Positions 1 to 64,000 of a DNA stretch of 64,000 bases are shown piece by piece. Within the stretch, counting starts at the first letter, position 1. Each line of letters opens with the position of its first letter. The DNA comes from Bilabrum cf. latius (taxonomy: Eukaryota). The translations under genes and the position numbers were made by a program. The notes beneath the pieces were generated by a model. It did not search any database, was not told where the DNA came from, and saw nothing but the letters and a program-made list of their open reading frames with translations. The stretch is taken from contig OZ237764.1 of the NCBI GenBank assembly GCA_965178125.1, forward strand, positions 372,001-436,000. The letters run 5' to 3'.

Positions 1-298
1 CCTCAAACCCAATCGTGTCTCCCTTGGCAACCGGGGCGCTGGTTTGCACCGTAATGGTGGCTTTGTATATAAGTGGCGCTGGAGCTACGGTCGTTACCTC
101 TAGCCCAGCCAAGCCGGAGCTGTTGTCCCATTGAAATGTAACGTACTCGGGTTCTCCGTAGTAGTGGGCGTACTTGTATCCGTCCTCTACGATTGTCTTG
201 TACGGATAGCTGAGCCACGGATCCGGTGACGGTGTGCCGCCCAAAGTGCCAGACATGCAGGAGGCAGCAGCAAATACTGCAGGTAGAATATGCCACAT
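1..298 (-). CDS. Partial gene (5' part), probable secreted protein of unknown function
   Basis: ATG at 298 gives MWHILPAVFAAASCMSGTLGG (signal-peptide-like). The frame stays open to the window edge. It is divergent from the gene starting at 482. Confidence 0.5.
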   Translation of the reverse strand, partial: MWHILPAVFAAASCMSGTLGGTPSPDPWLSYPYKTIVEDGYKYAHYYGEPEYVTFQWDNSSGLAGLEVTTVAPAPLIYKATITVQTSAPVAKGDTIGFE

Positions 299-481
299 GC
301 ATTTCGAACGATAGTTTGAGCATATCATGGCGGCACTTGTGTCTTCTGACCCGCCGCAGTTCTTGCAGGAATCGGTTCAGTTGCAGTTGGGCTCGTGCGC
401 GGCTGCCCCGGGCCAACGGTTCCGCTGGCACCGCGTCGGTTGGACCGCGTCATTTCTCGTGCTATTCTAGAAATACTTCGA

Positions 482-3097
482 ATGCGTCAGTCCATTCTAT
501 TCTGTCTTGCCCTGGTACCGGCACTATCTGCGTAGGCTCAAATGGGATTCTGGGTCGACCCGGAGGGCAGCGACGCCAACCCTGGCACCTAGTCTCAACC
601 TTTCAAGACGCCGCAGCATGCTCAGCAGGCAGTTCGCAAGGCCATAGCATCTGGAATGTCTTCCAATATTACGGTGACGATGGCAGCAGGCCGCTACCTC
701 CTGAACACTTCGCTGGCACTTGGCCCGGAAGACTCTGGAAGGGACGGGTACGTTGTGAGGTGGATCGGGGCTCAATCAGGACTGCCTTGGTGCCGCGTGC
801 CGCCATCAACGCGTTTGAACAGCACTTTTACTGGTTTCCTGGCGACCGGATCCTCCCAGTGGGCAGCATCCTGCGACCAGCGGGACAAAACGAACGCGAC
901 TGTTCTAAGCGTAGGTATCCCGGTCCAATCCTGGGAGCCGCCCGCGGCGGGGTCCAAGGCTTGGACCGGCAAGCTTCCATCGGGCAGTACCCCGCTGACC
1001 AGATTCCCGTCGGATCTTGCCGACTCGCTCGGTACTGTCCGCACACGGGCGCGCACCCCTGACCTTGGCCAGTTCTTCGTGTGGGCTGACACCGTGTGCA
1101 AGAACGTTCGCGAACCTCCGTGCACCCAGTTGGCCCGCCGCGGTTTCGTCTATGCCCCCGGGTAGGTCCCTGACTCCTTCTCCCAGCCCCAGCACACGCG
1201 GATGGTCCTGTACCACGGATGGACCGACAGCTCCCACTCAGTGAAATCTGTATTTCCGGGAAACCGCACGGTACTCCTGACGAACCCGGCCGATCGTCCC
1301 ATCGGCTACTGGCCCAACCACGATAGCGAAGGCGGTGGCAGGTATTTCTACGAATCGCTCGAGTCCCTGGACTCTGGAGGCGAATGGTACTTCGACTGGG
1401 AGGGGCAGCAGCCCCTATACATCCCCGAGGCCAAAGACGAGGACCCGAACGACATGGGGTTCGTGCTGAGCGGCAGCACTGAGGTCATTACGATGGAGGG
1501 GGCGCACGACATCGAGATTGACGGCATCTCTGCCAGACACGCCTCGTGGCACTGCGACTACGAGGGGCAGCAGGTGTGCGACAGGCAGAGCACAGCATGG
1601 CAGCACTACGCCGCCATCAACATCGGAGTGGGGTCCAGGCGGGTCGCCGTGCGGAACACTGAGGTGGCGGGCAGCGGGGGTCCGGGCGTCTGGGCCTCTG
1701 CCAACGTCAGCGGTGTGACGATTGAGGGGTGCAGCATCCACGACCTGGGTGGAGGTGGGATCCGGGTCGGCTTTGACAACGCTTTCCTGTCGGGCTATGA
1801 AAGGGCAGCGGCTCAGGATTCCCACACTTATGGCGAAGCTGCGAACAGCTACTCCCATGAGATCCAGGAGCTGCGGGCGCGTCTCCTTTCGGGCAACGTG
1901 TCAGCCGACTCGTACTGCCACGGCAAAGGCAGTGGGCTGGCTGCGTTGTCAGACTTCGACCGTCAGTCCGCCCTGGCCCTTGCTGCCGGGATGCCGCCAC
2001 CCCCAGGCCCAATCAAGCGGCTAGATGACGTGCCTAGCAGCAGCTCCTCTGCCGTTGAGTATCTGCAGGCGGCTACTGACGTCACTGTGCGCGGGAACGT
2101 GGTGTTCAGGGGGGGTCTGACAAGCGCAAGCGGAACCGGGATCGTGGCCCAGTGGGCGATGAACTCATCATTCGAGCACAACGAGCTGCACAGCTTTGCG
2201 TATGCTGGCTTTTCGGTTGGGTGGTGCTGGAACTATGCCGATCCTAGCGGGTCGGGCGGCAATTCGATCCGAGGCAATTACGTGCACGACCTCGGAACCG
2301 GCACGTACCGCCAGCTGGGTGATGCAATGGCGGCGTTTTATACGCTGGGCGTGCAGACTGGCACCGAATTTTCGCAAAACATAGGTCACGACGTTTATGC
2401 ATCGTACACTGGCGGGTACGGGCTGAGCCAGGACCAGGGCAGCTCCAATATCAATTTCACTGGGAACGTGCTTGCCCGCATCAACGCCGCGCCGCAGACG
2501 CAGCACTACGGAATGGGTCAGACGTACGAGAACAACATGTTCTTGTACGGCATGCTGGACGCGTCAACTTTCAAGAACACGCCGGCGCTGCGGTCGGTGT
2601 GCCCGTTGGACGAGCCCAGCAACTACCGCTTCGTTCACAACATCGTGGCATTCTCCAACGCAACGGACAACGAAACGTTCCGCGGAGGTTTCGATCTGGT
2701 GCACCCCGACGGCCAGGGGTCATCCTCCCATCATTTTGACTTCGTGGGGAACTGCTACTGGAACTACGCCAGGCCCGCTTCGGGAGAGTTTGAGAGCCGT
2801 GCGGTATGGGGAGGGTGCAGCGCGGGGTATTGCCACGGCTCCCACGAGGCAGAGCACTTGACGTTCAAGCAGTGGCAGGGAGGCTGCGGCACGGGCGGCG
2901 GGTCCTCTCCGACGAACTGCACCGGGCCTAGGCAGGACGCGGGCAGTGTCGTCGCAGACCCGAGTTTCAAGGGGGACGGCCCCATGGGTCTGTCGTTTGA
3001 GCTTGCAGATGCTTCGCCCTGCTTTGGGGCTGGGTTCTCGAGGATTGACCTAAGTGGGGTCGGCGTGCAGGGGGCATTTGGAGAGTTGCACGAATGA
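482..3097 (+). CDS. Secreted right-handed parallel beta-helix protein, GH141-like glycosidase (~871 aa with TAG=Gln)
   Basis: Signal peptide MRQSILFCLALVPALSA, then FWVDPEGSDANPGT*SQPFKT (N-terminal motif typical of beta-helix proteins), GEWYFD and beta-helix repeats (IHDLGGGGI, NSIRGNYVHD). Three in-frame TAGs (533, 590, 1163) join ORFs 656-1165 and 1202-3097. Ends in TGA. Confidence 0.8.
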
Positions 3098-3299
3098 GTT
3101 TATATTAAAGCGTCCATTAAGACCTATCCAGGGAATCCTCTCACTGATTAATTTGCCAGAGCTGTTCGCTGCAAAGTTAGCTCAACCCCCAACCTAGAAT
3201 CCGGGGCTCTCTACTGGGGAGAGCCAGAGGGGGAGCCCATACCACATTCAATCGGCGCTGACCACTACGCTATACCTCTGCCACAACGAAAAATAACCA

Positions 3300-6200
3300 T
3301 CACGTCGTAGCAGGCAGGCGTTTTCTCGTTGCATCGACGTAATGCATTGAACGCCTGCCTCCAGTCGCCGGTTTCGTGGGATCTATCACACCATGGTTCA
3401 GCCTACCATATGCCCTGCCCTATCGGGGATCGGCTGCATGCAACCCGGGTGCAGCACCATGTGGGTCGGTACCATCCCCGTGGCCTGTCATGTCTTCCAT
3501 CGTGCTGCTGTCAGTCTCAACACGACGAGCATCACCCGGGTCCAGGGCTTCCTGCCTCCGCATCTACCCGGCAGCTTCCTCTCCCGACCGATCGGTTTGT
3601 GCACCGCTATAGCCGCCAGGGGCGTCCCATGGACCCTGCTGATCGAACCCCTGCCCTGACGACGCTTGTCGAACAAACGGAGAGCGCTGAGAAACCACGG
3701 AGCTGGCGGCCATTGTTTGTGCGGTCTCCTACCTCATCATCGGGGCTCCGGCATTGGATCGACCTGCGGTTTCACCACCTTGTGTCATGGATGGTGTAGG
3801 CCCATAGGCCCCATCGCTACGAGCGGTTGATCGCCCTTCAATTTGGGCCGATGCTGCCGGTGACCGGTTCGGGTACCGGGAACTGCCGGGTGACCGCTAT
3901 GGTGACCCGCTCGCGCCTGGGCTTACTCGCTCAAAGGCCTATCTCTGCAGCGAGGATATTCGACGCACCATCCCTGGGGAGTCCGTCGATGGCTCGCCGA
4001 TACTGTGCGCGCATTCGTCGGTCGAAATAACCCGCGGCGAGCCCTAGGGCAAGTCCTCGACAGAGCTGCTGCGAGCCCTGGCAGGCGTTTGCCCACTACG
4101 CGGCACCGGCTGACCAGCTGCCTTGGAGCCCCACTCCACCTGCTGCTCAGGCAGCCTAGCAGCGTGGGCGGTCGGACGGTCAGCTTGTTTCCCTGGTACC
4201 AGAGCGAGCGGAGGCACTACTAGTGCCTGCTTTAGCTCACCAGATACCTCAACCTCGACCTGCTAATCGCCGTCCTGCTGCTCTGCCTCCAGAGAACCGG
4301 GTTCGATCATGTTGAGCAAGTCTCCTTCCCATATTGCCTGCCCCTATTCCACATCGCGCTGCTCTCGCTGAAGCTGTTTCACCAATTCTTCCATCACGGC
4401 AGCGGCTGCCTCTATGGTGAGAACGGCGTGGCATGTCATCTGATCAACGATCGTCGCCTTGCTTCTGTCAGAAAGGCCAGCAAGCAGCTACAAGCTGGCC
4501 CCTTGCAGCTCAACCAATCGCGATTTCGCTTCAGCCAACGTCTGCAACAGTGGATCAGGAATCACGACAAGCTTCTTGAGCTCGGGTGGGAGTCCAGCGG
4601 CAGCAGCAGCTAGAGCCTACCGATGCAGGTCATAGTCCTGCAGTCTAACAGATCTGAACTGAACCGGGATCGACGCAGTCACCAAGCCAGATTTTCGAAG
4701 ACGCAATGCCTCTTCCTTCACGTGCTAGCTTAATGCATGGGCAACATAGCTCTTCACCATCGTGTAACCGGCAGAGCGTTCCTTCATCAAAAAAGCCCGG
4801 CGCTGCATGAATGCTTGTGATGTCCCGGTGAACAGCAGCAGCGCCTGCACCTGAGAGATGTGGCTCAGGACAACCGGGTGAAGAACATCAGTATACGACA
4901 CAATGCTCCGCACAGGATTCAATGCACTCTGTTCCAGCTTGAGCTAAGATTGTGTGGGTACTGCGTGTGGCTGCTACAGCTGTGAGACATCCCAAGTCTC
5001 GGCGGGGCCTCTCTCCAAAGAGTCCTCGCCTGACACTTCTGTGGATGCTGGCATCTACTGTTCTGCAGTCCCTTTTGTAGGGCCATCGTAAGAGTCTCCC
5101 TCGGCGCAGATCATTCCACCCGGTTGGCTGGGCGAATCATGTGGAATTCCAAGAGGTGCTTGATCTTCCCGCAGCTAAGCCGTTTCCGTTTCCCTGTCAC
5201 CACCGGACGAACCTGGCTCATGCCTGCCTCGCTGAGGTGCTTCGTCTACCAGTGGTCCGGACTTGCCGCGGTCGGAATCTCGGCGTTGCGGCGAGCTACA
5301 CTCTTCTTGTTCGTCCTACTCAGCTATCCCCGGGGCAATCGTCAGCGCGCCCGGAGCACTCGTCAGCGCGCCCGGAGGACTAGTCAGCGCGCCCGCGACG
5401 GACATACCACCCACAGTGCCTCCTTGACCAGCATGGCTAGTAGATCGATTATCCACAGCAGATGACGCTGCTGCCGTCGTAGTAGCCTGGTCATCGACGG
5501 CATATGCCCCGCGTAGCGACTCAATCACTCCCGTCAACAAATCATCATCGATAAGCCCCCGCAATTGGTCTGGGTACCTGGATTGAAAGATCTTCTCGAA
5601 CGCGGCGGCTTGCACTGCCTCAGGGTTCGAGGCGGCCAGATCCTTCGCCATGCATGACATGGTCGCATTCGCTTCATCTAGGATAGCTGAGATGCCTGCA
5701 GCGCTACTAGTAGCAGTGTCAGATCCAGGTTTAGGGTCTCCAGCTACGCCAGCCGAATCATCACCGTCCTAACTCACCATATGCACCCTCTCGCACTCGG
5801 GCGCACAGTCTTGCACGTCAAGCACACCGCCCCCCTTGGGCCACTTGATCGACATCTCGTCCAACATCCAGAGACGAAAGGGCGACCCTTCGCTCAGCGC
5901 GCCTGGTTGGGGTATCTGCACTCGTGCGACATCTGCCACGCTGGTGAATGATGTTTCAATGCGCTTGGGGCGAGGCCCACCTCCCGTCCCCGTGCCGGCG
6001 TACCTCACAAAGGTCTCGTCAGTCAGCGCTTTGATCCTGTCGCCTGGGGGCAACAGCACATCGCCAGCGATGAACCGCCATGGGCTGCGTTCTGCTGCCG
6101 CTTTATTGCGCCCCCAAGCATGCTGGGCACAGCTGGCAGAGCCAGCTGCGGTCGCAGCAGCCTGCCCGTCGACATCAGGATTGGCGAAACCCTGCTGCGC

Positions 6201-8180
6201 GTCCGGGGGCACGATCCCTGCAGTCTCCAGATCCACGCACGCCAGCATCGACCTGCACGCGTGCTCCCATTCCTCCACGCGGTACCATGCTCGCATCAGC
6301 GGGTGGTGCATGTCGATGCTCCCAGGAGACGGCCGGCCCGCCTGTGTATCAGCGTCGATCCATCGAGAGATGGGCCGCTCCAGGCAGCTGCACGCCAAAT
6401 TGTGCTGGCCTTTCTAGAACCTCGCTCGAATGGAATCCAGGTCCCAATGGTCGCTGAAATCCGGCAGGGCAGCGTCGGACTCTTGCACTCGCAGCCGAGG
6501 GTTGCTCCAGCCGCTCAGTTCTCTGTCATCTTGGCGGCACGTAGGCATCTTGCTCAGCAAGAAGTTGTCGCCCTAGTCTGTCGCTAGCACTCCGACGATC
6601 GCTGTCCCGGGCGAGGACTGCGAGAATTGTAGGACGTAGCAGCCCCTGTATTCGGCGGGGTCTGGACGCATACGAGCTTCTTGCTTGCACGCCTTGAGGA
6701 CGAACTGATTGGCCGCTAGCTTGTCGTCACCAATGGCAGGCACGATCCCGCCCGCGCCTAGGGTCCTACTGCTGGGCCTGCTGCACGAGAAGGCCCTCCT
6801 GTGGAGGCCCTGGATGGGCAGCGGGAACTACGATTCCACAAGGGAGGGCCAGCTGGCTTCCAATTGAGAGTCGCCCCAGCCAGTGCCCTGCCCGCCCCCT
6901 GGGCGACTGGCGTGCTTGCGGGGCACCAGACCTTCGCACACTCCCCGCCTCATGCTGTCGATTGTGCGGTTCAATCGCGACTGCCAATCATACAGTTTCT
7001 GGCATTCTACTTCCGTAGAAACGAACACTTCACTGGTTGGGGCGGCCGTGTATGCACCCTGGACCTCGAGTCTCACTGCGCCTTCGTGCGCTGGTAGCAG
7101 CCGCACTGCTGAATGCCTCATGGGACTCTTTATGCTGTGCTTGTCGTGCCCAGTAGCTGCACCTGAAGAACACCCCGTTCTCAGCATGGCATCCACGAGA
7201 GGCAGCCCATGCAGGTTGCCCACGTGGCTGGCCCACTCCTCCCTCACCCACTCCTCCTTGCTCTTTTTACCAGATGTGGACAGCCCGCGGGTGCCAGGGC
7301 TAGGAGTAGCCACGGCGGGATCGATTGTGGTTATCGCCTTATTCGAACTCTCCTCCGGCTCGCTGTATGCCCCTCGTGGCAGCCACACGCCAGGCCACAG
7401 CTGCGGTTCTTTGGCTCCCGCCACTGGCTGGACGGTGCTGATTTGTCCATCTCCTAACGGTGCGAGGTCGGATCCAGGCGCGGATACGCCTTCCAGCAGG
7501 TTGCTCACTGCCACCACAGGAGCAGGATAGATGAACGACTCCTCCTCGTGCGTCCAATCGTCACCGGTGACCGCAACCGCCCGGCTCAGGAGCAGCCCAC
7601 CCTTGTGCTCCCACGGGCACAGACGCAGCAGCCAGGTCCCCGGCTTGTGCACGATGCCCAGCAGCAAGTCCGCCGCAGGACGGGTCTGCATGCCCTGGAA
7701 GCAGTTGAATGCCACGTCCAGGGCCAGCAGCCGGAAGGAAGCCTCCATCACGCAGAGCTTCCAGGAGTTGGGATCATCCTTGTTCCATAGGTAGTTCACA
7801 TTCATGCACAGCATGACGCCGAGCAGATCGAGGAAGAGGACATCTCTGGTGGAACAATGCTGGCTGAATGTGAATTCGTGTGAATCTCGATCGAAAGGTG
7901 CAGCCGGCGGCTTGCCTACCTGGTTAAGTGCCAGTTTCCAGACGGCGATGCATCGGTCAGCCATGCCGGGGTGAACTCTATGACTAGTGATCAACTCACG
8001 CATGGAAGATCTGAAGGCTTCCCAGGGTACGGTAGGAAGTAGTTCTTGCTTGCTGCGGTAAGATCGTTGGTGGTGGGCAGCATGGTTCTTAGTGCATTGT
8101 TGGAGCATTGACGTCCAGAAAACGTCATGATGCGCTCACTTGTCAAATAAAGCCTGCCAGAATAGGATACTGCAGTCCAT
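3300..8180 (-). CDS. Unknown-family protein, tandem paralog 1 (~1600 aa; exons 8180-8140 and 8052-3300)
   Basis: A single frame links ORFs 6828-8108, 5769-6398, 5316-5660 and 4725-4922 through about 20 TAGs, with no TAA/TGA until the TGA at 3300. GT-AG intron at 8139-8053. Shares blocks with paralogs 2 and 3. A further upstream exon is possible. Confidence 0.75.
5340..5396. repeat. 21-bp tandem repeat x~3 (coding, GALTS[AP]P-like)
   Basis: Three copies of gtcagcgcgcccg at 21-nt spacing, inside paralog 1. Confidence 0.7.
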
Positions 8181-8372
8181 GTCTGCCCCCTGCGGTAAGA
8201 AAATGTTTGGATTTGCCGACCAAACAAATATATCAGATAGTTTGCTAACCTTCAACCTACTCGTTACAATGACACTCTGTATTTTCTGGTTTGGATCAGT
8301 TTTGTTGGGCACGCAGTCACACTGAAGTCATTCTGGTAGAAGAGCATGCCATTCATAAACGCACGCTTGTCT

Positions 8373-11300
8373 TTAGGAAGGGTCCGCCTCCACACCCGGG
8401 ACTGCCGCGAGTTGCGCGCTTACTGTCTGCCCGGGAGGCCTTGGGAAGCTGGCTCCAGTCGGGTCTGTCGTGCTGGCAGAGCTCTCCCTCGTGCACACCG
8501 ACGCACCGCTTCCGCTAGCCATCCTAGCAGACCCTCCACCTGCTGCATCGGATTCTAGACTGGCCACGAGAGAGAGGATCAATTCCGAGTGCACAGCATG
8601 CTGCAGCCGCATCGGGTACCTGTGTCGAAACATGCCCACAAACGCGTCCAGCTGCTGCCTAGTATCCCGGTCGGTGCACCTTGCAAGCCGACCAGCTGCC
8701 GCGTCCATGAGATTGCCTGCCTGGTCCAGCATACGATTGATGGCCTTCTCCGACGCGATTGCTGCTGTATCTCCGGCGCTGGCTGCGGTAGACTCGCGGC
8801 AGCAGGCAGTGGTGCTGGAGGGAACATATCTGGCCATCGGCACCCTCTCGCACTCGGGCGCACAATCGTGCACGTCCAGCACACCGCCACCCTTCGGCCA
8901 CTTGATCGACAGCTTGTCACTGATCCAGGAGCGGAACTGCCCATGTGCCTTCATCGCTCCAGATTGCAACACGGCCCGTCTAGCTGCTTTGACCGGGATC
9001 CCGGAACCACCTCCAACCTCGCTGCCGGTAATTTCACCGAGCTGCGTCCCCCTCCCAGTCAGTGCTCCGTGTCCGCGCTGGGCTCGGGGTCCGCCGACTG
9101 CGACTGCAGCGCGCACTGCAGCATCCCTTTCACTTGGGTGCAGCAGTAGATCACCCTGTGCGAATCGAAATGATGCCTCTGAAGGCTCTGAGGATTGAGG
9201 CTCTGAAACGTGAGGCACATCGGAATGTGGAAGGGCGACACCTCCCGCTCGCCCGCCTGCGACACCAGCAGTATCCGCCTCTGCCTGTGGCGAAACGATC
9301 CCTGCAGTCTCCAGATCCACGCACGCCAGCATCGACCTGCATGCGTGCTCCCATTCCTCCACGCGGTACCATGCTCGCATCAGCGGGTGATGCATGTCGA
9401 TGCTCCCAGGAGACGGCCGGCCCGCCTGTGTATCAGCGTCGATCCACCGAGAGATGGGCCGTGCGAAGCAGCGGTGACTCAGGCCACACCGGCCGGGTGT
9501 GAAGCGGTCGCGAATGGCATCCAAGTCACGGTGATCGCTGTACGCAGGGGAAGCGGTGTCAGTTTCCTATAGCTGCAGCCTGGGAGTGCCCCAGCCCGCT
9601 GCTCCTTCGTCCCAAGGGCGCTCGGTCATAATCTTGCTGAGCAGCTGGGTCGTGCCCTAGTCTGTCGCTAGCACCCCGACGATCGCTGTCCCGGGCGAGG
9701 ACTGCGAGAATTGTAGGACGTAGCAGCCCCTGTATTCGGCGGGGTCTGGACACACGCCTGCCTCTTGCTTGCACGCCTTGAGGACGTACTTGGCTGCTTG
9801 CTGTTTATCATCGGGAAGTCTTGGCACGATCCCGCCCGCGCTGCGGCCCCTACTGCTGGGCCTGCTGCACGAGAAGGCTCGCCTGTGGAGGCCCTGGATG
9901 GGCAGCGGGAACTGCCTGCTAGCTAAGTCTGGCCATACCTCGGTTGGCCGAGTTGCCCCACCATATGTCGAAGCGATGCGTGCTTGTTCGTGTTCCTAAC
10001 CACCAGCCAGCAAATTGCAAACCGAGCGGCGCAATGACTCAATGGTGGATGCCATGCGAGTTTTCCAGTCCAACCGGTCCGAAGCCCGGGTAGACGCTGA
10101 AGTAGCTCCATGGTAGAGTATGGGGGCCGATCCTGCCCCAGATCGACCTCTAGCCGATTGCGACGGTTCCGGCACACGGACCTCGTTGCTAAGACTCAAC
10201 ATCAATTCGCCGCTTGCAAGCACCGCAGGCATTGACAGCAACATGTGCTCCACTGGGCTCGACTTGATTTGTTCCCCAGCAGCATCGCCTGCAGCTGAAG
10301 GGAGCGCTGAGGACTCCCCAGCATCGGAGTCCACACGACCAGCATGCTAGGGCCCAACGGAGGGATCTGATCGGGCGCTAGCCGCGGAAGCGGCGGTAGC
10401 AGGATCGCTTGGCAGTGTCACCATAGACGTATGGCTTGACGATGTGGGGGGATCCGTGTCCCGGCCACCTGCATGCTCTTCAAATCTGCCTCGGCCTCCA
10501 TGATTTGCCAGCAAGACCTGTACGTGCCTGTTCCATGCTTGCTTCCAAGGTGCTACGACAGCCTTAATCCAGCGCGCATCGGACACCCAGACCTCTGCAA
10601 TATCACCGTACATAGATCGCACCGGACCGGATTCTGAACCTGCTGCTGTCGGCGCCGTTGAGACAGGAGTAGCAGTAGCAGCAGGCACAGGAGGGAGAAA
10701 CCCGCGCACACCGCCGTACGGAGACCTCTGTGGTGTCGTACCAAGACTGTCCGCAGGCTGTGCAGATAAGCGCACGGCAGTCTCTGGCTGCAACGTACTT
10801 CTAGCTCGTGCATCATCGTTTATCGTGGCAATTGGTGCCTGGTTGACCACTCCTCGTGGCAGCCAGGCGCCTGGCCAGAGTGCCAGGCAGCTGTCTGAAG
10901 CGGCCCTTAATTCTTCTCCAGGCGCGGATACGCCTTCCAGCAGGCTGCTCACTGCCACCACAGGAGCAGGATAGATGAACGACTCCTCCTCGTGCGTCCA
11001 ATCGTCCCCGATACCCGCAACCGACCGACTCAGGAGCAGCCCGCCCTTGTGCTCCCACGGGCACAGACGCAGCAGCCACGTCCCCGGCTTGTGCACAATG
11101 CCCAGCAGCAAGTCCGCCGCAGGACGGGTCTGCATGCCCTGGAAGCAGTTGAATGCCACGTCCAGGGCCAGCAGCCGGAAGGAAGCCTCCATCACGCAGA
11201 GTTTCCAGGAGTTGGGATCATCCTTGTTCCATAGGTCGTTCACGTTCATGCACATCATGACGCCAAGCAGATCGAGGAAGAGGACATCTCTGGTGGAGCA

Positions 11301-11629
11301 ATGCTGGCTGAATGTGAATTCGTGTGAATCTCGATCGAAAGGTGCAGCCGGCGGCTTGCCCACCTGGTTGAGTGCCAGTTTCCAGACGGCGATGCATCGG
11401 TCAGCCATGCCAGGGTGAACTCTATGACTAGTGATCAACTAACGCATGGAAGATCTGAAGGCTTCCCAGGGTACGATGGGAAGGAGCTAGTCTTGCCTGC
11501 GACGGTAGATGTAGATTATATAGGCTTAGAATATCGTTGTCGAATCATTCGCATAATGCGTATCGGACACATGTATCGGGGCTCGCACCTGATGAACATT
11601 GTTTTCCAAAATGCAATCGCAGCCTGCAT
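8373..11629 (-). CDS. Unknown-family protein, tandem paralog 2 (~1054 aa; exons 11629-11589 and 11496-8373)
   Basis: One frame joins ORFs 10347-11438, 9996-10334 and 8373-9524 through TAGs and ends in TAA. Intron 11588-11497 is at the same position and phase as in the other two copies. Confidence 0.75.
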
Positions 11630-11861
11630 TATGGTAGGTTCGTCAAAGTCGCCTGTGAATGTGTGTTTGTACATGCATTCTGTTCATTCACCACCAAACC
11701 ACATTCCACTCGTCACATCCCAGTCGGCCGGTGCAGCGGTGTTCTCGCAGCAATAGTGAACGCAAAGCAAAGCATGGCTTCACATCAATGCAAGGGTAAG
11801 GCGTACTACCACAGTCACGCCTATTCGGTATCAAGCCCGAGGTACAGATGACCGTAGGTGG

Positions 11862-14800
11862 TCAGCCCCACGACTCGTCAGTGTCAGCGCGAGATTGTCC
11901 AGTCAGTGCTGCGCCACCGCCCGTCGCCTACCCTGCGATGCCACCCCCTTCGGCCTCTGCATGGCCCATTGCGACCTCGAGTACGGCTGCAGCTGCCTGG
12001 ACCAGTAGCACAGTGTGCAGGAGTCCCTGCTAGGAGTGAGACCCTGCCCCTGCCCCTGCACGTGCAGCTTCCTCCAGCATCGTATCGGTGAGTGCCTTGA
12101 TCTTACCGAGAGCTGCAGAAACAAGCGGACCGTCAAGGTGAGAAAGGGGCGGCAGCAGCAGCAGCTACGCGACATCAGGCTGCTATCCTGCAGACGCAGA
12201 CGATAGGGCAGTTCGGAAGTTCTCGTAGTCTCGCACGCTGATTGCGTCTATGTCTGGTGACGCAGTGGCACTCAGCCCGAGGCCAAGCATGAGCAGCCCG
12301 CTCCGAATGGATTCGATTGCCGGCTTGGTTACGCCATCGACGTACTTTTGCAGGTCCGTAAACCCAGCCGAGTCTCTAAGTCGGCTTGCTGCATTTGCTT
12401 GCAGAAGCAGTAGCACGTACCTGGTGTTCAGCGCACCGAGTCCTGCGTGCAGCTGGATGCCCGGCGACTTCGTCCGAGTAGTAGACAATACACTAGCAGC
12501 TGCGTCGGCTTGGTGCATGCTACCAAGGCCACTCCCCGGTCTACAGCTAGCTGGCTGTGTTGCTCCCACCGGCACAGCTAAGTCCTTGTTGCTAGGCCCG
12601 CCCAGGCCGGGAGTATTCTCAGTCTTGCCTAAGCCATCAATTTCGCTGACAATCGCCGAATCGTCCTTCTTTTCCCCTGCACTTGCATACCGTGCATCTG
12701 CACTTCCTGCTGCAGGGCCATCATGGCCATCCGCTGTTCCTGCATGCCGTGCATCTGCACTTCCTGCTGCAGGGCCATCATGGCCATCCGCTGTTCCTGC
12801 ATGCCGTGCATCTGCACTTCCTGCTGCAGGGCCATCATGGCCATCCGCTGCACCTGCATGCCGTGCATCTGCACTTCCTGCTGCAGGGCCATGATGGCCA
12901 TCCGCTGCACCTGCATGCCGTGCATCTGCACTTCCTGCTGCAGGGCCATCATGGCCATCCGCTGCAGGCGTTTTCGCCGATAGCTGTCTACTAGCCTGTG
13001 GGTCTTCTTGATGTTCGCTGTCCAACGCACTCTCATGTGCAAGGTCCACCATGCTGTCGTTGACGCAATGCAGCATGCGTATGGAGTACCTTCCTGCCAT
13101 CACAGCCCTGAATGCCTCGATCTGAGGTAGAGAATCAGCATCCAGTAATCTATCCAGGTTTGTGTGCGCCGTTACCATCATGGCAGCGGCCTGGTCAAGC
13201 AGCGTGCTCACGTTGCACTCTAACGGAGCAGCCACGCCCCCCTCTTGCACACTTTCACTTGGCTCCCCATCACCTGCGGCACTACAAGTGGCATCGCCTA
13301 AAGCAGTCTTTGCCGTAGCCATCGGCACCCTCTCGCACTCGGGCGCGTGCCCCTCTACGTCAAGCACACCACCACCCGAGGGCCACAGCATGGTGAGCTT
13401 GTCCCCGATCCACGAGCGTATCTTGCCTTCGGATTTGTCGTCACCGTAACGCGCCCAGTGCTTGCCGTGAGCAATTTGGGAAGCTGCCAAGGAAACGAGC
13501 GATTTGCAGTCGACGAACTATTCGCTTGTAATTGGCTGAAGCTTCGCGCTGCTGTGGCCCTGCTCGCCGTATCTGCTCCGTGCCTGCTCGCCGCCGTGCG
13601 CCATGGCCTCCTTTTCAGCCGAATCGACGGCATCCACAGGCAAGAGAAAATCACCAGCGGCAAACCGAAATCCACTGGGCGCATCTGTTTCCGGAGCCGA
13701 GCCTGCGCTGGCAGCAACAGACTAGCCCGCTGCAGTCGCCGCAGACTAGTCCTCTTCCATGCAAGCAATCTTATTCCTCGCTTCCGGTGCCACGATCCCC
13801 GCAGTCTCCAGATCCACGCATGCCAGCATCGACCTGCACGCGTGCTCCCATTCCTCCACGCGGTACCATGCTCGCATCAGCGGGTGGTGCGGGTCGACAG
13901 GCACGGATTTGCATGCCGGACTGCTGGGTTCTTTCTCCGCGGTTGCCTTGTCCATCCATCGGGACATTGGCCTGTCCATTGCGTGCACTAGGTGGGGGTT
14001 GTGCTCACCCGGCGAAAATCGAGCACGCACGTCGTCGAGATCAGCGTGGTACGAGGTCCATTCTTTGCTTGGAGGTTGACTGTTGGTCACCTAGAGTCTA
14101 GATTGGGACCAACCCTCCTCGCCGCTCGCTTGGAGTTCAGTGCTGACCTAGCTAAACAGAAAATTCTCCTTAGATTCACCCTTGTCCTAACACAAGACCA
14201 CCACTATTGAGTTGTTGGGGCGTCCGTTGGATAGCTGCAGCGCATAGCAGCCCATGTATTCCCCTGTTCGCTTGCTAGACTGCTGACAAGCACTCATGAT
14301 GTAGTTCCGGGCGATGATCTTATCTCCGTCCAGGGGATTCTTTGGGTCAATGGCCAGATAGGGGCCGTATCGAGCCTCTCGAACGGCAGGCACAATACCG
14401 TTAGATGCACGGTCGGGGTTCCTCGGCCTGCTGCATGAGAAAGCTCGCCTGTATAGGCCTTGGATCGGCAGCGGGAACTGCCGCTGGGCCAGACAGGGCC
14501 AATTCTCGACAGCACCTGCCGATACAGATGCATCTATTGCCGTCTCCTGCCCGGGCTATGGGAATGCGTCAGACAGTTCTTGGCAGATACCGGAGCGCAG
14601 TTTTTTGACTGCCTCACTCATCCGGTCAGTCCACTTGGGGACTTCTGCCTTAGGACTCGCTTCGGCGCTTTCGTCGCCCTGAGTACCGTAGGTATACACG
14701 TCGTTGTCCTACCGTTCGAAGTACAGCAGCCCCTCCGGCAGTCCAGACCTAGCAGGGTTCAGGCGCAGCTTCTTGTGCGTGATCGGAGAAGGGCTCGGCG

Positions 14801-15969
14801 GGGATGCGGCACCCGCGGCCCCCGCGTCAGTCGCTGACCGTGCACCTCCGGTCGCGGCGCCACTCCCACCTTCAGCTGCTCTCTCGACGCCATGGGTCGG
14901 CGCCTCCTCGTGTTCTAAAGCGTGCCGAAGAGCCAGGATGTGTTCATCCCACACCTTCCTCCAGGCCTCTGCCACCGGCAGTTGCTGGTCGGTGCGACCA
15001 CTTTTCCCATCCGAGCTGAGACTGCCTGAGCTGAGTGATGATCCCGACTGACTGCCGGCTGGCGCTTGGCCGCCTTCTTTCTTAGCAGATCGGTACCGTG
15101 ATCGAGTATGTTTCTCTGCTGATGGCGGCTACTTTGCTGGGATCAGTTCATCGGTGCGCGGCCCCGCGGTGATTGCCCCCCTCGGCATCCATGTGCCCGG
15201 CCACAGCTGGATGGGGGCGGGCTTGCCTGTCGTTTCAAGCGTCCCGTCCGGCTTTTCGCTCCGTGCCTCCGCGTCAAGTAGCAATCCTGACACGGCCACG
15301 ACCGGGGGCAGATACCTAAACACGTTCCCGCCCGGGGGGCGGTTCCAGTCCGCGGCTGGCGCGGAGTGGCTCAGGATCAGCCCGCCATTGTGCTCCCACG
15401 GGCACAGGCGCAGCAGCCACGTCCCCGGCTTGTGCACAATGCCCAGCAGCAAGTCCGCCGCAGGACGGGTCTGCATGCCCTAGAAGCAGTTGAATGCCAC
15501 GTCCAGGGCCAGCAGCCGGAAGGAAGCCTCCATCACGCAGAGTTTCCAAGAGTTGGGATCATCCTTGTTCCATAGGTCGTTCACGTTCATGCACATCATG
15601 ACGCCAAGCAGATCGAGGAAGAGGACATCTCTGGTGGAGCAATGCTGGCTGAATGTGAATTCGGGCGAATCTTCAAGTTGATCGAAAGGTGCAGCTGGCG
15701 GCTTGCCCACCTGGTTGAGTGCCAGTTTCCAGACGGCGATGCATCGGCCAGCCACACCATCAGATACTCCCGACTCAATGAGAAGATCCTTTACAGCTGA
15801 GCTAAAAATTTTCCACGGCAATCTGGGAAGGAGCTGATTTTGACTGCGATCCAAACAAGTATGGCAAGATCATAATGCATTATGAGGGCTGCGTCACTTT
15901 CTTCTACGGCGCCGTTATGCACCCTTACTCTGCAAACATGGACTTCCATGCTTCAACTGCTGCTATCAT
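11862..15969 (-). CDS. Unknown-family protein, tandem paralog 3 (~1340 aa; exons 15969-15929 and 15843-11862)
   Basis: One frame joins ORFs 15480, 15129, 14709, 14187, 13746 and 12183 through TAGs and ends in TGA at 11862. Intron 15928-15844. Confidence 0.75.
12685..12966. repeat. 57-bp coding minisatellite x~5 (19-aa unit ADGHDGPAAGSADARHAG[AT])
   Basis: Near-perfect head-to-tail repeats of gcatctgcacttcctgctgcagggccatcatggccatccgctg..cctgcatgccgt within paralog 3. Confidence 0.9.
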
Positions 15970-16042
15970 TTAGGTTGCGGGCTCTTGAGTGTTTGCGAAT
16001 GCGATATTAATCTGAATTAGTCGATCAATACGCACGCAACAA

Positions 16043-19000
16043 TTAACCGACGCTCGCCCCGCTCGGCAGCCATACTTTGCTGAAGTCCTCCAAGCTCGTT
16101 GCAGCTTTGGACTTCCTGCCAAGCCCCAGCTTGGCGCATCGAGTGCGAGTAGCTGTCTTTTTGGCAGCTTGCCCCCTCGTGCCATGGAACACAGGCCGAG
16201 AGATAGCTTGCCTTCTTTCGTGCTACAGGTTCCAATTCGAAGCTGGCCTGGCCCTACCGCCCTTCCCCGACCCAGCCCTGGATGGCCCCTTCCTCTTCGA
16301 TGATATCTGCTTGGATTCCCTCCCGGCACTCACCACGAGAGTGCCCCCTGGCGCGCCGTCCACGTCAACCTGCACCACGACTTCAACACCGGTTCCTGCT
16401 CCACTTTCTGTACTTCTTCTAGCCTAAGCATGCCGCCGTGGTTTGGAAGAGCCTACCATATGCTGTATTGTTGCTGACGGTAGCATCTGCCTCCCGTTAG
16501 TCCCCTCACGGCCATTGGTGCTGCCCGGTGCCACCCTGCTGTCCTTGACACCTGTCACCGGCAAAGCGCTGGCAGCGTCACCAGCACGTCCTCTAGGACT
16601 CGACCGGCCGGCAACTACGCGCGGGACAGGGCTGGCGGGCGCAGGGCTCCGAAGAACTGGTGGGATAGTCGACTCTAGGCCGGTGGCAGTGCCTGCCGCT
16701 GTGCTTGGCGAGCCGCGCCAGCCTCGTATCTTGCTGCCGCTGCCAGTTGCGTGCGATTCGCGGATTCTTCGATCGCTTGGAGATCCAATGCGGCGACCGC
16801 TACGCCCCGCACCGAGCCTGTCGCCAAAAGATGCACCAGCCTGTACTCCTAGCTGCAGTTGCTGCCCTAGCGCAGGACCATCGGGCATACTCGAGTGCAT
16901 GAACGGAAGGGATCGGGCCTCGGCAGCAGCAACACCAAGCTGCGATCGCACACCGGGAGGAACGATTTTCTGCTCGCCGCTGCCATCGATCGGACTGCTT
17001 CGAGATCCGTCATTCCTGCCATCCCTGGGCCGAGACGAGGATGGGACCGCCACTGACGAGGCCTGGCTCGACCCAAGCTGGCCCGCCCACTTGGCCGCCT
17101 TCTGCCACGCTGACTCTAGAGCCTTCGCGTGCGGCGGGGGAGACATGCCACGGGCCAGCGCGCGGCCAAGCCAGGCGCTGCTTCCCATCCCCGCGCTTGC
17201 TCCGCGATCAACATCTGCTCCGTTTGAGCCTAGAGCGCTGCCCAGCGCAGATCCCGAATCCACGCTCCTGCGCGCATCTGTACCAGCGTTCCTTCGCCTG
17301 CTCGCAGCTTCCTGGATTGCGTCCAGGTGCGCGCGAGCAGCCCGCACCAGCCGCCTGCACGCCCGCTGCCCCCGTATGCACGCGGCCATCGCGTCCTCCC
17401 TCTGCATGCTGGCCCGCTCGTGCGCCCGCCTCCAGTGATCCACAAGGGTCTGTGCGGCGGCCTCGGCCTCGGCCCTAGCGGTTGCAACCGCCTCCATGGC
17501 CACCGCCTCGGGTACCGTTGCATCCTCTGCAGCTACTGCCGTGGTGGTGTGCCTAGAGTCGGGTGGCTCAGTACTACTTGAAGCAGGAGCCTTGGCCACC
17601 ACAGCGGCCACACACAGAGACGCTGATACGGACGAAGCATAGGCGCGAGGGCTCTGCCGGTTCACTGTTCTTGAAGAGCTCCCGCTGAGTCGCCCGCTAT
17701 TGATCGTAGCCTACTGCCGAAGCTCCATCACATCTTTCTGCAGCCTCACGATGGTGGCATCTCGCTCTTGCAGCCGACCCGAAGTGTATCGCGCTCGCTG
17801 TTCGGCGCTTTCGCGCTACTTTTCAAGACCATCGTTCTGCGTCTTGATCCGATCCAGTTGTTCCCTCAGACGCGCGTTGTCCAGATGGGCCAGCCGCGCA
17901 GTCTCCGCGCTCGCCTCTGCCCTGGCTCGCTACCGCCCCGCCTCCGCTGCCAGCTTCTCACCCACCACCTCTCCCTGCGCACTCGTCACACTTGTGCCCA
18001 CCAGGTGCTCCCAGTCCTCATCCCTGGCCCGGTCCGCGGCTTTGACTACCCCCGCGGCGGAGACGCCGCGCTGCTGGCCCGCGATCCGAGCCGCCTCCTC
18101 CGCTGCTGCGACCCTCGCGGCAGCAGCCCGCACCGCAGCAGCTAAGGCCCCCTGCATCGCGCTCGTCCGGTTCATGGATGCGCGCATGGCCCGCGCGCTC
18201 TCCTCTGCGGCCATGGCGCGGGCGTCCGCCGCTTCTGCCCTCGTCCTTGCAGCGGCTGCCTCTGCCTCAGCCGCCTCCCACCTCTCCTGGCACTCGTCGG
18301 CGTACCGCTTCCATCGCATGGCAACCGCTTCTTCCCTGGCACCGGGAGAGGTGGCGCCGGTGATGTCCAGACGGGTCGGTGATCCGTGTGACGAGTGCGA
18401 CGACTCTCCGGTGTTCCGTTGGGGGCTTCCCACGGAGCTCGCGCTTCCGTTGATGTCGTGGTCTCCTTGGGCCATTGCATCTGCTGCCGCCTGCCGTCGA
18501 CTGTCCCGCTTTAGTGAGGATGGCAGGGAATCTAGTAGGTCTGGAGCATGCTGGGTTAACAAGTTATCGTCTTCTTCTGCGCGTGCACCGCCACCTTGAG
18601 GTTGGCGATCATCGGCTGTGCGCTTCTCTGTGGCCTTGCCTTGCCGCCCCGCGGCGGCGCCGGCTGATGTCGTCTTTCCTGCCGGCGGACGATCCCGGGG
18701 CCCATTCGGCAGTTGGGCTGCATCAACATGCCGGGACTCCTGAAGTTCTGTGCTGCCTTTTGAATCTTCAAGAGTCCCGTCAAGCACTGCATCCAGGGCT
18801 GCAATCGCCTCGCTCGCGGCTTCGTCGTCCATGGCACCGGCACCGCCGGACGCTGACCGCGGCTCTGCCGGCGGCACATCGTATCCAGAGTCTTGCTCAT
18901 CCTCCGAGTCTGAATCCGAGCCAAACACATCCTCGACTGACAGGTCCCCGTGCCTGACAACCTGAGCGATCTCAGCATCGGACCTTCGCACGGAAGACTT

Positions 19001-19261
19001 GCCTCGGCTGCCCTAGCCATCGCTAACCATACTGCTCTCCATCTGGGGTAGATCCATTTTAATCCACTCGAACTCGCTGCTTGTGCCTATACTCTTGCGC
19101 TTGGTATCCTCGATTGCCTTCTTCGAGTATCGGCGGGAGACTCTGCGAGGCGCGGTCGAGATCTACGGATGATTCGAATCAGCTTCTGCTCCAGGGCTCC
19201 CACCAGTAGGTACAATAGCTAACTGAGAACGATCTACTGCCCCAGAACCTGCGGGGTCCAT
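16043..19261 (-). CDS. Coiled-coil / low-complexity protein of unknown function (~1070 aa)
   Basis: ORFs 19163, 17930 and 16424 share one frame, are linked by TAGs and end in TAA at 16043. The central segments are E/A/R-rich and heptad-like. Confidence 0.65.
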
Positions 19262-19474
19262 ATTCTGTTGATATTCGAAGCAGTTCGAGTTTGAATCTTG
19301 TGGTTCCGGTATTTCAGATCCAGCCAGGTCACGTGGGGGCAGCAAAACAAGCTTGAACGTGCGCCAGATAGCATGCAATCGAAATCTGTTGTATTTTGCA
19401 CCTGCTTGGGCGTACTGCTTGATAGTTAACACATTCCATCCCCTCCCTCTTCCCCCCAGTGGCACAGGTCTCAG

Positions 19475-22400
19475 TCACTGCCCCCCCTGTTTCTCAAAGG
19501 CAGCGCGATACAAATGGGCCGGAATCGCCTGCACGCCGGCCGCGTCCCCGAACATGGGCAGCCGCTGGGACCTCGCCTGCGCCCTCTGCCTCGCCACCAT
19601 GGAGGACCGAGGCGACAGCTGCATGTCGCCCTCCGCCACCACCTTCTTGACGCCGCCCGTCACGCGCATGCTCGCCAAAAATTCGCTGGCCTCGTCGTTG
19701 CTCGGCTTGATCCTCAAACTAGACGTCACAGGGGCCTCCACCGCCACTTTGACCAGCCCGCCTTTGCTCACCTGGCTACCGCTGCCCTGGCTGCCAGTGC
19801 CCGAAGAAGCCTGCCTGCCGCGGCCCCTGTGACGATCAGGCCCCGACCAGTTGGGCGGCTTGGCGCTGCCAGTGGTCGAGTCCCACCCCACGGACTTGAG
19901 GTCGTCCGTCATGCCGTGGCTGGTGTTGGACTGCCTGTGACCGTGCTTGGTGTGGCCCATGGTGCTCTCCCCGTGGCTGGCCTGCCCGTTCCCTTGCCCC
20001 GTGCCCTTGGATTTCACAAAGTACCGCGTGCCTGCGTCGCCGGTATGATTCCCGGATGCTGCCCCAGCGTGGGCCGAGGTGGATTTCCGGAGCGTATTCT
20101 TCAGATTGTCGATGTCGTCCAGCGAATCCTGCCTCTTAAAGGGGACATGGCTGCTGCTACCATCCTCCACCTGCCCGCCGCTCCTGCCAGCCATCTCCTT
20201 GCTCCTGCCAGTTGGCATCTTGCCCAGCTCCAGCCCGCTGCCCACGGCCCGGAGCACCCCAGCTGAGTCCCTTACCGCACCGCCACCGCCACCGCCACCG
20301 CCACCGCCACCTCCTCCGACCTCAGAGTTGCCCGCCGTCCACACCTGCTGGGCCCCCTCATCGTCAGACCCCACAGTGGCATGAGCTAGCCCTACTGCCC
20401 CGCCCTGGCTGCTCGCCTCCTGCCCGTTCTTGCCCTCCCCCTCCTCGTCCTCGTTCTCAGACTCCACCAGCTCGTCGTGCTCCTCGCCCTGCTTGGTGTA
20501 GACCAGCTCGTCCTTCTTCTCCTGCAGCACCTCGTTGATCTCCTGCTGCGTGAAGTACGTACGCTCCGAGCGATGCCTCACCAAGGACTTCCGCCTATTC
20601 ATCCCCTTCTTCTTCTCAACCCTCTTGCCGTTAGACGCACGGGAACCGGCGCGGTGGATGCTGCTCCTCTTCCTGCCGATCGCAGCCCCGCTCTCATCCA
20701 CACCCACGGCCTGCAATGCAGCCTTGACCGCATTCATGACGTGCGCCTGCAGCTGCTCCTGGGTCATGCCAGGCGCACCGGCGGGGAACATGCTGGTCGA
20801 GCTGCTGCCCATTGATGCAGCAGACCGCTCCGACCTAGCGTCCTGGTTGAGGCCACCCGCCCCAACGCTCCTGCTTTGGCCCTCCCACCTGCCACTCGCT
20901 TCTGTGGTGGCTCGCCTGTCTTCAGACGTGGGCAGCAGCACGCCCTTGTCCGCCGAGTCGGGGCCTATGGGGAGACCCGGCCGTTCGTGCACCCCGGTTG
21001 GATCGCCCATCGATTGGGGCGCGCCGCCCATGAGTGCCGCGCTGCTGGTGGCAGGCAGGATCGCAGCGGAGGCGGATGCGACTGCCGATGCGACCTTGGC
21101 GATGTCTTCTTGCGACATGCGTCTGCCACCGTGCTTCTTCCTCCTCCTCATCGTTGAGCCGCTGGTCACGGTTCGGCCGTCGGTCCCGCCCCCCGTCGCA
21201 CTGCCTGTACCGTTGTCATTGTCGTCGTCGTCGTCGCTGTCTCTATCGAACTCGTCGTCTTCCTCAATGGACTGACCATCATCGTCAAGCGGGGTGATCT
21301 CGGTGAGCCGGACGAGCACGTGGTTGTGCTCCGCTTCATCCAGCCCCCTCTTCTCCTCGTCTTCTGTGACACGCACGGGGATGCACAGCCCCGTGGTGAG
21401 GATGCCAAGAGCGCAGGAGAGACCGCCTATCAGAGCCACCGCGCAGCACGTCGCCAGCTGCACGCCGAACTGCCGCAGCCCGCCTCCGTGGAAGAGGCCA
21501 GGGGTCGACGCGTCCGTCCCGTAGATGTAATCGTTGCCCGGCAGCGTGTGATCGTTCGCGAACAGCCCGACCATGAGCATCCCCATGATCCCGTTGACGA
21601 AGTGGCATGGCAGCGCTGCTACGGGGTCGTCGATCCGGAACCAGACGAAGAGATGCCCAGAGAGCATTCCGATGACGGACCCAATCACTCCGATGATGGC
21701 AGCCTCCCACGGCTGGATGCTCGCACAGGGCGCAGTGACGCAGACCAGCGCCGAGATGACCCCAGTGACAATTTCGTTCGTATCAACGTAGGCCGGGTGC
21801 TGTATCTAAGACCAGATAATGGAGACGATGCAGCCGGTACCGCTGGCAATTGCAGTGTTCACGCCAGCCAGACCGGCCGTGACCTCGGCCCCGTTGGCAA
21901 TGGACCCTGTGGAGGAGGCGTCAAACGCTACCCAGGCGATGACTAGGAGAATGCAGCCAAAAATCGTGTTCAGTGGGCTAGACCTCGTGGGGAAGTACCT
22001 GCCTGAAGGGCTAAAGACACCTGTGCGGGGGCCGAGCATGATCGTCCCCACGAGACCAGCAGAGCCGCCGCACAGATGCACCGCCGCTGAGCCCGCGAAA
22101 TCGATCACTCCGAGCTCCCCGGCCCAGCCGTCTGTTCCCCAGATCCAGTGGGCGGCAAGGGGGTACGCCAGGCAAATGATCCACAGAGAGAGCACAACGT
22201 AGGCCCTGAAACCCGTCCTTCCCGCCACGGCACCGCTCAGAATCGTTGTTGACGTGGATGCAAACGACCACGACCAAATCCACGCCATGAAGTCCGTGTA
22301 TGGTGGCAGCAGCAAGAAGTCGCCCTCCCCCGTGATTGGATTTGCTCCACCAGCATCGTTCGTGCCGAACGCGAGCCCCCACCCAATCACATAGAATCCA

Positions 22401-23089
22401 AATGCGCCTACGCACATATCGCTCAAGTTCTGCGGTATCGCGGACGGGCCGGGTACGAAGAAAGACTCTGTTGGCGTACAACGGCTCGTTGCTCGAGGAA
22501 TCCGATCGTTCGAAACTGGGCATTCCGCGGAATCAGTCATGCCAGCTTACCTTTGTTATGATACTGATTGAGCTAGATGAGCTGACTGCTCCAGCTTCCA
22601 GCCTGCGAACGTGGGATGGTTATGCGTGATGTGGAGCGAACTAGAGTGCGACAGGAAAGCCGAATCAGTTGCGACAATAGCTGCCCTACTCATATGATGC
22701 CACGTACAAACAAATACACACGATAAAATCCGACTATGCTACGGCTGAAAAACAAAACGAACCCTGCACTGAGGCTGTTGCAGTCGTAGTCTGCGCACGA
22801 ACTGGTTTCCTACTTACATGGCAAAGCCTGCTTGCATTGTGAGAATTATCAAGGCATTTGAGAACAACCACGCCCCGTCTGCAGCAGCTTGATTCGCTTC
22901 TGTCGCCATCTCAAGGGCAAGGACTCTTGATTCCAGCTCCTGAAGAGACATTGTCACGTTTACTGCCTGCAAGGTCCTACCTCTCAAAAGCGCTACAGTG
23001 GCGGTCGAAACACCAGCGGACTCTGTGAATTGCATTAAACTAGTAAGTAGTACAATCATACACGCCGGGGCGGAGAGGATGCTCCACAT
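19475..23089 (-). CDS. AMT: Ammonium transporter (Amt/Mep) with long C-terminal tail; exons 23089-22818, 22602-22551, 22429-19475
   Basis: Splicing restores MQAGFAMLEAG. Other motifs: TILSGAVAGR, YPLAAHWIWG..GW, DFAGSAAVHLCGG and DDPVAALPCH (both pore His residues present). One in-frame TAG at 21806. Ends in TGA. Confidence 0.92.
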
Positions 23090-23253
23090 GTGCCCAATCG
23101 CGACGATGATTGGAATCGCGTGGTGTGTTGTCACGTCGCACTACATGGTCGCAACTTGCTACTCGGAGTCTGCTAGTTCTAATTCCGCCGAGACACTTGG
23201 AGCGCGCATTTACTCATCAATATAAACCCAACTTCCAAAGTCCAAGCCATGAA

Positions 23254-26200
23254 TCATTCCGTCTTCTAGTGATCTCCACTCTCTTCGTCTTCCTCTTCCT
23301 CACCTTCCTCGTCCCCATCCTCGTCCTCCTCCTCATCGTCGCTGTCCAAGTCGTCGTCCTCATCGATCGCCTGGTCGTCACGGTCCGCCTGCCCGATGCC
23401 CAAGCCAGCCATGAGATCCAGCCCAGGGTCCAACCTTCCCTCCTGCATGTCTCTACGGAACTTGCGGTCTGCGGCGCTCAGCCCGGCCACGCCCAAGCTG
23501 CCGCGGGGCAACACCGGCACCACGAGCCTGACCCTGAAGTCCAGCCCCCTGTACGCCTTGCTCTTGAACACCAGCCACAGGGACAAAGGGTGCGGCTGCA
23601 GCTCACCCTCCAGCACGTCTGCTCCGAACCTCGCCCGCACCGACTCATCGTACACCTCGGGAAGCATGATCTGCAGACTCTCCCTCTGGTACCGATGCAC
23701 CTGGTCCACCTCAAGAGCGGTTGTGCGGCCCCTGTTCGTGGTGAGGACCATGGCGTTGTCGCTGTCGTCCAGCACCTGCAGCACCCACCCCGCCCCGGCC
23801 TTGCCAGGGAACAAAGGAGCGTGCGCCTTCTGCACGGGCTCCTTGGTGGCACGCAGGGCCCAGCCCTTCTCGGCCTCGCGCTCCATGAGTGCCTGCCTTC
23901 GCTTGACGTTTCGCACGAAAATGTCCTCCTCCTCCTCGTCCTCCTTCTCATTCGACTCGCCTGCCCCCGGGTTGACCTTGCCCCCTTCCCCTTCCTCGGC
24001 TCCCGCCGCCCCTGCCGCGCCGCCCGCCCCCGCCCCCACGCCCTTGGCGTCCTGCTCCTCCAGTGCCTCCTGCTTCCTGGTCGCAAATCCAGCTTCGGCC
24101 TCCAGCCATGCCCGCTTCGCTTCGGCGTTCCAGTCCTCCACCCGATCCTCCTTCTCCTGCACCCACGCGGCCACCTCCTCCTTGCTCATGGCGTTGAGGT
24201 GCACCATCCTCACGTCGATGTGCAGCAGCTCCTGCTCGGTGAAGGTTCCTTCCTGGTTCGCTCCGCCCCTGGCGTGCGCCAGCACGTCCAGCAGCGGCAG
24301 GGCCTGCGCCACCTTGGTTGTATCCGTGTAAGCCGCCTCAAGGTCCATGGATTTGCCCGCCTCGGTGTCTTTTGCCACCGACTGGTCCACCATGGCACAG
24401 ATGCCCGCCAGCTGCGTGTCGTCCACCGACCCCACGGGCCTGATGTCCTTCAGAAGCAAAGGTCGCAGGACGTTCGAGACCTTGCGCTGGGACTTCGCGT
24501 CCGGGAGGTCCAGGGAACACAGCTTGCTGAGCTCGCGCTCCTGCACCACGGCGGGCTCGCCCTCCAGCACGCCCACCGCGGCCCTGCCCTTGAGCCCCGC
24601 AGCTGTCAGCGGCACTGCCAGCCGGGAGGGGCGCGCCTTGTCCACTGCCCTCTGCTGCTCCTCCGTCAGCGCCTGCCCCTCTCCAGGGAACACGCCGGCC
24701 AGGTACCGCGCCAGCAGCTCCTCCTCGCCTATCTGCAGGGCCTGCGACAGGGGCTCAAGGGAGTACTTCGGGCTTGAGCCTTTCTTTGTGAGCGCGGTCG
24801 CGTCTTCCCACAGCACGGGGATCTGCACGATGGGATGCTGCCTGGGCAGGATCGCCTGGCAGATGCACTGCGCCAGCTCGGATGCGCACAGCGCGGCATC
24901 CACGTGCTGGGGGCGGGTGGTTCTGAATTCCATGGGGGACGGCGTGGGCTTCTCGTGGCAAGTGCCCCTGCCGATCACGACGCTATCGCGATGGGCGGCA
25001 GGTCCGCTCCTCTGCACCTCGTCGCTGCGAAGCAAGGGCCCCACCTTGGCGAGCTGCCTGTACCCGTCAAAGTTCAGAAGGCGGGCGAACTTCAGGGCCT
25101 GCACGCCGACCCGCGGAAGGTACGGCCTGAGGTTCATGGCGTTTGCGTCGAGCATCTTCGCCAGGGCTGCCCTCTGCTTGAGCACCTGCTCAAGTTCTTC
25201 GATCTTCTGCTTGTCCTTGGGCATCTTCTTGGGCCTCTCGACGTGCTTCTCGAAGGAGCTGTGGTTCCGTCTGGCCAGGTACTCCCAGAGAACAAGGGAG
25301 TTGATGAGCCCCAGCCCATGCTTGAGGTGGTGAAATGGCTGATTCGGGGGGAAGTTGGGGGGCAGGTATTGCCTCGGGTGGTAGTACGGGAGGTTGACGG
25401 CATCCGGTGCGCCCAGGCACTTGAACTCTGGGGACTTTGCCGCGCTCTTTGCGATCTCCATGACCACTTTCTCGACCTGTGGGTAGGAACCCTTGAACAT
25501 CTGTTCCCACTGGAGCTCTGCCACGCACGCGCAGGCGGGCACGAGGGTGTCTTGGGTGACTGGCCCGCTGGTGCGGTGCATGATCATCATCTGGGACCAG
25601 CGGTTGGTGACCCGCATCTTGATCTCTGGCATGTTGTTCTTCCGGGTAAAGTACATGAGGACAGGCACGCCCACGGCAAAGGCGGCCAGGTAGCTGATCA
25701 GGAGGATGTACTGGCCCGTGATGTTTGCCAGCCAGGGGGGGAGACCCACGCCCACCTCAAGGGCCTGGCGCCCGTCGGGGTTTCCGTACAGGCGGTAGTT
25801 CTCCTTGGCGGTTTCATCTGTGAGGGTTTCGTATGCCTTTGCGATTTTCAGGAACATTTCGTCGTCCCCGTTGCGCTTGTCTGGATGGTACACGATCGAC
25901 ATCTTGCGGTAGGCCTTTTTGATTTCGCGCTCCGTGGCGGTCGATTCGAGCCCCAGAACCTGCGATAAACATACAATGTACGTACTCAGACAGGTCGACT
26001 GGGGAAGTGTGGGTCTTCATTCGAAGCACCAAGCAAAAAGTTGCAACGTGTTGCTTTCCTCACTGTGAAAGGGTTGTACTGCTCAACTTCACCGTGGAGG
26101 ACGACCTAAAAGATGGAAACTACTAGCAAAATGGCAACAATGCCCATGACAGCGACATGGATGGAAAATGCCGTGGTCCAGAGGGGCTTCGGCCCCTTGA

Positions 26201-26483
26201 TTCCTTGCTTTTCCATGCGCTTGCGTTCCTCTGTTGTTCTAGCCTGCAGGGCAAGTATGGCCGGTAAAACGCGACTTGAAGAGTACTTGATGCGCAATGT
26301 GGCTGTCCTTTGCCGCATGATTCCTTTAAACGAGACATTTAGACTCACAGTTGCCAGCGGATCCACAGAGCGTCTTCGAAGGTACATGAATGTGTACAAC
26401 CCAGCCAATCCCAGGTACAAAGAGCATATCATAAGCATGAAGTACGACGCAGCCGAGTCGTCATACTGCAAAGTGGCCACCAT
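23254..26483 (-). CDS. SEC63: SEC63 translocon J-domain protein, paralog A (introns ~26348-26246 and 26063-25960)
   Basis: N-terminus LQYDDSAASYF, TM helices, J-domain (YNPFTVLG...IKKAYRKMSIVYHPDK...YGNPDGRQALEVGVGLPPWL), HAPLFP and acidic tail. TAGs at 26106 and 23266. The true stop is TGA at 23254. Confidence 0.88.
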
Positions 26484-26644
26484 GGCAGCACGTTGGGCTT
26501 TTTGTAAACATGCCTGGAGCAGGGATTATGTTTGTACCGTGTGGTTACAATCGATAAATCGGTATTCGTTTTTTTGAACCGATCCTTGGAAGGCAGTTCG
26601 CCTGGTGTGGTGGCACCATAGGGTGCATTACAGTAAAATTATAT

Positions 26645-28363
26645 ATGCAAAGCTCCACCCCGCTTGAGCTTCGCTAGCTATCTTCCCCTGTTGCACACTA
26701 GCTTGTCCCTGTTGCTACTGCAACTAGCGCGGCCCGTGCAACTGGACCAGGTCAGAAAGACAGAAAGGAAGAAAAACATGACAATATTATTGTTGAGGAA
26801 TAGTCCTACGGACAGTTGCTTCGCACGGCAATCGAAAAGGCGTATTTTAGCGACAGCCAGAATTCGGCACCAAGTAGCATCGATGCTGAAATACATGGTA
26901 GGATAACGGAGGACGATGCGAGTATGATAAAGAATAAGCGTAAGCGAAAACAAACTCATCGATCAAACTATTGGTGGCTGGTGCCGGGAGAAGCCGGCAA
27001 GCTGCACAGGAGGCTGCAGGTGGCCAAGACGGATGAGATGCGGCTGGCGATCCAAGCCGCAGAGCGAGCAAAGGAACTTGAGTGGGAGAAAAGGGCGGAA
27101 CGATAGGCGCTGCTGGATTTAAATGACTCAGAAGGCTCAGGGCACGTGCGGATGCTGTAGCCGGGGCAGCCTCCACTCATGCTCACCGACGGTGCCAACG
27201 CCAGTGGTGTAGGCACCAGCTCGGGCATTGAACGGACGTCGCAGGCGCTGGTCGAGTCCTCGAGCTAGCTTGTGGAGCAACGTTCTCACCCTGCCAAACA
27301 CGAAGAAGACCCAAAGAACCCTCTCTTTTTCCCGGCCCGGCACCTGGCCCGTGCAGGGCCCGAGGCAGGCGCAGCGGCGGCCGCAGCTGCTCGGGTGCAC
27401 GCCTCGAAGCGGCCCGTTGCAGACAGCGCGGGGAAACTAGTGCTCCGATCGAATGCCTCGTTTCCACAGGCGGAGAAAGGATTGCTCGAAAAAACAGAGG
27501 GGGGCGAGCACGAGCACGGCGACGGAGCACTTGCTCGGGGGTCTGCGGGGAGGCGCCGCAAAGGACAGGTAGGAGAACTCACGTCTGGCCTAGCGCGGCG
27601 GTCGGATGGTCGCAAGTACTCCTACCTGAAAACACCCACGCCCTACGGTGGCGATTCCGCAGGCGCGGGATCGATTCCCGGTGTAGATGGTGCGCTGCGG
27701 GCTCCCCCCATGACCTTCGGCCTCGTACTGGGAATGCCCCGGGCTGTTCCCCCGGTGCTGCCTTCGCACGCGGCGCTTTGGAGCCGGGAAGGTTCCGCTT
27801 CAGGTGCAGGTGCAGGTGCAGGTGCAGGTGCATTGCACGGAAGCACAGAACCATGTTTGTCATCTTTGGCATCATCATCATCCTCATCCTCATCCTCATC
27901 CTCCACTCCGAGTGGTACCATGGGCCCGCCCCCTCCTCCTGCCGTCCTTCCCCCACCCGCACCCCGAGTGGGCCCGTCTGCAGGCACAGGCACGCTTGCA
28001 TTCGCTTCGGGGGCGACACCGCTGGGAGCCTACAGGGCGAGGACTGGGACGCCGGGAGCGATGGCGGGCTGGGCGAGCACTCGAGCAAGTGCTCGGGGCG
28101 GTATTGACGCGCAGGAGGAGGTGGCAGGCAGGGCCCTTGGAATGGGAAGGGTTGAAGCGTCATCGTCGACGTTGCTGCCCCGTCAAGGTGCCAGTGGGAG
28201 GCCAAGGGGAGGCCCGTATGCGTCCGGGTCGCGCAAGCATGGGGTTGGTGGCATCCGGCGGGCACCCACTCCGCTGCAGCGAGCGGCTGCAGGTCGTAGC
28301 CCTGCCGCGCAGCTCCTCGCGGCTCGGCTAGGCGGCAAGAAGGCCGCCATGCGAAGGAAGTAA
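26645..28363 (+). CDS. ESS2: Splicing factor ESS-2/DGCR14 (Es2) homolog (~572 aa)
   Basis: Es2 blocks appear in order: IVEE*SYGQLLRTAIEKAYF, ITEDDAS, KNPLFFP, YSYLKTPTP, PPMTFG and SPAAQLL. Six in-frame TAGs lie in the 5' part. Ends in TAA. Confidence 0.75.
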
Positions 28364-28431
28364 TGCAATATTCGGAGCCGAAAGCAGGAAACACGTTGTG
28401 CGCAGCATGCTCTAGACTAGAACAGTAAATC

Positions 28432-31400
28432 ATGGCATAGCTTTCAGAATCGTCCGTATTTACACTTGTAGTATGTGCGCTGTACACCATTGCTGCGGGT
28501 TGGTGGACGTGGACTGTGGTGCGCCGCGGACAGATAGAGCCGTACAAAATCGTAAGAATACCCAACCGTTCGCTCCAGCAGTCGGCTTAATGAACTGGAC
28601 AGCAACGTAATACTAACATCCATGTTCTATCTCGTGCAGGTTCGTTCGCGCGATGAGAAACGAGCCATCGGAAAATACCGAGTGTAGTCACTGTGGACGC
28701 TAGCATTCACTTTGAACGTTGTCGTTCTCGGAGCTGTGGTCATGTGCATGTTCGTTTCTGGTGCGGATATCATCGCTGCTGAGGTCTAGATGCCGTTCGA
28801 CCCTTACGCGGTAAGACATACTGCTGCTGCTGCCTGTTCCCAAAACAGGCCGCCGCCGGTGCTGTTTCACGGCAGCCGCTCCACTGCTGATGCCCCCCCC
28901 TCGCGTCGTACGACCGTGTTTCGCAGATCCTTGGAGTCGAAAAAGACGCCACGAACCGCCAAATCAAGCGAGCTTACCGGAAATTGGCAGTGTCTCACCA
29001 CCCCGACAAGACAGCAGGCGATAAGGCCCTGCAGGACGCCTTCATCCAGATCTCGAAGGCATACGCCGCGCTCACAGATCCCGAAGCCAAGCGAAACATG
29101 ATGCTGTATGGACACCCCGACGGCCGCCAGACGTTTTTCACTGGCATTGGCCTCCCCAGCTGGATCGAGCACTAGAACAGCCAGGCAGTGATCCTCGTCC
29201 TATACGCTCTTATCCTCGCCGTGGCAATCCCAGTCATGATATACAGGTCCAGAGGATCACCGAACCAATCAGGCCGCAGAGAGCGCAGGCGCAGTCCCCA
29301 GCAGGAGCAGGCCCGCGGCATCGCAGTGTCCCAGTGGCTCGCCGATGGGGCCCGGAGAGCTGCTTCCTAGTCGTGAGGCGTAACCACATTAATGGTACGG
29401 TTTGATTGGACGTGAACGTGGACTTGAATGTGAATGGGATTGGGTTGCAGGCTAGGCGCTTATCCTGCGATGTGCGTGGTTTGTTGGATGGGTTCTATCA
29501 TGCTCGTCCTCTTAGTCTTCAAGTCAATACTTGCCATTTGCTCCCGTTCTCCTCCAGTTTAGAGCCTTTTCAACTTGGTTTTTGTTTGGTTGTTACAAGC
29601 CCCCTACTGTATGTCGCAGGCTCATGGTGGGCACAGTTGGTGGCTGCCAGATTATCGAGACGCCTTGGGAGGCGCAGGCGGGGCAACGGGGCAGCGGCAT
29701 GGCGAGGAGGAGGCTGGCTGCACTGGCGCAAGGGATCGCCGTGGCGGAGGGTGCGCTCGTCACACGGTACGGTGCCTGCGCCGAAGCGTTCCTGCGGGAC
29801 AGCAGGGTGGGCAACGGCGGCGCCATGGATGGCGTGGGCGGCGAGTCGCAGACCGAGGTGGAGGTCGCACTGTCTTCAAGGGCAAACGCACTGGTGCTGT
29901 GGCTGCACCTGGCAAGGCTTTGCGACTGCACCGCGGATTTGGGTGCCGACGGGAAACAGCCCAAGGCGGGCAGCGCAGGCGACGGGCTTCGCGTCGTGCT
30001 TGAAGCGCTTGAGGGCTTCAAGGAGGCGCCAGGCAAAGACGAATAGAAGAACAAGAAGGACGAGGACGAGGAAGACGCCCAGAACGCTCAGGCCAGGAAA
30101 GAGGCAGCCAATGCCATGATCGAGCACCTGCAGGGCATTGCAGTGGAGGGCCCGGCGTGGGCACTCCGGGGCTGCAAATTCCAGAGGATGATCGCGATGG
30201 GCGGCACGAGCAGCAGCGAGGCATCGAGCCTGAGCCCCTTCGAGGACGAGGACGATCTAGCGCAAGGCGGCGACGGCGGCGCGGCTGCTCTGGCTGGTGA
30301 CCCTTCCACCGAAAGTTCCACCGATTCAGGCAAGCAAGGCGGCAAGAAGCAGCCCAAGAAGAAATCAAGAGGCAAGCGCGGCGGCAAAGGCGGTGCAAAG
30401 ACGGCTGGGGGAGACAGTGGCGGCGCGCAGCGCCGCGGCAACAGGGGCGGCGGATCTGTGGCAGCTGGGCTCGGTGCCACGAATTTGCCCAAGGCAGGCG
30501 GCGGTAGGGGCGAAGCGATCCAGAACGTGGATGCCGCGCTGTGCGCATCCGAGCTGGCGCAGTGCATCTGCTAGGCGATCCTGCCCAGGCAGCATCCCAT
30601 CATGCAGATCCCCGGTGTATTGGTGCCGTCTACGGAGCTGCTGGTTTCTGGTGGCGCTGACTCAGAAGCAAGCACGAGCAATAGAATGAAGCCGCTGCTG
30701 AACGTCCTGTCGCAGGCCCTGCAGATAGGCGAGGAGGAGCTGCTGGCGCGGTTCCTGGCCGGCGTGTTCCCCGGAAAGGGGCAGGCGCTGACGGAGGAGC
30801 AGCAGAGGGCAGTGGACAAGGCGCGCCCCTCCCGGCTGGCAGTGCCGCTGACAGCTGCGGGGCTCAAGGGCAGGGCCGCGGTGGGCGTGCTGGAGGGCGA
30901 GCCCGCCGTGGTGCAGGAGCGCGAGCTCAGCAAGCTGTGTTCCCTGGACCTGTCCGGTGCCATCACGCAGCGGAGGGCGGCCGGAGTGCTTCGCATGCTG
31001 CTCCTGCAGGAAGCTTAGCCCGAGGGCGAAACGTGCGCCGCACTATCAGCAAAGTCCTTTGCCACTGCAAGCGCGTGGTAGGCTGCGGTTGGATGTGATG
31101 ACGACAGCGGCGCTCCGGGAGGGGCAGCAAAGCAGCGGCTAGAGGAGGCCATCTCGGTCGCTCGCTGGATGCCGCTGGCAGACACCTTCGTGCGCTGCAG
31201 TCCCGTGCACCGTGGCGAGGGAATATTTGGCGAGGGTGACCTGGTGAGAGTGTAGGTCACTCTGGCGCACCTCAATGCGATGCACCGAGGGGAAGTGGCT
31301 GCGTGGGTGCAGGAGAAGCAGGATCGGGTGGAGGCTCTTGCAGGACTGGCCAAAGTGGCATGGGCAGAGCACGAGTTGCGCGTGGAGGATGGAAACAGCG

Positions 31401-31981
31401 ATGAGGAGGAAGAAGAAGAATCGAGCGGCGGCGAATATGGCGACGAGGGCGAAGAGGGGGAGGAAGAGACCATGTCAAGACAGGAACAGCTGGCCCGCAA
31501 GGCTCTGGACCAGTGGATCAGGCAGGAAAAGCCGCCCAGGGAGCAGGCCGTGAAACCCGCGGGCCAGTTCGGATCTGGTGACATGGGGACCGCCTTTGCC
31601 CAGCCGGCCGCTTTGGCCAGGTGCTTCCAGGAGCCCATGCCACTGGCTCACTCACCTCTGTACCCTGGCCGAGCCGGTGCGGGGTGGGTGGTGCAAGTGC
31701 TAGACCAGGACGACAGGGCCATCCCCCTGATCCTCAAGGATAACTACATGGGATACAACGCTTCGATCGACTCGCCCACCGTGTTGTCCGACCTGAAGTT
31801 CGGCATGTAGATTCCTCTGGCTTTCGAGACGTTCAGATCCGGACGGTGCAGCCAGGTTGACCCGTTGCAGCCGCACCCTTTGTCCCTGTGGCTGGTGTTC
31901 AAGAGCAAGGCGTACAGGGGGCTGGACTTCAGAGTCAGGCTCGTGGTGCCGGTGTTGCCGGATGGCAGTCGGGGCCTGTGA
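28432..31981 (+). CDS. SEC63: SEC63-like J-domain protein, paralog B (introns 28552-28639, 28811-28926, 29373-29619)
   Basis: J-domain FDPYAILG...IKRAYRKLAVSHHPDK...YGHPDGRQ..GIGLPSW. The first two introns match paralog A in position. More than 10 in-frame TAGs, including codon 3. Ends in TGA. Confidence 0.8.
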
Positions 31982-32186
31982 GGGTAGTCTACTGGATCTG
32001 CCAATGGAGCGGCTGGCCTGGCCCATTAAGTCGTCTTCGGTGGGCACTGCAAGGTGTGCTAGGCCAAAGTGGGCTGGGCCTAGGCACTGCTGTGCGTTTC
32101 TGGGCCGATGGACCAGCATGCACATCCTTGGGGCATACATGATTCGAAATTTGAGATAACGAATAGTTCAGGGTGCAGCATGTGTG

Positions 32187-33518
32187 TTAGGTGGCGGGCG
32201 GCGTGCATTGATGCGGCTGCACTGCACTGCCGCTGCCGCTCGCCGACTCAAAAGTGCAGGGCAGCGGGTACTACACCGTGGCGTTGAAGCCGGTCACGTT
32301 AAAATCCTCCAGCACGATCCCTTCGCACGTATTGTCCGCCGAGCACTTGAAGCGCCCCACCTGTCTCGGGCACACGGCCCCCGCCCCCCTGCACGACGTG
32401 GAGGGCACCGGGCCCAGGTACCCAGACAGGCCACGCACGGTCACATTCCCGACCGAGACCGACCGCAATCTGGACAGACCGCTGGTATGCATCGAAAGAT
32501 TCTAGATGCCTTCGAGATAGAGAGAGTCATGACCCGCGCCATTCTCGCCTCTGCTATACCCGGGCGTCATTGCGTGGTCCGTCTGCAGATCAAGATCCAT
32601 CGCGTACACTGCCGGGTCCTACACTACGATGTCCTCGAACAGGATGTCGCGCACGGTCCCTGTCTAGGTTGGCCTGAACTTGATGCGGACTCCGGCCAGG
32701 GAGCCAATCGCGGTGCAGTTTCGAAAGGTCACGTTGCGCATGGAATTGCCGTCGCTGGTGCCTAGGACCAGCCCGCCCGCCAGCCCAGGGTAGTAGTTCG
32801 TGCCCGGGTACTGCCGGCCGTTCCGAACGGTGCAGCCCTCCACCAGCACGTCGCTTGCTTGCGATTTCATGCAGATGCTATCGTCACCGTTAGTCACCGT
32901 AGTGTTCCGGATGAGTCCGCCAATGCACCCGAAGTCTACACCGTCGGTGTTTGCAACGGCATAGTTCGACACGTTCACGGAATCGATCACAATGTTTGAA
33001 CATGGCGGATTGAACACCATCGTCATCGCAGCGCTGTTTCTCAGCGTGATCCCTCGGATGGTCACGTTGCTCACGCTCTCCGAGTGAATGAGCCTTGGCC
33101 TGGTCGACAAGCCAGGCAACTGCCACCAGCTTGGCCCGCCACCATCGATAGCGCCTTGCCCCACAATCGCGATATCCCTCTTGTGTCGCAGCTCTATAAA
33201 GTCAAACATGGTGGAGTTTGGCCATTTTGAAATGTCCTTGCTGGCGGAAAGAGTGGATCCAAGCGGTAGATGAATTGACGTCCCATTCGGAAGGTCGAGA
33301 GGATATGCAATACAGTTCAGACCACCCGGAAACAACACATCTGAATGATACGCACATGCGTATAGTGCTTTCTAAATTGCGGCGGTATCGTCCGTATGCC
33401 CATCGCACTTGGCCCCAAAACGTTCGATGCTGCAACTGCTCGTCTACGCCTTGATTACATTCACCATGATTGTGAGCGTAGTTAGCACAACGAGCGCATA
33501 TATACCATACTATGACAT
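32187..33518 (-). CDS. Secreted glycoside hydrolase family 28 (polygalacturonase-like, ~443 aa)
   Basis: Signal peptide, FGAKCDGHTDDTAAI*KA, GQGAIDGGG..WW, RPRL, NTDG, GDDSI and RIK. Seven in-frame TAGs. Ends in TAA. Intronless. Confidence 0.88.
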
Positions 33519-34061
33519 CAGAGGGGACCCCATGGTTCCGTTTATGGGTCTACAACCGCCAATAAAATCGAGTTTTGTGTTTGTTGAGTTCGGCCACGGG
33601 CGCTGCGCATTCACTTCGAGCAGGTTCCGCATGCGATTGCCGGATCGTGGGTGGTACAACTCACCATGGCGGGGAAGCGTGACTTTCTCGTTCGGGTGGC
33701 GACGATCATTGGTAACAAGCGCATAACTCTGGGAGATAGCGCGACGATACAGCATCTACGATAGCGTGTGATCGACGCGTTCGAAATATAGGAGTGTAGG
33801 GCGAGTGACGTCCATTTGTCCTCAGCACCAAGAGCTTTGACTGCCGCTTACAGCAAATCTAATGATGATTTTGGTAGCAATGATGACGCGGTGGCTACGA
33901 AATGCAAGCGTGGGCACTAGATATACGCGTAGCTGCCACCACGGGCAATTGGCTCACCGAGAACACCGCCCAAGCCCACTCGAACATCGAGATCTAGCGC
34001 ATCTACTGGCACGAAGGCCTCATTTCGTAGCTAGTAGGATGACGCAAGGGAGCGCCGCGTG

Positions 34062-37000
34062 ATGAGAGTCACTGCCCATCTCCACGAATCCATTCGCACC
34101 GGCGGCATGCGCTCTGTCCATCGAGCATCCGCTGCGGTCCCGTCTCGAATCACGCTTGAGCTACCAGATCAATCGACGTGCGGAGATTTGAGAAAAGCCA
34201 TCAGTGACAAGCTTGGATGCAAGCCGCACGAGTTTCTCATCGGGCGACTCGACACGTCAGGGCAGGACCGATTCACACATGACGCCGAGGTAGAGGCGCG
34301 CCTCCTGGCCACCGGAGACGCCCTCAACAACCCCTCCAAGCGCGGGGTACTCCTCTGCGATCGGTTCCCTGGGCCTCAGCTGGAGCGGATCTGCGAGCTC
34401 TAGGTGCGCCGCGCCACGGACGGGCGCGCGGGCGGGAGCTCTGAAGGCACCCGGGGGGAGCGGGCCGCCAGAGCAAGCATCGCGGCGGAGGCGATCGCCA
34501 TCGCGGGGGGTGCCACCTTCAAGCCAACGATTGCAGAGGTTAGTGCAGTGCGGGACGAGAAAGCAGCAGCCTCTGGCTCGTGCCGTGGCCGTGGCTTGAC
34601 AGAGAGCAAAGAGGCGGAGGGGGATGCGGGCTCGCCTCGCACACTCGTCACCCCCAGGGGACGCGGGCACGGCAAGAGCTAGAGCCGACTTGTCTCGCTC
34701 TAGGACCAGCAGGACGCGCTGGATCGGCAGGTTCCGCACGTGCGCGGCGCCAGCCCCTCGGACATGCTCGGCGTCAGGATCAGCGCGACCAGGTGCCAGT
34801 TCTTTCGTCAGCCGTTTCGGGAGCGCAGGATCGGCTACTGCTTCGGCCGGGTCGGGGACGACGGCTGGATCGAAGTGGACACGGTCTATGAGCCGCTGCA
34901 GAAGAGCTTCCGGCGCATGGTGCTTCCCGTGGAGGACCCAGGACTGAAGCGGGCTGAGGAATTGGCAGCTGCGCTGGGGCTGAGGCGCGTTGGCTGGATC
35001 TACTCTTGGATGGACGAGGACGAGGACTACCCCAGGGGTCCCATCACTGCCAGCGAGCTGTGCCACGCGGCGCGCATGCAGGCCAAGTACGGCATGCAGT
35101 TTGCCACGATCGCGGTGCGAGCGGACAGGGAAGGGAAGCCCATGTCGCTGGACGTGCAGGCCGCTTCCTTGCAGGCGGTGGAGGGGGTGCGGAGGGGTGT
35201 GTTCAAGCCCTCAGTGGACAACAAGAGCATCCTCAGCGACGTGCCCCTGCGGGTGCCCCACGAGACCAAAGCCGGAGACACGCGCCAGACCAAGCGGGCT
35301 GAGATCGAGTGGTTCACCACCGTCATGGGTGTGAGGGGAAGCCCAGAGCTCGTGCCTTCCTACACCAAGATAGACAGGTCAAAGCTGGACCAGGCCAGAG
35401 CCGCCGCGGCGGGTCGGGCCCGGCTGATCGAGTCTCGACGGGGGAACAAACGGCCGGCTGCCTCCAGTGCGGGCGCCGCCGCCGCCGCGGGGAGCGGTGC
35501 ATTCGCCGACGGACCAGACGGAGTGAGCGAGGGGCACTGGGGGCACAGGGACAACGATGAGGAGCTTCCCGAGTACGTCGACACGCGGGAGCAGGTAGAC
35601 TCCAAGACGGACCCTCTGGTTCTCGCCATGGGCATGAACAAGACGAGGCCCTACATCCCCAGGATGGCAGAGAGATACGAGCCGTCCAACCGACCCGTCC
35701 TGCAGGGCGGCGGCAGCGGGCCCGCTGGTGGAGACGCTGCCGCCACCGCCGCGGGTTTGCTGGCAGGGTGTGACCCGCAAGTCGCGAAGAACTCGAAGTT
35801 CTCTATCGCCGCGTTCCTGGCGAATGTAGAGGACCAGCCGTGGACGCGCACGGCGTGCGATTTCCACTTTCTGTTTGCCCTCTCGGACCCTGACTGCAGC
35901 GGGGGGCGGTGCCTGGGCGAGTCGGAGCTGGCCGAGCTCGCGCTGGCTATCCAGCTCATGGACGCAGCGCACGTGGAGTCATTCCGTCCCAAGATCGAGG
36001 TGTGGGCGGGGCTTGGGTACAGGGATCCGATCATGTATGCCCAGGGCCGCATCTCTGGCGCCCTGACGGAAGACGGGCTGGCCAAGGCCTGCGCCAATGA
36101 GCATCAGATGGATGACACCTTCCGAGTGGTGTGCCCTCTGTGCGCTGCCCGTGCCCGCAGCCAGGAGGCCAGGACGAGGACGTATGCACCGCCGTTTGCA
36201 GAGCACATTCGGAGGGAGCACTCGGATCTGCTGCCAGACATCATCTCGGGGGACGGGAGAGACAGCACCATCCGGATGCGGGGCAGGGGAGGCCGGATGA
36301 GGGGGCATCACGGCATGCTTAGTCATATGATGGGAATGGGTGGCATGGGGGGAGGCATGTTTGGGATGGGTCGGGGCCCTTCGCGTCCAGCGGGCGGCTC
36401 CGGCGGCAACGACAGCAGCGACGACGGAGGCCCAGCCGGTGGGATCGGAGCGATGCTAGCACAAGCAGCTCGGTCGGCCAGGCAGGCGCGAAGGACCGCG
36501 GCAGGGGGCGGCAGCGGCACTGCAGCATCAGGGAGGATGGGCGAGGATGAAGCCATGCGCAGGGCCATTGAGGCAAGCAAGCGGGAAGCGGAAGAGGCGG
36601 AGGCCACCTAGAAAGCCATCGAAGCCTCCAAGGCAGATGAGGAGCAGCAGCCCAGGGGTGATGCAGCGCAAGGTTCGGCCCCAGCCCCTGCACCAGTCGC
36701 AGCCCCTTCATAGGATTCTGCACCAGCGTCCACTTCTGCTGCTGCCCCTGCTGCTGCACCGTCAGACCGGCCTTCAGCCGATGATTCTGACGGATGGGGT
36801 GCACCTGCACTCGCCTCCGCCGTGGGGGGATCATTCGGAATGTCTCCCGGTTGGGGACCTCCCCCTGGCACGTCGGGGGCGGCCACAGGCGAGGACGACA
36901 TGATGCGAAGGGCCATAGAGGCAAGCAAGCGCGAAGCAGAGAAAGCTGAAGCAGCTGCCAAGGCTGCTGCAGCACAGACCGCTGCAGATAGACCTGGCGA

Positions 37001-37391
37001 GGTTGCTTCAGGCTCCGCCGCACCTCTTGCGCCTGCAGTGCCCGCTGTCCTCAGCAACAAGGAGTCGTCCACCGGCAGCAACAAAAGTGCCTCGATTGGA
37101 GCCGCGTCGTCTGCACCTGCACCTGCACCTGCACCTGCACCCGCGCCAGAATCAGCCTCGGGATCAGCATAGGCGCCTGCGTCATCGTGGGCAGCTGCGG
37201 CCTCAGCGGCAGACAGTGCACCGGATGCAAGCAGTGCGGCACAAGACGACTCAAAGTACGGCCCCAGCTCGACTGCCTACCAGCATGTCGTTGCCATCGT
37301 GGGAGAGGACTTTGACAGCGACCGCATCGTGGCGGCACTGGAGAGCAAAGACGGGAACGTCGAGGCTGCCATCAACCTGTTGTTCGGCTGA
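34062..37391 (+). CDS. NPL4: NPL4-like protein (MPN-like domain) with C2H2 Zn finger, UIMs and C-terminal UBA/CUE (~1100 aa; 5' end uncertain)
   Basis: RIGYCFGR..VDTVYEP..LGLRRVGWIYS..ITASELCHAARMQ; DFHFL; CPLC..FAEHIRREH; EDEAMRRAIEASKRE repeats; IVAALESKDGNVEAAINLLF. Six TAGs. Ends in TGA. Confidence 0.75.
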
Positions 37392-37589
37392 GAGGCTGCA
37401 AGCAGGAAACGATTCCTATGGGTAGCTTGATTGCATGATCCAGTAACCCCCCCAGAGGGTCCCCGCATATAACAATTCAAGTAATCCAAGATAAATATCC
37501 TATAGTAAACTGTGTAGCACAAGCAAGCACTATCGGACGGAATGTATGATATTCTGATCCGATCACTCCTCTGATCCGATCCAATCCGA

Positions 37590-40500
37590 TCACACCAGTT
37601 GAGCCTCGCGCATGCCAATGTACCCGGCCAGCGCCCCCCAGTGGTAGAACGGGTCGGCGTTGTGCGCATCGGCTCCATACCCCGTGGTTCCGTTCGAATT
37701 TTCGAACACATGCCCGAACGGGGACCAGTTGGTCAGCACCATCGACCTGCCCCTCTCCACCAGCGTGTTCCTCGCGTCATCCAGCGCCTTGGACACCCCG
37801 CGGTACCTCCACAGCCCTTGGTACGTGAGGTACACCATGGGCCCCCACATGCGCCCCCTCCAGTACGTGTTGTCCTGGAACGCCGAGTCGTTCCTCGCCA
37901 CTGAAGGCAGGGGAGCCATGGCAGGCACCGATGCGCCGCTCCACCCATAGCACATGGGGCTGCTCCCCACCTGTCGGTAGGCCCCAGACCCGTTCTCCAC
38001 GTCATAGAGGCACTCGGGAGTCCCGCATACCTGGTAGTCCTTCCTGTCCTCGCTGTGCCACAGGGTCAGTCCCACGCTCCCGTTGAACGGCTTCGACAGG
38101 CAATACGCCTCTAGGCCCTGCCTGACATACGTCCCGGGAGTCTCTGCGCTGGGAACCGACGGGGATGTAAGCGTGTCCGAGTTTCCCTCCGAGTACCACC
38201 GCCACATGGGCACAGGGGGGGGCAGCCCGAGCTTGCCAAGGGAGGCACTCAGCGCCACCAGGCCCTCCTGTACCATGCCGCTGTCGTTGCAGGCAGCCTG
38301 GTAGGGAGCCAGACCTTCGGCACTGGCAGGAGGACCCGCGATTCCCACGGCCTCGGTGCGGATGTGCGTGTGTTCCGTGTAGATTGACATGCCTGCGCTG
38401 GCAGGGTGCGCCGCCAGGTCATTGTCGGTGCTGCCCGCTGACCAGAACTGGGTCAGCTGCGCGGCGGACGACGAGACGGAGGTGCCGTTGACCCCCGGCA
38501 TCACGTTGGGCACGTTGGCGGTTGCGGTGGGCAGCTGGGCGAGATTATACAGGCTGGGGCTGGACAGTGCTGCTGCGAAGGGGTCCAAGTCGGCCGCGGT
38601 GCGGTTGACTAGTCCGGCGATCAACGGGTAGAACAGCGTCGGGATGTCTCGCTTGTAAAAATCACCCGGCTGGCTCTTGCCAAACTCGTAGAGGCGGTTC
38701 CAGAACCTTCCGTCGGTCGGGTCAAGCGTGAGCTTCCGCAGGTTTTCAGCACCCGTCTCGTATCTCTGCTGAATTACCTTGGCACCGTCTACATCCCCCG
38801 TCAGCTCCAGCATCACGGCGAGAGCCTCTGTGTCAGCGAGAAACAGGGCAGCCATGCCGACATCGTATAGGTTCATGTGGTGGGTCGTGACGTTATCGAA
38901 GCGGACAGGGCCGCAGCACTGCTGATCGTTGCCGTCGTAGGCGGGGCTGTTGTCGAGACCAGACTCGTACCTGGCTGCCTGCAGGCTGTTCATCCCGCCG
39001 TCCACTCCCATGGCGTTACTGGGTGGATCTGATCCCAGAACAACGCCTCCAATGCCAGCGGGGCCGGTTCTACGTGCCACGACCCAGTCATTCCAGCCCA
39101 CAAGCTGGGGCACAACACTCTGTACGGCCCACTCCCACTCATTTGCACGCGGGTTGTTCTGCAGTCCCGCCTTGGCCTCAAGTGGAGCCAGGCCGGCTTT
39201 GAGACCGGCAGAGCGCGCCCAGAGGTCGAGGGCAGCCTGAGCTCCGACGTATGGCTCTGTTCTGTCGTACGATTTCTGCTCACCTGCGGCGAAATTCGGC
39301 ACGAAGCCACCGTCCGGCTGCGCGGTGGCTGCCCGGAGGATCTGCAGGAGATTGGCCCAGGCGACTTGCATCGAATCTACGGCTGCCATCTGCGCACAGA
39401 AGCTATTGTCCCATGCGAACAAGACATAGTCTGCCCCTGTTGAGCGCCCAAAGTCCCATCCCCTTGAGACCGGAGTGATCATGCCTTCGTACGGCGTGTA
39501 GATCGTGTTCCAACCGATCACGCTGTGGAGGGCAGCGTGAGTGTCACGCCAGTACGCAGGGGTGGGCAGCAGCTTTTGACCCACCCTATCCCTGCCAGCG
39601 TCTAGGATGGTTTCGATTTCAGCCATGGTCCGGCCATGGTCCGACGCAAAGCCGAAGGTGGCACCGTCAGACAGGGGCCACGTTCCCTTCACGCTTCCAT
39701 CGGGGCCGTCAGCAACGCTGGCTGGCGGTGCCGTGGAATACACGCTGATCGCACCCAGTCCCGGAGTTTCTATGTGGAACTGCCCGCTCGTGGAAGCACT
39801 CGCTACAAACGGTCGCCCCCACTCGGCCCGCCCCGTGGCCACCACTGCGAGCGCTGTGCAGCCGGTGCCCCAGGACGCCACAGACACCACGAGCCCCTAG
39901 CCGATGGTCTCCGCAGACGCTGCGAACGCAACGAGGCAGTCGTGCTTCTTCCAACGACTCACGTTCACCTCCATGAAAAACGGCTCCGAGTCGTTGAGGG
40001 AGTGCAGGCCCGGCTGCACCCGCGCGGGGTTGTCCTGCCTGAAGACGTGCATGTTCCCGAGCGTGTCCCCGGTTGCAACCTCCATGACGTCCAGCCTGAG
40101 CTCAGCGGCGGAGGGCAGCCGCACGAAGTTGAGCATGTGAAGGTTCTCCCACGTGTTCCATCCCCCCTACAGTAGCGTGCGGTTTCTGAATTGCAGCAGC
40201 TTGGAGTCGGACGAGGGCAGGTCCAAGCTGGTCCATTCCTGCGGAATCGGCTTCGGTGGCCCGGCTGCTGCAGCTGATGAAGGCTGGTGAGATGAACGTT
40301 CCCTGAGGAACACCTGGGCACGGTACGCCGCCCCGGCAAAGCTGCGGTGCTGGCACCTGAGCAGCATGCCTGTGGCTGGCACGGTGATGTTGATGATGGC
40401 CGGCATTAGCACGACCTGGCTCGAAGAGTCTGGTCCCATTGCGTGGGAATCAAACGCGAGGTGGCCGCCCAGCCAGCAGCGGAACTCGCCGGATGCATTC

Positions 40501-40745
40501 GCACTGAGCTCGATAGTGGCCGCTTCAGGAGGCTGCAAGATCACCAGCCATTCAGCCGACACGTTGGCCTAATTCGAGGCGTAGTCGATCGAAGAGACAA
40601 CGGAAGTTTCTCCTGGACCAGCCAATGCGCCGTTAGAATACTGCGTGAGCCAAATGCCCGGGTTCGCATGAGTTTTGGAGCTAGACGCAGACACAGCCAT
40701 GCTTGCCACCCATACCGCGAATGACATTGAACTAAAGTACTTCAT
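37590..40745 (-). CDS. Secreted six-hairpin glycosidase (GH63/MGH1-like) with N-terminal PA14-like domain (~1051 aa)
   Basis: Signal peptide MKYFSSMSFAVWVASMAVSA, a PA14-like segment, GWNTW, YVLFAWDNSF, ESGLDNSP, YWRGRMW and FENSNGTTG. TAGs at 40569, 40167 and 39897. Ends in TGA. Confidence 0.8.
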
Positions 40746-41107
40746 ATCTGCGAGATGAATGCGAACAGCAGATGCATGCGGACAGCGGTTGCAATCATAA
40801 AAGCACGAGTAGAAAACGGTCCCGGAGTTTTGCATCGCATCGAACGGCAACAAGCGTCTCTGGCACCCGCAACACCCCCAATGGAACTTTACAATCCCGC
40901 CAAAACCGAGTGATATATCTAGTATGGGCATTCTCACGATACATAGCCCCGATACGAGTGGTAGGAGGCAAGAATGAGCGGGTTCGAGCGGGATCCACAG
41001 AGTTGCTCCAGCATGTGACGAGCTCGCAGCATTCAAAATTTCAGCTTGTCCGTGCGCATTAACCAGGGACTGTAACCAAGTACCGACGCTAATAGTACAA
41101 GTCTAGT

Positions 41108-43042
41108 ATGTCATCAGCGCCAAAGGATGCCGGGAACGAATCTGCGGCGTCCTCATCTGCCGCAGCTTCGGAAACACCCACCGAGGTAGCGGTGCCCGCA
41201 TTATCAACAAAGGAGCAGCTCATGTGAGATGTTAGCTCAGCCGTTGATGTGGTTGCTGCCATTTACTAAAGCCAGCTGTAGCGCTCCGTGATACCCTGCT
41301 TCTGCAGGCTTAAGCTCGGGAAAGACTTGCGAAGAGCCAAAGATTTTGCGTAGGCGAGCCACACTCTGGCGCACTTGCTGGAGTCTTCAGTAAAAGAAAG
41401 AGGCGATGAGATGAACATCAATCTAGCTCCAATTTACCACGAGTATGGCATCACGCTCCTCGCGAAGGCTCGGGCCAGCTCGAGCATATTCGGTGGTGCC
41501 GAAGAGGAGGCGGGGCAGCCCGCCACAGCCAGCGACGCCGCCCTGACAGACGCGGCAGAGGAGCAAGGATAGGACCTAGTGGAAGCACACGATATCCTCG
41601 ATGTCGCCCGTGCAGTGTACGAGGCGAACTCCAAAGGCGACACCGAAGCCGCGAAGAAGAACGCGTTCCGCCTCGCCCAGTGCAGGGAGGACCTGGCGGA
41701 CTGCATGATGGAATCGGGTGAGGCCTCGAGAGAGAGACTGCACTGCACTGCCGGTTGTATCCCTCAGATTGCAATACTCGTTCTCGTGCTGTACCCGAAC
41801 CCGCTCCCATCCCATCGACTTACTAGCCCCCATGGAGCTCGCCTACCGCCGGAGTCCCCCCCGCCCAAGCTAAATGTCAACATACCGCGTCGTTGCATCC
41901 TCCCTCACTTTCCCTTCTTCCCCGCAGACCGCATGGGTGACGCGTTCGACGAGCTCCAGCGGGCCCTGGAGCTTCACGTCAGTCTCAAGTCGCCTGCCAG
42001 GGCACAGGCAGAGACGCTCCAGCAGATGGTGCTTTGCCTCTCCTACATCTAGAGCGAGGTGGGCAAGGGACAGGGAACAACGGCGGGCGGTGCGTCCTCC
42101 TCCGGTTCAAACTCTCTCGGGGGCGCCGGCAAACTGGCACCCGAGCTGGTGGTGCTGGGCAGGGCGCTGAAGGTGCAGCGCTTTGCAGTGCACGCTCTGG
42201 CCTACGCGTCGCTGGACATCTGCAGCAACGTGGAGGCCCTGAGCCCCCTGGCTCCGACGATCCAGGGGTGGATTGAGCAGGCGGAGGCATGCGGCGCGGC
42301 GGAGGCCCCAGACGTTGGCTTGTCCCAGAAGGAGCAGACGGCCCGGTCCATGGTGGTGCTAACGGAGGTGACGGAGGCGGTCAAGGCGAAGTAGGGCGGG
42401 GGAAGCGGCGCGCCGTCGTCATCGTCATCGTCTTCATCGTCATCATCGTCGGCGCAGTCGGTCCCCCCCAGTGCCGGACTTGGCTGCCCCATGCTGCTGG
42501 ACAGGGTGAGGGCAGAGGCAGAGTCCAAGGCAATCTCGCTCGACGGGGAGGACGGGGACGACCTAACCATGATGCTGGAGACACTGGATGCATCTTTGCA
42601 GAGGTACGAGGAGCTCGCCGGGGCGCTGGAGCCCGAGGGCAGCGGGAGTGGGGGTCAGGCGGCTGGCGGTGACGTGGACATGGGTGCTGGGTTTCAGTTT
42701 TTCGGGGGGGGCGCGGGGGGACAAGGAGCCGCGAGCGGAGCGGGGGAGTCCACCACTGGATTCGGCGGTAGCGGTGGTGTGGATGCAGGGGCCGGTGGGG
42801 ACGGGGCAGGCGCTGGAGTCGTGGTGCACGAGGTGCAGGTGCGAAGAAAGAAAAAGAAAAAGAAGCCGGCAAAGAGGGTCGCACCCACGCCCATCGAGGA
42901 GCAGGAAGGGCAACCAGACCAGAAGACGGCGCGAGTGGAGGGCAAGGGCGAGGGGGCAAGTGGCGGTGATGGTGCAGGCGAAGGCAGCAGCAGCAGCAGA
43001 AAAGAGGGTGTCGAAGGCACCGGCTCCATCGCGTTCTCGTGA
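41108..43042 (+). CDS. NASP: NASP/Sim3 SHNi-TPR histone chaperone (introns 41224-41307, 41718-41927)
   Basis: LAPIYHEYGITLL, DLVEAHDILDVARAVY, LADCMMESDRMGDAFDELQRALEL and a C-terminal basic NLS (VRRKKKKKK). Four TAGs. Ends in TGA. Confidence 0.78.
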
Positions 43043-43305
43043 CCGGCTGCATGATATCGGTGACATCATTAAGTGGACTAGTCTACAGCATTGGAAGATT
43101 TCCCAAAAGCTGATGCACCGCTATTCTGTAGAACGTTCGCCTGCTTCCACGCTTGACTTGCAGCAGCGCCAGCAACAGCGTTGTGCAGCTTGATGAGGCA
43201 TCACTGGCTGGGGCATTTCAGGCACTTGTCAGCCAGAGGGCGGGCGAGGTCGCCGTTGCGACCGCCACGGTTCGGTTCGGTCGCCCGAAAGAGCAGCGAT
43301 AAAGC

Positions 43306-46300
43306 ATGGTGACCTTTTCTACCTGCGTATTCATGTCAACCAATTTAGTATTATCAGCTTGTGCGGCAGTGGCTGTTGCTTATGGCTCCCCCTGTCCCCC
43401 AGAAAACCAGGTCGGCTAGGGGGTCGGAGCATTGCAAGTACCAGGTTTTGGAGCCGACAGTACCGAGTATACGCTCCGTCCGTTTCTAAGCTTTGTTCAA
43501 GAACGACATGGATAGTAGTTGTAGGCATCTCAGGACTGGAAGGAGTATTTGAGCCCAGCTCACAACCCGCTTCCGCCGGCTCCTGCAATTGCAATCACGG
43601 CGCAATCTGAGGTGTCTGTTTGTGCTGGTACACGCGCCGCACGGATGACATGGTAGTGGTCAAGTGATAATTAGTCTGTCTTGGCCGCTTTGTACGTGTT
43701 CAAAGAGCCTGGAAAGCTCCAATCTGGGAACGTCAGCGTCGGATAGTTTGCCCTTGATATTACGCTCCTGAATTGGGCACGAAGCGCGGATGCCGCCGCC
43801 ACAGAGAGGAATGCGAGTGGTAATTTCCTGGAGGTGGCGGTCGGTATCTCGATGCCGTGGTCAACGAACTATACTTCGTTTGACTTCGATGGTAGGGCAG
43901 CCATCGTATCCGCATGGGATCAAGTACGGAGCAGCACACACGGAGACATCAGCATGAACGACATGAATTTTCTGAATAATGCGTCCCAGTATGCTATTGA
44001 GAACGGCTGCAGCGCTTGCGAGGCCGGAAACACCGGCACGGAGGACCAGTACCCGCTCAGGTGCTTCGCTCAGGGCACCGACAACAACTACCAGTCGAGG
44101 CACGTTCTACTGGTCCGCTTTCCCGGCGCAAGGACGTAGAATTTCCTGCAGTATGACATGTGCGGGACGTACAGCCACTTGGTGCCGTCTCCGTCTCCGT
44201 CTCCGTCTCCGAGACCCTCGCCCACTCCCAGTGCCAGTGCCAGTGCCAGTGCCAGTGCCAGTGCCAGTGCCAGTGCCAGTGCCACCCCCGCTTCGGAGCC
44301 TCTGGTATCCGACCCGCCCGCATGCCACGGCCCCGCGACCATTCCAACCAGGTTCACCATGTGGGGGGAGGGCGTCCCCGGCACGCCCGATGACACGTGG
44401 TTGCCTGGGGGCAAGGTTGGCATAGCGGTGGCGAACGCGGGGGACGTCGACGGGTCCGGGACCGACGACCTGCTGGTAACTGAGTGGGACTCGCACAGGG
44501 TCTGGCTGGCCTTCACCAGCTCCTCCGGAAACATGTCCGTTGAGCGGTTGGTTCACGTTGCGCCGGACGACACAACGGGGACGGTGTTCAGCGGGGCTCA
44601 GTTCGGGCAGGCCCTCGCCGGGTTGGGTGCACTGCAAGGTAGCGCGGGCCTCACCACCATCGCCATCGGAGCTCCCAACTTCTTGGCCCAGGGCGCTGGA
44701 ACCACCCGCGGTGCAGTCGCGCTCGTCACACTGAATACCCACGGCAGTCTTGTGGATTATACACTAATTGCCTAGGGCAGGCAGGGCTTCCATGGGCTGG
44801 TCGGGTCTCAGTACCAGCAGCCCGACTTTGGCCGGTCGATGGCTTCCATTCCGACGAACTCGGCTGGTGTCGGCGCGGGCGATCAGCGTCTAGAGTCCCT
44901 CGGCTGCTCTGTGGATTGCCGAGCGGTGCTTGCAGTCGGTGCCCGCCGATTCAATGCAGTGGAGCGAACAGAGCGCGGTGCAGTGTTTGTGCTGTCTTTG
45001 AACGCGACTGGGTTTGTGCTGCACACCATCCAGGTGAGCCAAGCTATGCCAGGCGGATCTAGGCTGCTGCTTCCACTGCCTGCCACCGAAGGGGGCCTTA
45101 ACTTCGGTAACTAGTTGGCTTGGCTCGAGGATGGAAATGGAGACGAAGTCCCGGAGCTTGCAGTCTCCTTCAAGACTGCTTCCGACGGCAATACGCACCA
45201 GGTGGCTGTCCTGTTCTCCAATGCATCGGCCAGCAGCGAAGTGTCTGGCTCTCCGGCGGGTGAACCGATCGGTGGGGCAGGTGTGATTGTCGTTAACAGC
45301 TCGACACTGCCTGAGCTTGAAGTCTCCGGCTAGACTTCGCGTTATTTCGCTAGCTCGATGGCAAGCATTCCTGACCCTGGCGGTTGCGCGGGTGGGCTTG
45401 GCTTGCTGGTAGGGCAGTGGGGGCGTAATTCGGAACGGGGCGCAGTATGGGTCATCAGCCTAAACGCGATTACCATGGGCGTTTCTAACGCGACCGAGGT
45501 GGGCACGTCGTGCTGCCTAGATGAGGGGGGCGCGCCACTGACGGGCTTTGAGCAGGGGCAGGCCGCACGGCTGGGCACAGCGCTCGCAACGGGCAACTTC
45601 AGTGGTGGCGATATGCTGAGCATCGCTGTGGGTGCCACTGACTTTTAGAATCCTGGCAATGATTACTCTGGTGCCATCGTCATGTGGGAAACGGGCAGAG
45701 CGATCCTGCCGGGTGCACCCGATGCACCGTGCGACGAGGATCGGGCTCTGCATGTGCCCGTCTCCTTCCGATTGCTATCGCCCGGAGTCGATCCGATGCT
45801 TGGCGACGTCGGTTTCGATTCGCGGCTTGGGAGGGCTGTAGCTACTGCTGGTGATGTGGATGGATCCGGGACAGACGATCTGCTCGCGTCTGACATGTCC
45901 AGGAGGATGGTCTGGTTGCTGTTCACGAACGCGTCCGGAGACGGCTCGCTGGTCGGTTCCGTCAATTTGGGTGGAGCTGAGGGTAGTCAGGTGGGTATTC
46001 GAGGGTCGGTCAACACCGCGTTTGGATCTGCAGTGGCGGGGCTCGGCAAGCTCGGGGGTCATGACAGCAGCACGGTCGTGGCCATTGGGGCGCAGAGGCA
46101 TACCCCACTACACAGCTCTCAGCGAGGCGGGGTCGTGTTGCTGTGGGTGTCTACCAACGGGACAGTGCAGTCATATTCTTTGATTGAGCAGGGATCAAAT
46201 GGTTTTAGTGGCCTGTCAACCTCACCCGACTCAGAGACGCACTTTGGGAGCGCGCTGGCAGCCCTACCGCGGGATGGCTCTGCCGGCGTGCCAGGGGGCG

Positions 46301-49300
46301 AGGATGGAGCATGCACTGGAGATTGTGCTGCTCTGCTTGCCGTCAGTGCAATTCGATTCCGGTCCGTGAGTGACCAGAAGCGCGGCGCGGTGTTTATCCT
46401 GGCCCTGAATGCTTCAGGGTATGTGCTGTAGACGCAGGTGATCGACGCGGCTGACGGGGCGCCAATCCGCAGCCTGCTCCCGCTGCAGCAAGGTGAAACT
46501 ATGCGAGATTTTGGGAAGGCATTGGCTTGGCTGGACGACGCAGACGGCAACGGATGGCATGAGCTCGCTATATCCTATCTTCCGGTGAAGGCTGGACCCA
46601 AAGCAGGGGTCGTGGCTGTCGCAGCGCGAGGAGCTGGGGTGAGCGACATTCCAGGCGGCATCTCTGGGGTGACAATTCTGAACTCAACGACGGTACCGGG
46701 CCTCGATGCCCCGCTTTCATCGTTTGGGACCAGCCTCTCGAGGATTGGAGACCCATTAGGTTGCGATGGGTACGGCTTGCTTGTGGGCCGAAATGATTGC
46801 CCGGCCAGCTACTCGGGCGACGCCGGGGTGGTTGCGATCATAGGATTGGATCGCAGCACAGGCGCAGTAGTGCACCACAGCAACATCACGACTGAGTGCT
46901 GCAGGCATAATGCAACCGGAAATCCCTACATGTCGTAGGCTGGCGGCCCTAGATTTGGAAACTCTGTAGCAGTTGGCAATTTTTCCGGCTGCCACGAGCC
47001 ACAGATTGCCGTGGGTGCGCCCACGTTCCGAATGGCCCGGACAACCACGAAATCTGGGGCAATCTTTTTGTTAGGTACCAACCGTGGACACTCTTCGATG
47101 GATTGTTTTGCAGCTGGTACTGCCGGTGTGCTGCTGCCGTCAAGCTAGCCCATGGTGCCACCGAGCCCCAGCCCCAGTACCAGCCACAGCATGTCCCCAT
47201 CAGTTTCACCGTCCCCATCTGCATCCGAGGACAGCATTCCATGCGTGAATGCCAGTTTGGTGGGCTCAGCTTACGTGTCCACCGGCCAGCACTCCCCTAC
47301 CATCACTAGATACTCGGGATACTCGGGGCTGTCCCGGGGCATGTTCGGCTTCTCAATGGCATCGATCGGCGACCTGGATCTGGACGGACACGAGCGTGAA
47401 ATGGCCGTGGGAGCCCCACGAGAAGATAGGGTGGTTATTTTGTGGCTCGATGCAGGAGGCTCGTACGTGGAGCACGCGATGTTAGGACCAGACGCCGGGA
47501 TGCCTTCCGGTGGAGCTGATAAGAATCCGGTGGAGTCCTCCGAATTTGGTGGGTCCATCGCTTTCATCGATTAGTTGATCCAATACCCTGCAGCGAGCTT
47601 TGCAGGCATGCCTTCGGTTCGTATTGCAGTTGGAGCAAGCAAGGACAGAACGAGGGGCAACAGGCGGGGCGCGGTAATCGTGATTGACCTTGCATCCAAC
47701 GGAACGGTTGCGGGTTTCTCTAAGATCGCAGATGGGTTGGGTCTTCCCAATGGTGAGTTGAGGAACAACCAAGGCTTTGGAAAGGCGCTCGGGACAGTCG
47801 ATGTGAACATGGACGGTGCCAATGAGCTCATGGTCAGCGCGTCTCCCCCGAGTGGCACGCAGCACGAGCTCGTGTACGTCGTCTGGCTTGACGCGGTCAA
47901 CGGCACCTATGCTGATCACATCGTGCTTGGGCCTGGTCGCAACGGACTGAGTTCATTCTGGTTCGATCACCAGGACCACACTGGGCTGCGAGGCGGGCTT
48001 GCTGGCCTTAGCGAGCTGACGACTTTCGCTAACAGTGGGCATGCGTGGGTCGCTTTTGGAAGCGCGTTCTACAAGGCAAAGAATGAGCACACGTCGCGCG
48101 AAGAAGTTGGCGGTCTCCTCATCGTTTAGCTCAATGGCACGGGTCACGCTGTTGGTGACCACCTGCTGTCCGACGGACTGGGGGGGATACCCGCTGGAAC
48201 CATCAAGAGCAGGCATGAGATTGGGTGGGCCACCGTTGAGCTGGGTGACATCAGCGGAGATGGATACCCCGCCATTGCGGTCTCTGGTGATGGCACAGAA
48301 TCGGAAGGAATAGTCGAGGGTGCTGTGTATGTGCTTGAAATGGATGCTAGCGGTCACGTGCGGGAGGTTCTGGGAGTGATCGGGAACGGTCTTCCTGGCG
48401 GGTTTAGTGGTGACACCGTGCCGGAGGCTGCGTGGTGGGGTCGCTCTATGGCGCAGCTGCCCGGTTTACGTGTACGCTCTACTCAAGAGCAGAGCCTTAC
48501 GCTGCTTGTCGGCGCAGCCAAAGCTGACCTTGGCACGAACGATGATGGAGCGGTGTACGGTTTCAAGGTGCAGACAGCCGCATGCTTGCTGCTGCCAACC
48601 TCAACACCGACCGCTACAGCGAGTGCAGCAGTCAGTCAGTCTGCGTCAGCATCGCCGACTTCCACGGCCAGCTCCAGTCCTAGTCCAAGCACGACTGATA
48701 GCACAAGTCCAATGGCCAGCCCAAGCGCCAGTGCAACTCCAAGCGCAACAAGCAGCCCCGACAATATTTCTAGTACCACATCGCCAGGATCCAAAGAAGT
48801 AACATCCAGCCCCTCGCCGCCGATGGTACCCACCAGCTCACCGACTGCCACACCGAGTGTGACTCCGCTGCCCACGCAGGGATCAGTCGCGATCGCGCGA
48901 GCCAATGTAACCGGCGCGATGCAGTTCGCGATAGCTGGTGCCGATGGAATAATTTCCGGCAACAGGACCGCGATCTAGCTGCTGCAGATATCGAGCGGCC
49001 GGGCTCTGCTAGCGGTGCTTGGCCTGCCCTTGTCTGGGACTGTGCCACGACTGGGGGTCGTGTGGTCGGGCGGCCGACTTAGCTACCAGACCGGCGCTGT
49101 CGTGGTGATGTCTTTGGCGGCTGTTGGAGACCAGTCTGCCGACAGCGAGGCATCGTCTTCGCAGTTGCTGCAATCGCTAGGGATACGGCGAGACCTCCCA
49201 ACCACTACAACTAGGACCACCGGAGGTGACGCAATGGCTCCGACGGGGACGAGGCGGCTGCAAGATCGGGACACCGTGGGCACCGTGCTGCAAAATAAGA

Positions 49301-50547
49301 CCTCGAGCGTCGTGACGACTGCGTTTGCCCTTGAGGTCCGTCTGGCGATGCAGCGCGCTGATTCAGTGACCTAGTCGTCAAGCCAAGACTCGTGGGACAC
49401 CGGCTGGATTGCTTCTGTGCTCACGGCTGCAGCTCAAAGTGGCAGTGGTGCCCCATCAGATGTGGCAGATGCCTTGCAAAACAGCATCGCAACATCACTG
49501 GACAACGCCACCGCGCTTGAGGCGGGGTAGTAGGAGCTTGCGCGAAGCTTGAGCCATTCTGGACTGGGGACTTTGGATGCATCGTTTTCTTAGGGAGGCG
49601 GGTCGTCTCGCGGTTTTATATCCGACACGTCGATGGGTTGGCAGGTCCTCTCACCGGATGGCGCCGTGTACGTGCCCCCAGGTGAGAACGAATATGGCAG
49701 CACAAGTCAGGACGATGAGGACGGGGTCGCGCCATTCGGCTTCTCCAATAGCAATGGATTGAGCGGGCATCAGTCTACTATTCTGACCGTGGTAGTGGGC
49801 GTGTTGAGTGCCGTGCTTGTCCTCGCTTTCATTGCCGGGCTCGTGGCGTACGCTCGGCATGTGGCGACTGGGGCAGACCACGAAGACGACGAAGATGAAC
49901 AAAATAAAAGCAGAAGGAGCACAGCGCAGGTGATGCCGATCGGATTTCCAGATGGGGTGCATGAGCTAGGGGCCAATGGGATGTACAGCGATGACGCGCG
50001 TTCAGGCTTTGGTGCGGACACGGCGGAGCAAGGCGAAGGAGCAGAGGAGGAGGAAGAGGTTACCATGGATGATGCGATCGGACCGCCTGAGGCACTTTCC
50101 AGTCACACGGGATCGCGGGCGGCAGGCCACGCCAGTCATGCACCCGATCAACTCAAGCAAGATGGCTTGACCGCTAAAGCCGGGAAATGCGGCTCCGCTC
50201 GGATGGCAAGACCTGTGACAGCGGTTGGGGCTGGTCTTGAAGCAAAAGAAAAGTTCGAATGCGCTACAACAGGCGGCAACTTAAGAGTAGGAAATGACGG
50301 GTAGGTTGGACCAGAAACGATGGCTTCGCTTTGGACGGGACATTTGGCACACGGCCTATAGAACGGGACGCGTGCGGAAGCTCAAAGTCTGGCGCGTGCC
50401 TTCGGTGCCGATTCCTCCAGGTCGCATGGCATGGCAGCGCACGGGGGCGACGACCCAAATGACACTGTTGACGAAGTGCACCGCATGGTGATGGAAGTAG
50501 CCACCGGCTTGGATGACCCTGAAGGCGAGGCAGACAGCCTGTAGTGA
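43306..50547 (+). CDS. Large single-pass surface protein with FG-GAP (integrin-alpha-like beta-propeller) repeats and mucin-like stalks (~2413 aa)
   Basis: Eleven track ORFs between 43834 and 50304 share one frame, with about 25 TAGs and no TAA/TGA. Signal peptide; repeated FG..AG.GDVDGSGTDDLL and GDLDLDG..AVGAP; S/T/P tracts; TM helix ILTVVVGVLSAVLVLAFIAGLVAYA. Ends CTG TAG TGA. Confidence 0.85.
44185..44283 (+). repeat. Coding hexamer microsatellites (ccgtct)n and (gccagt)n encoding a PSPSPS / ASASAS linker
   Basis: Perfect hexamer arrays visible in the sequence. Confidence 0.85.
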
Positions 50548-50651
50548 CCAATACTGGCATGGGCCGACCCAGTTGCGTCAAACATGCAGAGATTTGCTTG
50601 GACGCAGCTCTCTGTACTATCCACTGTAATTTTAAAAAATGAGTATCATTA

Positions 50652-53600
50652 TCACGCGAGAACCCCAAGAATGGCCCCGAGATCATCCCCGCTCACGGCA
50701 GCAAGTCCAGTGATGGATTCCCTTGCGTTGTAGATCGCAGTAAGTGCTGCCCTGGCGCATTGCTTGGTCTTTCCGGTGGATGACTGCAGATGATGCATAA
50801 GCCGGAGCACCGAGCCTGCGTCAACTACTTGCTGCTGGACGTCTATGCACCCCTTGAGTAGATGGCCAACTGTCTCAATTGCTAGCTGAACCTGCCACCC
50901 CTTGTCAAGGTCCATCAGGCGGACGAGCTCTGCAGGCCAGCCAGCGTACACCAGGGATTTCTTGCACTCATTGTCCCCTTGAGAAGCCATGCTCGCAAAA
51001 TACAATGCATAACGAGCCGGATAACCATGTGATGATCGAACCAGCGGAAGGAGTACACGCGCTGCACCGGCTCGGACGCACGCTAGCTTACACTACAGTG
51101 CTCCGCACGCGATATTGTGCAAAACGTAAACCGCTTCGCCAGCAGAAAAAGAATTTGATCTCGCTGCCATTGTCACCAGCTTTGGGATCAGCCCGCTTTC
51201 TAGGGTTCTGTTGCGTACAGCTGCGTAGTTGGAGACCAAGAACCCGACTGCCTAAACAATGAGTGGGGCCTGTATCAGGTCCGCTGCCATGTGCCGCCCT
51301 AAAGCCTCATAACACTTGCACTCAAGTAAGAGGGACCTATTACCTCCTTTGTTGATCAGCCAATGCATTAGTTGCCCTGCACTTTGTGCCTCGTCAGCGT
51401 CCTGTGAGTGCATCATGCGCACTACTGCTTGGACGACACGGCTGCGCATTGCACGGCGGACGAATTCTGGCCTCAGGATGAACAGATGAACCAGCACCGT
51501 AGCGGCCACTGCTGGTCCAACAAGCTGTTTGGAAGAATACGCACGCTCCTCAATCGAGCGAATGAGACTGTCAACAAGTCTTGCTCCATCTGCGCTACCT
51601 CCTGCCACGGCCAGAAGTGCCTCAAGTGAGCCTGTTAGGACGGCCCATGACTTTGGCGGGAGTTCGCTACCGAATGGCTCCATCACACCCATTCGCACCC
51701 TGTAGCAAAGCTTCATCAACGACACCGAGTCTTTTTCCCTCTTGTGCTCATCCACCAGCCCAAGCAAATGGGCTGCAGCACGGTCGCAGTCCTTCCCGCC
51801 GGCATGCAGCGCAGGCAGCATGGGATGGACCAGCTTAGCGATGTGGCACTCCATTTTCCACTTCTGCATGCGAGCAATGTCACGGTCCATCGTAGCCAGC
51901 ATATCTGGGATGGACAGTCGAAACTGTGCATGGGGACACATGAGCCCCTCAATGGCTCGCTGCAGCCAGACCGGCCTAGGCTTGAGCCGCTTGTGCCAGT
52001 GTACGATCCTAGCTCGTCTGTCAGATGCATCATGCTGGTCTCTTTCGACCATGTACCAGAATGGGTGCTTGCCACCAGTGGCCAGCTAGTGCAAAATGAC
52101 GCCCAGATACCATGCAGCGGCTTGTTCTGCCGATTCAGGGTCTAGTTCGTCCTGCACGGTATCGCTGGATTCAGGAGATACGGCAATACGCTCGGATGGC
52201 GGCGACTCACCGTCTAGTGCCATCTTGGCAGCATCAATAGCCAACTGGTCAGACTTGCTGTCATCAGAGCCCCCATCGTCTGCGGAGTCTGCGCCGTGGA
52301 CTGACCTGACAGAGCCTGGGCTGCCGGTCCTTGACCCACCGCTGCTCCCAGCTCCACTGGCGGCTTCTGGCAGGTCATCTTCGCTGTCGGTCTCCAATGA
52401 GCTACTGGCACTAGTAACACTGATACTGCTGCTAGAGCTACTTGAGGGACCACCACTGCCAAATACAACGTCATGCAATGGCCTGCCGCAGCACAGCTGT
52501 TCAAGTGAAGGCACCACCATGGCCCGCCCGATCCCCTCCGGCCCTGCACTCGAGTCCCAAACAACATTCTGCATCGTCAGCGGTCCCTGCATTCCTGCAT
52601 GTCGCACCAGGTGCATGATCCCGCTGGCGATATCTCTGATGACCACCTCCAGCACATCGTCCGGAATCCCATCGGCGGCTCCCTACAGGTCGATAACTCT
52701 GCTGTGGAGAGTGGCATCGAAGGGGCCGAGCACGAGAGCATGAAACTAGCGAGGGACATACTTAGGACGATGATGGTCGCATGATGCTAGATCGCGGCGC
52801 TCTGGTGCCGAGTCTTGGCTCGTGTGGTTTTGGAGAGGCAGTAGGTGCTAAGCCCAGGGTGGCAGGGCGTGCTTGCCTTGGAAGGCCACGGGACACACGT
52901 TTGGATGCAGGGGCAGCACGCCTGGTGCCATGTAGGAACCATCTACATGCAAAAAAGACTTGGTGGGCTCGCCCTGGGACTTTTCGCATCGGAAGTCGAA
53001 TACGTACTGCCTGGCTTGCCTCGCTTTGGAAGCCTCCGGCTTATCGGTCATATCCCAGATGTGGCCTACTGCCACGAGTTTGCTTTCACATGCATGGAGT
53101 GTTGTTTCAAGCTCAGATCGATGAATTCCAAGCAAGTCATGCTCAACCTTTGCATTGGCCAGTTCCGGCACATCTCGGTTCTGGCACATCCCAGTAGTGG
53201 TGGTCGTTGTACTAGATCTACCGCATGTCGTCCATTTGCAAGATACACATCCACGTTGCTTAGCAGTAACCGATTTCATAGCAATCCCTTGACCTGATTG
53301 CAGTGCCTACCGCGATGTGTCTACTACCGCGGTAAGTGCTGAACCCTGCGACTAGATCTACTGAAGACCAACACTTGCTTGGACTAAACCGGAACTTGAA
53401 TCGGCGGCATTGTGTCGCCCAGCCAAGATTTCCAGTGCAATTTACCCGTATAGGCCATCCATATGGAATCCGTAATTCCCAGTACAGCACTCTGTCCTGG
53501 TCGCAGTCTGCCACAGTTGCCTCTAGGCCTAGTCTTTCTCTTTGCTCACGAGAGCAGGGTAGCCAGCGTGTCATCTTCGAATCGCGCCCCACAACGGCAA

Positions 53601-53688
53601 GCGCGACACGGAACAGCCTGAACACTTGTTTAAAGTTCCTGCAAGGTATAGTCGTCCTACGATTGGTAAAGGCCCGTTCGACACCCAT
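50652..53688 (-). CDS. Pseudokinase-domain plus armadillo-repeat protein (probable intron ~53445-53346; 5' end uncertain)
   Basis: LPLHPNV, IRDIASGIMHL, AWYLGVILH*LATGGKHPF and AIEGLMCPHAQFRLS are degenerate kinase subdomains with no HRD or DFG. ARM-like repeats follow (VVDAGSVLRLMHHL..ARAALTAI). TAG-linked frame; ends in TGA. Confidence 0.62.
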
Positions 53689-54001
53689 GCTTTGGTCCGC
53701 ATCTCGCGACAGTTCCAATTCCGGTTTTTCGGGCGGTGACGGTCTCAGGACGTCCCGGGGCGCAGCTACCTCGATTTGAATATTCAGAATTTTTAGGGTT
53801 CAGTAGTATTTATCTGCCGGTCGCTCCGCTGTAGTTAACCATCGAGTGCGATTCAGTGTTCTTCTTCGCGGTATGTCAAGTTTCAAGGCTGCAATGGTGA
53901 GGTGGCACAATAAAGCATTGCCTGGTCCTATCTGGTAAGTGGTTCTAATTGTTTTTTTAATGTATATTGTTCATATGTGTACGCAGGAACAAGACGCAGA
54001 G

Positions 54002-55804
54002 ATGCCTGCGGCAGCGAATACTTCAGGAGCAGCCTCAAGGCCACCAAAGCGTGGAGCGCCCTCGCAAGGTAAAGGCACCTCACCCAAGAAGCGGCGCAAG
54101 TCGCGCAGCAAAATTCCACCGATCCCAACATTGAAATATACTCCGGGGACCAGCGAGCCATCTTCGTCCCCACACGCGTTCCAGGCCACCTTGCAAGGCC
54201 GGAAGCTTGAACTGCGAGAGGCCGAGGCCGCGGCAAAACAATCGATTCGAATGGGATACTGGAATGTTAATGGAATTCGGTCGTTTTTGAAGCGATCCAT
54301 AGGGAGCACGTCGTCCTCTAAGGCCGCTGCGGCTCCAAAGGCTTCTATAGGCGGTGCCAATGAAGCTGCTAGTGCTGGGGCAAGCTCAGGCCCTGCAGTC
54401 GCCGAGACGGGTAACAAAGTCCCGACGGCAATCAAGGAAACCGATGCATCGGGCCGCGCCTGGCTGCACGCCTGGACCGCTGGAGACGACCTGGACGTGG
54501 TTGCGCTAGCAGAAACCAAGATCGACGACGAGGCTAGGAAGAAGGAGCCGCTCCTGCACAGCAGTGCGATGCTACCAGGGCATACGATCCGGCTGTGGGC
54601 GTGCACGGCCCCGGAGAGGAAGAGAGGGTACGCGGGTGTGGCCGTGTTCATCCGAGACAGGCCCCACTGCCGGCCGATCCGCGTGCTCCGAGGCGTGGAC
54701 GATCCCACTTTAGACCTGGAGGGGAGGGTGCTAGCCGTTGAGTTTGAGGACTGCTGGGTCATGTTCTGCTACATCATGAATTCTGGGATGAAGCTAGAGC
54801 GGCTAGAGCTGAGGACGGAGACGTTCGATCCTGCATTCCGAAGGAGGGTTCGCCAGCTTCAGGAAGGAACGTTCCCCGAAACAGATGACGAGTGTGCCTT
54901 CGTCCCGGAGAAAGAACCTTCGCTGGAAGAAATGAAAGCCGCTGGCAAGAAGAAGGGGAGGAAGAAGCCCGAAGGCAAGGCCAAGGCTGGTGCCGGTGCT
55001 GCATCGGGCACGCTCGATGCCTTCATGAAAGCGGGCGCCGCAACGTCCTCCTCCTCATCCTCCTCCTCGTCCTCATCCTCGTCATCAGCTGCTGCCACTG
55101 AATCGGTTGCTCCTGCTGCTCTGCCTGCCCGCCGCCCCAAGCCGGTGGTGGTCGTGGGCGACCTGAACGTGGCTCACCTGCAGTACGACATATACCACCC
55201 CAATGTAGCACGCAACAAACGACCCGGATTCAGCGACTCGGAGCGGAAAAACTTCGCCCTGATGCTGGAAGAGAACGGCCTGGCAGACCCTTGGCGCCGC
55301 ATGCACCCAGGCCTGCAGCAGTTCACCTACTGGGGCATGATGGGACCGAGGAGGGAGAGGAACGAGGGCTGGAGGCTGGACTACGTGCTGGTTCCGCAGC
55401 AATGGGTGCGCGGCGCCGGCGTATCGGCGGCTGCCACATCAAACGGGGCAAAGGATGGGCCTAGCTCGGGCGCAGGATCAGGTGCTGCTGGTGCTGCTGC
55501 TGCTCCCAAAGGCTGGCACAAGCAGGGCGACTTCGGTTTGCTGGGCATGGCGCAGCAGCCCCTCGAGGCACTGCCCGACCACTTGCGCGAGGGGGCAGGG
55601 GCGGTGCAGCAGGAGTTCCAGGAGAGGGTGGCAAAAGGGGAGGAGATAGAGGCGGTGTCGGCTGAGATGGCCGAGGAGGAGGCGGTTGCAACCGCCGGGC
55701 TGGAGCTGCCGGCTGGCCCGCTTCTGGACGTTTTCGTTAGACCATCGGCGGTGGGATCGGATCACATGCCGCTCGGATTTGAGGTTGCAACCGGGCGCGG
55801 GTGA
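54002..55804 (+). CDS. APEX1: AP endonuclease / exodeoxyribonuclease III (EEP family)
   Basis: YWNVNGIR, LAETK, GYAGVAVF, EGRV, GDLNVAH, FTYWG, GWRLDY and GSDHMP. Ends in TGA. A likely intron lies upstream at ~53935-53987, so the start is uncertain. Confidence 0.9.
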   Translation: MPAAANTSGAASRPPKRGAPSQGKGTSPKKRRKSRSKIPPIPTLKYTPGTSEPSSSPHAFQATLQGRKLELREAEAAAKQSIRMGYWNVNGIRSFLKRSIGSTSSSKAAAAPKASIGGANEAASAGASSGPAVAETGNKVPTAIKETDASGRAWLHAWTAGDDLDVVALAETKIDDEARKKEPLLHSSAMLPGHTIRLWACTAPERKRGYAGVAVFIRDRPHCRPIRVLRGVDDPTLDLEGRVLAVEFEDCWVMFCYIMNSGMKLERLELRTETFDPAFRRRVRQLQEGTFPETDDECAFVPEKEPSLEEMKAAGKKKGRKKPEGKAKAGAGAASGTLDAFMKAGAATSSSSSSSSSSSSSSAAATESVAPAALPARRPKPVVVVGDLNVAHLQYDIYHPNVARNKRPGFSDSERKNFALMLEENGLADPWRRMHPGLQQFTYWGMMGPRRERNEGWRLDYVLVPQQWVRGAGVSAAATSNGAKDGPSSGAGSGAAGAAAAPKGWHKQGDFGLLGMAQQPLEALPDHLREGAGAVQQEFQERVAKGEEIEAVSAEMAEEEAVATAGLELPAGPLLDVFVRPSAVGSDHMPLGFEVATGRG

Positions 55805-55935
55805 GCGTGCAGCGCCCCATCGGATCCATCGCAAGGTGTGTGCATGACAGAACGCAACTTTTGCCCCGTGAATTGGGTGCACATCACACTAGAAACGGTC
55901 ATGAAAACAACAACATATTTGCCTTGAAGGTAACG

Positions 55936-56475
55936 TTATGTTGATTCTTTGCCTGAGGCACTCAGTGCAGCGGCTTCCACAGCTCCTGCGTCCTCCAGCG
56001 CCTCTTCCTCCCCATCCTGCTTTCCATCCTGACTATGTTTATTGGGACCACGCTGGGCCGTGGCTGCTGTTTCCATGAGCTTTCGGCTCCGACTGGACGC
56101 GTCACGCGCACGCACGATTGTAGCGATGCTGGACGCGGCGGAGCGAGCAACCCACCGAGCAGGTGCTTGGACGAGCAGGACGATCCCTGCCACGAACATA
56201 GGGACACTCAGCGTTCCCTGTGTGCAAAACGGCAGAGCAAGCAGTCGCGTCAAGCCCACTCCTGCGGCGTTTGCCGGCAACACGGCGATAGGAGTGGTCA
56301 GGAATACCAACGCAGGCACCAGCAGAGCAGCCATTTCGCCCCATGATTGGAGCACAGGAAGCAGCATCCCAAGGTCTTGTAGCTTGCTGGCATAGGGTGC
56401 GTACAATTGAGTCCAGATGTTTGCTTCGGATCCTGCGGACATTAACACACTGACATGGATCGCTGACCTAAGCAT
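55936..56475 (-). CDS. Small hypothetical membrane protein (5' exons uncertain)
   Basis: Hydrophobic segments followed by a charged tail; ends in TAA. A probable upstream exon ends at the GTAAG near 56519. Confidence 0.45.
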   Translation of the reverse strand: MLRSAIHVSVLMSAGSEANIWTQLYAPYASKLQDLGMLLPVLQSWGEMAALLVPALVFLTTPIAVLPANAAGVGLTRLLALPFCTQGTLSVPMFVAGIVLLVQAPARWVARSAASSIATIVRARDASSRSRKLMETAATAQRGPNKHSQDGKQDGEEEALEDAGAVEAAALSASGKEST

Positions 56476-57068
56476 GGATGTACAAGAGGGGCAGCAATTC
56501 GTACCTCAAACCCCCTTACCAGCGGCAATCGCCTCCTTCTGAGCTGTGGCAGCGTCCATTCTCCGTTTGAGTTTGAAATATTCAACCATTTGCCGTTTGG
56601 GACTCAGCTGTGACGGAAGAATGGAGCAAAGCTTGAGTAATTGGTAGATTGAGACCACAGGCTAGTCCTTGTCGGCGGACATGCGTGCGATTAATCTGCG
56701 CTCACATCCTCCAGTCTAGATTCTAGCACAGCTTGCAATTTGTCTACCGCAATCGATGCGTACGACTGCGACAGTGTGCGACACAACCAGTAGTTGCACT
56801 ATTTATTCAGCGCAAAGCACATGAGACAGAGCAGGGCCTTGTGCGACATCTTACCCGTTCTAGAGCAAGATTGCGCTATAATTCGCATACAATCAACACA
56901 GCCGAAACATACAATAAGATACAGGCCGCTAACCATTCCATTTGGCTGGGTATGAACGAAGTAGTTGCGACTGGAGGTTGCGACCGCCGTGCGCCGGCGA
57001 CCAACGGATCCTTGCGTGCGATAGTCTAGCCTTCACAAGTGTTCGGGCTGCACTAGTCAGCCAGTCTT

Positions 57069-60000
57069 ATGTCGATGGATTCTCTTCACGATGTGGCCGA
57101 GACTGCCTTGGATCGGTGGAAGCAGAAATTTCGAGCAGAGGTTGGGGCTGACGCTGGGTTGCCGATGGACGAGTCGGACTTTTTGCAGCACTTGGCCGCT
57201 CACAGACAATTAGGGGCAGATGGGAAGAAAGACATAGTTGAGAGCGTACACTGGCCTAGAAATTCGGGGAGCATTAGTCCCAGACCAATGTCTGCCCGTC
57301 CCAGCATGCGAACCGGCTATGGATTCGATGAATCGACCTCAAAACAGTTCAAAAGTGCCAGGCCAACGAGCGCACGCGCTACAGCATCTCGCACAGGAAA
57401 AGGACCGAAGCTGCACAGAGTTGGGTTTTCGGCAGCGCACCACAAGTCGCGAATCAGACCGCGCACGGCAGCCACGGCTCGGACAGCCGGGGGCAACACT
57501 GTGCTCACGATCGGCCGCAGAGTGCTAGTGGGGGGCGACGCTCAGACAGGAAATGCACCATTCCATGACTCAGACGCATTGAATAGTCCGCGATCCAGCG
57601 CCCGCGGCAGCTCCCGCGTAGGGCCACCTGCCCTGACCGTGGGAAGCGCGGCCACCGGGGACAACGGCGCGCTCGTCACGCCGACAGTTGCGAACGACGG
57701 TCAGATTTGGTCGCACCATGGTGACCGAGACCCAGCAGGCCGCGCCAGCCCCAGCCCAGTCACCCGAGTTGATCTCGCCGGCCACGTGCAGCTAGGGCCG
57801 AGGACCCGGCAGTCCGACGTCCTCGGGATTGGGGGCATACCTGCCTGGGGAACACAAGCCTCGCAGGTGCAACCGGTTGCAGCCAATTTGACCCGACCAC
57901 AGTCTGCTCGGGCCCGCAGAGCACCCGCTGGAGCGGGCGAAGGTGCAGCAAGCGGCCTAGGCCTCGGTGGTATCGCCTCCACCCCCATCAGGAGGCCCTC
58001 CACCGCCAGAGCCAGTCGGAGCAAGGACCCGGAATCGGAATTCAACGGCTCCTCGAAGGGCCGTCCTTCCACGGCGGGGGCCAGGCGTCCTCGCCCCCCG
58101 CCTTCCTCCACGACGGCAGCCGCCGCCGTGCGCATGGCGGGGCGGCCCCTGGGCTCCAGACCCCGGTACCTGAGGGAAGCGGAGATTCCCGGCGGAACGT
58201 TTAGCCGGAGGAGGGACAGATCGGAGCGGCCCTGGACGGCCGGTCCGAGGGGTGGGGCTGGGGTAGGCAGCAGGGGACAGGGGTTGGGCCCTGCGTGGGC
58301 CTTTGAATCCGGAGAGCAGGCAAGGCAGCTGCAGAGGGAGCGTGCGATCGTTGAGGTGCTGCTGGCCGGTGATGATCCCGTGAATGCTCTCAGGAACATG
58401 GCCAAAGGGAGGCGCGGATCCAACAATGTGGTTAAGCCAGGATCTAGTTGGATCCGCGCCTCCGACGAGCTTGATGGGGTGGTCAAACAGGCGGGCGCTC
58501 CCTCCGGCCCGGGCATGCCAGTGCCAGTGCAAGCACCCATGCCAGTCCCACGGGTAAGGTCACAAGCGTCAGACAGCAAGCATGCCATGGACGCTGTGTT
58601 TCCTAAGGCCGGTGACGATTCTCTGTTCCTTGACGAGGGCAAGGAGCAGCAGGAGCGCAAGGATGAGCTAGGCCTAGCTAGCAGCGATCAAGGAATCGAT
58701 TCCGAGGAGGCGGATGGCAGTGACACTGATAGCGATGGATTGCGAGAGACCGTGAAAGTCATCGAGCACAGCCACGGGATCGTGCAGCTGCTGAACGACG
58801 CCGCAAAGAGCAGGCGGAAGCACTCACACTCCCAGGACGGCCCAGAAGCGCCAGGAGATGCCGCTTTAGCCAGCGGCGTGGATAGGCTGCACGACCTGCA
58901 GCGCACCACCGGCAGGCACCCGGTGCCTCGTCCCCCACCTCACAAAAATGCCACCACCGCCACCACCCAGCAGCGGCACGACAGTGCCCGACACACAGCA
59001 TCAGATGGAGCAGCAGAGCTGGCAGATGCGACCGAGCGCGGAAGCGGTGACGAAGCAACGGGCGATGACATGGTTCACGAATCGTCGCAGTTGCATGACG
59101 GCGAGTTCGTTGACGAGGAAGAGGCCATCCAGGAACCGGAAGAGCTGGAGGACCCTCGGTACGCCTCCACGAAACTCATCCCCGCTGATGATGAGGCCCA
59201 GATTGCGAAGCTCCTCCCGCCCAGACTCATCGCCAGGATCAATCGAATGCGCAGCCGATTCGACATCGCTGCGGCAGCGCAGGACACGAGCCTTCGGCTG
59301 CTGCGAAGCAGGGTCAATCGGGCCGAGGCCAGCGCAGGGGACGCCGTGGCAGAGGCCATGCGGCTCCGTGCCGAGCTCAGGAAACTGCAGGCCGTCCGAT
59401 CGAGGGAACAATCCGAGCAGCGAGCCGTGGCGTCTGACGTGAAGGGGTGGCAGGACGAGTGCGACCGTCTCGGGCGGTTGCTACGCAGGGAGCGGGTCGA
59501 GCATGATGCCACGCGGGACGACTTGAGGAACGTCCGCGACGAGGCCTCTGGGGCGTGGCACGAGCTGGTGAGACTAAGGGAGGCCATGCGGTCCGCTGAG
59601 TCGGAGCTGAGTCACCAGGAAGGCAAGGTGCAGAGCAGGGGCGTGTCGCTGCACGGTGCCGGGCTGGAGGAAGGAGGTGTGGCGCAGCGAGCACGGGAAC
59701 TGGCACTTGCGCTGCAGCGGGAGCTAGACACGGCGGAGGCTAGGCTGCGCGCTAAGAGGGAAGAGCTGGAGGAGGAGAGGATCAGGCACGACCGGGAGCT
59801 GCAGAGGATTAGAGACGAGCTCACGATGGCCAAGGCGCGGGTTCGAACCCGGGATGCCACGGTCCAGCAGCAGAAAAAACAGATCGCCGAGCTGAAGTCG
59901 AGGGCCAGCGCCGATGCTGCTGGAGCCAAGGAGGAGCTGGAGGGGCTGCGCAGGCAGGTTGAGTCCCTGAACGGGCAGATGGGTGCTCTGAGACAGGAGG

Positions 60001-62864
60001 CCTCCAAGGCGCGTAAAGAGCTTGGTGAGGCGAAGGCTGCAGCAGCTGCAAGCGCTCAGCGCGTGGAGTCTATGCAGAAGGAAGTGGAAGAGGCGGCTCG
60101 GCTGTCGGACGAGGCCGAAGACGACATGCAGCGGATGCGCGGGGAGCTTGCCGAGGCCCAAAGCAGGGAGGAGGCAGAGCGGGAGCACGTGGTTGAGCTG
60201 CTGGAGAGGGTGGGGCGCCTGAAGGAGGCCAATGAAGCGCTGGAGAAGAAGGTCGTCGAGCTGGAGGCGCGACACGCTGCTCTTCCACAGTTCTGGAAGG
60301 AGGCGCTGATGGACGTGGGCAGCGGCAGCAGCACGGTGGAGCCCGGGCGTGGGCGTGGGAGCGGAGCGGGGGAGGAAGGGCTGCTTGGCGAGGGCGAAAA
60401 GCCCAGCTCGATGACGGATGGTGTGACGAGTACTGTGGGCACGGACTTGTTCTCTGTGTCCGAGGATCCCAGGGAGGGAATGGCGGATCCGTCGGGCATG
60501 GACGGAGACGGCGACCTGGACGGCGTGCACCGCGTGGTCGCTGGAGAGTCGCTGGGCGGCGGGGACGTGGAAGGGACGTTGGATGCCGCAGGCGGATCCA
60601 GCGCCACGACGGGCCGTGGCAGCAAAGCATCGCTTGCACCCTCCTCCACGGACCGTCCCCAGTCGCGTGCTTCCGGCATGAATAGCCAGGCGGGCGGTTC
60701 TTCCGTTGGAGGTGCGTCGGCTCCCACCACTCCAGTGGACGGTAGGCATAGAGCAGTGTCGGATGCAGGGGGATCACCGATGAATCGAAAGCTGCAGGTG
60801 CGGCCCACGTCTGCTGCCCTGCATCGCCCTGGCTCGTCTGCTCTCATGGGGTCGAGCGGCAGCCCAAAGAGGCCGCGCGCCGCTGGCCGAGCAGGGGTAG
60901 CGTCACAGTCCATGCCCAACCAGACGTCGATGCTTCGGGCTGCGCTCGAGGCTACGGAACAGGCGGCCGAGAGGCGCATCCAGAGCGTCAGGGGCGAGTT
61001 AGCCTCGGAGCGAGAGGGTCGGAAGGGCCTACGCAAGGAACTGCAAGAGGCCCGAGCAAAATCCACATCCGTGAGGATGCAGCTGGCCGCGCTTAGAAGG
61101 AAGGTGGCAAGGGGAAGCAATGAGCTCGAAGCTTTGCGCGAAGAGCGGGAGCAGCTGACAGACGACCTTGCCCTGGCTTCGGGCAAGGTGGCCTAGCTGG
61201 AGGAGAGCCTCAAGGAGTCGAGCACCCAGCTGTCGCATGCCAGATAGCAGGCTAAGCAGAGCGAAGCTGACCGCAGACAGGCTGCCTCTAAGGCGGCTAT
61301 CTACGAGCACCAGCTCAAGCAAGCTGAGGACTGGCGCAGCGATGTGCAGAGCGGAGTGGGCAAGTGGCGGGCGGACGTCAAGTCAGAGGCGCAGGATCGG
61401 ATCATTTAGCTGGCCAGGGGACTGAAGGACATCGACCTGATGCTGCGGGATGCCGCCGGACTTGCCCGCACGGTTCCGCTAGGGACTCTCATGCAGCCAG
61501 GATCGGCCCGCTCGCAGGTGAAGGACAGGTTTGAAGAGGTGGCTGGCATGACCAAGCACGCCCAGCGCAAGCTCAGCAGCACCGCAAGGCGATGCACCAC
61601 GGCGCTGCAGCAGCTGCACGTCGGTTTCCCAGTGCTGCTGCCCTCCGCACTCGGCGCGTATGCTTCTTCCGAGTCAAAGCAGGCGTACAAAATCATGCAT
61701 CTGGACGAAGATGACGGCCAAGGAGCTAGAGATGGGGACCATGATGGGCCTGCAAGCGGATCAAAACTGGTTATTAGGAATGACGCGAGCCCCAGGGACC
61801 GTCGAGAGGCTCCCGGCGGATCTGGACCCAAGGGTGCCCGCAAGCGGAGCAGGTCAGTGTCCAGGGGAAGCGTGCACAGCAAGGCACGGGCAGGTGCTGG
61901 GCGGGAGGGAGATGCAGAACACGGCTTGGGACACGCTGCCGCTGCCGAACCGACCAACGCAGCACCGCGCACCCCGCGCAAGCAGTTGTTTGGAGGTGCA
62001 ACGGATCCCACGGATGACGCAGACGACGAGTGGGGCGGCAAACCGGGGGCAGCGCCGGCAGGGAGCCCTCAGAGCGTCGTCGCTGGTGTGACGAGTGATG
62101 GTGTGACGAGAGCATCTTCGGGCGCGGCAGTGGCATCGTCCTCGGCTCCGAGGTACAAGCACCTCGAAACCGACGACGGCTCCCACCTGCCTCCCATGAG
62201 GCGTACTAAGCATGTGCCTGACATTGAGCCCGCCGGCAGTTCTCTTCAATCGAAATCGGGCAGGGGGCGTGGATCCAAGAGAGGGAAGAGGAGTCCCATG
62301 GCAAGCAGCAGGAGCAAGGGGGGAGAACGAACAACCGCTGCCAAAAGCACAAGCACAAGCAGAAGCCCAACATCGAGGTCGAGTCCAAGCCAACAAGAGC
62401 ACAGTGAAACCTCAGTAGACCCTCGGCAGATGCACGTGCATAAGGCAAAGTGGACGGACGGTGGGCTGGCTAGCGTTAGCCGCACTGGTGTGACGAGTGC
62501 GCGACTGAACATGCGGCTAGGTGGCGATGGTGAAGACAAAGACGATGAGTCAGGCTCGCCAGCCAAGACCTAGCGCGGTGGCAGTGCCGAGGCTCGTGGG
62601 GCTCGCGGGGTCGGCGTTCCTCCCGGATCCATGGGTAGTCCAGGCGCGGGGCGGCTTGTTTCACGCGGAAGCATAGGCAGGGGTTCGTCCGTTTTGCGCG
62701 CGTCGAGAGGCGCGCGGGGCACAGGGCATGGTCTGTCGGGGGTGCGCACTGGCAGCGTGCATGGTCCAGGGCCAGGGCCAGGGCCAGGGCCAGGGTCTGG
62801 CAGTCGGATCGGCGATGCCATCGCAAAGGCGGTCGAGGAAGGCGCACTGGGGTTCAATGGGTGA
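57069..62864 (+). CDS. Very large coiled-coil protein with disordered termini (~1930 aa)
   Basis: ORFs 57069-61196, 61440-62573 and 62631-62864 share a frame and are joined through four TAGs, three in or just after the coiled coil (e.g. KVA*LEESLKE). RPxSA/RPSTA motifs. Ends in TGA. Confidence 0.75.
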
Positions 62865-63153
62865 TGCGATGCATGCCGGCAAGAAAATCGGAGCTCTGAT
62901 GCCTCAAGCGCTATGTAGGCCGAGCCAAGGCTACGACGCTGGGAGTGTGGCTGGGGGTCGGGAAGGAACCGGGATGAGCTGCGTTGCTTGTCGAGTGTGT
63001 TTGCGCTTCGGATGGGTATGCGCAACCGTTCGGGCAGGACAGACCTCCCTGAGGGCAAGTCAGACGGGTGGTGCTGGTCTAGACTCTAGATTACTATTGC
63101 GTATACAAATACCTTTGGATCTACAAGCAGTACAAGTATGCCATGCCACGGGA

Positions 63154-64000
63154 TCAAGAAATGATGCACGAACCGGGGCGCGGATTAGGCGGCAATGGGC
63201 CCGCCCTACCGGCCCCCGGATAAGAGGGCCCCGCTGACGATTGGTAACCACTTGCGTGCGATGGCATCCCCAGGTTGGGAAGTGGCCTTGGCCTTGCGTG
63301 GGCGATGGGAGGCCGGCCTGGTCTCGCCCCGTGATGCGTCGAGTGACCGGTTGCTGGTGCACCACCTTGCGCTGCGCCAGGCACCCCGTTCACTCCACTG
63401 CTCTGGTGAATCGGCTCGAAGTTGCCATTGCAGTACGTTGTGTCCCCCTTGATATCGTCTAGCCGCTCCCACACAACCGACGGCGCACCCTGTGCCAGGC
63501 CCTGGTCAGTCACGAGAAGGAACACCCTACCTTTGTGCACCGTCATGGTGTTGTAGTGTAGGTTCCTAAAGAATACCGCGACGTCGTGCTCCGCCAGCGA
63601 GTTCTGCAGCGCGACCAGCCCTGGCATCGTGATTTGCCCAGCGGTTTCCCGGAGGAACCTGCCCACTGCCTCCGACTGCACCGAGCGCGGTATTCGGGGC
63701 GATTTCGATTCAGAGGCAGATCCGCTGCCAGATACTTCGGCGGGCGGTGGCAAGCCTGTATCGGTACCTGACGATGCCGCTGCTGCCCCGTTTGCTTCCG
63801 CTTGAGGACCACTAGAAGCCCGCCGAGCAGCAGAGCGCTCTGTTGCCGCGCTTCCGGTGGCCGGCTGTGTGCTGGGTGTCGATCCACTAGAAGATAACAA
63901 TGGTACGTCCTGCCGTTGAGGAGCACGAGGGGGTTCGAATGGAGCAGCTGCTCGGGAGGACCCAATCCCCGGCTTGCTCTCCTCCACGGAAACAACACCA
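63154..64000 (-). CDS. MINDY1: MINDY-1/2 family K48 deubiquitinase, 3' part
   Basis: FLRETAGQIT..GL..L, VFFRNLHYNT (catalytic His), FLLVTDQG and VVWERLDDIKGD. Ends in TGA. Runs off the window edge. Confidence 0.85.
   Translation of the reverse strand, partial: GVVSVEESKPGIGSSRAAAPFEPPRAPQRQDVPLLSSSGSTPSTQPATGSAATERSAARRASSGPQAEANGAAAASSGTDTGLPPPAEVSGSGSASESKSPRIPRSVQSEAVGRFLRETAGQITMPGLVALQNSLAEHDVAVFFRNLHYNTMTVHKGRVFLLVTDQGLAQGAPSVVWERLDDIKGDTTYCNGNFEPIHQSSGVNGVPGAAQGGAPATGHSTHHGARPGRPPIAHARPRPLPNLGMPSHASGYQSSAGPSYPGAGRAGPLPPNPRPGSCIIS

What the first reader, a model, noticed from the sequence alone, without database searches (positions are those of the whole stretch)
482..62864. Non-standard nuclear genetic code: TAG is a sense codon (Gln) while TAA and TGA remain stops
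Seen in sequence: most genes carry in-frame TAGs but no internal TAA/TGA. Examples are about 25 TAGs in the 7.2-kb frame 43306-50547 and about 20 in the 4.75-kb frame 3300-8052. Conserved genes (SEC63, AMT, NASP, ESS2, NPL4) are also affected, with motifs intact on both sides of the TAG. Of 19 reconstructed gene ends, 14 are TGA and 5 are TAA; none needs TAG. Established: most eukaryotic reassignments change UAA and UAG together. UAG-only reassignment is rare (UAG=Gln in the fornicate Iotanema spirale, UAG=Leu in a rhizarian, a few ciliates). Inference: this GC-rich, compact genome looks unlike those AT-rich lineages, so it may be an independent origin. It would need a tRNA-Gln(CUA) and an eRF1 that distinguishes UAG from UAA.
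Basis: partly seen in the sequence, partly recalled or inferred. Interest (0 to 1): 0.97.

Follow-up and report, generated by a model that had tools for sequence, protein, structure and literature searches.

The report
TAG read as glutamine, nuclear genome
In this GC-rich eukaryotic chromosome stretch the stop codon TAG is used inside genes as an ordinary glutamine codon while TAA and TGA still end genes, a rare kind of genetic-code change seen before only in a few unrelated microbes.

Summary
Seventeen long frames, closed only by TGA (13) or TAA (4), cover about 90% of the window. They hold 136 in-frame TAGs in 19,109 codons and no in-frame TAA or TGA.

TAG is as common in frame as out of frame. 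Coding signal continues after TAG but falls after TGA and TAA.

TAG means glutamine. In the GH28 gene, two TAGs sit in columns that are Gln in 114 of 133 and 45 of 134 aligned library homologues. The ammonium-transporter TAG is CAG in a 73%-identical metagenome relative. Paralogue columns favour Gln over every other residue.

Contigs from two runs that carry GT..AG splice joints keep TAG unchanged at 34 sites, so whole-sale editing is excluded.

TAA behaves as a true stop.

The code table itself is known. It is "genetic code 15", also reported for Iotanema, Protocruzia and some phyllopharyngean ciliates. The lineage looks different: weakly stramenopile-like and not a ciliate. This is probably a new, independent case.

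A tRNA-Gln(CUA) and eRF1 could not be checked, because no genome is held for this window.

The parts
350..3097 (+). Frame of 915 codons, beta-helix protein, 3 in-frame TAG, ends TGA
3300..8135 (-). Frame of 1611 codons, first of three tandem paralogues, 20 in-frame TAG, ends TGA. The TAG at 6828-6830 is aligned to CAG in both paralogues.
8373..11525 (-). Frame of 1050 codons, second paralogue, 6 in-frame TAG, ends TAA
11862..15869 (-). Frame of 1335 codons, third paralogue, 14 in-frame TAG, ends TGA. The TAG at 15480-15482 is aligned to CAG in both paralogues, in a locally identical context.
16043..19474 (-). Frame of 1143 codons, no Pfam family, 7 in-frame TAG, ends TAA
19475..22546 (-). Ammonium transporter gene (Pfam E 1.2e-74), 1 in-frame TAG at 21806-21808 inside the domain, ends TGA. 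A metagenome relative, L001, has CAG at that codon.
23254..26016 (-). DnaJ/Sec63 gene. Its 1 TAG, at 23266-23268, lies three codons before the TGA stop.
26558..28363 (+). Frame of 601 codons, no Pfam family, 6 in-frame TAG, ends TAA
29393..31981 (+). Partial paralogue of the Sec63 gene, without a J domain. 8 in-frame TAG. The TAG at 30572-30574 is aligned to CAG in a locally identical context. Ends TGA.
32187..33821 (-). GH28 polygalacturonase-like gene, 8 in-frame TAG, ends TAA. The TAGs at 33372-33374 and 32664-32666 lie in Gln-conserved columns.
33588..37391 (+). NPL4-like gene (weak Pfam match), 12 in-frame TAG, ends TGA. 11 of the TAGs lie inside a transcript-like contig with no differences.
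37590..41219 (-). GH63/MGH1-like glycosidase gene, with an intron at 40748-40937 (GT..AG on the minus strand). 3 TAG lie downstream of the intron. Ends TGA 11 codons after the Pfam domain.
41270..43042 (+). Gene with two GT..AG introns (41224-41307 and about 41717-41927). 4 TAG lie in its exons. Ends TGA.
43303..50547 (+). Frame of 2414 codons with two internal repeats of about 470 residues. 25 in-frame TAG. The last sense codon is TAG (50542-50544), followed directly by TGA.
50652..53441 (-). Frame of 929 codons with weak ARM-repeat hits, 9 in-frame TAG, ends TGA (TGA TAA TGA in a row)
53939..55804 (+). Exo/endonuclease-phosphatase (APE/ExoIII-like) gene. It is the only long frame without a TAG. 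Ends TGA.
56637..62864 (+). Frame of 2075 codons, coiled-coil protein, 7 in-frame TAG, ends TGA

Best explanation
The window is nuclear DNA of a GC-rich, gene-dense eukaryote whose cytoplasmic translation reads UAG as glutamine. UAA and UGA remain the only terminators. This is the table known as genetic code 15.

Shown here:
- UAG is an ordinary, fairly common sense codon, about 16% of all Gln-type codons.
- It is used like a non-preferred synonym of CAG.
- It is present as UAG in the transcripts.
- It occupies Gln-conserved positions.

Inferred from the logic set out for Iotanema in PMC5304391, section 9 (read):
- Decoding needs a tRNA-Gln with anticodon CUA, most simply a mutated copy of tRNA-Gln(CUG). 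That anticodon pairs with UAG but not UAA.
- It also needs an eRF1 whose N-domain no longer recognises UAG efficiently.

With up to 25 UAGs in one gene, decoding must be nearly complete at each site. Leaky read-through would not give full-length protein.
For: (1) TAG density. The 17 frames hold 136 in-frame TAG, 0 TAA and 0 TGA in 19,109 codons. The two other frames hold 149-152 TAG, 51-70 TAA and 313-396 TGA.

(2) Coding signal. A codon-usage score over the 40 codons after a TAG averages +0.116 (n=131). After the 17 TGA/TAA ends it averages -0.089 (Mann-Whitney p=6.6e-7).

(3) Conserved domains. TAGs lie inside the Pfam and PDB-aligned GH28 and ammonium-transporter domains, with alignment on both sides.

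(4) Gln identity.
- With TAG masked as X, the GH28 TAG at query position 43 faces Q in 114 of 133 aligned hits out of the 150 best library hits. The TAG at position 279 faces Q in 45 of 134, the commonest residue.
- In the 16 closest hits that I aligned, out of those 150, the figures are 11 of 11 and 13 of 13.
- The transporter TAG is CAG in L001, which is 73% identical.
- 20 paralogue, repeat and relative observations give lnL -47.6 for Gln, against -61.2 for the next residue, Asn.

(5) Synonymous behaviour. Per gene, the TAG share of Gln-type codons tracks the CAA share (Spearman 0.67, p=0.003) and falls with GC3 (-0.59, p=0.012).

(6) Transcripts. Runs X5 and X6 carry contigs with two GT..AG joints that are absent from run X1. 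The listed pieces of X5, X6 and X8 cover 34 in-frame TAGs of their own genes with 0 other letters.

(7) TAA as a stop. 4 of 17 ends are TAA, and the score falls after each (-0.07, -0.008, -0.27, -0.26). The GH28 TAA falls in the alignment column where homologues P0175 and P0212 also end. From the CAA:CAG ratio I would expect about 43 in-frame TAA if TAA were Gln (my arithmetic). None is seen.

(8) Close relative. A 94%-identical library protein, P0173, ends exactly one residue before the GH28 TAG at codon 386. A standard-code gene caller would produce this if the relative carries the same TAG.
Against: - No tRNA gene of any kind lies in the window and no genome is held. The decoding tRNA and eRF1 are therefore unseen.
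- There is no peptide evidence.
- Four of the six GH28 TAG columns are variable and show no Gln majority: position 19 has Q in 5 of 36, position 294 has T commonest, position 333 is mostly gaps, and position 410 has Q in 4 of 31.
- The transporter TAG column reads V, I, Y, Y, T in the five more distant homologues that cover it.
- Paralogue observations are not independent. TAG and CAG are also one transition apart, which favours that pairing whatever TAG means.
- The kind of runs X5, X6 and X8 is a guess by the tool (X5 is labelled 'probably DNA'). Contigs drop rare variants, so partial editing cannot be excluded.
- Two of 17 genes have a TAG within their last four codons. Dual use of TAG as a stop at gene ends is therefore not excluded.
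Confidence: 0.9

Rival explanations
1. UAG has a dual, context-dependent meaning: glutamine inside genes but still a terminator at some gene ends. This would resemble the ambiguous codes of Condylostoma, karyorelicts and Blastocrithidia.
For: Two of 17 genes have a TAG at or next to the end. The 2414-codon frame ends TAG-TGA (50542-50547). The Sec63 gene has a TAG three codons before its TGA. In one gene (56637-62861), the 96 codons after the last TAG score near zero (0.026).
Against: About 0.47 such terminal TAGs are expected by chance in 17 x 4 codons at the observed TAG density, giving P about 0.08 (my arithmetic). That is not significant. Every frame has a TGA or TAA end after which the coding score falls. 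In 13 of the 14 genes whose tail was long enough to score, the frame-0 score after the last TAG is positive. The one negative tail, in GH28, is still aligned to homologues. The terminal TAGs can equally be relics of former UAG terminators, now read through to a nearby back-up stop.
Confidence: 0.06
2. Both UAG and UAA mean glutamine (ciliate-type code 6, as reported for Amoeboaphelidium protococcarum). Under this reading TAA is merely rare because the genome is GC-rich, and TGA is the only stop.
For: TAA is the rarest of the three triplets in the window (203, against 505 TAG and 804 TGA). Passages in PMC5304391 and PMC6299283 report TAG and TAA as Gln in Amoeboaphelidium.
Against: There are 0 in-frame TAA in 19,109 codons, where about 43 would be expected from the CAA:CAG ratio (my arithmetic). 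Four frames end at TAA and the coding score falls after each. Reading TAA as sense adds only short, non-coding-like extensions. The GH28 TAA coincides with the C-termini of two homologues. Sec63 matches point to stramenopiles rather than fungal relatives.
Confidence: 0.02
3. The DNA carries TAG, but the mRNA is edited (U to C) to CAG, so the standard code applies.
For: TAG faces CAG in paralogues and in a relative, which editing would also explain.
Against: Contig pieces from runs that carry spliced forms cover 34 in-frame TAGs with no differing letter.
Confidence: 0.01
4. UAG is a sense codon but stands for a residue other than Gln (for example Glu, Lys, Leu or Tyr).
For: Several TAG columns are variable. 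Paralogues show K, T, E, R and A opposite TAG in 12 of 20 observations.
Against: The two strongly conserved columns are Gln (114 of 133, 45 of 134). The self-calibrated likelihood puts Gln 13.6 log units above the next residue. TAG use tracks CAA use.
Confidence: 0.01

Closest known systems
Iotanema spirale (Fornicata) nuclear code: UAG=Gln, UAA kept as stop (PMC5304391; section 9 and passages read)
   Same: Only UAG is reassigned, and to glutamine. UAA and UGA terminate. The same decoding logic applies: a CUA anticodon is the only one that reads UAG but not UAA.
   Different: Iotanema is an anaerobic metamonad known from a transcriptome, and the paper calls UAA its dominant stop. Here TGA dominates (13 of 17 ends), the DNA is 58-64% GC, and the best Sec63 matches are stramenopiles. 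Its eRF1 change (T32G in the GTS motif) could not be compared.
Protocruzia tuzeti and two phyllopharyngean ciliate lineages: UAG=Gln with UAA as stop (PMC11687900; passages read)
   Same: The same codon table, which arose independently several times.
   Different: Those are ciliates. This window is a long multi-gene stretch with spliceosomal introns and no ciliate affinity in the searches.
Genetic code 15 (TAG=Gln) as used by crAss-like and Lak phages (PMC9523058 and others; abstracts seen). NCBI's name 'Blepharisma nuclear code' for this table is recalled.
   Same: An identical table. I read the frames as table 1 with TAG=Q, which I take to be identical to table 15; table 15 itself was not run.
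   Different: Phages recode within a standard-code host, often only in late genes. Here it is the cell's own nuclear code.
UAR=Gln codes (code 6: many ciliates, Ulvophyceae, Hexamita, Streblomastix, Amoeboaphelidium protococcarum; PMC11687900 and PMC6299283 passages)
   Same: A stop codon is reassigned to glutamine. The likely origin is a mutated tRNA-Gln.
   Different: In those codes TAA is also Gln. Here TAA ends 4 of 17 genes and never occurs in frame.
Other UAG-only reassignments: Rhizaria sp. exLh and some ciliates (UAG=Leu), Scotinosphaera (UAG=Ser) (PMC5304391 and PMC11687900 passages)
   Same: UAG is uncoupled from UAA.
   Different: A different amino acid. Here the conserved columns are Gln.

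Membership tests
Nuclear genetic code 15 type (UAG=Gln; UAA and UGA stops) | In-frame UAG in real coding regions at the density of a sense codon | tested here: met
   There are 136 TAGs in 19,109 in-frame codons, against 149-152 in the other frames. The coding score continues after TAG. TAGs lie inside the GH28 and AMT domains.
Nuclear genetic code 15 type (UAG=Gln; UAA and UGA stops) | UAG occupies positions that are glutamine in homologues | tested here: met
   Q faces TAG in 114 of 133 and 45 of 134 aligned hits at two GH28 columns; the other four columns are variable. L001 has CAG at the AMT TAG. The likelihood test favours Gln.
Nuclear genetic code 15 type (UAG=Gln; UAA and UGA stops) | UAA still terminates and is absent from reading frames | tested here: met
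   There are 0 in-frame TAA. 4 of 17 ends are TAA, with a fall in coding score after each. The GH28 TAA lies at the C-terminal column of two homologues. This covers the window only.
Nuclear genetic code 15 type (UAG=Gln; UAA and UGA stops) | UGA still terminates and is absent from reading frames | tested here: met
   There are 0 in-frame TGA, against 313-396 in the other frames. 13 of 17 ends are TGA. The GH63 frame ends 11 codons after its C-terminal Pfam domain.
Nuclear genetic code 15 type (UAG=Gln; UAA and UGA stops) | UAG is present in mature mRNA (not edited or spliced out) | tested here: met
   34 in-frame TAGs lie inside contig pieces of runs X5, X6 and X8 with 0 differences. X5 and X6 carry GT..AG joints that X1 lacks. 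The run kinds are the tool's guess.
Nuclear genetic code 15 type (UAG=Gln; UAA and UGA stops) | A cognate tRNA-Gln with anticodon CUA | not testable with these tools
   The window has no tRNA gene and no Rfam match. No whole genome is held.
Nuclear genetic code 15 type (UAG=Gln; UAA and UGA stops) | eRF1 N-domain changes that weaken UAG recognition | not testable with these tools
   eRF1 is not in the window, and no genome is held.
Nuclear genetic code 15 type (UAG=Gln; UAA and UGA stops) | Peptides with Gln at UAG positions | not testable with these tools
   No proteomic data are on hand.
Code 6 type (UAA and UAG both Gln) | In-frame TAA at Gln positions, with TGA the sole stop | tested here: not met
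   There are 0 in-frame TAA, and 4 gene ends are TAA.

The most novel reading that the evidence does not exclude
This is an independent origin of the UAG-only-to-glutamine code in a lineage where no nuclear stop-codon reassignment has been described. The lineage is a GC-rich, intron-poor, gene-dense protist whose Sec63 is closest to stramenopile proteins. Close relatives at 93-94% protein identity apparently share the same TAG positions. A relative at 73% identity has CAG at the one site compared.

A GC-rich genome should not lose TAG by mutation pressure, so the case would argue against simple codon capture. The TAG-TGA and TAG-NNN-NNN-NNN-TGA gene ends would be relics of former UAG terminators.
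Probability: 0.45. Interest if true: 0.8.

Novelty: new member of a known kind. Interest (0 to 1): 0.66.

Why it matters
Nuclear stop-codon reassignments outside ciliates are known from only a handful of lineages. Cases where UAG and UAA are uncoupled are fewer still (PMC11687900, passages).

A further independent case would be a useful natural experiment on how a stop codon is captured:
- The genome is GC-rich and TGA-dominated.
- UAG already makes up about 16% of glutamine-type codons.
- Near and more distant relatives are detectable in public data.

The questions it opens are which tRNA-Gln copy changed, what changed in eRF1 and in glutaminyl-tRNA synthetase, and what became of genes that used to end in UAG.

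There is also a practical point. Standard-code gene callers cut this organism's proteins at every TAG, as the library proteins P0173 and P0052 appear to show. Its annotation and any phylogenomic use need table 15.

Tried and rejected
- No whole genome is held for the window, so no genome-wide search for tRNA, eRF1 or rRNA was possible.
- ARAGORN found no tRNA in the window. Rfam found no family at gathering score.
- The look-up of sequencing runs listed no RNA holder. The run kinds are guesses. Parts of the laid stretch had no cover in X6 and X8.
- A metagenome scan with the conserved domain of the tandem paralogue family found no relative.
- The second scan, with the ammonium transporter, gave one useful locus (L001) and two distant ones.
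I did not send that protein anywhere afterwards. An atlas call with a TAG-free Sec63 stretch confirmed the family but gave no useful taxon.
- The listing of cluster members gave no organism for the exonuclease hits.
- The exonuclease search gave only unnamed hits, at no more than 53% identity over a small part of the query.
- A first self-BLAST of the 2414-codon protein returned only the identity hit. Cutting it into segments worked.
- Six literature searches found no report of a UAG=Gln nuclear code in a stramenopile or other GC-rich protist. The library lacks most subscription journals, and supplements were closed, so this is not proof that none exists.
- Rejected readings: pseudogenes or sequencing errors. 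Only one of the three stop triplets is affected, the TAGs are identical in four runs, and one position is apparently shared by a 94%-identical relative. Also rejected: TAGs hidden in introns, because transcript-like contigs keep them.

Full report
**What the window is.** The 64-kb window is 58-64% G+C throughout.

Read from stop to stop with TAG as a sense codon, it resolves into 17 long, non-overlapping frames of 544 to 2414 codons on both strands. Together they hold 19,109 codons, about 90% of the window. Under the standard code the same DNA gives only eight frames of 1500 nt or more (18,879 nt in sum). With TAG as sense it gives 20 (63,069 nt).

The controls matter here. Reading TAA as sense adds little (11 frames, 24,501 nt). 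Reading TGA as sense also lengthens frames in this GC-rich DNA (20 frames, 45,390 nt), but its longest frame is unchanged at 4137 nt, against 7242 nt for TAG.

Pfam recognises these genes:
- an ammonium transporter (E 1.2e-74)
- a DnaJ/Sec63 protein
- a GH28 polygalacturonase-like enzyme
- a GH63/MGH1-like glycosidase
- an exo/endonuclease-phosphatase
- a beta-helix protein
- weakly, NPL4

The stretch is eukaryotic and nuclear. Contigs of two public runs skip two GT..AG introns in one gene, and the tool lists a weaker joint (28 letters on its shorter side, what lies between unknown) whose ends read GT..AG on the minus strand in the neighbouring gene. The contigs of the run that holds the whole stretch do not skip them.

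**Is TAG in frame more than chance would give?**

- The 17 frames contain 136 TAG, 0 TAA and 0 TGA. Counted only from each frame's first ATG, there are 127 TAG in 18,475 codons.
- The zeros follow from how the frames were drawn. But the other two frames of the same DNA hold 51-70 TAA and 313-396 TGA, about 2% of codons. Frames of hundreds to thousands of codons free of both are therefore real coding frames.
- TAG is as frequent in frame (136) as out of frame (149-152). It is not depleted at all, which is not the pattern of a rare read-through site.
- A codon-usage score trained on the frame cores stays positive after TAG (mean +0.116 over the next 40 codons, n=131, 76% positive). After the 17 TGA/TAA ends it turns negative (mean -0.089, 12% positive; Mann-Whitney p=6.6e-7).
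- TAGs lie inside the regions of GH28 and the ammonium transporter that align to solved structures, with alignment continuing on both sides.
- 27 of the 127 TAGs fall in the first tenth of the ATG-to-stop frames. I take this to mean that some frame starts still include leader sequence. At least two of the 136 lie in non-coding parts: one in an intron, and one upstream of the out-of-phase intron of the GH63 gene.

**Which amino acid?** The best evidence comes from GH28.

A full HMMER search of the 1.84-billion-protein library gave 4615 hits. I compared the query, with every TAG masked as X so that the aligner was blind, with all 150 listed hits. The six TAG positions gave:

| Query position | Aligned hits | Result |
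|---|---|---|
| 43 (window 33372-33374) | 133 | Q in 114 |
| 279 (window 32664-32666) | 134 | Q in 45, the commonest; R in 30 |
| 19 | 36 | Q in 5 |
| 294 | 105 | T commonest |
| 333 | 50 | mostly gaps |
| 410 | 31 | Q in 4 |

The last four columns are variable and uninformative. In a MAFFT alignment of the 16 closest hits that I picked from the 150, positions 43 and 279 are Q in 11 of 11 and 13 of 13.

The one TAG in the ammonium transporter (21806-21808) is CAG in L001, a 2-kb metagenome contig whose product is 73% identical. In five more distant homologues that column reads V, I, Y, Y, T.

Inside the window, TAG faces CAG in locally identical context in two places: the three tandem paralogues (15480-15482; also 6828-6830) and the Sec63 paralogue pair (30572-30574).

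I pooled 20 TAG-versus-residue observations at local identity of 0.4 or more. Their likelihood was computed under substitution tables taken from the same alignments. Gln scores -47.6, Asn -61.2, Lys -64.6 and Glu -70.4. These observations are not independent, and TAG and CAG are mutational neighbours. I therefore weight this test below the GH28 columns.

Finally, TAG behaves like a non-preferred glutamine codon. Its share of Gln-type codons per gene rises with the CAA share (rho 0.67, p=0.003) and falls with GC3 (rho -0.59, p=0.012). The most biased genes (Sec63, AMT) have one TAG each, and the exonuclease has none. The TAG:CAG ratio (0.25) is close to TTG:CTG (0.30) (numbers).

**Are TAA and TGA still stops?** Thirteen frames end in TGA and four in TAA.

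- After all four TAA ends the coding score falls, as it does after TGA.
- Reading TAA as sense only adds extensions of 6, 15, 84 and 246 codons that score as non-coding.
- The GH28 TAA falls in the column where two homologues, P0175 and P0212, also end.
- The GH63 frame ends in TGA 11 codons after its C-terminal domain.
- If TAA were a glutamine codon used like CAA relative to CAG, about 43 in-frame TAA would be expected. None is seen.

The ciliate-type code 6, reported for Amoeboaphelidium (passages of PMC5304391 and PMC6299283), therefore does not fit.

**Is the TAG in the RNA?** The look-up of sequencing runs listed no holder on record as RNA. Laying four runs nevertheless showed the following.

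- X5 and X6 (one study, two samples) carry contigs that skip 41224-41307 and about 41717-41927, with GT..AG ends. Their pieces begin and end at gene borders.
- X1 covers the stretch in three long unspliced pieces.
- The listed pieces of X5, X6 and X8 have 0 differing letters and 0 gaps. They cover 34 in-frame TAGs of their own genes, out of the 56 TAGs in the laid 20 kb (after dropping two that lie under a neighbour's contig).

So UAG is present in the transcript consensus, and wholesale editing to CAG is excluded.

Caveats: the tool labels the run kinds as guesses (X5 'probably DNA'). Only 32 of 249 pieces were listed. Contigs hide minority variants.

**Relatives.** Two library proteins look like what a standard-code gene caller makes of a close relative.
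- P0173 is 94% identical to GH28. It starts at an internal Met and ends exactly before the TAG at codon 386.
- P0052 is 93% identical to the transporter. It starts 25 residues after the window's TAG.

The shared TAG is therefore an inference.

**Mechanism.** The following is inference. It follows section 9 of PMC5304391, read.

- An anticodon that reads UAG but not UAA must be CUA.
- Its simplest source is a duplicated tRNA-Gln(CUG) with one anticodon change.
- Glutaminyl-tRNA synthetase uses the anticodon as an identity element and may need to adapt.
- eRF1 should have lost affinity for UAG while keeping it for UAA and UGA.

With 20-25 UAGs in single genes, per-site decoding must be close to complete.

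None of these parts lies in the window, and the genome is not held.

**An open detail.** Two of the 17 genes have a TAG at the very end: TAG-TGA at 50542-50547, and a TAG three codons before the TGA at 23254-23268. At the observed TAG density about 0.47 such cases are expected (P about 0.08, my arithmetic).

They may be relics of former UAG terminators rescued by a nearby back-up stop, or a hint of residual termination at UAG. The window cannot tell which.

**Lineage and novelty.** The Sec63 query found 38 proteins.

- The named ones, including cluster members, are diatoms (Leptocylindrus danicus, Fragilaria crotonensis), the raphidophyte Heterosigma akashiwo, oomycetes (Phytophthora, Peronospora, Hyaloperonospora), an MMETSP entry whose name is cut after 'Paraph', and one haptophyte (Pavlova gyrans). 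Two fungi come far below.
- These matches cover only 9-20% of the query, essentially the J domain. The stramenopile affinity is therefore weak.
- The nearest named transporter is from a choanoflagellate, at 43%.
- No named protein is close, so the organism is poorly represented in the libraries.

The code table itself is known. UAG=Gln with UAA retained is reported for Iotanema spirale, Protocruzia tuzeti and two phyllopharyngean lineages (PMC11687900, passages). It is called genetic code 15 in the phage literature (abstracts).

Six full-text searches found no report for a stramenopile or any GC-rich non-ciliate protist. The library is incomplete and supplements were closed.

**Verdict.** The finding is real and correctly read. 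It is a new member of a known kind of code, and probably an independent origin.

Noticed in passing
3303-15869 (-): Three tandem paralogous genes share an N-terminal domain of about 230 residues (68-83% identical) and a second conserved block. Neither block has a Pfam family, even at E up to 1. A metagenome scan with the domain found no relative.
   Followed up: partly
23257-26016 (-) and 29393-31978 (+): The Sec63 gene has a nearby partial paralogue. It is 54-57% identical over about 300 residues, plus a C-terminal block, and it lacks the J domain. The two copies face away from each other across about 3 kb.
   Followed up: partly
19475-19477: The ammonium-transporter frame and the next frame downstream (16046-19474) are in the same phase, separated by a single TGA. 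About 70 codons of apparently non-coding sequence follow without a TAA or TGA. This is probably chance (about 1 in 4 by my estimate), not read-through.
   Followed up: partly
50630-50642: Transcript-like contigs of the convergent genes 43303-50547 (+) and 50652-53441 (-) overlap by 13 bases. The trailers would be about 95 and 22 bases, which is very tight packing.
   Followed up: no
42411-42455; also 37102-37155 and 44178-44294: A short Asp/Ser-type codon repeat draws many partly matching contigs from elsewhere, giving depth spikes and loose ends. Two further stretches were skipped by the tool as repeats.
   Followed up: no
37567: One base is left out in one contig each of X1 and X5, between the NPL4-like gene and the GH63 stop. 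It looks like a length polymorphism in non-coding DNA.
   Followed up: no
L001:940-2094: The transporter gene of the 73%-identical metagenome relative has an intron-like insert after the residues '...WIW', where the window's gene is continuous. That contig is 52.7% GC, against about 60% here.
   Followed up: no
43303-50544 (+): The 2414-residue protein has two units of about 470 residues that are 37% identical. Ser/Pro/Thr-rich linkers lie between them and, by my reading of the translation, there is a hydrophobic stretch near the C-terminus. No Pfam family matches.
   Followed up: partly

What the first reader, a model, noticed from the sequence alone, without database searches (positions are those of the whole stretch)
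30525..30612. Direct decoding evidence 1: TAG opposite CAG in a near-identical SEC63 paralog tract
Paralog B reads ...cagtgcatctgcTAGgcgatcctgcccagg (TAG at 30572-30574). Paralog A has the same DNA with CAG (minus strand, 24856-24858), translating CASELAQCIC-Q-AILPRQHP. The ~85-bp tract differs at only about two positions, so CAG/TAG behaves as a synonymous change.
Basis: seen in the sequence. Interest (0 to 1): 0.85.

Follow-up and report, generated by a model that had tools for sequence, protein, structure and literature searches.

The report
TAG codon read as glutamine
In this GC-rich eukaryotic genome the usual stop codon TAG sits inside expressed, spliced genes where relatives have glutamine, so the organism uses a rare variant genetic code in which only TAG, not TAA or TGA, has become a sense codon.

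Summary
B 30525-30612 (+) and A 24818-24905 (-) match at 86 of 88 bases; one difference is TAG (30572-30574) against CAG (24858-24856).

The T is not an assembly error. It stands in a DNA run of another study (X2) and in an RNA run (X6).

Paralog B is not a dead copy:
- RNA contigs of two studies lack three GT..AG introns.
- The spliced frame has 1033 codons with 11 in-frame TAG and no TGA or TAA before the TGA stop.
- B-type relatives exist at 87-92% and 51% identity.

Glutamine is the best-supported meaning:
- Close orthologue fragments have Q opposite three TAGs, including this one.
- Two TAGs of the neighbouring GH28 gene fall on nearly invariant Q columns, 22 of 24 and 23 of 24.

Across 16 long frames there are 128 TAG in 18,432 codons. 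These frames end in TGA 13 times and TAA 3 times.

The tract is a gene-conversion patch between two head-to-head Sec63-like J-protein genes. The tract alone was weak evidence, because two of its three differences change the protein.

No tRNA, eRF1 or protein data could be examined, and the organism was not identified.

The parts
30572..30574 (+). In-frame TAG of paralog B, the codon in question
   Evidence: T confirmed in X1, X2 (DNA) and X6 (RNA). The B-type orthologue fragment P0219 has Q here.
24856..24858 (-). CAG (Gln) of paralog A at the homologous position
30520..30614 (+). Near-identical tract I3 in B (95 nt, 97% to A 24816-24910): a gene-conversion patch holding the TAG/CAG difference
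   Evidence: Three differences, one silent if TAG=Q and two non-synonymous.
24816..24910 (-). Tract I3 in A
30706..30977 (+). Tract I1 in B (272 nt, 94% to A 24480-24751); 30797-30886 is 100% identical
31866..31978 (+). Tract I2 in B (113 nt, 92% to A 23488-23600)
28427..28551 (+). B exon 1 as far as the RNA contigs reach (first ATG 28432; TAG at 28438); encodes the first hydrophobic segment
   Evidence: records 13 and 18.
28552..28639 (+). B intron 1 (88 nt, GT..AG)
   Evidence: Joint in X6 and X7, absent in X1 and X2.
28640..28810 (+). B exon 2 (TAGs at 28685 and 28787); second hydrophobic segment
28811..28926 (+). B intron 2 (116 nt, GT..AG with the cut one base to the right)
   Evidence: table 5.
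28927..29372 (+). B exon 3: DnaJ domain and third hydrophobic segment (TAGs at 29173 and 29368)
   Evidence: Pfam PF00226, E 1.3e-19.
29373..29619 (+). B intron 3 (247 nt, GT..AG); holds two TAGs that an ORF scan wrongly counts as in-frame
   Evidence: RNA depth 0 in bin 29416-29542 for X6 and X7.
29620..31981 (+). B exon 4 up to the TGA stop (31979-31981); TAGs at 30044, 30572, 31016, 31079, 31253 and 31808
   Evidence: Orthologue fragment P0259 ends at the same residue.
23254..26016 (-). Paralog A main exon: DnaJ domain, long middle part, acidic tail; TAG at 23268-23266 three codons before the TGA (23256-23254)
   Evidence: A-type orthologue fragment P0217 has Q at that TAG and ends after the same three residues.
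26061..26456 (-). Probable upstream exon(s) of A, with two hydrophobic segments similar to B exons 1-2. A and B are therefore head to head, about 2 kb apart
   Evidence: Local alignment score 99; no RNA data laid here.
33372..33374 (-). TAG in the GH28 gene (32187-33821, -) at residue 150, a nearly invariant Gln column
   Evidence: Q in 22 of 24 homologs, 2 gapped.
32664..32666 (-). TAG in the GH28 gene at residue 386, a nearly invariant Gln column
   Evidence: Q in 23 of 24 homologs, A in 1.

Best explanation
The window is nuclear DNA of a GC-rich (about 60%) eukaryote with few introns. In it, UAG is an ordinary sense codon for glutamine, while UGA (mostly) and UAA still end translation. A and B are two old, divergently transcribed paralogs of a Sec63-like membrane J-protein. 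Patches of them have been homogenised by gene conversion between the inverted copies. Inside one such patch, a single C/T transition makes B read TAG where A reads CAG. The B orthologue of a close relative also has Q there, which together with A's CAG suggests the change was CAG to TAG in B. Both codons give glutamine, so the change is silent and B remains a full-length, expressed gene. Shown here: the sequence difference, the T in DNA and in RNA, the splicing, the open frame, Q at homologous positions, and TGA/TAA at homology-checked protein ends. Inferred, not shown: decoding by a tRNA-Gln with anticodon CUA together with an eRF1 that no longer recognises UAG. That mechanism is the one described for other UAG-only codes (PMC5304391 Background; PMC11687900 passages).
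For: 1. Sequence. 86 of 88 columns are identical, with TAG against CAG.
2. The T is real. It occurs with 0 other letters in X2 (DNA, another study) and X6 (RNA) on the B-specific piece 30542-30735, and in X1.
3. B is expressed and spliced. Three GT..AG joints occur in X6 and X7 and not in X1 or X2, and RNA depth is 0 inside intron 3. X6 RNA pieces cover all 11 TAGs with 0 other letters; X7 covers 10 of 11.
4. Open frame. The spliced B frame has 1033 codons with 11 TAG and no TGA or TAA before the TGA. At off-frame rates, zero TGA/TAA has an expectation of 1.6e-10. Eleven stops that are all TAG has 4e-7.
5. Window-wide pattern. Making TAG sense lifts the longest frames from 1379/916/776 to 2414/2075/1611 codons; making TAA sense does almost nothing. 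Sixteen long frames hold 128 TAG in 18,432 codons, which is 15% of Gln-type codons.
6. Meaning from orthologues. Fragments called under the standard code have Q at B 30572 (P0219), B 31808 (P0259) and A 23268 (P0217).
7. Meaning from GH28. TAGs at residues 150 and 386 lie on columns with Q in 22 of 24 (2 gaps) and 23 of 24 homologs of 34-52% identity.
8. Meaning from in-window paralogs. Among sites with flank identity of at least 0.6, TAG lies opposite CAG at 3 sites, TAG at 1 shared column and GAG at 1 site (8 of 60 rows passed the filter).
9. B is old and retained. A B-type fragment exists at 51% identity (P0230), and P0259 ends at the same residue as B.
10. TAA and TGA are stops. The ends of A and B at TGA and of GH28 at TAA agree with the ends of their homologs. 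About 40 in-frame TAA would be expected if TAA followed the CAA/CAG ratio.
Against: - No protein-level evidence exists. There is no tRNA in the window and no genome is held, so no tRNA-Gln(CUA) or eRF1 could be examined.
- Some TAGs lie opposite other residues. One lies opposite GAG in a 100% identical paralog flank. The distant B-type relative has R, V and E at TAGs 31016, 31079 and 31253, and P0219 has R at 31016 in its A-like tail.
- The single TAG of the ammonium transporter falls on a column with W in 14 of 20 ungapped homologs and no Q. Its six closest homologs have V, I, Y, R, M and L.
- Six of the 8 GH28 TAGs are in variable or gapped columns.
- A-versus-B dN/dS is about 0.67 on saturated alignments and shows no clear constraint.
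- No single RNA contig spans B. Pieces break at the repeats shared with A, and in X6 the listed piece over 30706-30951 carries A's three variants.
- X1 may be the window's own source, and X7 does not cover 30572.
- P0219 has a B-type head and an A-type tail and could be a chimeric assembly.
- The zero count of in-frame TAA and TGA in the 16 frames is by construction of those frames.
Confidence: 0.9

Rival explanations
1. Standard code: B is a transcribed pseudogene and TAG 30572 is a premature stop.
For: B's middle part (29621-30500) is low-complexity and unlike A. A-versus-B dN/dS is about 0.67. No Pfam domain is found in exon 4.
Against: The spliced frame has 11 TAG but no TGA, TAA or frameshift in 1033 codons. 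The same pattern holds in 14 of the 15 other long frames of the window. B-type orthologues are conserved at 87-92% and 51% identity and end at the same residue. TAGs lie on invariant Q columns in a different gene.
Confidence: 0.01
2. TAG is a sense codon but stands for another amino acid (Glu, Trp, Lys, Ser, Leu or Tyr) or is decoded ambiguously.
For: TAG lies opposite GAG in an identical paralog flank. E and R occur at TAG positions in the distant B-type relative. The ammonium transporter column has W in 14 of 20 homologs. UAG=Leu and UAG=Ser codes exist in other eukaryotes (PMC11687900 passage).
Against: Two nearly invariant Q columns occur in GH28, 22 of 24 and 23 of 24. Close orthologues have Q at 3 TAG sites. 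In-window paralogs have CAG at 3 of 4 informative sites. The non-Q cases are in variable columns or weak flanks, apart from the single GAG case.
Confidence: 0.05
3. TAG has a dual, context-dependent meaning: sense inside genes and stop at some gene ends, as in some ciliates and Blastocrithidia for other codons.
For: Only 16 gene ends were seen, and they were defined with TAG as sense, so a TAG stop followed by a short run-on would be missed. Only 3 ends were checked against homologs.
Against: In A the TAG three codons before the TGA is matched by Q plus the same three residues in the orthologue P0217, so it is read through there. The three checked ends use TGA, TGA and TAA.
Confidence: 0.04
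4. The T at 30572 is an assembly or sequencing error, or the U is edited back to C in the RNA.
For: A and B share near-identical repeats that could mislead an assembler. X1 may be the same data as the window.
Against: The B-specific piece 30542-30735 carries T with 0 other letters in X2 (another study, DNA) and in X6 (RNA). Ten other TAGs of the same mRNA are also unchanged in RNA contigs.
Confidence: 0.005

Closest known systems
UAG-to-Gln nuclear code with UAA and UGA kept as stops (NCBI table 15 type), as in the fornicate Iotanema spirale
   Same: Only UAG is reassigned, it is reassigned to glutamine, and UAA and UGA terminate (PMC5304391 abstract).
   Different: In I. spirale UAA is the primary stop (abstract). 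Here 13 of 16 long frames end in TGA and 3 in TAA. The taxon of the window is not identified.
UAG-to-Gln in ciliates (two phyllopharyngean lineages, Protocruzia tuzeti)
   Same: The codon change is the same, with UAA retained (PMC11687900 passages).
   Different: Those genomes have 27.4-53.6% GC and prefer UAA as stop, and the one telomere-capped contig described there is 12.5 kb. This window has about 60% GC, is a 64-kb stretch with at least 16 long genes and introns of 88-247 nt, and mostly uses TGA stops.
UAR-to-Gln code (NCBI table 6: many ciliates, some ulvophytes, hexamitid diplomonads, oxymonads, Amoeboaphelidium protococcarum)
   Same: UAG is read as glutamine (PMC5304391 Background).
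   Different: TAA is not a sense codon here. There are no in-frame TAA in the 16 frames against about 40 expected. Making TAA sense barely lengthens the frames. TAA ends GH28 where its homologs end.
Other UAG/UAA-decoupled nuclear codes (rhizarian exLh UAG=Leu; Scotinosphaera UAG=Ser)
   Same: UAG is reassigned alone.
   Different: The amino acid differs; conserved columns here are Gln.
Sec63 (ER translocon J-protein)
   Same: A J domain lies after two hydrophobic segments and before a third. A has an acidic C-terminus. Twelve of 26 word-search hits carry PF02889 plus PF00226.
   Different: No Sec63/Brl domain (PF02889) was detected in A or B even at E up to 10. Hits cover only 6-16% of A, the J-domain region. 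The fold prediction was unusable.

Membership tests
UAG-only stop-to-Gln nuclear genetic code (table 15 type) | Many in-frame UAG codons inside expressed, otherwise intact genes | tested here: met
   11 TAG in the spliced B mRNA, all covered by RNA contigs of X6. 128 TAG in 16 long frames.
UAG-only stop-to-Gln nuclear genetic code (table 15 type) | UAG falls at conserved glutamine positions of homologs | tested here: met
   GH28 columns have Q in 22 of 24 and 23 of 24 homologs. Close orthologues have Q at 3 TAG sites. Counter-cases: a W-rich column in the ammonium transporter and one GAG paralog site.
UAG-only stop-to-Gln nuclear genetic code (table 15 type) | UAA and UGA still terminate | tested here: met
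   The ends of A and B at TGA and of GH28 at TAA agree with homolog ends. Making TAA sense barely lengthens frames. Only 3 ends were checked by homology.
UAG-only stop-to-Gln nuclear genetic code (table 15 type) | Cognate tRNA-Gln with anticodon CUA | not testable with these tools
   0 tRNA genes in the window. No genome is held.
UAG-only stop-to-Gln nuclear genetic code (table 15 type) | eRF1 altered so that UAG is not recognised | not testable with these tools
   eRF1 is not in the window and no genome is held.
UAG-only stop-to-Gln nuclear genetic code (table 15 type) | Peptide evidence of Gln at UAG | not testable with these tools
   No proteomic data were available.
UAR-to-Gln code (table 6) | UAA also used as a sense codon | tested here: not met
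   The zero count of in-frame TAA is partly by construction of the frames.
Sec63 | J domain between the second and third membrane segments | tested here: met
   DnaJ PF00226 in A (E 1.4e-17) and in B exon 3 (E 1.3e-19). The hydrophobic segments were read by eye from the translations; no membrane predictor was run.
Sec63 | Cytosolic Sec63/Brl domain (PF02889) | tested here: not met
   No match in A or B at E up to 10. The AlphaFold model has mean pLDDT 36.4 and is unusable for a fold test.
Sec63 | Acidic C-terminal tail | tested here: inconclusive
   Present in A. B ends without it and has an internal acidic stretch instead.
Ectopic gene conversion between inverted paralogs | Patches of near-identity, silent sites included, set in otherwise saturated divergence | tested here: met
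   90 of 90 nt are identical at 30797-30886, next to blocks with 37-49% nt identity and dS above 1. B-type and A-type sequences are already distinct in a 51%-identical relative.

The most novel reading that the evidence does not exclude
This is a further, independent and so far unreported origin of the decoupled UAG-only-to-glutamine nuclear code. It would lie in a GC-rich, intron-poor, non-ciliate eukaryote that ends most genes with UGA. In that case UAG reassignment arose without the AT-rich, UAA-dominated background of the known cases. TAG already makes up about 15% of glutamine-type codons.
Probability: 0.4. Interest if true: 0.75.

Novelty: new member of a known kind. Interest (0 to 1): 0.65.

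Why it matters
Nuclear codes in which UAG and UAA have different meanings are rare. The passages I read name one fornicate and a few ciliate lineages for UAG=Gln, one rhizarian plus one ciliate lineage for UAG=Leu, and one green algal genus for UAG=Ser.

- **Origin of such codes.** A GC-rich organism that mostly stops at UGA would widen the conditions under which UAG can be captured.
- **Annotation.** Standard-code gene calling breaks these genes into pieces. The database relatives of A and B are fragments of 110-302 residues that start at internal methionines. Any annotation, orthology or metagenome binning of this lineage needs the right code.
- **A natural control.** A silent TAG/CAG difference inside a conversion tract between two expressed paralogs allows a proteomic test. 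The two proteins give distinguishable peptides over the same codon.

Tried and rejected
- **Whole genome.** None is held, so tRNA-Gln(CUA) and eRF1 could not be sought.
- **tRNA and RNA family scans of the window.** They returned 0 tRNAs and 0 Rfam matches.
- **dN/dS between A and B.** The alignments are saturated and the ratio is uninformative.
- **Ammonium transporter.** I aligned 21 of 375 hits. Its single TAG is in a variable, W-rich column and gives no support for Q.
- **GH63-like gene.** There were no solved relatives by sequence, and its 4 TAGs lie outside the conserved domain.
- **NPL4-like gene.** The matched stretch holds no TAG.
- **Metagenome scan with A.** It returned only a 38%-identical J-domain hit, L001. 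No orthologue DNA was obtained, so there is no orthologue dN/dS and the relatives' codons could not be seen.
- **Cluster look-up of 5 relatives.** No names were returned.
- **Atlas search with the APE-like protein.** It showed eukaryote only, with no usable taxon.
- **Taxon.** The best named GH28 hits are from Diplonema papillatum and EukProt transcriptomes or single-cell assemblies. One possibly transferred enzyme is not a basis for naming the organism.
- **Structure of A's C-terminal half.** The alignment had 8 rows and the model has mean pLDDT 36.4, so no fold search was run.
- **Run listing.** No RNA holder is on record. X6 and X7 are taken as RNA only because their contigs lack the three introns.
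- **Cover in X7.** There is none over 30559-30812 among the listed pieces.
- **GH28 alignment.** I used 24 of the 69 hits: the top 26 minus the longer multi-domain P0020 and P0025.
- **Literature.** Six searches found no report of UAG=Gln in a GC-rich non-ciliate eukaryote. Subscription journals are not covered. Supplementary tables were not seen, for example S1 Table of PMC11687900 with per-species GC.
Full report
**Observation**

B 30525-30612 (+) and the reverse complement of A 24818-24905 align without gaps at 86 of 88 columns. The differences are T/C at 30572 (TAG in B, CAG in A) and A/G at 30602 (ATG in B, GTG in A). A's frame 23266-26016 (-) is open for 916 codons and reads CASELAQCIC-Q-AILPRQHP there.

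The repeat finder shows that this is one of four inverted tracts between the same two genes:

| Tract | Length | Complementarity |
|---|---|---|
| I3 (holds the TAG/CAG site) | 95 nt | 97% |
| I1 | 272 nt | 94% |
| I2 | 113 nt | 92% |
| I4 | 118 nt | 71% |

**Is the T real, and is B alive?**

Eleven hold at least part of B, from 7 studies. I laid 4 of them, one from each of four studies, on 28400-32200.

- X1 has one contig over the whole stretch with 0 differences. It may be the window's own source.
- X2 comes from another study and carries unspliced DNA contigs. Its B-specific piece 30542-30735 has 0 differences, so the T is independently confirmed in DNA.
- X6 and X7 carry contigs in which 28552-28639, 28810/11-28925/26 and 29373-29619 are removed at GT..AG borders. 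Their depth inside the third intron is 0. They are therefore RNA.
- X6 has the same B-specific piece 30542-30735 with T, so the codon is UAG in the mRNA and is not edited.
- X7 has no listed cover at that place.
- No single RNA contig spans B. The pieces break where A and B share sequence, as word-graph contigs must. In X6 the listed piece over 30706-30951 carries A's three variants.

Joining the exons by these joints gives one frame through all four exons. It has 1033 codons with 11 TAG and no TGA or TAA before the TGA at 31979-31981. Two TAGs that a plain ORF scan counts (29453, 29513) lie in intron 3.

I used the off-frame codon rates of the window to gauge these counts. Zero TGA/TAA in 1033 codons has an expectation of about 1.6e-10. 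Eleven stops that are all TAG has about 4e-7.

**The whole window behaves the same way**

Treating TAG as sense raises the longest frames from 1379, 916 and 776 codons to 2414, 2075 and 1611. Treating TAA as sense changes almost nothing.

Sixteen long, mostly non-overlapping frames hold 128 TAG in 18,432 codons. Thirteen end in TGA and three in TAA. Several are recognisable genes:

- an ammonium transporter
- a GH28 enzyme
- a GH63-like enzyme
- an NPL4-like protein
- an AP-endonuclease-like protein
- the two J-proteins A and B

If TAA were sense at the CAA:CAG ratio, about 40 in-frame TAA would be expected. The zero count is by construction of the frames. However, the frames would then have been cut short, and they are not.

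**Which amino acid?**

*GH28.* The GH28 gene (32187-33821, -) gave 69 homologs. I aligned 24 of them: the top 26 minus two longer multi-domain proteins. Two of its eight TAGs lie in conserved blocks. At residue 150, Q occurs in 22 of 24 homologs and the other 2 are gapped. At residue 386, Q occurs in 23 of 24 and A in 1. The other six TAGs are in variable or gapped columns.

*Orthologue fragments.* A full HMMER search with A found short fragments that are plainly orthologues from close relatives, called under the standard code.

| Fragment | Type and identity | What it shows |
|---|---|---|
| P0219 | B-type, 87% to B | Q at the position of TAG 30572 |
| P0259 | B-type, 92% | Q at TAG 31808; ends at the same residue as B |
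| P0217 | A-type, 93% | Q at A's own TAG (23268-23266), then the same three residues, then its end |
| P0230 | B-type, 51% | R, V and E at TAGs 31016, 31079 and 31253 |

P0230 shows that the A/B split is old. P0219 also has R at TAG 31016, in its A-like tail.

*In-window paralogs.* Comparisons gave 60 rows, of which 8 had flank identity of at least 0.6. Among those, TAG lies opposite CAG at 3 sites, opposite TAG at 1 shared column, and opposite GAG at 1 site.

*Evidence against Q.* The transporter's single TAG falls on a column with W in 14 of 20 ungapped homologs and no Q. Its six closest relatives have V, I, Y, R, M and L there. The GAG case lies in a 100% identical flank.

Taken together, glutamine is much the best reading. 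It remains a sequence inference.

**What the tract is**

A (-) and B (+) are head to head. A's upstream hydrophobic exons lie at about 26061-26456, and B's first ATG is at 28432.

Outside the four tracts the two genes are diverged to saturation: 37-49% nt identity in many 30-codon blocks, with dS above 1. Yet 30797-30886 is 90 of 90 identical. That mosaic, between genes whose B-type and A-type forms are already distinct in a 51%-identical relative, is what gene conversion between inverted copies produces.

Within the 95-nt tract the three differences are N/H, TAG/CAG and M/V. So the tract does not on its own show that TAG/CAG is silent. The orthologue P0219 and the GH28 columns supply that.

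**Family of A and B**

Both proteins have a DnaJ domain (E 1.4e-17 and 1.3e-19). It is flanked by hydrophobic segments in the Sec63 order. Twelve of 26 word-search hits have the Sec63 plus DnaJ architecture, but they match only the J-domain region.

No Sec63/Brl domain is detected at E up to 10. The AlphaFold model of A's C-terminal half is unusable, with mean pLDDT 36.4. 'Sec63-like J-protein' is a fair name; membership is not established.

**Comparison with known codes**

The change UAG to Gln with UAA and UGA as stops is known in Iotanema spirale (PMC5304391; abstract and Background read). It is also known in Protocruzia tuzeti and in two phyllopharyngean ciliate lineages (PMC11687900; passages only).

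Those cases use UAA as the main stop, and the ciliates have 27.4-53.6% GC. This window has about 60% GC, a 64-kb multi-gene stretch, introns of 88-247 nt, and mostly TGA stops.

The organism was not identified. Six literature searches found no matching report. The library lacks most subscription journals, and supplements were not seen.

**Verdict**

The finding is real and its reading is right. It is a new member of a known kind of variant code, possibly an independent origin.

The mechanism is inferred and was not examined. It would be a tRNA-Gln with anticodon CUA plus an altered eRF1. No genome is held and the window has no tRNA.

Noticed in passing
window 3300-8135, 8373-11525, 11862-15869 (all on the - strand): Three tandem paralogs of 1611, 1050 and 1335 codons with no Pfam family. 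They share a nearly identical N-terminal part of about 200 residues and diverge after it. They hold 20, 6 and 14 in-frame TAG. This may be another case of conversion between neighbouring copies.
   Followed up: partly
window 23266-23268 (-): Paralog A has a TAG three codons before its TGA. Under the standard code A would seem to end there, but the orthologue fragment P0217 has Q plus the same three residues.
   Followed up: yes
window 32187-33821 (-): The best named relatives of this GH28 rhamnogalacturonase-like gene are from Diplonema papillatum and EukProt transcriptome or single-cell assemblies, at 40-49% identity; named bacterial and plant hits are much weaker. The patchy distribution hints at gene transfer among protists.
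   Followed up: no
P0219 (relative of B), against window 30950-31025: The close relative's fragment has a B-type head but an A-type tail beyond tract I1. Either the conversion tract runs further in that relative or the contig behind it is chimeric.
   Followed up: partly
window 43303-50547 (+): A 2414-codon frame with 25 TAG, internal repeats, a weak FG-GAP-like match (E 0.0038, below Pfam's cut-off), Ser/Pro/Thr-rich linkers and a hydrophobic segment near the end. It looks like a large surface protein.
   Followed up: no
window 19475-22546 (-): The ammonium transporter domain (E 1.2e-74) is followed by a low-complexity extension of about 600 residues. A 91%-identical database fragment (P0098) begins 24 alignment columns after the gene's TAG, as expected if a standard-code gene caller restarted at the next Met.
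   Followed up: partly
window about 27750-27870: A dinucleotide-type simple repeat lies in the spacer between A and B. It translates as runs of HL, RM and VQ in different frames.
   Followed up: no
window 30753, 30772, 30776: The three 'other letters' of run X6 are exactly A's variants in tract I1. That contig is therefore A's transcript laid on B, which shows that A is expressed too.
   Followed up: yes
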